DNA of 64,000 bases from Octopus sinensis (lineage: Eukaryota), in NCBI RefSeq assembly GCF_006345805.1, contig NC_043015.1, positions 25,296,001-25,360,000 on the forward strand, in the 5' to 3' direction. The translations under genes were made by a program, and so were the position numbers. Below are positions 1 through 64,000 of the stretch, in pieces (within the stretch, counting starts at the first letter, position 1; every line of letters starts with the position of its first letter). The notes beneath the pieces are model-generated. The model searched no databases, had not been told where the DNA came from, and was given only the letters and a program-made list of their open reading frames with translations.

Positions 1-341
1 GCTGTGTGGTTAAGAAATTCACTTGAGATCCATGAGACCAGGAGTTCGATCCCACTCTGTGAACATCATTAACTAACATTTTTATATAATAGTCATAGGT
101 TCCCTAATACCCTCTGAAGAAGCCTATCCATATTTCATCATGATGAACCCTTAATCCCTACACATTTTTTCCTCTCTCCACTTTTTTTTGTTCTCTCTCC
201 ATTTTCTTTTTCTCTTAGTCCTTTCTTTTGAAGAGCATAGAATTAAAATGTGATAAACTTTTCCTTTCTTCCAAAGTGTCTAACTAATACACCTGCTTGT
301 TGTTCCTTCACCTGTCTTTATCTTTTGTTTTCTCTAAATTC

Positions 342-401
342 TATGTATGTATGTATGTATGTATGTATGTATGTATGTATGTATGTATGTATGTATATGT
401 G

Positions 402-486
<85 letters not shown>
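342..486. repeat. (TATG)n/(TA)n microsatellite, one of dozens of TA, CA, TATG, GATA, AAT, CAT and GGT tracts in the window
   Basis: Directly visible; explains the YI/CV/poly-I/poly-N ORFs. Other large tracts: 16044-16227, 18140-18325, 39690-40135, 49040-49135, 53340-53470, 53880-54345, 59265-59440. Confidence 0.98.
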
Positions 487-489
<3 letters not shown>

Positions 490-1030
490 CGTTTTGGGAT
501 TTGGTTTGCAAGATTCCTTATGTGAGTTCATGTGTTGAAGCATTATTCTGTTGTGTCTACGGAGAGTCATTCCCTTTTAGAGCCTTATTATTTAACACAC
601 TGACCAGTTCAGTTTTCAATCATTTATTTATTTTTCTAAAATTTTCGTTACATCTTGCAACCTTTTCAATAGTCTTTGACCCGGTCCATTCTCCAAGCTG
701 CATTCTTTTTGTTTGTTTGTGTGCATGTGTATGGGTCACTTTGTTTACAATACACTGCTGGCAGAAGTAGATGGCAACTAGCTTGAAACTGGGCCAGTTC
801 CATGATCCTGTTAGCTGATGGAGTGTAAGTAGAGGTCCACTCTCCCTACTAGCGATGTATTGTATATAAAAGATGCAGAACATTGCATTGAGAACCAGCT
901 GGTGGAGAATTTGCTTGGGGTTAAACTAGTAGTAACATTCAACTGCCACTTGGATGTGGCAACTCTCTTTACTGTTTATAACACGTTACTACTCTGTCTC
1001 GTCTTCAGATTTTTATAACAAGCTTCTTTG

Positions 1031-1071
<41 letters not shown>

Positions 1072-1084
1072 ATTATTATTATTA

Positions 1085-1552
1085 TTGTTATTGAGTGAGC
1101 GAGCAGAGCATGCCATCAAAGTGACACTGGGGTAAAATATACGAAGCCCAGTATACCCATCATGACTACCCGTCTGATAAGAGTACACCAGGCGCATGCA
1201 TCACAACCATATGTGTGCGACATGGTGATCTCATATCAAGATAAACAGCACATGACCTTGCAGGTGGAGCCCAGTTAGAATTTTCTTCACATCGAGTAAC
1301 CCATCCCACTCAAAAGGTCCCTGAATAAGGGTTGTTTAAGGACGTTGAACGAAACACCCATGTTTCCAAAGGTGAATTATTCAAACCCCAAAGAATCCTT
1401 CTCAACACATGGCTATGATGCTCCCCCACTACTTCTGCTCGTGATCAGAGATGCACATATCGTCAGCCACTAAGGGACATGGTCAACTGGTTAAGGTCAA
1501 ACAACTGACAAGCAAATCTGTGGTATTGAGCAGAATATTTGCTGTAGCCCAC
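1085..1552 (+). mobile_element. Interspersed ~470-bp non-coding repeat (SINE or LINE-UTR derived), flanked by (ATT)n
   Basis: A diverged copy lies in reverse orientation at ~39296-39690 (shared blocks such as ccctgaataagggttgtt and cacccatgtttccaaaggtgaatt). Family identity not determined. Confidence 0.75.
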
Positions 1553-2463
1553 ATTATTATTATTATTATTATTATTATTAGGAAAGATTAGTTCCAAGTC
1601 CACAGGAATGAGACATTCAAATTAGAGGTACTGAAGTACTTCTCTCAATATTTTATTCATAAATATAAAAGTAGTTTTAGAGACAGAACCACCCTCAACT
1701 CAATCAGCATTGAAAGATGTTATACCCGACCGAGCCATAAAATATTAAATATGATACTGTATCTATTCATAATCCCATACTTTCCATTTTAAAGACAACA
1801 CGTATTTCATGACAGTATGTTAGGTATTTTTGAGATATAAGGTCTCTAGTTTCAATACTCAATTAGATTGACATACTTCCAATCTTCAGGTCTGGATTCT
1901 ACACATTTATTGCTCTATCTACATCTTATATAACTCAATGAAAATTGAAATTATTTGACTAAAAATCGTTAACATAATTTTAATTTACAAATTTATGAAT
2001 AAAAATTAAAATAATGAATGAACCTTAAAATTTTAAGGAACAAAAATTTATGGAATAAAAGAGGATAAAAAATACGAATAAAGAATACGAAATATAAATA
2101 AAAATAATGAGCAAAACGAATGTGGGATCAAATGGAATTTGCTGAGGAAGATTTTCTACAACCAGATGTCCTTCCTGTTGCCAACCTTCACTGGTTTCTA
2201 AATAATGATAATATTGCTCCATGGCCAGACAGGTTATTCGCAGATGACTAGAAATGGACACCATTGCTTGTATGATGATGGTATTCATTCACAACCATCA
2301 TATGATGTCTAGGCACCCCCACACACAGACATGAGAGGGTCAATAGGTCAAGTCCAGAGATGTTCAATGGAGAATGCATGTACTCAAATGATTTGAACTT
2401 ATGCTCCAAACTTTTAATTGAAGTCTTTATACATCAAACCCAAGATTGTTTATCTGCATCACT

Positions 2464-2532
<69 letters not shown>

Positions 2533-3559
2533 TACATACATACATACATACATACATACATACATACATACATACATACATAAAATGAGCTTTCAGTTTC
2601 CATCTACCGAATCAAGTTACAGAGCTTTTGTCAGCCTGACATTGTAGTAGAAATCACTCACCTAAAATGTAGTTTTTAGAATCTAAAGCTCTAAGTTTGG
2701 GAGCAGGCTTCTTAGCTGCACAGCTATGTCTACACCTATTGCCACACTTACCCACACTCCTCATTCACCATCCTACCCGACACATAATGTTAATGATTGT
2801 ATTTATGTCAAGTTTTATATGTTTATTTGTATGGAAAGCTTGAATCGAAGCTCTGGTCAGACAGCAAAGCAGCAAGGGAGGCTGAGGTCTATCAAGCATG
2901 TATAGTAATTTCACTGTTATGGATGAAAGACGTGGACAAACTTCCACAGGCATATCCAATATCCTAAGTAATTCCACCAGTGATGCTTTAATGATATCCT
3001 AAAAATGTCCATACCAGCATGGCAGGTGGACGTTATATGATGATCATGATGATGATGATGATGATGATGTCATGGCAATCTCATGCACCTGTTACAAGAG
3101 CATTACAGCTGATGAAGTTACTCAGTAAGGATTAATTCGTTGATTTTGACTAACAAGCTTACATGGTCTGGCTATCTTATCCATTTAGAGGACACCCACA
3201 TTCCAAAATAGGTGTTGTATGATGATCTGAGCAAGGAAACTAGCCTCAGTGCAAGCCAGACCTGCATCTCAAAGGTAATCTTAAAGATACACTTAAAAAG
3301 ATCAATGTTAACACCAATTCTTGAGTCATTTTCGTGGCTGTGTGATCAAGAAGCTTTCCTCCCTAAACCATAGCTATGGCTTCAGTCTCATTGTGTTGCA
3401 CCTTGGAAAAGCAAAAGCTTGTCATGAGCTTTGCCCGATGGAAACTGAAAGAAGTCCACCATATGTATGCATGTGTGTATGTGTACATGTGTGCGTGCAT
3501 GCCTGTAAGCATGTGTGTATGTATGTGCACACATGCATATGTCTGTGTTTTTGTTACCT

Positions 3560-4090
3560 AAGAGATGCAACAAGCAAAAGAGGTGATTGCTTTGAAAGTC
3601 TTGTAGCCAGAGCAAGGACTGCTTAGAGAAAGTTCAACAAGAAAAATGTTTTCTCTAAGAGTGGAAAGCAGACTGTATGATGCTTGTGTTAATATTGCAA
3701 TGCTGCATGGCAGTGAGACATGGGTTTTGAATGAAGAAGACTTGGGAAAACGAGCAAGAAATGAAGCACAAATATTCTGCTGGATGTGCAATGTGAGTGT
3801 GCAAGAAAGAATTAGTAGAAAGGTACAAATTGAAAAACTATGCCTGTGAGGAACGAGATATTGTGCACAGGAAAAGAGTGTGTGCAAGTATGGACATGTG
3901 ATGCATATGGAATGAGCATGGCTATATAAAGAAGTGCCAATTGCTAAACATGGTTGGAACTAGTGGAAGCAGGAGACCCAGGAAGACATGGAATGAAGTG
4001 AACTCTAAGCTTGGTGGGGGAGATGACAAAGGATCTGTATCTCTGGTTATACGAGGTGAGTGAAAAGATCCACCCTTGTCAACATGGTTA
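3560..4090 (+). mobile_element. Decayed RTE-clade LINE 3' fragment
   Basis: LYDACVNIAMLHGSETW...CWMCNVS, then GHVMHM and RPRKTW-like motifs across stops; typical RTE C-terminal region. Confidence 0.8.
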
Positions 4091-6130
4091 TATTTTTGTT
4101 AGTCCTTTTGCTTTGACACTGAATCAGAGTTATAAATGATTGTCACTGTCATACAAGCAGTGTCCTTCATTTCCAATCTTCCATGGAAATATGTCTGGCC
4201 ATGGGAAAACATTACCTCACTTAGAGACAGGTTAGTGTTGATGACAGGAAGAGCATCTAGCTGTAGAAATTCTATTTCAACAAATTCTGTCCATCCCGTG
4301 CAAGCAAGCAAAAGTGGACATTAAAATGATGAAGATGACAACACTATATTTACTTATTACATTGGTTTCAAAGAGAAGATTATTTTTGGCCACAGATAGC
4401 TTTGACAAACCAAAAGATAAAGACATAAAAAGGAAGTGAAATAAAGAGAAGAATCATAACTCTGTAGGATACCGGAACTTCATTGACCTTGAATGAACGA
4501 AAGGCAAACTTGGTCATGGTGGGATTTGAACTTAGACTGTAGAAAGCTGGAATGGTTACTATCATGTATCGAACACACAACACTGTCAATTCTCCTTAAG
4601 AAGTAAATTAGAAGCAGTTCATTGTTAAAAGATGAAGGGTTGACCTTCACCAAAAACTCAGCTGATAGCAAACTTTGTCCTACACGTGATAGCAGCTCTT
4701 TGACATATGCTCGTATGTTGGTAACACATGGACACTGAAGCAGTGCACACAAAATGATTTCATTTCAAAGTGGTGCACCTCAAACAGTTTCTGGCATATC
4801 TCTGCCTAAACAGCTTGTCCCAGACAAGTTTCATCTGTTAGAAATAGCAGCCATATTCAGTCAAATGCCTCCTATTGCCTTTTGCAAAAAGAAAGGTTTC
4901 ATTGAACAATGAAGTCTCTGACATATGTAAAGACTGGTTGGTCATGGTTGGAAAGCTGGGGTGGGATTAAGCATCATCATCATCAACTACTTATGGATAA
5001 TGCTGTTGAATCCTACCTCCAGCCCCACCTCCACCCCTGAGAGAAGAGAACCAAAGTTGCCCCCCGACCAGCTTATGAACACAGAAATATGAGGGGTGTA
5101 ACTCAATCACTAAATACCCACAAGGCGATTAACTCAGGGCGCTCTACTGATTATGTCATTAACTGCCATCAGCTAATTATTTACATAACAAATAAGTAAA
5201 TAAATGAATAATCAAATGAAGGCAAACAATAAAAAAGATACTACTTCTTGTACACACACATGCACACACATATATATATCTGAAGTATTTGCATAATTTT
5301 AGATTCAGAAAATATTCATCTAATTAATAGAATAATCTTTTGTTGGACAAAGACATAAAAATGAAAAGAAAAAAACAACAACAAATACCTATTATATTTT
5401 AATTGTTCATTCTTCTTACAATTTGAAACAATGACAACTGGCTGTTGTTGTTGTTATTGTTGTTGCTGTTGCTGTTGTTGATGTACTCATTTCATGTTCA
5501 CTCATTTCATTTTTGCTCCTCTTTTTTCTTTTCACGCTATCTCTCTCTCTCTCTCTCTCTCATTCCTCTTTTTCTTCTCTCATTCTTCTTTTCCTTCTTC
5601 CCCTCCTCTCCCTTCTACTCTTCCTCCTCTGCCTCCCTCCTCCTCCTCCACCCACCTCCCTCCACATCACAATATTTAACCGAGGGCAACAGATTTCTTT
5701 AAGATTGCTTGAATTTCAATAAGATAATCACTTTAATTAATGCATTTAAATAGAAAATTATGAATGTCTCCTGAATTTACATTAAATGGCAACTGAGAGA
5801 GAGATGGAGTTGTTAGCCAAGTTTCATAGAAATACTAGACTTTTCACATCAAACTGCCTACTTGTTTCCCCTCACCATTTTCTATGATTCCTTCTTTCTT
5901 TCTTTCTTAACTTCTATTTTTATTCATTGATAATTTCATTTTCTTTCCTGTCTCTTATTTTGTTTTTTGCATTATTTATATATTTGTATTCCATTATTTT
6001 GCTGTAGTTAATTATACTAGTTAATTATACTAGTTACTGAGAAAACCATTTCCAGCACTCATTCTCCTGATAATTGTTATAGATTTCTTTTCTGGTCGGG
6101 CATTCACCCACACATACACACACACACACA

Positions 6131-6186
<56 letters not shown>

Positions 6187-9100
6187 AATGTAAAAGTTAA
6201 CATTTTTGACAATGAAATAGCTTAATGCAAATTTCCCGTCAATTACTTTTGTTTCACTTCTGGGAGAAAAACGAAAATATAAATGAAAAATAAAGCAAAC
6301 AAGAAAAAGCACCATCACCATCACCACTGATGACAATGATCACAACAGCAACATCAACAACATTAACATTTGCTTATGCTAATTTCATTTGTTTAGACCA
6401 TTTTAAGTTAATCAGTTAGTTATACTTCAGAGTGACAAAGGTAAGCAACACATTGAGATTCTTCAACTATATTATCTCCTATTATCTCAAAATTGCACTT
6501 TATATAAGCAGTTTGAATGTTCAAATCACAGAAACAGTAGCATACTAAACTAAGCATCCAAGTGAGAAAATAATTAGGAAGAGGTGTCTCCCACAAATTT
6601 TAACTACCAATATTAACATATATGAAGCAGAAGGGCAGCTTGTCCTCTCAGTGTATTCCCAGATGCTTTATGAGTGAGAAATAAAATTAAAGATGATCTG
6701 TAATGGATTGAAGAATTTTTTGAACGTAGGACTGCTTCATCAAAACTAAAGAACTACAACAGCAGAGCATCAAACAAGATGTGTTTAGATAAACTCAGAA
6801 AGGATTAAAAGTAAGACTTCTACTTGTGGGTTGTCATCCTGGCAGATAGGAGACAAGTCTCTTGATATGGGCAAGCTTTAAAGATGGAAAACAAGTCAGC
6901 TTGGATCCCATATGGGATGGCTTTTAGCAAGAAACTGACACTTACTCAATCTAGGATTATAAAGAAATCTTGAGAAACATGATGGTGAGTGTGCAGTTTT
7001 TGTCAAAGAGTTGTCCACTGACAAAATGGTAATACACGAATGTTGTTGGCTGGAATAATCTGTTATGTCAATAAGACCAATTGAGTTCCAGGAATGTGCT
7101 GCTACTAGCATCTATATATTTGGTGACCATGGATGTTAGTAGCCAATCAAAGATTTCTATGACTTAGAATAAAATTTTAATCTGTGAAAGCTCAAACAAA
7201 CAGGAGCCCCTCACAACAGAAGCTCAAGCTGCTAGAAGTAGCAGCCAATCTCTATAAAATCAGACTGTGGAACCTTAAAAATAGGAATCTTATGAGAAAC
7301 AATTTGTCTCTTAAATATTATGGAAAATAAAGGGAAAAAAGGAGGAAAACAGGAACCACAATAGGTTTTGCTGATTTGCCAGAAAAAACAACCAAATCTC
7401 TCTTCAATTAAAACCTATTGGCATTAAAAATGAGAATAACTCACTGGATAAAGAAGACTGCTGAAAATTAAGTCTAAAAAGTTTTCTATGAATAACTAAT
7501 AATTAGCAGCAATCTAGACATTGTTTGTTATACATCTTGTATTCAGAGAACATAAAAAGTAATACAAATGGAGGTGGACAGAGTGTAGCGCGCAAATGAT
7601 TTCTAATATCAGATAATCGCATGTGTGCTACGCTTGATTGACATTAATCAAATAATTTACACAACAACAAATTGGTTGGAAAGAGAAACTTGTACAAAGG
7701 TGTTTGAACAACTATAAATAGCAGCCAAATCTCCCTCAAATTTTAATCTAGTGTCTTAGGAAAAAAAAAGGAGGAATACATAAACCTAGATACTTTTTGG
7801 ATAAAAAATGAAATATTCTATTGCTTTACAAGCTTCAGTCATTAGAAAGGTCATGGTTGGAAAGTTGTCATACATCTGACAGATAAGGGCAAGGATTAAG
7901 CCCATACAACAACAAAGACAGTATAAAGAAAATGTAAGCAGTTTTTCACAAGATCTTATGTGAAATATCACCAAAGATATAATCCTTATACAAAGTATAA
8001 GCAGAGTGGGAACTGGTTTGGTTGTGGGGTTGACCATTGCCAGATGAGTAGATTTAGTAGGCAGAAACTGTGTGGAAGCCTTCCATGTGTGTGTGTGAAT
8101 GTATTTGCCCCCTACTGCTTGAAAACCAGTGCTAGTTTGCTTACATCTCTGTAACATAGCAGCCCGAAAAATAAACACAGGGGCTGATTAGATTGAGTAA
8201 ATGCTTCGAGGCCATGCCCCAGCATGGCCACAGTTGATGAGTGAAACAAGTAAAAGAGGAATACATACAACAACCCAGCTCTGCAAAAGTGATTCCTTTC
8301 AAAGAAACCTTACCAGAGGGGCATGGAGAGAGGACGTATCCACAGAACAACAACCTTATCAAAGGACTCATCAATGCTGAATTAATTGCATTGCCAACTC
8401 ATAGAACATTCACCTTGTCAGCATCCATTTTGCTGGACTATGGCCCCTGGGGGATATTGGTTCAAAACAGAGCATATTACTCCTTGATAAGATATGAAAA
8501 ATCTATGTTTTGGTTGGTCACTAAAACTTTAATAAGTGACACCACCACCACCTCACCCATTTTCAATTCACATTCTAATAAATCAGTCAATAAATTTAAT
8601 TATTCAAAATAATGGTTTTCTAAAAATTCATTCCATAACATGCACAATGGCTTCCAAAGTTAATTAATCTACTGGACTTCTGAACACAAGCTCATGTACT
8701 CCAAATTTACAGCTAGAAAATACAATATGGCTTTTTTTCTTTTTAATATTCCACTAGTTGGTCATGGTTCATAACTTTACATGCTTTGATTAACAAAAAA
8801 TTCCAAAGTTGACATATAAAAAAAATTCGCCCTCTTTTATGCTGAGCCAGCCACCCATGACTGGCTGTGTTAAAAACGTTCATATTTAAATTAAAATCAT
8901 AAAACCTCACTACAACGTCAATGAGAACATGAGATTTCTTGCAGAGACACAAGGACAAAAATTTCTGCAAAGAGGGGAGTTAATCACATAAACCAAATTC
9001 CATGAGGGTTTAATGACAGAAAATATAGAAATGGAATTTAATGCCTTAAAGTATTTTGGTTGCCCTTCTGCCAGCTCTGCAAATCTCCTGCTTTATAATA

Positions 9101-11243
9101 ACAATAGCACTTAGAGCCTCTAAGGAGTGGTTCAATTTGCTAGAAATAGCTGGAATATATCTCTCAAATTACAGTCTACCATCATAACAATGGATGGTCA
9201 CATTGTCACATTTAACAGGGAGGTCTGAAATATACTACATCTGAATAAAATGATGAGAAGGTCAAGACTGTAGCATGATTGATCATGTTCCTGCTCAATT
9301 GCAGCTGTCCTGGGGTTAAACAAAAGCATAAAATAATGGTTTCTAAAACAGGCAAGAAGTGAAGGGGCTGTTTTGATAGGAAAAGGTTAGGTAAGTAAAA
9401 GTCCCAGTACATAGGGTTTCAGGTTAAATAAAAAAAAAGGGGGTGGGGTTATGTAAAATTTTCAAGATATGTTTCAGAACAGGGGTTGGCATATTTTTGT
9501 CAGTGACCCCCATCCCTCCCAACCCCTCATGGAATCCTTGTTAACTTATCAGCTCCCATCATGTAAATTTCTAAAATGAAATTAAAAGTATAATTTTAAA
9601 ATTTTCTAATCTAAAAGCAAGAATTGCTATGTTACCAGTTTTTATTAAGAAATGTTTAAAGAAACTTAATAAAAATAATTAACAAAATTGATAAAAAACA
9701 AAAATTCAGTCATGTTAAGTTGATAGAGTCAGAATATTTAATGTGGAGTATGTGTTTGATAAATACTAGTTATTTCAAATATATTTGGCTGGAAATTAGT
9801 GAGTTTTAGCCTTAAATAACCCATGCTCCACCAAATTCAGTTTGCTAGGAATTCTGTACCTTTAATAATCAAATCATTTCAGGTGTTTATCTACCTCTCA
9901 GGTAGCCACATAGCCTGCCTCAAGGACATCATTCTTTATTGTTCTCAAATGATGGAAATCAATCATTTCATTCCAAAATTAGCATCCCAGTATAAGGGAG
10001 AATCACAATTAGGGATAAGGATATGTAAATGAACCGAAACTTAATCATAACATTGGGCAATGTACAAGCACATGTGACCTGACCAGTAAACACACTCAGA
10101 ACTGAGCAGCAGACAAAAGCCATTTTTTGAAATGTCAACTAGAAATGGCAAATGTCTGCATCACCCTTGTTGTATATTATTACCTGAACTTTGTGCTTGT
10201 CTCAGGTAGTATGTGACCAAGGTAGAGTCTGTATATTTCTTGTGGCAAGTTTGGTTTCATTCAGAGAAGGAAGTTCATTTATTGCAGCTTCTCTACAGAA
10301 GGCTCAGTATGTGCTGGTTGATGCTGTGTAGCCACCTGTCAAGGCTCCAACATACTCAGAAATTTCTAGATTTTTAAACAAGTGTTTATCCATTAACAGG
10401 AACATTTTCTTTGCCTCTTTTACAGAGTTGCAGTCATGAGAGAAGCAAAGCCCAAGACTGGATATACCGCAGGCACTCGATGTCCTCCACCAGCCATGAA
10501 TTTCAGTCAGTGGAACAACCTGATGAGAATTCTACAGAGAATTAAGGTTGGAATTTTTGGAAAGACTCACGGTAGCAATGAACATCTTTTAAGTAATATA
10601 TTCCAGAGGTCTATGCACAACTTCCAAAATTCCTTGTCCGTCGAGTTCTACACTGGCTTTGGGCCTAAATCAGAAACCACTCAAGGCAGCAAGTTGGCAG
10701 AATTGCTTCTGTGTTGGACAAAATACCTGGTGGTATTTCCTCCACCTCTTTACACACAGAGCTCAATTCCTACTAGGGTTCACTTTGCCTTTCATCCTTT
10801 CAAGGTCGATAAAATAAAGGGCCAGTCTACCATTAGGGCCGGTGGTATAAGCCAACAACATTCTCTTTGAGACTCTTAGCATTGGGCATAATTTAGAACC
10901 TTATTATTAATATTGTTGTTGCTATTGCTGTTGTTGTGCTTGTTTTGCTTTTTATTTTCTTATTTTATAGAATTAGTTTGGGGGGCATGTGCACACACAC
11001 ACACAAACACACACACAAACACACACACACACACACAAACACACACATTCTAAATTTTCAGGAGACAAATTAAAGGGAAACTGTAAACGTGCTTCTTACA
11101 TAACTGTTCTAATTTTTTTTTTTTTCTTTATTAGTGATTCTGCATTAGAGGAGAGGATAGAAAGTGTGACAAAGGGTTTTTGAGGGCCTGAATTAGAATA
11201 AAAAGGTGAATTCAATTTATGAAAGAACAATTGAGATCTTTAC

Positions 11244-11336
11244 CTGAACAGATTGGGTTTCAGTTGCTTCCACATCCAAGGCATTTTTCTGATTCTTAAC
11301 TTCTTCAAGAAGATAATTGATCTGCAGATTCAGTTC
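11244..11336 (-). CDS. CCDC39: Internal coding exon (93 nt, phase 0-0) of coiled-coil domain-containing protein 39: ELNLQINYLLEEVKNQKNALDVEATETQSVQ
   Basis: Strong acceptor (tcattttcttcttatctttag|) and donor (cag|gtaaag), open frame. Resembles, from memory, human CCDC39 [31 protein letters not shown], recalled as a 93-nt exon. No other CCDC39 exon recognised in the window. Confidence 0.75.
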
Positions 11337-14300
11337 CTAAAGATAAGAAGAAAATGATTTGTAGATTGTTAAGTCATAGGGGAATGTACTAAATTCAGGA
11401 CAAAGCACAATATACACACAAGCACACATACAGATATATATATCCTTACTGACTTAAGTTTGCTTCACCTGTCAAAACAAATGATCAAATGAAAACAAAG
11501 ATTGTTATTTTGCACAAAGAACAAGGCTAAAATCTTCATTTCAAATTTCACTCTACTTGGAAGTTCTGGCATTCTAGAGGCTTCTTACAGTGTGTATCTT
11601 GATTAACTGTTGTCAACCTCCTGAGTTTAAGTACACTTATCGCCATCATTTAAAATCTGTCTTCCATGCAGACATGAGTCAGACAGTTTAACAAGATTCA
11701 ACAAGCTGGAGGACTGTGGTGAGTGCCAATATCTGCTTTGTTATGACTTCTACAGCTGGATTCCATTTTACAGAAGGCATTGAGTGCTTTTATTTTTCTG
11801 ATATTAATGAAGCCACAGAGTAAGAGCAAGACAATGAAAATGAATTCTCAATTTGAAAATGGTTGAAAAAAGCGGGGACATGGCTTTATGCCAGGTGGTA
11901 AGAAGCTAAATAAGATACAGGGACAAGCACAGGTGTTTTGCTTGAGAGGAAGTACATGGCTACCCCAGTGTTATATAAGGGTGGGTATAGTTTGAATGAA
12001 GCCAAACATGAGGTGACAAGATGTCAGAGGTTACTCACAGGCAATAGGAAGGTGAGTAAAGAAGAGAATAGAGAAGAGGACCCAGAAGGTTGGTGTAAAG
12101 TTCATAAGAGCATTAGGGGAGAGTTGACTGGTAGTTAGAGATGGGCTGGGAGTGAATGTAATGATTGGTAAATATAAAGGGATGATGCGTGGCTGAGGGT
12201 AAATATCAGTAAAGAAAGATGAAAATGACAGAAATAAGAGTGAGTCAAGAAGAAGATGATAAAAGGCAAATCAGGAAGTGTAGGAAGCAGCAGCAGAATA
12301 CACCTGCATTTGGTGTTTATAAAATATTATAAATTAAGATTCATAACAACGAATTCTGTCAAATGAATAATTGCCTTGATTAGATAAATTGAAGAGGTTT
12401 CAGGTTCATGTGTACCTGGTTGCCGCAAAAGACAATCCCAGGTATTTCAAAAAGTCTCTAACAATATTTTCTTTACTTCAACAGGTGAGAATTTTTCCAG
12501 TTATATACAGACTTGCTTGTACATTTCAGTCAATATTTACTCATTCTTTCGTGGTTAATTGCTGTTTATAAGAGTATTTCATGAGCACCTGTCCCTAAGA
12601 AATCTCCAGATGTTCTAAAAGTTTTAGTGGCAGGTTATTAGACAAAAATTCACACAAGTTATACATCGTACATAGTCCCAACCAATTTCAAGTAAGCTGT
12701 AAAGCACTTTCATACACTAATTAAATTATGATGACTCATATGTGTCTAATTACTATATGTGTGTTGTGTGTGTGGGAGTGTATTCAGTTACATATGTGTC
12801 TGTGGACGTATGCACACACATACACACACTCACACACATGTACATATATGTGTATATTACTTGATAAAGATATGTAGTGGAATGTATTTGTATTCCTTAA
12901 CCAATACAAGTTGATTTAGAGTACTGGCTCCAACTCGTTTCACCACTCACACATGCACTCATGCACACACACACACATATTTCAAGCTCCTGCTCCACTG
13001 CCCATAATACTGTCTGTCTTGCTTCTTCAGGATTTTACTCTGGCACCCTAACCCTACCTTTTTTTTTTTTTTTGCTCAGTTACTCCCACCCTTATATAAT
13101 CATCTCTACTGGAAGCACAAGGCCTCAAATTTGGGGGAAAGGATTAAGTTGATTGCATAACTGGTACTTATTTAATTAACTCCAAAAGGATGAAAGGCAA
13201 AGTCAACCTTGGTGGAATTTGAACTCAGAATGTAGCGGCATACGAAATACCACTAAGCATTTCAGCCAGTGTGCTAACCATTCTGTCAACTCGCCACTTT
13301 TCCCACCCTTATATAATGCAGGATGGCCATATATCTTCTTCATAGCAAGACAATTCTGCTGTTCCCAGGTATAGAAATCACCTCCCCACTCGCTCAAATA
13401 TCTCATCACCACACCACATATTCAAGAGAGCTATTTCTTTTTGTTCTGCCACCTTATTTCCTTTTTTTTTTTGGTCTTGCAAGTTGCTTGGCAACTCCAT
13501 TAGTGCCAGAAGCATGAAAAATGCCCTCTGTATGCACTGTAAAAATGGTTGACATTGGGGAAGGTATACAGCCATAGAAACTGTGCCAAAGCTGACTCTG
13601 GGGTATAATACAGCCCTGTGACTCACAGGATCCTTTCAAACTGCCCAACCCATGCCAGCATGGAAAACATACATTAAATGACGATGGTGATGATGATGAT
13701 GATGATGATGGCAGTGATGATGACAATGATATAAGTAGCTGTTTGTCTTTATATATAAAATCATACATATTGAGAGAAAAGAAATGGAAATATAAAAAAA
13801 ACCTCAAACTTTAAATTATGTAAAAATTATAGTCAAGCTTCTTCACAACAGGTTGTTTTTGTGAAGTGTCATTTAATTAACGATAAAAGAAAAATATATA
13901 CCAATGAGTGATATGATATGAATGTTTCCTTTCAAATGTACACCATTAAACTGTTAAAAATAATTATGTGTCATAGTGTGGAGTTATAAGCTTTGGAAGT
14001 TTGGAATTGTAATTCAGGCGAAATGAATTCTGTAAGAAAATACTAATTATTTCAGATGACTTTAATGGGGCTTTTAAGTACCTTTGTTACATATAGTTTC
14101 TTAGATGTTCTGATTGCCATCTAAATCAGTCACTTGAATTTTAAACAATTCTTCCAGTACCACCCAACTCCATTTCCCCCACACAACCTTCTAATACCTC
14201 TGCCATACATTTCTGCTTATATTTTGTGTGCGTGTGTGCTTGCATGTATATGTATACACACACACACACTACACATGTACATGAGGCAAATAAACAAATA

Positions 14301-14758
14301 AAACTGCCTGTGTTTGATAAACAATATATACATACATGTATACAAGTACAGAGAAAGGAAAGATTAGAAATTTTCAGACGATGAATATTCAAGTATAAAT
14401 ATATCGAGATTTTTATATTAACAGAGCAAACTTACACAGAGTACAAATATACAAAAAATTTTAAAAGAAGTTATGGTCTTACAAGTCCAACAGCTGTTTC
14501 TGGGGGCTCAAACTTACTTCATAATGTTGGCTGATGCATATGTTCTCTTATATGCATTTGATTAACAATGACAAAAATACCTATTGGATTATGTAAGGAA
14601 GAACCTTATGTACTGTGGCCAATCCAACTATGTCCTACCAAATGAAAGTTGGACTATAATGAATTTTCCTTGATGTTTTCCTTTTGGAGATGCTGGAATA
14701 CACATGAAGTTCTAAATACAAGTTACTTGTCATGCAGTTTAAATTGTGCTATATAATC

Positions 14759-14801
<43 letters not shown>

Positions 14802-14833
14802 CGTGTGTGTGTAAATATGAATATATATATATA

Positions 14834-15017
14834 GGTGCAGGCATGGCTGTGTGGTAACAAGTTTGCTTCCCAGCCTTGTAGTTCCAGGTTCAGTCATACT
14901 GAGTGGTATCTTGGGATACTGTCTTCTACAAAAGACTTGAGCTGACAAGTCTTGTGAGTGAATTTGGTTGATGGAAACTGAACGAAGCCTTTCTTATATA
15001 TATGTATATATGCATAA

Positions 15018-15048
<31 letters not shown>

Positions 15049-15275
15049 GATGGATATAGATAGATAGCTAGATAGATATGTGTGTGTGTGTTTTCGTATC
15101 TACATTTGTCCACATGGCTGCTTGGTAACTGGTGTTAGTATGTTTACATCTCTGTAACTTAGTGGTTCAGTAAAACAGCCAGATAGAAGTAATACAAGGC
15201 TTTAGAAAAAATGTACTTGGGTCAATTTGTTTGACTAAAATTTATCAAATTCGTCGTCAAGACAGTGACCCAGCA
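14834..15275 (+). mobile_element. tRNA-headed SINE, family with head tggctgtgtggtaag and an internal microsatellite
   Basis: A-box-like TGGCTGTGTGG and B-box-like GGTTCAGTC. Same family at 44436-44830 (+), head at 1-60 and 25570-25740, 3' half reversed at 18325-18540 and 31490-31700. Confidence 0.85.
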
Positions 15276-15314
15276 TAGCTGCAGTATATATGTGTGTGTG
15301 TGTGTGTGTTTGTG

Positions 15315-15355
<41 letters not shown>

Positions 15356-15359
15356 TTGG

Positions 15360-15393
<34 letters not shown>

Positions 15394-15589
15394 CATTCAT
15401 ACATATACAGCCTCATCCTAGAAAACAATACATTTTTTTTCAATGAAAAAACTACCTTCAAATTCAAGGTAGAGCTATGGGGATGTAATTTGCTCCAGTT
15501 TTTGAAAATTCAGTATTGGTGGGTACTTGGAACAAAACCTATATTAAAAAAAATGAAGAGAACTATGGCATGAGCTTTAGAAGAAATAT

Positions 15590-16041
15590 AGAGGACACAT
15601 GGAAAGAGGGTAGCAGCTGGAACATCCTATGTCAGGTAGCTGGAACCCAGTCATGGCTGTCAAGCAATTTCTGTGACTAAGTCACCCCTAACATCTGGTC
15701 ACCTAACTCCCAGACTGTAACCCCCTTGATTATAATGTGTGGGATGCAGTTGAGTGACAGACCAACAAAACTCCTTGTAACACCAAAGATGAGCTGAAGG
15801 CAAGGATTATAGCAGCATTCACGAACTTACACAAGGAGACCATCCAGAAGAGTTGCAGGAGATTCAGAAATCCTCTTGAGGCCATGGTTGAAGCCAATGG
15901 CGATTTTATTGAATAAATTTACTCTTTGGTATTTCAAGATATTTCTATGAAATGTTGATAGGTATATATTTGTTAAAATGGGATGTCAGTGTTATTTTCA
16001 TTTTTGCATAATTTAGATGACAATATATTCACAGCACCCTG
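15590..16041 (+). mobile_element. Tc1/mariner-superfamily (maT/DD37D-like) transposon relic: transposase C-terminus plus right TIR
   Basis: Frameshifted ...SPDCNPLDYNVWDAVE...TKDELKARIIAAF...EAMVEANGDFIE*; ends in caccctg|TA (CAGGGTG-type terminus). The DD37D spacing cannot be counted because the second-Asp region is deleted. Confidence 0.75.
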
Positions 16042-16099
16042 TACATATACATGGATGTATATGCATACATACATGCATACATACATACATACATACATA

Positions 16100-17397
16100 C
16101 ACATACGTATATATATATATATACATACATATATATATACATACATATATATATACATACATATATACATACATATATATATACATACATATATATACAT
16201 ATATATATATACATATATATATATACATCATCATCACCATCATTTAACGTCCGTTTTCCATGCTAGCATGGGTTGGACGGTTTTGACTGAGGGCTGGCAA
16301 CCAGATGGCTGCACCAGGCTCCAGTCTTGATCTCGCAGAGTTTCTACAGCTGGATGCCCTTCCTAACACAAAATAAATTTACATAATATATATATATATA
16401 TATATATATATAATACATACATATATATACATATATATATACACACACATATATATATACATATATATATCATCATCATCATCATCATCATGAAAGAGTA
16501 CAGCAGGTTTACCACCACCCCCTGCCAGAGCCTCGTGGAGCTTTAGGTGTTTACGCTCAATAAATACTCACAATGCTCGTCTGAGAATCGAAACTGTGAT
16601 CCTACGAATATATATATATATGGAGGTGCAATGGCCCAGTAGTTAGGGCAGTGGACTCGCGGTCGTAGGATCACAGTTTCGATTCTCAGACCGAGCATTG
16701 TGAGTATTTATTGAGCGTAAACACCTAAAGCTCCACGAGGCTCTGGCAGGGGGTGGTGGTGAACCCTGCTGTACTCTTTCACCACACTTTCTTCCTGTTT
16801 CTGTTGTACCTGTATTTCAAAGGGCCAGCCTTGTCACGCTCTGTGTCACGCTGAATCTCCTCCAGAACTACGTTAAGGGTACACATGTCTGTGGAGTGCT
16901 CAGCCACTTGCACGTTAATAAATGAGCTGCGACGTCAATGGTGCCAAGCTGTATCGTCCTTTGCCTTTCCCTTGGATAACATCGGTGGCATGGTGAGGGG
17001 AGGCTGGTATGTGTGGGCGACTGCTGGTCTGCCATAAACAACCTTGCCAGACTTGTACCTCAGAGGGTAACATTCTAAGTGCAATTCCATGGTCATTCCT
17101 GACCGAAGGAGGTCGCAATATATATATATATATATATATACATACATAATATATATACATACATATATATATACATACATATATACATACATATATATAT
17201 ACATACATATATATACATATATATATATACATATATATATATACATCATCATCACCATCATTTAACGTCCGTTTTCCATGCTAGCATGGGTTGGACGGTT
17301 TTGACTGAGGGCTGGCAACCAGATGGCTGCACCAGGCTCCAGTCTTGATCTCGCAGAGTTTCTACAGCTGGATGCCCTTCCTAACACAAAATAAATT

Positions 17398-17437
<40 letters not shown>

Positions 17438-18138
17438 CATATATATACATATATATATACACACACATATATATATACATATATATATCATCATCATCAT
17501 CATCATCATGAAAGAGTACAGCAGGGTTTACCACCACCCCCTGCCAGAGCCTCGTGGAGCTTTAGGTGTTTACGCTCAATAAATACTCACAATGCTCGGT
17601 CTGAGAATCGAAACTGTGATCCTACGAATATATATATATATGGAGGTGCAATGGCCCAGTAGTTAGGGCAGTGGACTCGCGGTCGTAGGATCACAGTTTC
17701 GATTCTCAGACCGAGCATTGTGAGTATTTATTGAGCGTAAACACCTAAAGCTCCACGAGGCTCTGGCAGGGGGTGGTGGTGAACCCTGCTGTACTCTTTC
17801 ACCACACTTTCTTCCTGTTTCTGTTGTACCTGTATTTCAAAGGGCCAGCCTTGTCACGCTCTGTGTCACGCTGAATCTCCTCCAGAACTACGTTAAGGGT
17901 ACACATGTCTGTGGAGTGCTCAGCCACTTGCACGTTAATAAATGAGCTGCGACGTCAATGGTGCCAAGCTGTATCGTCCTTTGCCTTTCCCTTGGATAAC
18001 ATCGGTGGCATGGTGAGGGGAGGCTGGTATGTGTGGGCGACTGCTGGTCTGCCATAAACAACCTTGCCCAGACTTGTACCTCAGAGGGTAACATTCTAAG
18101 TGCAATTCCATGGTCATTCCTGACCGAAGGAGGTCGCA
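16100..18138. repeat. Near-identical tandem duplication, unit ~1020 bp, made of SINE pieces and (TA)n
   Basis: 16228-17116 repeats at 17244-18138 (e.g. tggaggtgcaatggcc at 16621 and 17641); differences outside microsatellites are mostly single-base indels in short runs. Confidence 0.95.
16621..16915 (+). mobile_element. tRNA-headed SINE (ggaggtgcaatggcccagtagttagggc family)
   Basis: A-box TGGCCCAGTAG and B-box-like GTTTCGATTC; duplicate at 17641-17935; diverged copy at ~55389-55680. Confidence 0.85.
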
Positions 18139-18181
18139 ATATATATATATATTATACATACATATATATATACATACATAT

Positions 18182-18222
<41 letters not shown>

Positions 18223-18258
18223 TACATATATATATATGTATATATATATATATATGTA

Positions 18259-18301
<43 letters not shown>

Positions 18302-18542
18302 ATATATTATATATATATATATATATTCTTTTATCCTTTTACTTATTTCAATCATTTGACTGTGGCCATGCTGGAGCACCGTCTTTAGTCGAACAAATCA
18401 CCCCTAAGATTTATTCATTATAAGCCTAGTACTTATTCTATTGGTCTCCTTTGCCAAACCGCTAGATTACAGAGACATAATCACACCAACACTGGTTGTC
18501 AAGCAATGGTGGGGGACAAACACAGACATAGAAATTATACAT

Positions 18543-18573
<31 letters not shown>

Positions 18574-18784
18574 ATGTGAAATAGAAAGATGAATAATCTT
18601 GTAGTAGATTAATCAAAAGTTTAACCGATACCTTAGTAGCAAAAATCACAGCAGTAAACAGCACGGTTGGAGGTACAACCATCTGGCGTTGCAACCGTGC
18701 GTTGGTGCAGATAATTGAAATTAAAACATTATTGGTGAATTGAAGAAATGGAGCTGAACGCAGATTGAACAGAAATCGTTTTAT

Positions 18785-18871
18785 TTCATTCTACACGTGT
18801 TTCGAAAGGCACAAATTACCAAAATCCGATTGAATAATGGGACCATATTGTGTCTTTCTCTTCAGGAAGAA
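18785..18871 (-). ncRNA. Type I minimal hammerhead ribozyme motif, PLE pLTR, left arm
   Basis: Reverse strand: ttcttc-CTGAAGA-gaaag...ctttc-GAAAC-acgt-GTA-gaatgaa. Stem I, full core, stem II gaaag/ctttc, 2-bp stem III in palindrome ACACGTGT, GUA cleavage triplet. Confidence 0.88.
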
Positions 18872-19474
18872 AAAAGGAAATCCGTTGGAAAAACAAAAAC
18901 AGAACAGAGGCGGAGCAAAAAACAAATCGAACTGTGCTCCTAAGAGCCCATGGCGAAACTGTTTATCAGTGTATGTTGAGAACCGGTGGCTGAAGAATTC
19001 AACGGGTCAGGCATCGGTCAATCATGTGGGTGAGGGTGTATAGATGTTCTTTGTGACCGAGAATAAGTTCTGACTATTTAAGGAATATTGGATGTTTTAT
19101 AAGGGGCGAGAAAAAATCTACTTAGAGACGTGTGTGTGTGTATACTGTTCTATATATGTGTGTGTTGGCGTAGGGGTAGAAAACATTTTTTGTGTACGTG
19201 TGTGCGTTTGATCGTTCGGCTGTCAGTGGCTACTGCCGTGATAACCGTTGGGTGGCAGAAAGAAAAAAATAAAAAAAATATATATATATTATGTTTTATG
19301 TGTGTGTGTGTTCATCTAAGCCTGCCTTGTCAAGGAAACCCCCCGCTGTGAGAAAACCAAGCCCCGTTTGTCTTACAGGAGTAATTCCCCTTGCAGTGGT
19401 TAATCGTAGTTATCTTAAAGGCTATTTCAGAATTTGTTACCAAGGGCTATGGGTGCCGGTATTATTTATAAACG

Positions 19475-20566
19475 CTATTTAAAGGCCAGATAAGTGTAAC
19501 GCCGCCAATGGGGGCATCGAAAAGCCGACTGTAAGAGCCCGTTTACCATCCGGCCTCTGGCAAACAAAATATGGAAGAGTTCGGAGACACAAAGGTTGCA
19601 CTGTCTTCTGCCCCTATCAAATGGGAGGGCCACCGACAAAATTGACCATTCCAGCCTATAGCTTAAGTTCGCATCCTTCAGTCGCCATATTAGCTTACTG
19701 AGTCCCGTGGTCTGGCGCTTGTTCACGTCCCGAAAAGTTGCGTAATGGTTGGAGACACGCAAAGACAATCTTGAGGATGATGCCCCTACATAAGTGAAGG
19801 CATCTGAGTCCGTGTAAACCTTGCATTGGTAGACGGCGTTTTTGATCTTGGAGTTCGCCGACGTGAATCTTAATCTGCTAGGATTAGTTTCTGAAATTAG
19901 AACTGCGTTCCTGTCACTATATTCGTTCCGAGACCTGCAGCCGCTTACTACTCTATTTTCCACTACGTCACTATTAACTATAGGAATAACCCCTGATTCT
20001 CCACTATCTATCAGAGTGCTGTCATTGCTACTGCCCGTGGTACTGCTATTGCGGGAAATGATGCTGGGGATGCTAATGGGGCTCTCTACCCTACTCCAAT
20101 TATTACCGTCAACCACAACACCCCTATTTATAACTATACCCCTAGTGGGTACTCCCTGGCTGGAGCTGAGATTATGTGTCACTGTACTGGCTCTCATATC
20201 ATTATTACTACTATAATTATTCCTACTGAGCATTAAACCGGGAGCGGAAGAGGCTGTGCCTCCGGAAAAAGGTGATAGGGTCTTAGTAAGTAGCCTATTA
20301 TTATGGGAGGCGATTATCTGGGCGAGGTTTTTAGTGTTGGAGAAAGCTATCCTAACTTTATGTGAGTTAACCGTGGAGTAATATTTGGAATTTCTGGGGA
20401 AGTTATTGGCGATGGCTTGTCTAAACATGAGGGGGAGGTTAGTTCTAATCTGCTTACCAAAGGGGATTACAAACCATATATGCTTATTCCTATCAGTGTG
20501 ATGGGTCGGGACGCCAGCTCTCGCATTCGGGTGGGTGATTCTCGGATGAATAACGGGTCTTGGGTT
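19475..20566 (-). CDS. PLE ORF C-terminal part (post-RT region, low-complexity linker, GIY-YIG endonuclease); open frame, RT missing
   Basis: Frame stays open upstream of the track ATG (20428) through the loop: ...DRNKHIWFVIPFGKQIRTNLPLMFRQAIANNFP...NAVYQCKV...YVGA...RVSNH...LSKLIWRLKD...WSIL...CNLCVSE...RCPH. Matches my recollection of the Naiad-type IWFNPPFS..TN.G..F...HFP and CNLC..E..C.H motifs. Confidence 0.85.
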   Translation of the reverse strand, partial: NPRPVIHPRITHPNARAGVPTHHTDRNKHIWFVIPFGKQIRTNLPLMFRQAIANNFPRNSKYYSTVNSHKVRIAFSNTKNLAQIIASHNNRLLTKTLSPFSGGTASSAPGLMLSRNNYSSNNDMRASTVTHNLSSSQGVPTRGIVINRGVVVDGNNWSRVESPISIPSIISRNSSTTGSSNDSTLIDSGESGVIPIVNSDVVENRVVSGCRSRNEYSDRNAVLISETNPSRLRFTSANSKIKNAVYQCKVYTDSDAFTYVGASSSRLSLRVSNHYATFRDVNKRQTTGLSKLIWRLKDANLSYRLEWSILSVALPFDRGRRQCNLCVSELFHILFARGRMVNGLLQSAFRCPHWRRYTYLAFK

Positions 20567-20568
20567 AG

Positions 20569-21552
20569 AATGCGAGAGCTGGCGTCCCGACCCATCACAC
20601 TGATAGGAATAAGCATATATGGTTTGTAATCCCCTTTGGTAAGCAGATTAGAACTAACCTCCCCCTCATGTTTAGACAAGCCATCGCCAATAACTTCCCC
20701 AGAAATTCCAAATATTACTCCACGGTTAACTCACATAAAGTTAGGATAGCTTTCTCCAACACTAAAAACCTCGCCCAGATAATCGCCTCCCATAATAATA
20801 GGCTACTTACTAAGACCCTATCACCTTTTTCCGGAGGCACAGCCTCTTCCGCTCCCGGTTTAATGCTCAGTAGGAATAATTATAGTAGTAATAATGATAT
20901 GAGAGCCAGTACAGTGACACATAATCTCAGCTCCAGCCAGGGAGTACCCACTAGAGGTATAGTTATAAATAGGGGTGTTGTGGTTGACGGTAATAATGGG
21001 AGTAGGGTAGAGAGCCCCATTAGCATCCCCAGCATCATTTCCCGCAATAGCAGTACCACGGGCAGTAGCAATGACAGCACTCTGATAGATAGTGGAGAAT
21101 CAGGGGTTATTCCTATAGTTAATAGTGACGTAGTGGAAAATAGAGTAGTAAGCGGCTGCAGGTCTCGGAACGAATATAGTGACAGGAACGCAGTTCTAAT
21201 TTCAGAAACTAATCCTAGCAGATTAAGATTCACGTCGGCGAACTCCAAGATCAAAAACGCCGTCTACCAATGCAAGGTTTACACGGACTCAGATGCCTTC
21301 ACTTATGTAGGGGCATCATCCTCAAGATTGTCTTTGCGTGTCTCCAACCATTACGCAACTTTTCGGGACGTGAACAAGCGCCAGACCACGGGACTCAGTA
21401 AGCTAATATGGCGACTGAAGGATGCGAACTTAAGCTATAGGCTGGAATGGTCAATTTTGTCGGTGGCCCTCCCATTGATAGGGGCAGAAGACAGTGCAAC
21501 CTTTGTGTCTCCGAACTCTTCCATATTTTGTTTGCCAGAGGCCGGATGGTAA
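20569..21552 (+). pseudogene. Inverted copy of the PLE ORF fragment, frameshifted
   Basis: Same sequence as the left arm but a 1-nt deletion near 21470 (cccattgata vs cccatttgata) shifts the frame; the C-terminus continues in ORF 21447-21632. Confidence 0.88.
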
Positions 21553-22222
21553 ACGGGCTCTTACAGTCGGCTTTTCGATGCCCCCATTGGCGGCGTTACA
21601 CTTATCTGGCCTTTAATAGCGTTTATAAATAATACCGGCACCCATAGCCCTTGGTAACAAATTCTGAAATAGCCTTTAAGATATCTACGATTAACCACTG
21701 CAAGGGGAATTACTCCTGTAAGACAAACGGGGCTTGGTTTTCTCACAGCGGGGGGTTTCCTTGACAAGGCAGGCTTAGATGAACACACACACACATAAAA
21801 CATAATATATATATATTTTTTTTTTTTTTTTCTTTCTGCCACCCACGGTTATCACGGCAGTAGCCACTGACAGCCGAACGATCAAACGCACACACGTACA
21901 CAAAAAATGTTTTCTACCCCTACGTCAACACACACATATATAGAACAGCATACACACACACACGTCTCTAAGTAGATTTTTTCTCGCCCCTTATAAAACA
22001 TCCAATATTCCTTAAATAGTCAGAACTTTATTCTCGGTCACAAAGAACATCTATACACCCTCACCCACATGATTGACCGATGCCTGACCCGTTGAATTCT
22101 TCAGCCACCGGTTCTCAACATACACTGATAAACAGTTTCGCCATGGGCTCTTAGGAGCACAGTTCGATTTGTTTTTTGCTCCGCCTCTGTTCTGTTTTTG
22201 TTTTTCCAACGGATTTCCTTTT

Positions 22223-22309
22223 TTCTTCCTGAAGAGAAAGACACAATATGGTCCCATTACTCAATCGGATTTTGGTAATTTGTGCCTTTCGAAACACGTG
22301 TAGAATGAA
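22223..22309 (+). ncRNA. Type I minimal hammerhead ribozyme motif, PLE pLTR, right arm
   Basis: CTGAAGA 22229-22235, GAAAC 22291-22295, GTA 22300-22302; predicted cleavage after 22302. Confidence 0.88.
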
Positions 22310-22468
22310 ATAAAACGATTTCTGTTCAATCTGCGTTCAGCTCCATTTCTTCAATTCACCAATAATGTTTTATATATATAAACTGCATTTGGGTATGATT
22401 AGTATAATTTTGGTAGTAATGACTCTGTCCCTCCTAGTGTGAGGCATTTATGTGTAATAATGCCCTCT

Positions 22469-22532
<64 letters not shown>

Positions 22533-22535
<3 letters not shown>

Positions 22536-22974
22536 CTGTAAAATAATATGTTACAATTACTCAATAGTCAAGATAAAACTCTGAGTTTCAGATGCCGAAG
22601 TGGAAATCCATAACACCATCTCTTTAGTTATCTGGCCATCTGAAAAACGCTATGAAAAAATACCGTTATACAAAGGGAAATTACTGTATTATAATTCTGC
22701 TCGTGTATGAGTTTGTATATATATATGCGTATATATTTGGCGAAAGATGCAAGTGAAGATGTGTACATTTTCATAGTGACATATAAGTACGCATGTGGGT
22801 TCGCAAGCAGAATTATAATACAGTAATTTCCCTTTGTATAACGGTATTTTTTCATAGCGTTTTTCAGATGGCCAGATAACTGAAGAGATGGTGTTGTGGA
22901 TTTCCACTTCGCCATCTGAAACTCAGAGTTTTATCTTGACTATTGAGTAATTGTAACATATTATTTTACAGATA
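22533..22974. mobile_element. Hairpin element with ~168-bp inverted arms, each carrying an HHR motif
   Basis: Arms ~22533-22701 and ~22806-22974, ~105-bp spacer; left end abuts (TA)n; ~65 bp of extra sequence separates the right arm from the next (TA)n at 23040. Confidence 0.9.
22874..22936 (+). ncRNA. Type I hammerhead ribozyme motif
   Basis: agataa-CTGAAGA-gatgg...ccatc-t-GAAAC-tcaga-GTT-ttatct: 6-bp stem I, 5-bp stem II, short stem III, GUU triplet, one extra U before G12. The left-arm copy (22571-22633, minus) has CTAAAGA, a mutated core. Confidence 0.75.
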
Positions 22975-23039
22975 AATTTCTTCTATTTACATAATATTGA
23001 GGTCTCTTTCTTTCTTTTGTTATCTTACCGTTTTTACCA

Positions 23040-23880
23040 ATATATATATATATATATCACCTTAACCGACCAGTCCGTCGGGCATCCATTTGACACCACT
23101 GGTCACAGCACGCTGTCCATTCCTCTCTGGATTGCGCCTTTCTCATCCACATGATCCCAATCGTCCTCCAGAAATTGTAACTCCACCGTCGTGGAGGCCT
23201 TCCGGGTGGTTGTTTCGGCGTGCGCAGGTACCACTCGACAACTGCGCAGGTCCACCAATTATCAGTGAGCCGGGCGACGTGTCCAGCCCATCTAAACTTG
23301 CTGTGTGTATACTCTGCAATGACATCCCTCATGCCGGACTTCTTTCTGATGATTTTGCTACTGATGTGTTCTCTCAACGAGATACCAAGCATTGACCTTC
23401 CCATGGCTCTTTGAGCTGTTACCAGTCTCTGCTCTTCTCTCTTTGTGGTAGCCCATGTTTCACTACCATATAACATTGCAGGTAGAACTGTACTGTTGAT
23501 GAGGTTGGCGTGGGTGGTCCTGTCCAACCTTCCCTTGAGCACATCCCTTATGCCATTAAAGGCGGTGTCAACATCAATGGCGGGCTCCTCACCCACCTTC
23601 GTTTCGCTGACGACATCGTACTCATTGCTGAAACTACGGATCAGCTTCAGACCATGCTGACAGAGCTTGACATCAAAAGCTCTGCAGTACGTCTCAAGAT
23701 GAACCACATGAAAACGAAGTTCATGCGGTCAGACAACGTACCAACAAGTCGAATAGGGATCAGCAGTGATGAAATAGAGGAGGTAAGGGAATATGTCTAC
23801 CTGGGACAGAAAGTGAATATGTGCCAAGATATCAAAAAGGAGATCTCACGGAGAGTAAGGGCCTGATGGAAGGTGTTTAA

Positions 23881-23881
<1 letters not shown>
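23040..23881 (-). mobile_element. RTE-clade LINE, 5'-truncated, with its 5' part inverted
   Basis: Minus strand 23563-23057 encodes AFNGIRDVLK...LPAMLYGSETW...WAGHVAR...GRPPRRW...stop, then (TA)n. Plus strand 23564-23881 encodes the immediately preceding RT part GVNING..LRFADDIVL...YVYLGQ...RRVRA*WKVFN. Confidence 0.92.
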
Positions 23882-23937
<56 letters not shown>

Positions 23938-24223
23938 TATGGGCTTCTTTCAGTTTATGTGTGTGTGTGTGTATATATAAATGAATGAATTAATATATCC
24001 TAAGAAACATCTCTTTATGCATCTCTAACCTGTATACTTGAAAACAAATTCAATCTTCATAATGAAATGAATGTAGTCAATTAGAAACACCCAAGTTTAT
24101 GACTGGTATGTACTATTTTTATTCTGGTGTAGGATCAACTCCAAAGCAGGATTTTGGGTCAGAAACTTGGGAAGCAAAACTACGAACTCCGATATTTTAG
24201 ATTAATTTACTAATACTCATTTT

Positions 24224-24260
<37 letters not shown>

Positions 24261-25802
24261 TGATGGTCACCACTACCAACCTAACAAATCTATTATTACA
24301 ACCACTTAGCATTACTCGTTTGACATCACCACTACATTAAAGCCCTAACTACCACCACTACCATGCATAGTCCCCACTCTCACTACTACCATTTCTGCAT
24401 TACCAACACCAACACCACCAGTTTCACTACCAAAACTGCAACTCTCACTCCCCCATCCACTTCTCTCTCTCTCCCTCCCCTCCTCTCTCTTATTTATACG
24501 TCAATTTTATGCCATTATGAAATTTGAAATTAATACCTATTTTCGTTTTTAATCTCACTATTTTTAGCACACGAAGTTATTAATGTATAATTAATTAACA
24601 ACTTTATTCATTAGATTAATAACATTTCTGCAAAGAATGTCTATTTTATTATCGTTGTTTGTTTATTGTATTTTAAAAGTGATACCTTAGATACAACAAC
24701 GCAACAACGGAGGTAAACTGATAAGGTGAGAAAAGCTATTGTAAATATGTTGTGTATGCACGTATTGAATGGCTGTGTAAGAGTGTGTGTGTATGTGGGG
24801 GGAGGGATGAACAAGTAAGGATAGGGCCACTAATTAAATTGAATGTAATTAGCTTTTATATAGAGATAGACAAATACACACACACACATACACACATACA
24901 CACACATACACATATATATAAATATATATATACAAAGAGTGAAAGAGGTGGCATGGAGTAATAAAATCATTTTTATCATGGAGTAAATGTAATCCATTAA
25001 GCAACATGTTTCTGTAATTATTAAATTAGCCACATGTTAACATTCTACATGTGCTGCCCAAAATGCTAATTCTGTTTTCTGATGACATGAGTAAAACTTG
25101 TCCTTTCATGGGTCATGTGTTGAGATGTATTTCCCTGTTCCAAAACATAGATTATATTCTGGGGGCAGGTCACATGCCAACAACAGAAAGGATTAAATCT
25201 TGATGGGGTGGGGTGGGGTGGAAAGGTAGAATCCTTTCTGAGCTGGACGAGATGCATTTTCCATTCTGATACTTTACATTCTGAGGAAGGGTCAACTTCG
25301 CCAAGCCCTAGGGGTCAACGTAATTGACCAACTTCCCCTCTCTTCCCTGAAAACAATTGCATCTCAGGTTGTCTTAGCAACATCACAACCCTGTCCTGCA
25401 CTGGCACCTGTAGAAATTACTGGGTGAAAGTATCAACAGGATATAAAGGTTAATTTTGTGTTCCTAGATGTGTACCTCCATCTCCACCTTTGGCAAGAGT
25501 GCCGGTTCTTGAAGATGTCACTGCTTATATCAACATCATCATAATCATTGTTACCATGGTATATTTAGACACAGCTATGTGGTTAAGAATTTTGCTTTCC
25601 GACCACATGGTTTCAAGTTCAGGTTCCGTCTGCATGTTACCTTGTACAAGTATCATCTACTCTGACCCAGGACTAGACTAACCAAATCCTTCAAGATGGA
25701 TGTTGTAGATGGAAACTGAAAGAAGCCTCTTCTACATGTGTAGTTTTAATTTGAAATAATTGCTTCTTATTTAATATACTTGTTTAATAATAATAATGAT
25801 AA

Positions 25803-25861
<59 letters not shown>

Positions 25862-25863
<2 letters not shown>

Positions 25864-26940
25864 TCTGAGAATTGGTCCATTTATACTGGCCATTCTTGCA
25901 CAATTCACCCACCTTTCAGAAAACTTGCCATCAGACATCACTCTCCTCTCTAACCTCATCTTCCTTTCCAAGTGAAACTTGAAAAAGTTGATGAGGCCTT
26001 GACCAAAGAGAAAAATGTCTGACTTTAGCCCTTTCAAACGGGTCCACCATACAACCTCTTTCACCACAGCCACTAGGCACAGGAAAACGGCCTTGCCCTC
26101 CTTGTTAAAGGAGGTCGGCGGGGCAATCTTCACTATGGATTCAGCTGTTAGCCGGACCCATCCTATACGTGACAGTAGCTGTTCGACATAAACCCATAGT
26201 TCAGCAATACTCAGGCACTGGACGAGTGCGTGCAGAATGGTTTCGTCATCCTGGCAACACCTCGGGCAGGCCCGGCTGACAGCACTTCTGTGCCAGTAGA
26301 GTTTATCCTGAACAGGCAGAGCCCCTCGGTAGCACTGCCAGGCGAGCCACCTCTGGAAATTATCCATTGGCCCTGGCCCGAAAGTCCTTCTGAACAGACA
26401 GCTCAGTTCGTTATCATAAACGCCTAGAGTTTCCCCGAGAACGTTGTCACATTTTTCCTCCACTAACCCTCTATAGAACGCTAGAGTGGAACTAAAACCG
26501 ATTGCATTGCCTGCTTTGCGGAGGGCGGAGAGAGCTTGACGGCACTCGAGGTGCCAAGAGCCCTTTCTCGGTCTACATTTGATCCAGGTCTGCAGCTCTG
26601 TCAAAGAGACAAGCTGCGGAAAGTCGTGTCTGACAAAAGATGACCACACCTGTTCAACGTCTAGGAAATGCTTGAGATGTTGCAGCCTGAGTGCATGTCT
26701 GCGCATCAGTAACCACGGCATGCCAAGGCCTCCATTCAGTGGTCGTTGACAGCAGATGGATCGCCTGACCAGTGGCACCTGACCCTTCCACAAAAAGTCG
26801 AAGAGCAGGCGTACCAGCTTGGCCAACCAGTGGTCGGGACAAGGGACGACGGTCAAGCGGTAATAGTTGATGGATGCGATGTACGCATTCGCCACCTCCG
26901 CTCGACCTTTCAGGGACAGCTTCCTCTCGGCCCATTTCAG
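25862..26940 (-). mobile_element. Tx1/L1-clade LINE ORF2 3' fragment (RT C-terminus plus zf-RVT-like region), frame open
   Basis: LSLKGRAEVAN...FDFLWKG...GGLGMP...WQCYRGALPV...CPRC..DETILHALVQC; runs into (ATT)n at its 3' end. The first ~35 aa of the track ORF come from an adjacent SINE. Confidence 0.9.
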
Positions 26941-27357
26941 AATTGAAAGAAGAAAATACTGATAACAATAATAATAATCCTTTCTACTACAGACACAAAG
27001 CCTGAAATTCATAAGAGGGGAATAGTTGATAACATCGACCCCAGTACTCAACTGGTACTTATTTTATCACCCCGCCCCCAAAAGGATGAAAGGTAATGCT
27101 GACTTTGGTGGAATTTGAACTCAGAACATGAAGACAGCTTTTGCTTGGCATGCTAAAGATTATCCCAGCTCATAATAATAATAATAATAATAATAATAAT
27201 AGTCCTTTCTACTATAGGCACAAGGCCTGGAATTTGTGGTGATCACATCGACCCCAGTATTTGAGTGGTACTATTTTATCAACCCTGGAAAGAGGGAAGA
27301 CAAAATCACCCTCGGTGGAATTTGCACTCAGAACGATTCTGTCAGTTCTCACAGCCT

Positions 27358-27405
<48 letters not shown>

Positions 27406-28768
27406 TATAATTATAATAATAATAATACGGGAAGCCTCTGAGAGATCAAACAACTTACAAGAAAAAGTATCCAATCTGCCTAGTCTTGAAAAAATAATGA
27501 AAGAAACATTGGGTAATAGAGTCATAGATAAACTTATCCTAAAATCAGAGGAACAGACTGTATGGACATGGCTGGAGCAGCTTTGAATCACTGGTTAATC
27601 TGGAGCTAAAATATAGATCAATGATAACAGTTTCTAACATAACTAAGTGTAGGTCGATATAAGCTCACACCTTAAAGGGCTGTTACGAAATGTGATAAGG
27701 TATTATGTTCACAATAAAGTAAATTTCTGATCAAGAGTTGGTTTCTCTAGGAAATGAGATGAATAGATAATGTGCATGAAAAACATTTACTTTGCAGGAT
27801 AGACAAAATGTTGTTTGCTTTTTGACTGACAATTTCAATTACACTCAAGATACTGCCGGTTTCAAAGATTGGCTTGTTTGAAGAATAAAGGAAATCTAAA
27901 GAAAACCAAATTGATGAAAAGCATTCTTAACTTGGTACAAGATCGACAGGGAATTCAACGGAATTAAAGATATTAAGAATATCCTTCATCATAATAATGA
28001 AAAAAAGAAAAAAATGAAATAGTGCAAAAATAATGGCAAAAATTCAAAGAATGTATATTAACAAAGCCGCCAAGTTACCTTAAAACAACAAGTTTGTAAT
28101 TGAATGCCAAAAGTGCGTCAAACAGTAGAAAAAGAAAAACGGAAGTGTCTTGGGTTTACTAGGAAGCTGGAAGGCAGCTGAAACTATTAGAAGTCCAAAA
28201 GAAGTCTAAATTGATATGCAGGAAGATAAAAGGTTGGAAGCACACGGGAGAAAAATTTACCGTTTGTTGATGCAAATGCATTTGTTCAAAGAATGAAACT
28301 ATAAAAGAGAATAATGTATACGTCTTTTATATTTTTTATTTTTATTCTTTTTTATGAGTGTTGATTAAATAATAAAAATTTAAATGGAGTGTATAAAACG
28401 GCTACACACAAGTTGTTTCATATCGAAGAAACGGCATCGAAAACAAAATAAGCAAAAAAGAAAAGAAAAAGAAAGGTTGCATAAATTATGAGTAGTTCAA
28501 TGTTTGTGTTAGCAAGTATTAGTTTGGATCCTGTTCAGATTAACTTAAACTTTGATCTTTCTAGTACCAATAAAATAGATAGTGTGCTGGCATAAGAGAT
28601 CAAACAAATTCCACAGCCATTGCAATAGTCTAGCCGTGTGTGCAAGTTACTTTCACCAAACAGTTGATGTGTTATCTCCGAAACCATTGATCTACAGCAG
28701 CCACAGCCATAACAATGCAACATTAACATTAGAATCTGTATCCAAGATTAGTTTTGAAAATGTTAAAA

Positions 28769-28820
<52 letters not shown>

Positions 28821-31800
28821 ATGAGAGAGAATGCCAGAATCCCTATCAAATTGAAGTTTACTATACATGATCAAATATAACCACTTATTTCTGACTTGTT
28901 CCTCAAAATCTAGTTTATCTAGGTAATTAATTTTAACTTTAATATTGAATATAAATTCAAACTTCATTTCATTTGTTTTTGTATAATTTCCATTGGGAAA
29001 ACGAAAAGTTGCCCTATTGATCAGGTCATCTTATATATATGACTTTATACATCCTATTTATGACCTTATATGGAACATTATGTCTGCTATTTAACAGGTA
29101 TTACATGTTGTGAAGTAGCAGAGTTGTTATAGCATGGCACCAAATTCCTGCCAAGGTCAATTCTAATGAGGTCAACCTTGCCTGTCAGCCTTCTGGGGGT
29201 TGACAAAATGAAGTACCAAACTAGAACGGTGAACTGTAGAAATCATGAGAGTATTAGACAGGATGCTATTTTCATTCTAATACCATAGCCATTTGCATTC
29301 TTAGCTCAGTGCATAAGACTTCATTCATTGTCCATTTTAACACTACCAACTTCCAGTCACTCTGCTGCATAAGATCAGACCATGCCTTAAGAGTAAGAAT
29401 ACATTTTTCTTCTCAACAATCAGTGAGGGTGACGAATACAGTTCTTACTACTGGCTAAACAATGAAAAGATTTCCCTGCCAAATATAGCATAATTGGTGA
29501 ACAAAAGAACTGAGGTGACTTCATCCACCATTAATATTTACTACATTTTACTGTATTAAACGCAAAACTCTTATTCCTCTCTCTGTCCCTAATGTTGCCT
29601 GATTCACTGAAAGAAGATTTAAGTCCTGCAGGTTGTACTGTGACCTCACTGGTGCTGGTGCCACACAAAAAGCATCTAGTACACACTGTAAAGTAATTGT
29701 TGACATTAGGAATGTTACCCAGCTGTACAAACCTTGCCAAAGCAGACCCTGGAGCACAGAGTAGTCTTGAGACTCAGCAGATCCTATTCTTGTTCCAGCA
29801 TGGAACAAGAACATTAAATGATAATCACAGCTAAAGCAGTAGAACAACAAAAATATTTGATCAAAGCCTACAGTAGGTTTTTTTCTTCTTTTTTAGTGGA
29901 ATTCTGATTTAAGCACTCCATGTAACCCCTCATAACTTCTTTATTTTTGAGAATTATCAGAAAATGTTTGTGAATTTGTGATTAAAAACAAAAAATAAAC
30001 ATATTCTTTTGTATGCGATTTAAAGGCGATTTAGCTGTCGCTTTTAGCACATCTTATGAGCTTTCTCATCAGCGACATGTATTTCTTTGTCACTGACATG
30101 TATTGATGCTTTTCAATATTTTTCTCCCTATAAATACATTTAATGGAATGATGATGAACCCAAGAGTGGTCCATTGCTGGATTTAAGCAAAGAATTCAGA
30201 CTGTCCATATTTTAAACTCAAAAAGAATTCAGAATAGCATGTAACTTATAGAATTTATGTGGGTGGGAGGTTAAAAACACAATTCTTTTTCTGTACTTGT
30301 ATGAAATCACATGTGTAGTACACAAATTTGTAAAAGTTTTATGACAATTGCAAAAATTAAAGCTACGAAGGGTTATATGGGGTGCATCAATCAGAATTTT
30401 TTTCTCCCTTTAGAGTCTATGACACAAACACCTGAAATATAATATGCTCTCTTCAACAAGATACGCATCTCTTATAAAATAAACTGGTTTTGAGCTTATT
30501 TCAAAAATATTCAGTGAAAAATGTCTATGGTTGAAACAGTAGAGCCTTTAATTAAAACATATCCAACATTCATATTTCATTTCACATTTCCTTGGGTCTG
30601 AATTGAAATCTTGCCACTTTTCAGGGTTATTCAAATAAATGTCAGAAATATATTGGTTTTCATTCAAGTGCTTGTATCTTCATACCTTCATTATAATCAA
30701 CTGATTTTGTGACATGTCAAAAGAATTATTTCTTGAGGAAGCAGTTATATTTTGTTGATGCAAATCCAATTAAGATCCATCATTGTAATGTCACTCTTGC
30801 CATGCTTGCTTGAGCCAGACAGATTGTGTTGAAACAAATTTTCTATAGCCAGATGCCTTTTCTGACACTGACCCTCATTTGTCTCCAAGTAAGATGATAT
30901 TTTCCCCATGGTTGCACATGATTTGAAACAAACAATACTAACCTGTATGGCAATATTGCTCATTTGCAAGTATCACATGATGTCAAGATAAGGAAACACT
31001 AGCATGCAAATGCAATGGGCTTCATTTTAGATTCCATCAATCAAATCCACTCACAAGTCTATATGAAAGAAAATTTTAATCTGTATATTGACACTCTTTG
31101 ATACCTAAACCCTTGAAGCTGATGCACCAAATCTCTTTCTTTACTTACTAATTATCAGCTAATATTTCAATTAACATAGAAAGCTTTTATCATTAAAGAA
31201 TTGCTTTTCTTGTTTCACCTGTTTATTTACATTCAGCTTTACCTTTTTTTACCTGTCTACATTTTAGCAATAAGCTTCTATCACTTTTCTGTTTTCATGA
31301 GATATCGCTCTACAAAACCTCATTCCTTATGCTTTCTCAATATCTTCCCTAATAATAATGATAAACTATTCACTATGGCAATTCAAAGCTTTGTTTACAG
31401 TTTCTCGCTTATCATAGGTTTGCCATTATGCAGCCTTCTTGCTATCAGCTCTCTCCCTCTCTCTCTCTCTCTCTCTCCCTCTCTCTCTCACATATTTAGC
31501 CCTACCCACATTTCTCTTTTACTCTTTTACACATTTCAGGTATTTGGCTGTGGTCATGCTGGAGCACAACCTTGAATGGTTTAACTAAACAAATTAGCTC
31601 CAGTATCTATTTTTAAGTCTGGTGCTTTTTCTATTGGTATCTTTTGCTGAATCACTTAGTTACAGGGACATAAACCAACCAACCCATGTTGTTAAGCAGA
31701 GTGAGGTTAGGACTTCAGAACACACACACACACACACACAAGCTGATCTCATAGGAAACAAACTTCATAAACACACACAGCTATACCTGGGTCCATAATC

Positions 31801-32223
31801 ACAGAAAACAATAACACTTAAAGAGAACAAAACAGGGAAAATTAAATTTCTTTAGTATTCTATATATTTACTCTCTCACTGACAGATTCCCATTCTTGTT
31901 TGTGCATTTATCCATTGCTATCTATCCATCTGTCTAGCTATAAATTTCTGAAACGATTTTGTATTTGAATTTGTGGGTACGACTTTCTCCCCGTCAATAC
32001 AGAAAATTCACATGCACACACACACACTATGTGTGTGTGTATATGTGTAAAATATTTTTATACACAGAGGAGATGCTGGACAGGACTCCTCTTTGCGTAT
32101 TTATGCATACTAACCACTAGTAATAAATTATTTCAATCTATTACCCTCATATTTACGATAGTAATATTTATATATATATGTATACATATTTATATATATG
32201 TATACATATTTATATATATGTAT

Positions 32224-32257
<34 letters not shown>

Positions 32258-32261
32258 TTAT

Positions 32262-32750
32262 TGAAATGGATAAATGAATTATCTTGTTACGGATTATTCA
32301 AAATTTAACCGATACCTGGGTAGCAAAAATCACAACAGAAAAAACACGGTTGAAGTTACGACCATGGGGTGTCGCAACCGTGCCTTAGCGCGGATAATTG
32401 AAGTTTAATATATTTAGTGAAGGGAAGAAATGGAGCTGAACGAAGATTCTACAGAATTCCTTTTATTATTTTCTACACATGTTTCAAAGGCCGCAAATTT
32501 CCAAATTCGGATTGAATAAGGAGACCATTTTGCAGCTTTCTCTTCAGGAAAATCCAGGAATTTAAATCTCCAAACAAATGCGCAGCAAGCAATTCGAACA
32601 AAACGCTCCTTAGGAGCCCATGGAATGGCACAAACTGTCTCTCAATGTGCGTTGACGTCAGGGGGGTGGAGGCCGACGAAAAAGTCCGTTGGAATAAATC
32701 GAGGTCAAACTGCGGTCAAACCTTCGTTCAGCTCCATTTCTTCCCTTCAC

Positions 32751-32759
<9 letters not shown>
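32262..32759 (-). mobile_element. PLE pLTR relic related to the 18.6-kb element, with a short inverted terminal copy
   Basis: 32262-32655 aligns by eye with 18577-18980; 32408-32445 recurs as a 38-bp reverse complement at 32722-32759; (TA)n on both sides. Confidence 0.85.
32469..32552 (-). ncRNA. Type I hammerhead ribozyme motif (slightly decayed)
   Basis: ttttc-CTGAAGA-gaaag-ctgcaaa...tttgcgg-c-cttt-GAAAC-atgt-GTA-gaaaa; perfect stem I; lacks the C that closes stem II in the 22.2-kb copy. Confidence 0.8.
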
Positions 32760-32819
<60 letters not shown>

Positions 32820-32822
<3 letters not shown>

Positions 32823-34448
32823 TTGCGGCCAAAATGTTCAGAACGGCATTATTTTCGTCAGAAAAGTAGATATAATTTTTTATCAAAGTTGTTTTATATT
32901 CTATAATTTTCACAGATAATAAATACGATATTATTTGTTGTTGCCTGAGATTTTGGTGTAATTTGAGAGGATAATACAAAAGTTATGGATGATTTAATGA
33001 TTTACTGCAAAACCCATGGCAGGCCGAAATGATCAGAACGGCTGCTTTTACTCCGTGTTTTAGTATATTTAACTGGCGAATTCTAATGTTTTGAATTTGT
33101 TTACGTGACGGTTCGTTTACTAAACATTACTAAGAATATTTGCAGTGTACTTTGTTAATATAATGCCACTTACTCCATTACCAATTCGTCAGCAGATTAT
33201 TAAGCTTCGAAGGAAGGATAATTTAAGTATTGGATCTATTGCAAAGATTGTTAACAAGTCAAAAAGTGTTGTACACGGTATTCTTAAGGTCTACGATGAT
33301 TGTGGTTCGTGTGAAGCAAGAAAGTTTACAGGTAGGCCAAGAAAAACGACCAAGAGAGAAGATCGTGCTATGGTAAAGTTGGTTAAAAAGGACAGATTTA
33401 AAACTGCTGCTGCTGTTTCTCAGAAAATGAGCATAGTACTGAAGAAAACTTTATCTCGAAAACCTGTGTCTCGTCGTTTAGTTGAACATGACCTACAAGC
33501 AAGAGCACCTGCAGTGAAGCCACTGATCAGCTCCAAGAATAAAAAGTGTTGTCTTACCTTTGCAACCGAACATGTGTTGTGGTCTCAAGAAAAATGGCAA
33601 ATGGTACATTTCAGTGATGAATCTAAGTTTATGTTATTTGGCTCAGATGGGAAAAGGTACGTTCGTAGAAAAGTAGGTGAAAAATTGTCATCTAAATGCC
33701 TTAAAACTAGTGTTAAATTCGGTAGAGGAAGTGTCATGGTTTAGGGGATGATATCTGGAGATGGTGTGGGCCCTTTGGTGTGATTACATGGAAAGGTAAA
33801 TGCAGGAGTTTATAAACAACTTGTAAAAGATCATGTCTTGCCTGTGCTGAGAAATTCAACTAAGCGACCACCATATTCATGCAGGACAATGCCCCATGTC
33901 ACAAGGCTAAGATGGTCATGAACTTCCTCAAGGCTGAAAAGGTTATTGTTATGGATTGGCCTGCTCAAAGCCCAGATCTCAATCCTATTGAAAATGTATG
34001 GAATATTCTAGGAGAACATTCGAAAGCCAGAAATCCTAAAACAACTGAGCAATTATGGAATGCCCTTCAGGAAGAATGGAATAAGATCACCCAGCAAGAA
34101 ATGGAAAATTTAATTTCCTCATGCAGTCAAAGATGTCAGAGTGTGATTGAAGCTAAAGGGCTTTACACTAAATATTAAATAATTCCTGTATTCTCTGTCA
34201 TTTTTGATTATTTTGTTATTTTTTCAACCGTTCTGATCATTTTGGCCGCCATGGGTTTTGCAGTAAATCACTAAATCATCCATAACTTTTGTATTATCCT
34301 CTCAAATTGCACCAAAATCTCAGACAATAACAATTAATATTGTATTTATTGTCTGTAAAAATTATAGAATATAAAACAACTTTGATAGAAACTTATACCT
34401 ACTTTTCTGACGAAAACAGTGTCGTTCTGAACATTTTGGCCGCAACTG
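32820..34448 (+). mobile_element. Full-length Tc1-family DNA transposon, IR/DR type
   Basis: TA|cagttgcggcc...ggccgcaactg|TA, ~220-bp TIRs, internal direct repeat gcc(a/g)aaatg(t/a)tcagaacgg at both ends of each TIR. Confidence 0.96.
33163..34178 (+). pseudogene. Tc1 DD34E transposase, disrupted
   Basis: HFSDESKF, QDNAPCH and SPDLNPIENVW, with 34 residues between the second D and the E; stops at ~33742 and ~33781 and a frameshift before 33879. Confidence 0.95.
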
Positions 34449-34474
34449 TATATATATATGTGTGTGTGTGTATA

Positions 34475-34537
<63 letters not shown>

Positions 34538-34545
34538 CATATGTA

Positions 34546-34623
<78 letters not shown>

Positions 34624-34930
34624 ATCATCGTTTAACGTCCGTTTTCCATGCTAGCATGGGTTGGATGGTTCGACCAGGGTCTGGGAAGCCAGGAGACTGC
34701 ACCAGGCTCCAGTCTGATCTGGCAGTGTTTCTACAGCTGGATGCCCTTCCTAACGCCAACCACTCCATGAGTGTAGTGGGTGCTTTTTACGTGTCACAGG
34801 CACAGGTGCCTGGTGAGGCTGGCAACAGCCACGATCGGTTGGTGCTTTTTACGTCCCACCGGCACAGGTATCCCAACTACAATTTCCATTTGATTTTTTG
34901 ATGTTGATATATATATATATATAGTACTAG

Positions 34931-35430
34931 TGATAATAATCCTCGATGGAATTTATGAACATTTAATGCATTGCTACATGTGTTTCCACAAGTCACATGT
35001 CTTTTAAGATCCCAGATTTTATTCCTGGGATGCTTACAGTGTAGTCTGTAGTAAGTGTAGGCATCAGGGGGTTGATCATCTTTGTGGATTCATTTCTTCA
35101 GGCAATATAACATTAATGGATGTTTCGCAGAGGGAATGTTTATCCCTCTTGACCAGTATGAAGGATGACGGAGTTATGATTGACATAACTCAGGTTGACA
35201 TAACTCAGTCAACCTTCATACTGGTCAAGAGGGATAAACACTGCCTCTGCTAAACATTATTGCCTGAAGAAATGTATCCATGAAGATGATCAACCTGATG
35301 CCACAGACACTATGGACTACACTGTAAGCATCCCAGGAATACGGACTGTAATCATAAGAGACGTGACTTGTGGAAACGTGTGTAGCAATGCATTAAATGT
35401 TTATAAATTCCATCCAAGGATTATTGTTAT
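34931..35430. mobile_element. ~500-bp fold-back element with HHR-like motifs in both arms
   Basis: Arms ~34931-35178 and ~35198-35430 are diverged reverse complements; ATTGC-CTGAAGA (35259-35270) ... GAAAC-gtgt-GTA-GCAAT (35373-35389), mirrored at 34970-35106. Confidence 0.8.
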
Positions 35431-37887
35431 TGTTATTATATTTATCCTACCTTATATTGATACAGCTCAATTCAATGCCAAAAATCTGGTTCACCAGTCA
35501 GCATCATTAGACTGTGGCCAGCATATTGGAATAGGAGCTTTATTTGCATATTTAAAACATTTCCTGTAAACAAATTAATATATATATATATATATATAAG
35601 AAGTGCTGATCTCTAACCATGGAGGGAACCTATAGAAGAGATAAATCGGAAAAGACATAGGACAAGATAGTGAAGCATGATCTTTGAACGTTGGGCCTCA
35701 CAGAGGCAATGACTAGTGACCAAGACCATTGGCAATATCAAGCTAAGTGAAATTGTAGTCATGGCCGATGCCAATGTCATGTAGCTAGCAGCCATGCCAG
35801 TGACACGTAAAAAGCACCTTTAGTGTATTTGGGCATCATGAAGGCAATGTGACCAATACCAGTGTCACATATCTAACACCCATGCTGGTGGCATGTAAAA
35901 AACACCTTTTGAGTATTGGACCTCATGGAGGCAACTGGCACATAAAATGCACTTGTTGAACATTGAGTCTCACAGAGGCAATGTGGCTGATGCTAGTGGC
36001 ATGTAACTGGCATCTATGCCAGTGGCACATAAAAAGAACTTTTTGAGCGCTGGGCCTCACAAAGGGGTAGCAAATGACTGAGACCTTTGGCAATATGCTG
36101 TGCTTGAGAAGAAGACCCATGAAGCCAAGGGAAATTGTAGTTATGGCAGATACTGGTGTCACATAACTGGCACTCGTACCAGTGGCACATAAAAGTACCC
36201 ACTACACTTTCGGAGTAGTTGACATTAGGAAGGGCATTCAGCCATGGAAACCATGCCAAATCAGACTGGAGTCTGGTGCAGCCCTTCAGTTTGCCATCTC
36301 CGTTCAAGAAGCATGGACAATGGACATTAAAAGATGATGATGATACATAAATATATATGAAACGCATGATAGAGAGACCATTGTGGATCTGCATCCAAAT
36401 ATCCCAATATAAAATGAACACCCACTACAGGGGCGGCAATCAGCCACAATGGCAAATCATGTGTAAGGAACAAAAGGTATTAACTGCATTTTGTGTTCAG
36501 CATACATCTTCATACATCAATTATATGCAAAAGGGGTTTGTGTGTATTCCTATGCCTCCCCTCCCACCCTCCTCATGCATGTATTCATCTTACTGAAGCT
36601 GGATGGTTGAGTTGCAAGGCTTGCAGTCGAAGAAGAGAAGTCTACTAACATGATGGAGCCCATAACTAGCAGCAATGTCAATCATTACTAACCCCTTGTC
36701 TCCAATATTCCTCTTATTTAATGCACTCTATTACCTCGTATACTTCAAATCACTGTGGATTTCTGTTTTATTTATATCCATTTTTAATTCTTCATCAGTT
36801 TTCTTTTTCTTTTTTCAATAGTACAATCAAAGCCTTTTATGGAAGTCTCTTATTATGAATCTATTTTATTGATATTATCAAAGTCAATTTACTAAGCTGG
36901 AGATTGAAAGAAGTGTAAGTATGCTGTTAAATCTGTAGCTCTGCCAGAATCTATTATGTTGAGATTTGAAATTTCAAAGTGTTCAAAGAATGCCTGCTAC
37001 TGCCGTATTGAATGGAATTCTTGTCTCCAGAAACACATAACCTTCAATGCAAAAGAATGCATTTCTGTTTGCTTTCTTTTTTAGATTTGGTCCCTGCCAA
37101 CACTTATCAGTTTTTCTCCAAAAATTAATCAATGGCTTTTTTGTTTTTTTCATTTTCATGTTTTATTGTCCTTCTAAGATAAATGGTCCCTGAGTAAAGA
37201 TTTAAACAATAAATTTAAAGAGAAATGATCCACTACTTCAGGTTTTCAGATTGTTTTTGTATCCACAAATAAACACCTTTTGATAAAAAAATACTTGAGT
37301 GTGAGCATTGATCTGTTCTGAAGACTTTCTCTTGGTGAGTCTTGAGCATTGATTTAAAGAACAAATATAGAAAGAAATGATCCACTATTCCTGGTTTTAT
37401 GAATGTGTTTGTATCCTTCAATAAATTATATATATTTTTTCATTTAATAAGATAAACCTAATTGTGTTTAGGGAATGCTCCATGGTGAAGAAGTTCTCTC
37501 AGTTAGATGCTACATGGGTTGGGGATCGATCCATCAGCATGGAAATTTAAGAAAATCTCATTTAATATAATTTCTAATTAATCGATGCCTTACAGGTGAA
37601 ATGTGTGTGTGTGTGTGTGTGTGAATATAATGAAAAGTGACCATAAGAGATAAGAGAAGCAATTCTTTCTACTATAAAAGCAAGGTCAGCAATTTTAAAG
37701 ATCTGGGGGATGTGGTGTGAATAAGTTGATTATGTCAACTCCAGTACTTGACCTGTACTTTATTTCATTGACCTCAGGTGGATGAATTGCAAAGCTGACC
37801 TTGACAAGATCTGAACTCAGAACATAAAGCATTGGAAGAAATGCTGCTAACCATAGTCAATTTCTGCAAGTTCAGCACCTTGATGAA

Positions 37888-37927
<40 letters not shown>

Positions 37928-38880
37928 GTGATGTGGAGGAGGAGGATGGTGATTATCATGATGATGATGATGATGATGATTTCTAATTTATGTAAAGGAG
38001 AGCAATTTTGATGAGAAAGGACTTTAGTCAATTACATCAACCGCGGTACTTGATTGGTACTTTGACTTCAAAAAGATGAAAGGCAAAGTTGACCCCGATA
38101 GGATTTGAACTCAGAATGCATAGAACCAGAACGAGTATCACAAGGCATTTTTATTCTATGCTCCAAAAATCCAGCCAATTGACTTCCTTACATTTATGAC
38201 CCCTAAAATATTTTCTAACCTCCATCGTGTAATTAAATATTTCTGCTTCACTAAACTAAAGATTGGCAAAGAAACCAATAACTGAACTGTATCATACTAT
38301 AATCCTATTAACCACTAATAATACCATCGGCAAAGATGCTGGCATTGGTGTCCAAGTTGGCATCATCATCATCATCATCATCATAATAATTAACATATTC
38401 ATATTTATCTTCATCACCTTCATGAACAAACACCATAATTGTTATCGCATTCATCAAAACTATCATTACCACCACCACCACCACCGCCATCATCTTAATT
38501 ACTACTATTATCACCAACATATTTACCTTGGCACAAAGCCAGTAATTTTGAGTCGAGGGGTCAATTGATATCATCAACTCCACTACTTGGCCGATGCTTT
38601 ATTTCATTGACCTTGAAAGGATGGAGAGCAGGATTTGAACTCAGATTGTAAAGAGTTAGAAGAAAAAGTGCAAATCAGCTTTTCTGATGTTCTAATGACT
38701 TTGTCAGCACCCCAGGCTGAAGAATATGAGAGTTGAGACATGAACTGTCAACTGGCAGAAACGTGGTAACTTGCATTCTGCATGGAACTTAAGAAAGACT
38801 TTTGAGATTTGAGGAGAACTATTGCCACCGAATCTGAGGATAAACTCCCCACTAATTAAATTAGCACGTAATAGCATTGA

Positions 38881-38914
<34 letters not shown>

Positions 38915-38916
<2 letters not shown>

Positions 38917-39270
38917 GTTGAGAAAGAAAGCAAACTATGCTGGATCAAAGATATAGTATGCTCAGCTGACAACAAGGTATGCAATAAGGAAGTAAGAAAA
39001 GTTGATAGATATGACAGGTTAGCTTGGAAGGTTAAGCAGTTGTCTCTGAAAAAGGTGTTAGTAGTACCAGTAATTGTCGGAGCCTTGGTAACAGTGAGTA
39101 AAAATCTTGATAAGTACATGGAACAAATAGGGGCTGCATTAAGGGTGGAAAACTTGAAGAAAACAGCACTGCTTGGAAGCGCTTAAATACTCCAGGAGGT
39201 GCGCAAAAAATAAGAGGTGTTACCTTAGTTCACTGGCAGTGAACAGCTGACACTGTAGTACAATGGCAAT
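38915..39270 (+). mobile_element. Relic of a restriction-like-endonuclease non-LTR retrotransposon (R4/Dong or related), 3' end, between (AAT)n tracts
   Basis: Decayed C.IKD...KV..YD.L...VVPVIVGAL...KTALLGSA.IL motif. A second, more decayed relic at ~40155-40400 follows (ATT)n. Confidence 0.75.
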
Positions 39271-39713
39271 AATAATAATAATTCTGTTCACTATCATAGA
39301 TTTACTTGTCAGTTGTTTGACCTTAACCAGTTGATCATGTCACTTAGTGGCTGACGATATGTGCATCTCTGATCATAAGCAGAAGTGTTGAGAGGAATTA
39401 TTTGGGGTTTAGATAATTCACCTTTGGAAACATGGGTGCTTTATTCAACAACCTTGAACAACCCTTATTCAGGGATCTTTTGAGCAGGATGGGTTACTCG
39501 ACCGGAAGAAAATTCTAATTAGGCCCCACCTGCAAGGTCATGCACGGTTTATCTTGCTATGAGATCAGCATGTCATGCACATTAGGTTGTGATGCATGTG
39601 TCTGGTGTATCCTTATCATGATGGGTATACTGGGCTTCATACATTTTACCCCAGTATCACTTTGATGGCATACACTGCTCTATCACTCAATAATCATCAT
39701 CATCATCATCATT

Positions 39714-39763
<50 letters not shown>

Positions 39764-39772
39764 CATCATTAA

Positions 39773-39805
<33 letters not shown>

Positions 39806-40020
39806 CATCATTAATATTATTATTATTATTATTATTATTATTTCAGTGCTATTACATGCTAATTTAATTAGTGGGAGTTTATCCTCAGATTTGTTAGCAA
39901 TAGTTCTCCCCAAATCTCAAGAATCTTTCTTAAGTTTCATGCAGAATGCAAGTTACCACTTCCTAATCATTATTATTTTTATCATTATTGTCATTATTAT
40001 TGTCATCATCATCATCATCA

Positions 40021-40085
<65 letters not shown>

Positions 40086-41274
40086 GTTGTTATTGTTATC
40101 ATTATTGTCATTATTATTGTTATTATTATTATTATTTCTTCATCAACATATCTTTACCTGCAAACATAAATATTGTGAAGAGAGAGAGAGCATGAAAGTT
40201 GAAAAGTACTAAGACCTAGTACTGGAAGTGAAACACATGCATAAACTCTGAAGAATGAAGTGATATTTGTTGTGGTTGGTGCATCTGTGACCTTCTCAAA
40301 GAAAGCCAGAATTATCAAACATCATAGGAAGTGCAGAAATGGCAGTAATACTGAGCAGAGGACATGTATTGATAAAGGTGATACATATCTATGATGCAGA
40401 AGGAAGCTGAAACATGACAAAGATAAATCAGGAAAAGAAATAATAATAATAATGATGATAATAATGGCAATAATAACAATCTGTAACAAGGCTAGGAATT
40501 TGAGAAGGAGCAGTCAAAATTATAAGTCCTTGTATGTGAATCCTACTTGAATTTATAGAACATAAAAAGATGAAAAGCAAGGCTGACTTTGTCAGAATTT
40601 GAGCCCAGAATGTAAAGAGCTAAAATATATATTTTGTAAACCATTTTGTGTTATGTTCTAATGTTTCTACCAATTTATAAGCCTAATAATAATGGCTTTG
40701 GATTTAGGCACAAGCCAGCAATTTTAAGGAGAGAGAGGTAAGTGATCATACACAGCATTTGACTGGTATATTTTTATCTGTAGAAGGATGAGAAACAAAT
40801 TTGACAGCAATGAGATTTGAACTCAGTATGGAAAGAGTTAGGATCATCATCATGCTGGCATGGATCTGATGGTTTGGCAAGAACAGACGTGCCAGAAGGC
40901 TCCACCAAGTTCTGTGTCTGTTTTGAAATTGTTCTACTGCTGGATGTCTTTCCAAATGCCAACCACTTTAACAGAGTGTATTGATAGCTTTTAGCATGGC
41001 ACCAGCACCAACGACATCACCAAGTACCTACAAATTCCTCTCAAATGGGTGGGGTATAGACTGAAGGAATAAAAGGTATGATAGAGGAAGAGTGGCAGAT
41101 GCTTTGCTGAAGAGGTGAATGCATAACTTGCCCATTCAGAAAGTAAGAAAAAGAAAGAGATGTGAAGTTCAAATACATCACGAATATGAGAGAGAATAAG
41201 ATAGAAGAGCAGAAAAGATGGATGTGTGGATGAGTGCACTGACAGATGATGAGAGAATGATTTCACTAATCCAG

Positions 41275-41490
41275 GTAATAGCGGTTTCAAATTTTGGCAC
41301 AAGGCCAGCAATTGCAAGGGAAAGGTAAATTGATTACATCAACTCCAGCACACAACTGGTACTTAATTTATCGATCCTGTAAGAATAACAGACCAAGTCA
41401 GTCTCGGCAAAATTTGAACTCAGAACATAAAGGTGAACAAAATGCTGCTAAGCATTTTGCATAGCATGGTAACAATTCTCCTAGTTCACA
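41275..41490 (-). mobile_element. Short tRNA-headed SINE with a conserved core (ctttgcctttcatcctttcggggtcgataaattaagtaccagt consensus)
   Basis: Many copies: ~10700-10860 (+), 13143-13290, 26985-27175, 27200-27355, 37665-37860, 38030-38170, 38525-38705 (all minus). The core recalls Meta/Nin-type SINE domains; assignment uncertain. Confidence 0.8.
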
Positions 41491-41510
41491 GTCTTATATA
41501 ATAATAGTAA

Positions 41511-41552
<42 letters not shown>

Positions 41553-41574
41553 CAATAGCAGCAGCGTCATCGTC

Positions 41575-41870
41575 ATCGTCGTTGTTTACCATTCGCTTTC
41601 CATGCTGGCATGGGTTGGACAGTTTGACTGAGGGCTGGCGAGCCAGAAGGTTGCACCCGGCTCCAATCTGATCTGGATAAATTTCTACAGCTGGATGCCT
41701 TTCCTAATGCCAACCACTCCGAGAGTGCAGTGGGTGCTATTACGTGCCACTGGCACAAGGGCCTGTCAGGCAGTACTGGGATCGACCATGCACAAATGGT
41801 GCTTTTTATGTACCACCTGCACAAGAGCCAGTCCAGCGGCACTGACAATGACCATGCTCGAATGGTGTTG
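41575..41870 (-). mobile_element. Abundant repeat with (ATG)n tail (ggaagggcatccagctgtagaaa...cccatgccagcatggaa family)
   Basis: Copies at ~13540-13720, 16228-16365, 17244-17385, 34620-34870, 36130-36340, 43550-43740, 44200-44330, 60960-61105, 61920-62060. Confidence 0.85.
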
Positions 41871-44330
41871 TGGTGGAACGTTGATTATATTGATCCCAGT
41901 AGTTGACTGATACCTTGTTTTAATGACTCAGGAGAGATGGAAGGTAAAGCTGAGGTCAGCAGGATTTGTCACCAGAATGCAGAAAGCTGAAAGGCATACT
42001 GCAAAACCCTTTCTGCAATGTTCTAATATTTCTACCTGTTCAATAAGTGATTTTATTTACCTCACAGATATCGAATAAGAACATAAAAGACATGTAAATT
42101 GATTGTGAGTATTTGGGGGTGGGGAGAGGAGTTTTACATCAGAAACTCAAAGAAGAAAATCGTAGGTTTAGTTTAAGAATGGTTCATTGTGAGATTCCGT
42201 TAAAGTTTGTTTCAAAAGTGGTGGAGATTTTGATGTAATTTCATCTAATAAGCAGAGGCATTGTTCAGCAAATGGTTATTGTTTTAATTGATGGTGATGG
42301 TGAGGGATAGGGGAAGGTTGGTGGTGGTAGTATTGGAAGTCATCATATTGATGGGAAGTGTAGGAAAGGAAGGTGGTGGGGGAGGACATTAGAACTGTAA
42401 TTAAATATAATATTCATAAGCAATGCCAATTAAATAACATACAGTAACTACCACATATTAAACTATCAAACACAAACTTGATTTCATTTTTCTAGTTTAA
42501 AAATTATTTTGCTTTTTTATTGTTTTTTTTAATGTTTTTCTATTTTTTTCATAAATTTGTTCAGGAATTTATATTGAATATCATTTTCTAAAACACAATT
42601 AAAAATATGGTTAAAATTGGTTTTTATTGCTCATAATTGAAAACTAAACTGTAGTGTTCTATTTGTTTATTTTTGTTCTATTTTAACTCTATTTTTTCTT
42701 TTCTATTTTGTTTGTCTATTTAAAGGAATGAATTCATATGATATAATATTATATAATACCAAAATTATAGTTAAATGTCTCATTTTTATATATTTCTTGG
42801 TTGATTTTTAAAGATCTTTTATAGGCATTTTTGATTTTTAAACAGAACAAAAAAAAACCATTAAAACTTAAAATAATAATATATCAATAAAAATAATAAT
42901 AATGATGATAAACAGAAAGCGTTCTCTAATACTTGATTTACTTTCATCTTAATTTTGCCTTTATAAATTCCCAAATATATAATATAAAAAAAACAGCCAC
43001 AATTCACAAATTTTAAAAGAACCAAACTTTGAAAATAATAACAATGGCTGGAATTCTATCAACATTTTCTTATTTTCTTCAGAAGCCAAAAGTTTGTATT
43101 TCACTAAAATGATATTATATATTTGATATAGTAACTCATAATATGATTTTTAATTTCATTTTAAAATACACTTGATGATACACACATACACACACATGCT
43201 GCAATCAACTTATAGAGGCACAAACTGTAATGATGCCAGAGTTAAGGATTTCATGGAATAAATCTGCAAAGTGTACAATCAGGAATCATCTAACACTAAA
43301 ACTAAATAATGATGGAAATGGTAAGATATCCCTTACATATTAGTATGAGCTTCTAGAACTAGCAGTTAAATGTTTCCCAAATTATGCCCACAAAAGAAAT
43401 GATTGATGAACTAAAAGAACCAAAAGAAAATTAAAAGGGAAGAAAAAGAAAAAGTAAAATGCTCAAAGAATCTGTTTCTCTCTCTCTCTACACACACAAA
43501 CATGGTTTTAGTCAATGGCATCGAACCTCAGTACTTAGAATGAACTCACCATTATCCTCATTTATGTCCATTTCCCATGCTGGTATGGGTTGGATGATTT
43601 GACAAGAGCTGCACTAGGCTCCACTGTCTGGTTTGGCATCATTTCTACAGCTGGATGCCCTTTCTAACTCCCTGGGTGCATTTTATGTGGCATCAGCACT
43701 GACAAGGTCACCAAGTATCTTGCAAGACAAAAACCCACTCAACGGGGAGGCAGGGGCTGAATTATACTAAATAGTATTCATGGAGTCATACAAATGTGAG
43801 CATACCTAAGTTCATTATGAATATATTTATATGCATATGTGTGCTTATTATTTATACTTGCATTTATGCTTCTGATAGTGTTTGCTGATACATTGTCATC
43901 CCCATCATCATTGTTTTAACACATTCCCTTTCCAATTCTTGTAAGTGCTGGATGAGGTTTATTTCTATGGCCTGATGCACTTCTTGTTACCAACTCTCCC
44001 TTGTTTCCAAGCAAGGTTATATTTCTCCATAGCCAGACATGTTTCCACAGAAGAATATTGGAAATGTCTGCACACTGCTTGTATGACAATGACACTCATT
44101 TACAACAATCATGTGACATCAAGATAAAGAGACACAAACATACATACATATTCATGCATACACACACACATATATACATGCACACATACATATATATACA
44201 TCATCATCATCATCATCATCGTTTAGCGTCCGTTTTCCATGCTAGCATGGGTTGGATGGTTCTACTGGGGTCTGTGAAGCCAGAAGGCTTCATCAGGCCC
44301 AGTCAAATCTGGCAGTGTTTCTACGGCTGG

Positions 44331-44426
<96 letters not shown>

Positions 44427-45977
44427 TATATGTAAGAGTGGCTGTGTGGTAAGTAGCTTGCTTACCAACCACATGGTTCTGGGTTCAGTCCCACTGCATG
44501 GCACCTTGTGTCTTCAACTATAGCCTTGAGTCAACCAAAGCCTTGTGAGTGGATTTGGTAGACAGTAACTGAAAGAAGCCCATCGTGTGTGTGAGTGTGT
44601 GTGTGTGTATGTGTGTGTATATGTTTGTGTCTGTGTTTTTCCCCCTCACCATCACTTGACAACTGATGCTGGTGTGTTTAGGTCTTCATAACTTAGTGGT
44701 TCACCAAAAGTGACCAATAGAATAAGCACTAGGCTTACAAAAAATAAGCCCTGGGGTCAATTTGTTCAACTAAAGGTAGTGCTCCAGCATGGCCTCAGCC
44801 AAATGACTGAAAGAAGTAAAAGAAAAGAAGAGGTAGACCTAGGAAAACTTGGGATGAAGTGGTGAGAAAGGATGTTTGAATGCTGGGACTCAATGAGGAA
44901 ATGTGAAGGGACTGGGAGGTGTAGCAATTTGCTGTACTTGAAGAGATGCATCCAGCTAAGTAAAATCACATGGATGCTCCACATGTAGGACCAGAACATT
45001 GAGATACATTCCTGTTGATCAAAATATAACTTAGCTATCTGATGAATAGATATTGATAAAAGTTAAATACAGACCGAAACAAGCCTTCAATGCTACATGA
45101 TCAACTAAAATACATTACACTAGTGCCCTGGCATGGCTACATTCATTGGAAAGCAGCCATGAAATTTTTTCAATAAATAGAAAAACATTCCTTGCTGTTT
45201 TATGTGAAGTTAACCAATAATGTGTGTGTGTATGTGTGTGTGTTTGATATTATATGTGTGTGTAAAATCATGAAAATATTGAGCAAATAAAATCATTAGA
45301 ATTCACAGTGAACAGAAGTAGTCTCTTGCCATGAACAAAAGTCAATTCTGCTAAAAATTGTTTAAAAAAAGCAAGGACTGAAGGACTGAGGTAGAATGTT
45401 ACTAAATCTATGAGGGAAAGGAAGAAATACCATTTTGGCACATTTTTAACCAACAAAAAGATCAATGAGTTGTGTTAAGTGAGTAGTGATCAATAATGAA
45501 AGATTTGGATAATATAATTACATGAATATATGACGTGAGGTAAGAAGAAAAGAGTAGCATTAATTATATTGTGTGTGCGTGTGTGTTCCACATATGTGTG
45601 TATGTGTGTGTGTGTATTCCACATGTGTGTATGATGATTTTTAAAACAGAGGAAATTTAATGTTGCAGTTTTATTTTGAGAAATAATAAGTATAATTACT
45701 TAAGTAAACAGATACAATGTCACAATAATCATCGTTTTCCTACAACACAATAAAATAGTAAACAGCTAAAAAAGAAAGAAAGAAAAGAACTCACAAGAAA
45801 TAAAAATACAAAAACTAACAATGCAAAGGTAAATGAGATTCTCTTTGACTGCTAGATTAGAACTAATAAGTTTGTGATAGCCAATGGTTCTTAGTGTACA
45901 GGAAATTGCTCACTGAATTAACATGAAAGCTTAAATAATGATTATAGTTAAAAAAGGTTATCAGAGTTTAATACATA

Positions 45978-46024
<47 letters not shown>

Positions 46025-49000
46025 CACACACAAACACACACACACACAGATAGTTAGCTAGATAGATATATTAATATATAAGTGTGTGTGTGTGTCTGTT
46101 TGCGTTTGTGTAAGTATATACAGGATGTAATGAAATGCAAGGTGAAAGATGCAAGCAATGAATAGCAAAGTGTATATTCCGAGAACTAAGACAACAAAAA
46201 CTATGTTAAATTGACCACGACAAATTATATATAAAGTGAGAGAGAGAGAAAGAGCGAGAGAGTGAGGTGGGGTGGGGGTGCATTATATGACTTAATTTTT
46301 GACAGCAAGAATTGATTATATTTTTTCTGCTCTACTAGAAAGTCATTGATTTGAAGCAAATTGATACCACTCACTTTCTTCAGATTCAAAAAGAAAAAAA
46401 TATATTTTTACATTTTTATATTTTTTTACACTTAGCTTCTTAACTACAGTGTAAATGACCCAATGCTGTATCCTCTCCATGATAACTGAACCTGCTAAAA
46501 TGTGAAAGTAAATCTCCCTCAAATGATACCCTTCAAATGTAACAGGTAGAAGGGATGAAGGAACCCTAGTTAAACTGAGCCCATCAAATAGACAGGGATT
46601 GCAAGAACGCCTTTGATTATGTTTCTACTTTGATCAGGATTGACCTTGTGCCAGGTAACAACTGAGCTGCAGTGAAATGAAACCAAGGAAAAAAAATTAT
46701 TAGAAATTTTTCATCAAAACTTTGCAACAAAGTAGTCATCAACATCATTATCAGCATCATTTTGGCATCAAGTTTTCCATTCTCACTGGTGTCAAAGGAG
46801 TCTTTGGTGGGGCAGAATTTTCAATGGCCAGATGCCCTTCCAAATGAGAGAATTAGCTCCCAGTTTATTGAATAACAAACAGTCAAGACATATTGAGAAT
46901 GAAAACCAGAAACAACAACACTGCATGATTGAGTCTTTTGTTAAAGATCGCACAACAAACGCAAACATGTTACGAAGCTGGGACATCTGGACATGCTTTC
47001 ATGGAAGACTGCAACACAGGCTGTGAAGCTATAGTTTACAATCAGAGAACGAACATGTGTAGGTGAAGGAAATACAATCTCATTCCTACAAACTTACAGG
47101 CATGCATAATAAGTATGTACTGTCATAGAGGTCAGCTGTCTTGCTGATGTGAACATCTCTTTGAAGATCAAAGAGAAAGCAGGTAACTATGGACTGTTGT
47201 TTTGAAATCTCCAGTTTCTATATCCAAATTGCAAATTCACATTTATACCAATACTAATTGGTGCACTTCTGTTTGTGAGTGAATGCTTCAGTGACAATCT
47301 TGAGAAATTAGGTTTCTCAAAACCAGAAAGGAGAAAGCTAATTTAAAGACTACAGACCCAATTCATCACTGGAACTGTAAAAATCTATAAAACTTACCAA
47401 AAGTTTCTCATTTAAATATATATGAGCATGTCCATATTGTCTCAGCTCATAGAAAAGAAAGAAAGGAAATAGAGAAGGGATTTAAATGCAGAAAATCTAA
47501 GGCCATGTTTACATACTGCAGAACTTATTCCAAGGGATTAGACTAAATTGTATTCAACAAAATATGTTGTGATTTAGTCCCAGGTCAGCCTTGGTCATGT
47601 GACCCTATGATACAAAGCATTTCAGTAGTGACAATATCATCTTATTTTCCATTCGTGCTAGTTGTGTATTATCCAATGTGTTCATCTTACCAAAATTACA
47701 GGTGAAGTTTAAAGAAGATTTATTTGCCTTCTATTTCTAGCAGATCCAGTGACCTAATACAAGATTCTTTGTTGTTTAACCCATAACAGAGTATGATTTC
47801 ATGCATGATACTCACAGTAATGTAAGATGTTAGAGATGAGGGTGAGGAATATAGATGGTGGTATGAATGATATTGAAAGAAAATCTTAATTGCAAATGGG
47901 CAGCAAAGGTGGCCTTGGCTTTAAAAATGTGAAGACCACAAGTGAAACCATTGGGATTGGCTTCTTAATGAAGGTCCAGTTTCATAAGAAGAAAAGGAGA
48001 AAACTCTTTGGAGTCCCAAACTCAATCCTACATTTCTGAGAGACATAATTATTAGGAGTGTTTATGACAATAGACACAATCCAACACCCTGTCTTCTTAC
48101 ACCAGCAGTTTCAGTGTATTTCAATGCCCTGCTATTTGATTTTTCTTCTGTTGTAGGGTAACTGTGCTTCTTAGAAGGTACAGGTAAAAGTGATTCTCTA
48201 TTTGAGGCCTCCACAAGATATAATAGGTTCATGAATAACTCTCCACAAGGAAGCCTCAAGCACAGCCACTGTGACCTACTCACAGACATCACCATAGCAG
48301 TTTAGCAATGACTCATGAGTCACAGTTTCTTTCTTCTTTTTCCTTTGCTACACTCACAGTTCTTGCAAAGATTATAGGCAGTGCAGTGCATACTGGGAAG
48401 TTTCCCAGGGGCAAAGTGCTTCCCATAGAGAAGTCAAGGAGTTCACCAAATTTGTAAAGAAAAGAGACAACAATGTGGTAACACATTGCTGTGTAGGTAC
48501 AGTATTATGGGTGGCACGATAACTTGAAATGAGTGCTACACAAAACTGCCCAGGGACACACTCTGCATAAAAGTGTATGGTAAGATTGATACTAGCATAG
48601 TTTATATGATAAACAAAAAAGTATCAATCATATTTTGTTTGCCTGAGAGAACTCTTACGTCTATGATAGGCACTTCTTGATTTAAAATCATCTAAATTAG
48701 AGCATTTCATCGAAATTTCATTAATTAATGTTCCTAACACTAGCTTTGATAATGGCTAAATTGTTTTATTTAATTCTTCATTATTTTCAAAATTACCTGA
48801 AATAAAGGCAACGTATTTGGTAGAAATATGGCAACAGAAACAAGTGTGTTAACATTTGCTTTAGAAACCCTCCCCATAAACAAGTAGAGCTAATCAGCAG
48901 CTTCTGCAAACTCACCACCTTAATTTTGGTTCTGATAAGTACACGACTGTACCCTTCCCATACCAAATGTCTCGTCTGGTGCTAATGTGAGTAATCAATA

Positions 49001-49040
49001 ATAGCAACAGTGATTTTGAACAACAACAACAATAAAATTG

Positions 49041-49136
<96 letters not shown>

Positions 49137-49676
49137 TTAAAGGTTAATTAACAGTAACAATAACCAGCATCTGTGGTTTACAAAGTGCAAATATATTGGT
49201 TGAAAATTCCTTGCAATGGAAAAAATAAATAAATAAATAAATAAAGTAAAGCAACACAGATATAAAAAACATTAAAAAAAATCTGTTATCAGAAATTGAT
49301 AAGAATTGATTTCAATTGTAAAATTGTAAAGTTTGTTTGTTTGTTGTTGTTGTTGTTATTATTTGGCTGTTGTTGCTTTACACATAAACACAGCATTCAT
49401 CTTTTTTTTTTATTGATTTTGTTATTGTGTGTTGTTTTTACACATAAACACAACATTCATTGCTGTTTATTTGACTTTTAAAAACTAATTTTTTCCCTTT
49501 CCTCAGCAAATATTTCAGTTGTTCACTTAAAATAGAGATGTTTATCATATTTGTTTGATGGGTGGGGAGTAGAGGGAGCAAGGGGAGGGGGTTGCCGAAC
49601 CGGTCTTCTGGTCTTTGATAGATAAATAGACAGTCAGACAGACTGACAGAGTTTGATAGGGTTACACAGAAAGATA

Positions 49677-49707
<31 letters not shown>

Positions 49708-52700
49708 ACACACACATACACATGCACACACACTGGCATACACACATACATATATATAGAAAGAGAGAGAGAGAGAGAGCTGTTGAAATGCAGCCAAAGA
49801 AGGAAAAATGAAAAGTAATAGAATGTCCTGTACAATGAAGAGGAAGAAAATATGGCAGAGAAAAGAAGGAAAGGAGAAAGAAACAAGAACACAAAGTACA
49901 ATGTAGTGACAATGATGATGGTGATGATGATGGGAGGAGAAGGAGGAGGAGGAGAATATTGATGATGACCATCATGATGATGAGGATAATGATGACGACG
50001 ACCGACGGAAGGAGAAAGAGAAGAGAAATGAGAATGAAATGGAAGTGGAGGGGGTGAAGTAAAGTTGGAGATGGGAGAGGAACAAAGCAGAGGTGGGGGG
50101 AGGAAAGGGGTTGGCCCAGAAAGCGAATGAATGCCGATATACAAACGAACTGTAGATAGTTTCATTAATTTAATTACCTTTGTCACATTCCCCACCCTCG
50201 TTAGCACCAGCACATCTACCAACATCACCAACTTCGCACATATCTGCCATTCGCCACACACAAATTTATACCTATTTTAAGCATTCGATAGGATTCAAAA
50301 ACAACTTTGAAAGCTTTGACTATTCTGCTGTTACGAGATTTTTATTTTCGATGCCAAAATACAACTGTTTGTTTATTTGATTTGTTATATATCTTGCTTA
50401 TATTTGCTTTGTTATTATTTATAGCATCAGCAGGAGGAGGAGGAGGAGGAGGAGTTTTGAATATTCACCATTAATTTTATTTATTTATTGATATAGTTTT
50501 CGTAAAATTTTATTTGCTTTGAATTCTTTCTTCTCTTGCAGGGAGGAGTACTTTCACTTTCACTTTAATTCAGTTTAATTTATGTTTTCTGAAAAGTTTT
50601 TTAGGAAAATGATTGTGCTTGTTTTTTGTTTGGTGGTTGTTAATTTTTATTTTTCACATTCAAAAGTAATTTATTCGTTTAAATTTATACCTTCACTCGT
50701 TTAGCCCAAAATAATGAGATCTAAAATTTAATTGTCTCATTATTTCTACATGATGAGTGATAAGAGTATGAGTCAAAGACGGACAGACAGACAATGATGT
50801 GTGATAGTAAGTAAAGAAACTTAACTAAGCATTGAGTTCAAATCCTGAAGTGGGGTACTTTGCATTTCCTTCCTAGGTACCAGTAATATACTGGGAGTTT
50901 ACAAGGACAGATTGTTGATTCACTTGACCATAAACCGCACTAAAAGAGAGTGTGAGGCTTTGTGGTTGCTTATGTTTAAAGAAAATATTGGCAGAACACA
51001 GACTACAAATGTCGGTGGAATGTATAGTTGATGTTATTGACCTCAATATACAACTTGTATTTTACTTCATCCACCAAAGAAGGATCTGAATTTGCCATTG
51101 AAATTATATCTCAATGTGAATAGTTTCCTTAGATTGGAATCAGACTATCGATTTAATAGGGAACCATATGTCAGTTTGTGAATCCATTGTAGGTCCAGTA
51201 ATAATTTGTTGGAGAACTTGATAATGGCAACAATAACAACTTGAACGATGGTATTACTGGAAGTTGGTTATGTGGTTGAATAAACACGTTATTTAACACT
51301 GTTCTACTTTGTCTAGCTGTAAGGAAAAGGTACTCAGACCCTCTGGTAGTGTTACCTGTGATATTCCTGTTGTTTGTTGAGTACAAAGTCAGTTCTGCTT
51401 GAACAGGCCTACATTTAAAGATGAGCACCTTTGGTTATGCACTCTTAAAATGAGCAGCCTTGGTTATGTCATCTTGTTGAATATCAGAAGCTACATTGCC
51501 CAATATATATAAAGATATATATATATATATATTTATATATATTATATATATGCCTAAATTTAAGTAAATAACATATGATTTGAGGGAGATTTAATTGCTT
51601 CTTATAGCAAGATGAGGCCCCAAGAAGCAGTTTCCTTGTTTGTTTGACAGCTCAGAGTTCTATTTTCAAATTGTTTGGTCTCTCATCCATGTTTATGCAT
51701 TGAAACCAGAGCAAAGCAGAACCCTGAAAAGATTCTTCATTTGCTTGGGAAAGACATTACATCATAAAGTGTAAAATTATGATGAAGAGAAAGGAAACAA
51801 CAAAATACTTTTTAAAAAATTACCATCTCCCTCTGCTGGTTATTTTAATAACTTGTTTAGCACAAAGCTATTCTAGGCTTACTTTAATAAATAACAACAT
51901 TATCTAACCATTGCCATTTGGCTACCTCTCAGATAAGTAGCTTTCATTGTGTGTTGAGCCAGAGTAGATCTTGTGTAATTGAAATATTATTTCCAAATAT
52001 GTTGACTTAAAATGTGGTTACACTCTAGGTACATAAGCAACCAGTGAAGAATGGGATATGATTAAATCAATCACACACCTCATACAAAAATGTGTGGCCC
52101 TATGCCACAAACCATTATTTATTTAACATAGCAAGGTTACTTTATATAGACTGCAGAAAGAAATGCCATTTAGGCATAACATCATTGCATTTAATAGCTG
52201 ATGAGACGAAGATGATGAATTGTCAGGAGATTAAATAGAGCATAAAAGGAAATGTTAAAAAATAAATCTGAATAAAGCACCTTTTAGTTTCACCTATGTT
52301 CAAAGTTTTAATCCTGCTTTTTATCCAGTCAGAGACTGATAACATAAACAGCAATAATATATACAGGTGAGGTGGAGACTAAATCATTAAGTTCCCAAAC
52401 CCTTAAATATATTTCTCTTTTCCTTCATAATCAAAAGAAATACTTATTTGAACTAAATTAGGAATTAGGAATTCTAGCAGAAAACTTTGAAAGTGTCTTT
52501 CACCTTCAGTTCAGTTTTTCTATGTTCTTGATTTGGCCACCACTTCCCTGCCCACACCTACCTATCTCTCATCAAATTGTCTTTTCACTGTTTCGGGGTG
52601 AATAAAATAAATACCAGTAATATACTAGAACTGACTCTATCAATTATGTCCCACCCCATTTACAAGGATCAACTTTGAGGCAATGAGGATAGCTGTATAT

Positions 52701-53337
52701 TATTGCTTAACCCGTTATCTCTCCCAGACCACACACCACTGTATTAAAATAAGAATGAATACATCTACTTTTGCAGTTCTAGATACACTACAACTGATAT
52801 AAAAACCAAACAGTCACAGCTAGAACACTCTTAATCATAACTCTTCTAAATCAGTTTGGACCTGGGGTTTCATAGCTGTGGCACCATCAGTCTTAACCCA
52901 AACTACATCAGTTAAATTTCCCTCAGATCACATCTTTTGTAAAAGAGGGAAAACACTTTAGAAAGACACCTTAGGTAATGTTGTTATAAATACTTTATGA
53001 ATTGAAATTAAGATGAAATGATTACAGCTTCAAACATCTTTGATAAATTCAATAAATCTCAGTCAAGACTCATACATTGGAAAAACTGTTACATTTATTG
53101 CAGCTGCTTTTGAGATGTGAGTTCCATGTTCTGGAGAGTCTATATCTGGAAGAAGATGTTGAGCTTAAAACTGGAATGCCTTTGAAAGGAGGCTTTACTC
53201 ATTCACCTAAGGCCTCAGCTAAACCATAACAACAGCATCAGCACACACATAACCAGCTAATGTCAGTTCTAGAATTCAACCAGAATTTCAACCTCTGCTG
53301 GCATAAAGGACATGTTGATTGATGATGAGGATGAATG

Positions 53338-53371
<34 letters not shown>

Positions 53372-53441
53372 GGTGGTGGTGGTGGTGGTGGTGGTGGTGG
53401 TTTGGTGGTGGTGGTGGTGGTGGTGGTGGTGGTGATGGTGG

Positions 53442-53473
<32 letters not shown>

Positions 53474-54086
53474 GTAGCAAAGCAGCAGATGAAAACAACC
53501 TAGAATTTAGCTGCTCAATTCTTACCTATCTTCACTAGTTTGAACCTGGTTTAGAAAATACTTTCAATCAATTTGAAGTAAAATATAATTCTAACTTTTA
53601 AGAAGCTTTGAAGTTTCCTTAACAAAAAAATTTTAGAAAATGCTATAATTATTTTTAATAAATGGAAATCAATGCAAGAGGTGTTGGAAACAAAAATTTG
53701 CAGAGAGAAAAGAAAAAATACAAATGGTGAGAGGTTTTAGAAAACAAACAACTCTATCATTAATTAATATAATTTAAAATAACATTAATTAATAAAAATT
53801 GATGCTTAAAAGGTTGGGTTGCAAGAACTATACATTTACACACATACACATATATATGCCTTTTAATAAAGAGGAGGAATATATACATACATACATATAT
53901 ATATTATATATATATATATATATATAATATATATATACATACACATATATATACATATATATACATATATATACATATATATATATACATATATATATAT
54001 ATACACATATATATATATACATATATATATACATATATATATACACATATATATATATACATATATATATACATATATACACACAC

Positions 54087-54143
<57 letters not shown>

Positions 54144-54310
54144 TATATACGCATATACACACACATATATATGTATATATATACACATATATACATATAT
54201 ATATACATAAACACATATATACATATATATACATATATATATACATATACATACATATATATGCATACATACATATATATACATATATACATACACATAT
54301 ATACAGATCC

Positions 54311-54348
<38 letters not shown>

Positions 54349-55196
54349 ACACATGTAGCCAAAATATATGTGTGCATGTGTGTATATATACATATCTTCT
54401 TTCAAAACACTTAATAAAGTAATAAATATTTTGTAATATTTTATTTATAAAGACAGGAGTCAAAGTTGTATCAATATATTTAAAAAAATGGGAAATTAAA
54501 TTTTATAAGTGTTAACAGATACTAGTTATGATAATTAATTAGCAAGTGTGCAATTAACTATATAGTGAAACCAAGGAAATAATAGAACCACAACTCTGAA
54601 CAAAATTGTCTACATTTCTGACATGAAAAAATGAGAAAAATTGTTTGCTGAACTGAGTTTATTTGTGTTGTGAGGCAGGGTGAGTTAATTTTTTTTTTTT
54701 ATAGGAAATGAAGGATCTCCACAGAAGGGGCTATGTTCACTTTGCTTATTCTCACTTCTTTTCTCTTCAATCCCTTTCTCTTTGCTGGAGATTTTTGCTG
54801 CAAATATTATCAGATTCCAAGGTTTCAAATTGGCTCCCTTACTTTGATAGAGGTTTGATTCAATGATAAAACGCAATTTTGACTTCTTCACTTGAACGAA
54901 AATTTGACAATATCTTTAATCAATCAGACGCAAGTTTGTTCTATTTTCCCTCTATGATCAGCAACATACAGTTCTAAATATTATTGGCACAGGCAATTTG
55001 CTGTTATATATTGATGTTACTACAGGAGATACAATGACTGAGTTAGAAGCAGAAGCACGATGACTGTGCAGTTAAAATGATGGAGAAAATGATTAGTAAG
55101 TTTAGATGTGATTACAGCCATTGTTTCATTGACAAACAGACATATAGACAGGTTTCCTCTCTCCTTCTTTTTCTATATATATGTACTATGTATATT

Positions 55197-55258
<62 letters not shown>

Positions 55259-55303
55259 CAAATATATACATATATATATATATATATAATATATATATAT
55301 AAA

Positions 55304-55341
<38 letters not shown>

Positions 55342-55729
55342 TAAATAGATAAAAAGGTGAATATAGACATACATATATACATGTATGTGGAGGTGCAATG
55401 ACCCAGTGGTTAGGGCAACAGACTCGTGGTCGGAGGATCAGGGTTTTGATTCCCAGACCAGGCGTTGTGTGTGATTTTTGAGCGAAAACACCTAAAAGCT
55501 CCTCGAGGCTCTGACAGGGGGTGGTGGTGATCCCTGTTGTACTCTTTCGCCACAACTTTCTCTCACTCTCTCTTCCTGTTTCTTGAGTAACGTTGAGATG
55601 GGGAGAACACATACGCCACAAAAACCGAGAAACCGAGCCCATGAGCCTGGCTAGGCTTGAAAAGGGTGACGTTTATGTTTTTATATACATATATACATAT
55701 ATACATATATATGCATATATATAATATAT

Positions 55730-55763
<34 letters not shown>

Positions 55764-56586
55764 AACACACACAAATATGTATATACACATATTTACATAT
55801 ATGTATAAAAATGTAAATATATGTATATGTGTGTGTATGTGCATGTGTGTGTGTGTAAATTCAAAATGGCTTCTAGATATTTGAACATTTGTTGGTCAAC
55901 TCTAGTGAAGAAGTTGTAATACAGTTGAAGTGACTTATTTTCATTAATTTTACGTCTATGTGTAGTGTACAGGATGCAGCTGCTACCTTGATAGCAGGCT
56001 GCTGTTTGGTATATTTAGCAACGTCGTTTGTGTGTGTGTGTATGAAAAAGAAAGAATGAACTGAAAAAACATGTGGTTATCACTTCAGAGGATGCAACTT
56101 ATAATTCAAACATAACTGTTAGAGAAAATAAGAGATTAAGAAGTCTCCTATAGCTGTTTCTAGAATAGCTTTGCATTTGGTGCATATCTCATTGAGCAAA
56201 GATTTCCAAATAAAACCAACTATTCCATCTTCAGAGAGAAAGAGTTAAGAAATATCCTTAATAAAGGCTATTTCCATCATTGTGTTTATTGTATATACCT
56301 ATTACATTACATCATTAGACACAATTTTATCTGTATTTTGTGCGTGTGTGTCACAAACTTAGTCTCAATGCTGCTATCATCAGAAGCACTTAAAATAGGG
56401 TAAAATATCCAAATAACTACCTGGTGGTAGGTACCTGTTTAACTAATTCAGTAAAGGGGTGGATAACAATATATAAGTTGGTGCTTGTTTCACATAATCA
56501 AAAACCTGTTCCAGAGACAAATGGCACAAACTACTGACATCTAAACAAATGGCACAAACTCTGACATGTAAACAAATACTGGACTA

Positions 56587-57017
56587 CAGTGTTTTATTTA
56601 CGAGATGAGGAATTATGTACATTATTTACATTTGACGGATATTTGTCCTCATCTTCTTTGTTGTTAACACAATGTTTTGGCTGATATACCCTCCAGCCTT
56701 CATCAGGTGTCTTGGAGAAATTTCGAACCTGCCTTCTAATTCCTTTGGTATTTTCCGATATTATTATTATTATTCAGGTCAGTCCCTGGAATCAAACTCA
56801 GAATCTTGGGGTTAGTAGCCCATGCTCTTAACCACTATGCCATAAGCCAGTGGACATATGGCATAGTGGTTAAGAAAAATACCATAGCAATAGGAACCCA
56901 GGTTCAAAATTTCCCCAAGACACCTGATGAAGGCTGGAGGGTATATCAGCTGAAATGTGCTAACAACAAACAAGATGAGGACAAATATCCGTCAAATGTA
57001 AATAATGTAAATAATTT
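56587..57017. mobile_element. Head-to-head pair of tRNA-headed, HHR-tailed SINE-like elements, copy 1
   Basis: Minus arm: tRNA-like head 56842-56783, (AAT)n, HHR 56711-56666, tail. Plus arm: truncated head 56859-56874, HHR 56919-56961. Flanked by the 13-bp direct repeat aaatactggacta (56574-56586, 57018-57030). Confidence 0.85.
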
Positions 57018-57776
57018 AAATACTGGACTATCTTCTCGGTGGCTCTTACCTACATCTCATGGCTAACAAGGAGGTCACGCTTGAACTCAGCACTTCAGCA
57101 TCACATTCAGTGACATAGCACATAGCACCAAATTCTGACAGAAAACTGCAGTGCCTATTTAAATCTTGTCGACTTGAGGAATTTGTTTTGTGAGATATAT
57201 GACTCGGTCATGAATGTAAAATACATTTCAATGTGACAAAAAAGTGAAAAAAGAAATCTATAGAATATGTTTGAAAGAGGTGAATTACTACAAGTGAAAT
57301 CAAATATTCAGGTTTTAATATAATATAGCTGAGGAAAGAACGTTTGCAGACAAACAGCAACAGTTTCTTCTTCTGTGAAGAAAGCTACCTTCTATGAATT
57401 CAATAGTATTTACGTAATACGATCATGTCATTCACACGTCTGTTAGCTCACAAATAAAAAAAATATCCCTCAAAAATAATACAGACCTGTACAGCAGCAG
57501 AAAGCTTAACCTGATTACATACATAAAACATGAGGTCAGAGCAAACAGATTCCTATTCATGTAAGAATGCAGTATTCCAAGAAAGCAATCTAATCGATGT
57601 TAGGGCATGAAAAAAAATGTGTAAATGATTATCAAAGAGTTCAGACAAGTTCAACTCATAGACAAAATGAGAATTTTTTTTATCCCTTAGAAAATAAAAA
57701 TAAGGGTAGAACATGCATTCAGATGACAAGCAGTATGTTGGAGACAAACATATATATATATATATATATACACATG

Positions 57777-57809
<33 letters not shown>

Positions 57810-57854
57810 GTGTTCATGTTTATTGGTAGCTATAGATAAATGTGCATGCATGCA

Positions 57855-57895
<41 letters not shown>

Positions 57896-58948
57896 AATTG
57901 TAAGCATATGTGTACTTATGCTGTGTGTGTGTGTGCGTTTGCGTATGTGCATGTATAGTATTAATTTATACTCCAACCTCAAAACAAAACATCTGATGCT
58001 CTAATCACTTAGCTAAATTTTGACATGGTATGATTTGAGGTCAATTTAGCTGCTATTTCTAGCAGGCTGACCATCCAATCTCATTAGGGTCACTCTCAGC
58101 TGGAGCTTAACCCATTTTCCAAGATGTATAAGTGACTGAAATTGCAACATCCTCCACTGGGTAGGACACAAGTCTGTCACAATATTAACTTCCCAACTAT
58201 TGCTGAAACTTATTTACAGCCAAGTGGACTGGGCCAACATGAAATGAAGTGTTTTGCTCAAGCACACACAGCTTGATCAAGGAACTGAAACTACAATCTT
58301 ACAATTGTGAATGCAATGCTCTTCCCACTGGGCCACATGTTTCCACAAGCATTTATCTACAAATGTGAAAATCTTTTGGAAACTTTCCTTGCCTTCATTG
58401 TTGGTGATATTATTTAGCTCAAGAGTGGATCTGGTTTTGCAGATTTATCATCAAAGTCATTCCTGTTGTGAGAACTTTGTCATCAATGCTTCTGGGTCAA
58501 TTCATTCCAACCTGTTTTTTGCCAGAAGTAATTTCATCTAAGTAGCTCTTTAAATCATTAAGGAGGGCCTGAAAATGTTGTGAGGAATGTCCCTTCCTTT
58601 TTGATTAAAACATCAATAAAAACAAATTGCCATATTATTGGTCAGATACAAACTATTTATGTTCATTGAAGGATCTTTCAAAAACTTCCCTTCGACTGAA
58701 AGATCTCCGGCTACATTTACAGGAAGAGTTGAACTTGGGGTTATAAGTCAATAAAGCAGTTATCAATTTGATAGTCATCCCACTGCCTGCCCTCGAAAAG
58801 TTTCATGTCACCAGGTACATTGGTATGGGAAGGATTAACTGAGACCAAAGTGGTTGAAGACACCACAGTACAAATAGAGACAGTAATGGTGGTGAGGCTT
58901 CCTATCATTCAGGAGGAGGTTATAAGATATTCTTGAGAAATTTATCTC

Positions 58949-59091
58949 GTTATTTACATTAGACGGATATTTGTCCTCATATTCTTTGTTGTTAACACAA
59001 GGTTTCAGCTGATATATCCTCCAGCCTTCATCGGGTGTCTTGGGGAAATTTCGAACCTGGGTTCTCATTTCTAAGGTATTTTTTGATAATA

Positions 59092-59138
<47 letters not shown>

Positions 59139-59259
59139 CATTATTATTATTCATGTCACTGCTTAGAATTGAACTCGAAATCTTGGTGTTAGTAGCCCAT
59201 GCTCTTAAACACTATGCCATATGCCCACAGACATATGGCATAGTGGCATATGGCAGTGA

Positions 59260-59349
<90 letters not shown>

Positions 59350-59377
59350 TGATAATAAAAATTATAATAATAATAAC

Positions 59378-59427
<50 letters not shown>

Positions 59428-59610
59428 TTATAATAATAATAACAACAACATCGAAAAATACCCAAGTTCGAAATTTCCCAAAGACACCTGATGAAGGCTG
59501 GAGGGTATATCAGCCAAAACGTTGTATTAACAAACAAGATGAGGATAAATATCTGTTAAATGTAAATAATGTAAATAATTCCTATCTCTTAAATCTAGAA
59601 CTGTATTAAC
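58949..59610. mobile_element. Head-to-head pair of tRNA-headed, HHR-tailed SINE-like elements, copy 2 (opposite polarity)
   Basis: Minus arm: head 59219-59160, (AAT)n, HHR 59039-58994. Plus arm: deleted head, long (AAT)n, HHR 59483-59528, tail. Flanked by the 8-bp direct repeat tttatctc (58941-58948, 59611-59618). Confidence 0.85.
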
Positions 59611-62140
59611 TTTATCTCACTTTGTGGATCAGAGCCCACTCTGTGTTGGTAGAGATACCAGTGAGATCTGTAATACATAGCATGATGGTGGATTCTCATG
59701 AAATTGATGTATACTTTGACACTGCTTGAAAATAAAACAGTGTCTTTGTTTTTGTTTTTTTGTCCAGTCAGCTTGAAGTGTGACAAACAGAAATGCTAAA
59801 GTAATTACATAACTTAAATAAAATAAGCATTGGGGAACTTATTGTGGGGTTCAGTCATTGATACGATCAACTAAAAACCTTTATAGTAGATTTCCTGAAA
59901 CAAGGAAAGTAGATATTGGCATTGGAGGTGGAAGTTGAACTTTGGTGAAAGCTAAGGAAATAACAAGGACTGAATGGATGGAGTATAGCAAACACAATGG
60001 GGTGGTCACAACAGGAAAGTCTTTGATCATAGGTCTACTAAATCACAGCTGGCTTGAGGCTAAACAAACAATAGTTGTGGTTCTCAAATGAAACGTACCA
60101 TTTATGTTTAATTGCTCAGCCACTAATGATCTGCCACACAGGTCTGTATGTGGCTACTTGGTAGCTAGAAATAGCAGTCTAATCTTTCCCAAACAGCACT
60201 TCCCCAACCATCTTCAACTGGGAGGGACACATTGGGTAATGGAGGTGTGTATTTGACAATGTCTGAAAGTGAGAGAGGATGGCCATGGGTGGAATACTTT
60301 TGATCCTAAATCTGTACAACTATGGATGATTGGGATAAATAATAACAACAACAGCAACAACATAATCAGGCAGAGTCTTTGGAGTGTTGGCCATAATGCT
60401 TTGCAATGTTTGTGTCAATTCTCTATGATCAGAGTTCTTATCCTACCAAGGTAAAACTTTTGACTTTCAATCTTTGGTGCAGAATCAATAAAATGAAACA
60501 TCAATCCAGGACCCTGGATAATGGAACTGTCAGAATGTCAGATCAGATGTCTTACATTATTTGTTCCATCTGTTTGAGTTCTGGGTTCCAATCTCAACAT
60601 AGACTACTAGGGTAGTAGACCTTATCAATGCACCATTTAATATGGCCACCTGGTGACTAGGGGTGCCAAAAAATGGGGCTCACTTTGATACAAGCATTTG
60701 GACCAGGTCTCTGGTTTGAGGACACACTCCCACCAGCCTTAGAAATACTAAAGAGTGATGGTACTGACCCTTCTCTTTTTGACTAAAGAATAATATAAAA
60801 TTGGTAACAAACTTTAATAGGAGCCATTGATATAGATTATGAATATCATTAATAGGTATAACTTTGACTGTCTTGGAGAGAGATAGAAACGAATAATGCT
60901 GGAGCCACATCAAAAGCCCCCATGCTGACATCACATACAAAGATTCCAATATACTCTGTAAAGTGGTGGCTGGTGTTAGGAAGGACATCCAGCCATAGAA
61001 ACCAAGCTAACACAAATGACTGGAGCTTGGTGCAATGCTCTCGCTTGCCAGCTCATGGCAAACCATCCGACCCCTGCTAGCATGAAAAAAACGGACATCA
61101 AATGGTGATGATGATGATGATGGTGGTGTTGGTGGTGACAATGACAATGATGGTGATGATGATGATGGTGGTGGTGGTGATGATAGTGACGATGACAATG
61201 ACAGTGATGATGGTGGTGTTGGTGGTGATGATGGTGATTGCAAATGAATAATTCCCAAAACCATTTCCAAACCAGCACAAGTTCTTACGCAACCATCAGA
61301 AATTGACTAAATCAATAATTTCTTTCTCCTTTTTTCCAACTTTCTACTTTATGAAAACAAAAATGTTCTTGTAATATAAATAACTGACAACACAAATTAT
61401 AATGATTGATAAATGAGGATAAGAATAAGATCTAGATTTGCAGAGAGGGGAAAGGACAAAAAGGGTGGGTGGGGGGAAGAAAACTGCCAGTCATCAATTT
61501 AAAGAAGAAGTTTGGCACAAAATGACGTAGTATTAAAATTACTTTTTTAAAAATATTTTTTAGACATTTCACATTATTATCACTATTGTATTTTTATTTT
61601 ATTCATTTGTTTCAAGTTAGATGACTTGGAAAATTGAGATATTTGTTTATCGATTCAAATTTCATAACTCAGTGACCTTTCGAAAACCAACAAAGAAAAC
61701 AAACTCTAAGGCCTCTCCTTTTCATTGTTATTACAGCTGCCAGAATTTTAAATGTTTCAAGTGGTGACTGGATAATAAAATAAGTGAAACAGGCCCCACT
61801 TTGTGTGCTTTTCAGCAGAGAATATTCTGGCTAACTGTTTCCCAATACAATAATTGCATATTCAAAGCATTAGTTGGGTAGATGTATAATTTATAAATAT
61901 ATATATATATATATATATGATGTTAGGAAGGGTGTCCAGCTGTAGAAACTTTGCCAGATCAGACAAGAGCCTGGTGCAGCCTTCTGGCTTGCCAGTTCTC
62001 AGTCAAACCGTCCAACCCATGCCAGCATGGAAAACGGACATTGAATGATGAGGACAATGATGATATATATATATATATATATATATGCACATATATACAC
62101 ACACGCATATATATATATACATATATATATGGATATATAT

Positions 62141-62178
<38 letters not shown>

Positions 62179-62205
62179 GCATATATATATATATATATAT
62201 ATATA

Positions 62206-62257
<52 letters not shown>

Positions 62258-62259
<2 letters not shown>

Positions 62260-64000
62260 GGCTGTCCCCTCATTATCGAGTATGGCCATTGCACAAAGCT
62301 TAACTGTTACTGGTGTTGTGATTGAATGTGACTTTTTAGCCCAGCTAAAAATGTCTTGTACAAAATTGGCAACTAAAACCTTTACTGGCAATAGCCCGCT
62401 GTAGTTGTAACTGGGCTTCATGTACCTTTGCATGTCGTTTAAGTCCTCCTGCCGAATTACATTCTTTTCTACATGCCCGACAGATATGATTAGTATGGTG
62501 TGTTACACCACCACCAGTGGCCAGGTTGTCACTCATCTGTCTTGTTTTATGACTACGAAGATGACTCTTGAGTCCAGCTTTACTGAGGCAGGGTCTTGCA
62601 CAGACATTGCATGTCAACATCAAAGGAAGACCCTTCCCTTCTGGAAGTGTAACAGCGATGCCCTTCCTGACATCCCTCCTTACTTTCTCATATGCAACTT
62701 GAGATTTCTCAAAAGTAGCTGTCCCCTCGTGCACAATCCTTCTCCACCTGCTACGATCAATAGCTATGCCTTCCCGTGTGTCAGGAGAGATGCTAGCATC
62801 TCTTAAGGAAGCCTTCAGCAAGTCCTTATACCTCTTTTTTGGTTTATGTGGAGGTCGTTCTCCTTTAGCTAACTCTCCATAAAAGAGTTGTTTTGGTATC
62901 CTTGAATCCTTCATTCTGACCAGATGACCACACCATCTGAGCCTTTGCTTTAACACAAGAGCTTCAATACTTTCACACCGAGAGCCTTCCAATATTTCAA
63001 GATCACTGATGTGGTCCTTCCACTTAATGCCATAGATCCATCTGAGGCACATCTGATGGAAATGTTCCAGTTGTTTAAGGTGGTATCGATATGTGACCCA
63101 CGTCTCACAGGCATAGAGAAGAGAAGGGAGCACATATGCCTTGTACACCTTTATCTTTGTCTTTCTGCATATGTCTCGCCGACTCCAGAGGTGCTTTTCT
63201 AGCCTTCCAAAAGCAACACTTGCTTTCCTAATTCTATATGGAATTTCATCATCCAAATTGCCATATCTATTAATAGTGCTTCATAGGTAGACAAACTGAT
63301 GAACTACATCAAGTCGTTTACCATACACATAGATATTTGGTACACTATACTGCTTACCAGGGGCAGGTTGATGCATGACAACAGTTTTCTTGAGATTGAC
63401 TGTCAATCCTAAGGCAGTGCAAGCATCAGAGAGCGCATTCAAAATGTATTGCATACCAATCTGTGTGCGCTACTAGCTCACAATCATCTGCATACAAAAG
63501 GTCTCTTATGATAGAGGTAAATACCTTTGTTTTTGCAGCAAGGCACCTGATATTAAATATGCTGCCAAAGGTTCTATAATGGATGTAAACACCGTATCTG
63601 CAGTTTCTGAATGCAATACAGAACACCATCGCGAAATATATGGAAAATAGGTTCGGTGCCAGAATATCCCCCTGTTTCACTCTATTTTGTATTGAAATGG
63701 GCTCCGACATTTTCTCTCTAACATTCACCCTACCATTCATGTCTTCATGAAAAGACCTAACCAAAGCAAGGAACTTTTCAGGACACCCTAGTTTCTGGAG
63801 GACTTTTCACAATGCTTTTCTATTGACGATATCAAAGTCTTTTGTCAGATCGACAAAAACCTGATGCAAATCCAAACCCTGTTCCACACACTTTTCCTGA
63901 AGCTGTCTAGCTGAAAAGATCATATCAGCAGTGCCACGTCCACACGAAAGCCAGATTGACTTTCTGGAAGAACACAATCTGCAATGTATTTCAGCAGACG
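62258..64000 (-). mobile_element. RTE-clade (BovB-like) LINE 3' part, decayed, continuing past the window end
   Basis: LPESQ.GF, DLTKDFD, GDILAP, LLYADD (63426-63764), then LLYACETW...RLRWCGHLVRM...RIPKQLFYGEL and C2H2 fingers (62345-63256); 3' end gaggggacagcca abuts (TA)n. Confidence 0.95.

Follow-up and report, generated by a model that had tools for sequence, protein, structure and literature searches.

The six head-to-head inverted repeats analyzed here, L1 to L6, likely arose through insertion of Penelope-like elements (PLEs) and of short elements that carry hammerheads and probably borrow the PLE machinery. They lie in a window of 64,000 nt (the whole stretch of DNA that was analyzed), and arm alignments confirm the head-to-head arrangement in six of six loci. 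We group them into four families: A, with L1 (at 18.6 kb) and L3 (32.3 kb); B, with L2 (22.5 kb); C, with L4 (34.9 kb); and D, with L5 (56.6 kb) and L6 (58.9 kb) (Table 1). The earlier note on this DNA had claimed such inverted repeats, outward-reading motifs resembling a type I hammerhead ribozyme (HHR) in their arms 40 to 70 nt before the end of the short arm, and no sequence common to the families except in the L1/L3 and L5/L6 pairs. These observations are confirmed, with BLAST finding no similarity between families and linking only the members of those two pairs; the accompanying interpretation of the loci as PLE-mobilized hairpin retroelements is partly supported.

Table 1. Features of the six loci in window coordinates
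Feature	Coordinates	Strand	Evidence or remark
L1 long arm, 5'-truncated Hydra-clade PLE copy read outward	18574..20528	-	inverted repeat
317-aa ORF: RT-EN linker, N/S-rich insert, GIY-YIG endonuclease	19475..20428	-	ORF list, homologue alignment
Predicted family A hammerhead, L1 long arm	18785..18872	-	descriptor, covariation, covariance model R1
148-nt 3' extension, long arm only, site 1 to site 2	18574..18721	-	L1/L3 arm alignment
Unique 39-nt spacer, center of L1 palindrome	20529..20567	.	
L1 short arm	20568..22372	+	ends at site 1, then (TA)4-5
Predicted family A hammerhead, L1 short arm	22222..22309	+	descriptor, covariance model
L2 left arm	22530..22701	-	outer end inside long (TA)n
L2 right arm	22806..22977	+	HHR-like motif at 22873-22937
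L3 long arm, 457-nt 5'-truncated PLE copy	32262..32718	-	alignment, descriptor, covariance model
L3 41-nt inverted tail	32719..32759	+	copy of 32448-32408; terminates within (TA)n, at site 1
L4 left arm	34935..35178	-	HHR-like motif at 35108-34968
L4 right arm	35199..35425	+	HHR-like motif at 35257-35391
13-bp direct repeat AAATACTGGACTA	56574..56586	+	around whole L5 hairpin; right copy 57018-57030
L5 full-length arm, SINE-like	56587..56846	-	Pol III box A (TGGCATAGTGG), degenerate box-B-like site
L5 second arm	56855..57017	+	head internally deleted, tail short; decayed HHR 56917-56963
8-bp repeat TTTATCTC	58941-58948 and 59611-59618		flanks whole L6 hairpin
L6 arm	58949..59223	-	full tRNA-like head, (TAA)n array, body; decayed HHR 59041-58992 (CCGATGA)
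L6 second arm	59233..59610	+	head internally deleted, (TAA)n and tail long; decayed HHR 59481-59530

Family A and the Hydra-clade PLEs

Judged by its sequence, family A is a Hydra-clade PLE targeting (TA)n. L1 is two 5'-truncated copies of such an element joined head to head, each arm containing an ORF for a GIY-YIG endonuclease and, in its 3' UTR, a hammerhead. Identity between the arms is 99.4% over 1808 nt (7 mismatches, 4 gaps), and a 39-nt spacer separates them. The long arm, a 64% DNA match to a full-length O. sinensis element (L001 10445-12441), adjoins (TA)n at 18553-18573 with its 3' end; the ORF copy of the short arm (20668-21552) is frameshifted. The 317-aa ORF of the long arm contains the endonuclease motifs VYQCKV, YVGASS, RVSNH, CNLCVSE, VN, and CPH and aligns with PLE homologues of roughly 700 aa, the consensus of which (RWK, DKT, CxCX5C, GIY/YIG, CxLC..E, N, CxH) comprises the features diagnostic of the Hydra clade (PMC8557442, section 11). 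An AlphaFold model of this ORF has a pLDDT above 90 over residues 190-300, and its best fold matches are the GIY-YIG nucleases Hpy188I, T4 EndoII, and I-TevI, at weak E values of 0.05-2; Pfam returned no match for the 317-aa window ORF, and the GIY-YIG domain of the O. sinensis copy was recovered at E 0.08.

L3 is a truncated copy of a family related to that of L1, with an inverted tail. Its long arm is 86% identical to L001 11996-12441, carries an HHR at 32554-32467, and has its 3' end at site 2 in (TA)n, and its inverted repeat is confined to the 41-nt tail against 32408-32448. The same tail (42 nt) stands ahead of the full-length O. sinensis copy (L001 8757-8798 against 12269-12310, 100%). 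That relative is 3.6 kb long, with a 667-aa RT ORF, a 161-aa EN ORF, an HHR, and (TA)n at both ends, and shares tail, HHR, and (TA)n target with family A. Both alternative 3' ends of family A, site 1 and site 2, adjoin (TA)n; both are used in O. sinensis, site 1 by L003 and site 2 by L001.

The L1 palindrome, at 3.8 kb and near perfect, could conceivably be an assembly artifact such as a long-read chimera, in keeping with the near identity of its arms and with the assembly problems that such structures are known to cause (PMC8557442). We hold this to be very improbable: the two sides have different unique flanks, the arms are distinguished by substitutions, by the frameshift, and by a microsatellite block of 94% identity, the longer arm exceeds the other by 148 nt and stops at a different, family-specific site, and L3 and the O. 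sinensis copies follow the same rule of a long and a short end.

Hydra-clade PLEs (Craig et al. 2021, PMC8557442) resemble family A in their RT with DKT, their C-terminal GIY-YIG EN without CCHH but with CxxC, E, N, and CxH motifs, their canonical HHR, and their insertion into (TA)n with an inverted 5'-truncated copy and a short 5'-side tail. The octopus copies differ in their length (3.6 kb, against "generally <3 kb"), in a tail that repeats, in inverted orientation, a fixed stretch of 41-42 nt from their own 3' UTR, and in an N/S-rich insert replacing the CxCX5C linker, which has been proposed to direct (TA)n targeting and is absent from the octopus family-A copies.

The ORF, the HHR, the (TA)n, and the full-length O. 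sinensis relative thus bear out, for family A, the link to PLEs drawn in the earlier note. Its division into autonomous and nonautonomous members was not supported: L1 and L3 represent the autonomous element, as dead copies, and not a nonautonomous family, and no autonomous partner was found for B, C, or D. The matching of 3' ends to full-length PLEs, a check named in that note, succeeded for family A (O. sinensis L001), and no PLE with a 3' end matching families B, C, or D was found; when the six loci were compared by BLAST with about 63 kb of O. sinensis DNA, family A alone was matched.

Hammerhead motifs

HHR-like motifs are enriched in the window and, in the loci, face outward. With a purpose-made descriptor and expectations from 200 dinucleotide shuffles, the window yielded 6 zero-mismatch matches against 0.21 expected and 21 against 7.4 +/- 2.8 with at most one core mismatch; a tighter version gave 4 against 0.11, and one without the stem II requirement gave 6 against 0.12. 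Seven of the 21 matches fall inside the loci, which occupy 9.9% of the window, and all seven (7/7) read outward. The Rfam hammerhead models that the earlier note had pointed to were silent at every threshold, with no match at the gathering score and nothing at E<=10 on short stretches of 460-540 nt. The window also holds two to four solitary HHR-like motifs outside hairpins. From the cleavage site to the end of the short arm, the distance is 70 nt in L1 (predicted cleavage after 22302), 66 nt in L3, 47 nt in L2, about 40 nt in L4, and about 57 nt in L5. Any ribozyme activity of these motifs is inferred; published PLE HHRs cleave poorly in vitro.

The idea that all arms carry a type I HHR needs qualification by family. 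That of family A is canonical, with compensatory changes: among four copies, 6 pairs have changed on both sides (0-1 in slid controls), and 86.8% of cells are paired (37-53% in slid controls). In the L1 long arm it reads tttcttc CTGAAGA (55-nt stem II domain) GAA ACACGTGT A/gaatgaa, with cleavage, marked here and below by a slash, predicted between 18792 and 18791. Family B has an extra U, family C an offset stem II, and family D is decayed. The minimal HHRs of PLEs (PMC4209133; Lunse et al. 2017) are alike in their type I topology, an extra nucleotide between A9 and 10.1, a G10.1-C11.1 pair, a palindromic helix III implying action as a dimer, and mostly dispersed, truncated copies; in Schistosoma, paired minimal HHRs occur on opposite strands 100-700 bp apart (PMC4209133). 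They differ from the octopus motifs in that the stem II domains of families A and C are very long (55 nt and 102-108 nt), B carries its additional U where 11.1 meets 12, C shows a bulge of 8 nt, and D is intact only when reconstructed.

Families B and C

L2 and L4 are both short noncoding hairpins with a variant hammerhead-like motif. The arms of L2 are 172 nt long and 98% identical. The right-arm motif, cagataa CTGAAGA gatgg..ccatc T GAA ACTCAGAGT T/ttatctt, has a near-palindromic helix III and an extra U between 11.1 and G12 that lies outside published descriptors; its minimum-free-energy fold has a z of -5.25, but A9 there pairs with the extra U. The left-arm motif (22634-22570) reads CTAAAGA, with G5 changed to A. 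In L4, the arms are about 245 nt long and 80% identical, and the motifs are tattgc CTGAAGA (108 nt) GAA ACACATGT A/gcaatg on the left and tattgc CTGAAGA (102 nt) GAA ACGTGTGT A/gcaatg on the right. Both core halves and stem I are present, and 8 unpaired nucleotides between A9 and stem II form a bulge outside published descriptors. Because its stem II domain spans 102-108 nt, L4 was missed by our descriptor; a covariance model of the family A HHR found the outward motif in both arms, at E 0.017 and 0.67. No target duplication is recognizable at the L4 flanks.

Down to the final base, the arms of L2 are symmetric, and TA lies on either side, TA/TCTGTAAAAT...ATTTTACAGA/TA (slashes here marking the element's borders), and a TA-targeting MITE is therefore possible. 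In this alternative, a transposase would have moved L2 and L4 as MITEs or foldback DNA transposons, and conceivably L5 and L6 as well, and the HHR-like motif would be captured or fossil, with no role in mobility. Besides the Tc1/mariner-like ends of L2, a Tc1/mariner element likewise sitting in (TA)n lies nearby, the arm ends of L4 are symmetric, and two of the four family-D ends read TA/CAGTG. We nonetheless think it unlikely, since the resident mariner has CAGTTGCGGCC termini, which those of L2 do not resemble, no relative with a transposase was found, and shuffle rates put the chance of an HHR-like motif in the right orientation within a 172-nt arm at ~1e-3 or lower. For family D, the arms stop at different positions, and the flanking repeats measure 13 and 8 bp, lengths that no TIR superfamily is known to produce.

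Family D

The family D element is SINE-like: its head is of the Pol III type, and its hammerhead, as reconstructed, is a PLE-type minimal one. Overall arm identity is 76% in L5 and 68% in L6, rising to 82-90% over a common 122-column body. The full-length arm of L5 runs from head through (AAT)n and body to a long tail, with a decayed minimal HHR at 56713-56664. The description of both loci as tRNA headed is upheld in part, by a box A match in L5 and a degenerate box-B-like site in both; neither ARAGORN nor Rfam called a tRNA in these heads. The ragged, unequal arm ends (short against long tails) and the 13-bp and 8-bp direct repeats flanking the hairpins support the view that L5 and L6 behave like retroelements.

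All four L5 and L6 arms have core defects (G12 to A, U4 to C, or a 3-nt deletion). Two read CAGCTGAAA and the other two CAGCCAAAA, a pattern of CpG decay that suggests an ancestral CTGATGA-A-GGCTG..CAGCC-GAAACGTT/GTGTT; this intact form is a reconstruction from the four related arms only, with CpG decay reversed. It would have had the bulged nucleotide after A9, the G10.1-C11.1 pair, and the palindromic 15.2-16.2 that mark the PLE minimal HHR (Cervera and de la Pena 2014, PMC4209133).

Alternatively, family D might be a tRNA-derived SINE mobilized by a LINE, its hairpins formed by LINE twin priming or adjacent landing and its HHR a vestige or chance match. The tail, GTAAATAAT in two tandem copies, could equally be of the LINE type, such repeats occurring at many LINE 3' ends, and the core is damaged in all four arms. 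Elsewhere in the window (17509-17801), another SINE forms a near-perfect, 99%-identical head-to-head pair without an HHR, and the head-to-head shape therefore also arises without one. We consider this alternative quite improbable: in each hairpin the two arms both terminate in the 3' tail (the second cDNA of classical twin priming begins at an arbitrary internal site), a single direct repeat encloses the whole hairpin, the reconstructed motif fits four independent features of PLE minimal HHRs, and the two ambiguous core positions split TG/CA as expected of ancestral CpGs.

Like family D, the Sm-alpha and Sj-alpha elements of Schistosoma (Ferbeyre 1998, Laha 2000, reviewed in PMC6765202) are short noncoding retroposons with a Pol III-type promoter head and a hammerhead, but their HHRs are canonical and active and the elements lie largely in tandem, whereas family D combines a minimal HHR with head-to-head hairpins, target duplications, and decayed copies. 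Animal non-LTR retrozymes (PMC7761336; bioRxiv 10.64898/2026.07.22.740005) are likewise noncoding HHR-bearing elements, with a proposed origin from PLE pLTRs and mobilization by PLEs; in contrast to the octopus loci, which have no tandem arrangement, they are tandem and expressed as circular RNAs.

Proposed mechanism

Taking PLE insertion as the preferred reading, we propose that families B, C, and D would use the PLE machinery and that the head-to-head shape may have arisen by twin priming. (TA)n adjoins six of the eight ends of L1 to L4, against 4.9% of window positions. The element endonuclease would make staggered nicks, and reverse transcription would start from both freed 3'-OH ends, close to the 3' end of the element RNA; for family A, the start would lie at one or the other of two AU-rich sites with the capacity to pair with the target (TA)n. 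Extending toward each other, the cDNAs would be joined at their 5' ends, which would leave the 3' ends, with the hammerheads 40-70 nt inside, facing outward. The second cDNA could be long, as in L1 (1.8 kb), or could abort at about 41 nt, as in L3 and in the O. sinensis copy; PLE insertions typically show tails of 30-40 bp, and inverted copies truncated at the 5' end belong to their textbook features (PMC8557442). Twin priming was reportedly described for the L1 retrotransposon by Ostertag and Kazazian in 2001, with both nicked target strands priming reverse transcription and an inversion resulting; the octopus case differs in that both cDNAs start in the element's 3' region and the outcome is a true head-to-head repeat instead of an inverted 5' segment.

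The hairpin would be a by-product of integration and no functional unit, and the hammerhead, acting as a dimer, would serve to process transcripts that are multimeric or read through. Publications already describe PLE insertions in head-to-head form, PLEs with HHRs, and SINE-like elements that bear an HHR, and the octopus loci are a new example of this known kind, not a new element type; they fit the known pattern of head-to-head PLE insertion, together with small elements that probably ride on PLEs.

Architecture and surroundings of the six loci

All six loci proved to be inverted repeats, as the earlier note had described them, and they fall into four families, A (L1 and L3), B (L2), C (L4), and D (L5 and L6). 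The claim that these families are unrelated also stands, as BLAST connects L1 with L3 and L5 with L6 and detects nothing else in common. Direct tandem copies, namely the head-to-tail repeats, each with a hammerhead ribozyme (HHR), that typify non-LTR retrozymes, were found at none of the six. Neither chance nor an assembly artefact was accepted as an explanation. The window is rich in TA and CA microsatellites and in decayed transposable elements, including LINE fragments, one Tc1/mariner element, and SINEs, and (TA)n adjoins six of the eight ends of L1 to L4, against a background of 4.9% of window positions.

Several neighboring elements are listed together with the loci in the table. No octopus protein was among the matches to the RTE-like ORF, and the patchy distribution of this sequence is reminiscent of horizontally transferred RTEs. 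Two further long ORFs, one matching zf-RVT and the other C2H2 zinc fingers only, are ordinary decayed retrotransposon remnants.

Inverted-repeat loci, related Penelope-like element (PLE) copies, and neighboring features; positions are those of the window unless preceded by L001, a separately fetched O. sinensis DNA record
Feature	Position	Strand	Description
L1 (family A)	18574-22372		3.8-kb palindrome; arms 99.4% identical over 1808 nt, 39 nt between them
L1 arm ORF	19475-20428	-	Mirror copy in the other arm frameshifted
L2 (family B)	~22533-22974		Arms of 172 nt, 98% identical; spacer 104 nt
L3 (family A)	32262-32759		Mainly single copy; inverted piece of 41 nt at head
L4 (family C)	~34931-35430		Arms of ~245 nt, 80% identical
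L5 (family D)	56587-57017
L6 (family D)	58949-59610
Full-length family A relative	L001 8757-12441		5' to 3': (TA)n, 42-nt inverted tail, 667-aa reverse transcriptase (RT) ORF, 161-aa endonuclease (EN) ORF, HHR, 3' end in (TA)n
Inverted tail of L3	32719-32759
Inverted tail of full-length relative	L001 8757-8798
Second, related PLE copy	L001 12466-13442		Immediately downstream of the full-length copy, whose (TA)n tract it shares; preceded by a ~37-nt inverted piece ending at the outer 3' site; first ~940 nt alone left
Solitary HHR-like motif	56142-56241	-	Exact core
Solitary HHR-like motif	1790-1889	-	Exact core
Solitary HHR-like motif	~1466	-	Weaker
Solitary HHR-like motif	~57329	+	Weaker
SINE "F" (tRNA-like)	17509-17825
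SINE "F" head-to-head pair	17509-17801		119-nt arms 99% identical, (TA)7 at center, no hammerhead motif
SINE "F" duplicated block	16620-17079 = 17640-18100		~1 kb at 99.8% identity (copy region 16491-17079)
SINE "F" solo copy	55388-55574
Tc1/mariner element	32820-34448		In the (TA)n tract of L3; TA/CAGTTGCGGCC termini, ~200-nt terminal inverted repeats; decayed transposase (HTH_Tnp_Tc3_2, DDE_3)
RTE-type LINE fragment	23057-23866		Closest proteins 58-73% identical, from turtles, arowana, and nematodes; weaker matches (~41-43%) in sturgeon
LINE ORF2 C-terminal fragment	25771-27051	-	Long ORF; zf-RVT match
ORF with C2H2 zinc-finger matches	62345-63256	-	Long ORF
Microsatellite block	53916-54369		Self-complementary, TA/CA-rich, ~450 nt; source of many spurious "inverted repeat" and miRNA-like matches

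Hammerhead motifs in the arms

The curated Rfam hammerhead covariance models (Hammerhead_1 and relatives) gave no match, whether at the gathering score or with E<=10, even for stretches of 460 to 540 nt, and the same searches recovered no tRNA; all their matches were microsatellite or hairpin "miRNA" artefacts. Hence, we wrote a descriptor of our own that demands, in type I order, stem I, CUGANGA, stem II (<=75 nt), GAAA, a short helix III, and UH. It returned six exact-core matches, with 0.21 expected from dinucleotide shuffles, and 21 matches with at most one core mismatch, with 7.4 +/- 2.8 expected. Seven of the 21 lie inside the loci (9.9% of the window). All of these are directed from the center outward, bearing out the proposal that the motifs in the arms point outward; the predicted cleavage sites fall 40 to 70 nt inside the short-arm ends, close to those ends as had been suggested. 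L4 was missed on account of the 75-nt limit on stem II, and an initial reading of this locus as devoid of an HHR was overturned by a covariance model built from the family A hammerheads, which recovers the motif in both L4 arms (tattgc CTGAAGA, 102-108 nt, GAA ACRYRTGT A/gcaatg). A version of the descriptor that ignores stem II gave six matches against 0.12 expected.

Family A has the complete type I core (CUGANGA...GAAA...UH), its helices following in type I order; families B, C, and D have it with deviations. The family A motif is canonical in sequence in L1 and L3, with a helix III formed by the palindrome ACACGTGT or its CpG-decayed form. Across four diverged copies, two of them from O. 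sinensis, 86.8% of cells are paired versus 37 to 53% in slid controls, and six pairs are altered on both sides versus none or one in the controls. In family B, only one arm keeps an intact core, and an additional U at the junction of 11.1 and G12 pairs with A9 in the predicted fold. Family C possesses both core halves, a stem I of 6 bp, and a helix III that is palindromic; stem II (CAYRAAG/CTTGTG) lies 8 nt from A9 in a stem II domain of 102 to 108 nt. In family D, each arm carries a core defect, and no present-day arm is intact. At both ambiguous positions, two arms show TG and two show CA, and as this split is the signature of ancestral CpGs, we infer that CpGs once occupied these positions. 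Restoring the two would give a sequence (gacac CTGATGA a GGCTG...CAGCC GAA ACGT T/gtgtt) in which a bulged nucleotide separates A9 from 10.1, G10.1 pairs with C11.1, and 15.2-16.2 is palindromic, as Cervera and de la Pena (2014, PMC4209133) describe for the minimal HHRs of PLEs.

HHR-like motifs also occur singly outside inverted repeats. The two with exact cores possess, like family A, long stem II domains and a near-palindromic helix III. These solitary motifs are probably remnants of old PLE 3' UTRs.

Family A is a PLE of the Hydra clade

The closest protein relatives of the L1 arm ORF are two O. sinensis proteins only, and its C-terminus aligns with ~700-aa proteins, plentiful among marine metagenome and invertebrate sequences. 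The consensus of these homologues displays RWK (RWKA.F), DKT (ADKT), CxCX5C, GIY/YIG, CxLC..E, N, and CxH, and the identical list of motifs, along with canonical HHRs and (TA)n targets, has been given for the Hydra clade of PLEs (Craig et al., PMC8557442). Family A likewise combines a canonical HHR with insertion into (TA)n. On the RT side, the full-length O. sinensis relative has VQSDKT, thus DKT and not DKG, and the N-terminal RWK is seen in the homologue consensus; the family A copies in the window are truncated and lack the RT. At the C-terminus, the homologue alignment reveals a GIY-YIG EN without the CCHH motif and with CxxC and CxH around the conserved E and N (VYQCKV / YVGASS / RVSNH / CNLCVSE / VN / CPH in family A). 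The EN domain is confidently predicted in structure, with the GIY-YIG nucleases Hpy188I, T4 EndoII, and I-TevI as the best structural matches at weak E values. In sequence searches, Pfam assigned no family to the L1 arm ORF and reached E 0.08 at best for GIY-YIG, on the O. sinensis copy, and a PDB sequence profile search found no match.

Taking the ORF and its homologue consensus together with the structural match and the full-length O. sinensis relative, we conclude that L1 is two 5'-truncated PLE copies joined head to head, and that L3 is a 457-nt truncated PLE copy with a 41-nt tail, as in the full-length copy. The idea of an autonomous/non-autonomous system thus fails for L1 and L3, both being dead copies of an autonomous element rather than members of a non-autonomous family. 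The CxCX5C linker upstream of the EN is absent from the window ORF and from the O. sinensis copy (L001 11074-11559), and in both a long N/S-rich insert stands where the homologues have the linker (CNCR....C). The presence of such copies in (TA)n argues against the linker being needed for TA targeting.

The 3' end of family A can lie at either of two sites, separated by 147 nt and both adjoining (TA)n. The inner site is used by every inverted family A arm of the window (L1 and L3) and, in O. sinensis, by the tail of the full-length copy. At two independent insertions, L3 and the full-length copy, the inverted tail is of equal extent, spanning RNA positions ~+25 to +66 past the predicted HHR cleavage site and ending at the inner (TA)n-adjacent site.

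A search for full-length PLEs with matching 3' ends, as had been suggested, succeeded for family A, in L001, and found no PLE partner for families B, C, and D: when ~63 kb of additional octopus DNA, fetched via two PLE proteins, was compared with the six loci by BLAST, family A alone was matched.

Family D is a SINE-like element

The two copies of family D had been described as tRNA headed. Of the Pol III signals, box A (TGGCATAGTGG) matches the consensus exactly in L5 only, with one mismatch in L6, and a degenerate box-B-like site follows ~45 nt downstream in both. A tRNA as such was detected neither by Rfam nor by ARAGORN with default settings; with default and relaxed settings, the latter found nothing in the L5 head and only a poor call in L6, at 70% of the default score. 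Downstream of the box-B-like site come (TAA)n, then the body, which contains the decayed minimal hammerhead, and finally a tail of GTAAATAAT repeats.

In the family D hairpins, the two arms stop at different tail positions, and the second arm has an internal deletion in the head that differs between L5 and L6. Each hairpin as a whole is bracketed by a single direct repeat. This measures 13 bp (AAATACTGGACTA) in L5 and 8 bp in L6, where it lies 7 nt past the end of the homologous tail; target-site duplications of variable length are a trait of tRNA-derived SINEs. The ragged arm ends, locus-specific head deletions, and whole-hairpin repeats fit target-primed reverse transcription and are a misfit with a transposase acting on fixed termini. 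The arm bodies of L5 and L6 are 82 to 90% identical over 122 aligned columns, with star-like relationships that do not tell a hairpin formed at insertion from a hairpin acting as the transposing unit. A head-to-head pair also occurs in the tRNA-like SINE "F."

Proposed hairpin formation and the MITE alternative

The observed arrangement suggests a head-to-head mode of integration. Staggered nicks at the target would leave two free 3'-OH ends, each of which would prime on the 3' region of the element RNA; the two cDNAs would then meet head to head, leaving their 3' ends and hammerheads facing outward, and the stagger would give rise to the target duplication. In family D, the cDNAs could be joined via the palindrome CATATG at the 5' end of the element. 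The second cDNA would be of variable length, long in L1 and aborted after ~41 nt in L3 and in the O. sinensis copy, and the hairpin would be a by-product of integration. Published PLE insertions, with their inverted 5'-truncated copy and tail of 30-40 bp (PMC8557442), are in line with such a mechanism.

Alternatively, hairpins of this kind could be MITEs, with identical termini on the two arms and a duplication of fixed length. The ends of L5 and L6 and of L1 and L3 are ragged or alternative, which is not the MITE pattern, and no target duplication was found at L4. As L2 has symmetric ends with TA on both sides, this locus might be a TA-targeting MITE.

Implications

The type of element seen here is already known rather than a new kind, because its ingredients have all been published: HHRs in PLE pLTRs, with palindromic helix III and dimeric action, and paired minimal HHRs on opposite strands 100 to 700 bp apart in Schistosoma (PMC4209133); inverted PLE copies, tails, and microsatellite targeting (PMC8557442); SINE-like elements with a Pol III head and a hammerhead in schistosomes (PMC6765202); and the proposed derivation of animal retrozymes from PLEs (PMC7761336; bioRxiv 10.64898/2026.07.22.740005). 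Several details may be new: an octopus Hydra-clade PLE lies in (TA)n although it lacks the CxCX5C linker, family A can end at either of two 3' sites, its inverted tail has a fixed span (+25 to +66 past the cleavage site), stem II domains are very long, and a SINE-like element of a cephalopod carries a minimal HHR.

The window offers a clean worked example of PLE insertions in a cephalopod genome, with head-to-head arms, 3' ends anchored in (TA)n at two alternative sites, and an inverted tail fixed at 41 nt, and the (TA)n insertions without the linker bear on its proposed role in target choice. Short hairpins that repeat finders would label MITEs can be retroelement products, a point relevant to octopus repeat annotation, given that ~900 octopus SINE families are unclassified (PMC13282606).

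Porath et al. (PMC5625713), who did not annotate the repeats involved, found that loci capable of giving rise to long, nearly perfect dsRNA are exceptionally dense in the octopus and that its hyper-editing signal is the strongest. A far-reaching joint reading, which we consider rather improbable, is that short non-coding elements with PLE-type HHRs, including Pol III-headed SINEs, make up a large guild in octopus genomes, owe their mobility to PLE enzymes, and arrive as near-perfect hairpins in a single step; that such PLE-style twin-primed integration is a main source of both the density of dsRNA-forming loci and the ADAR hyper-editing; and that many elements filed as MITEs or unclassified SINEs are misclassified. 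If the pattern were genome-wide, it would help to explain the abundance of dsRNA-forming loci in the octopus, for which one-step hairpin insertion by the PLE machinery would offer a simple source.
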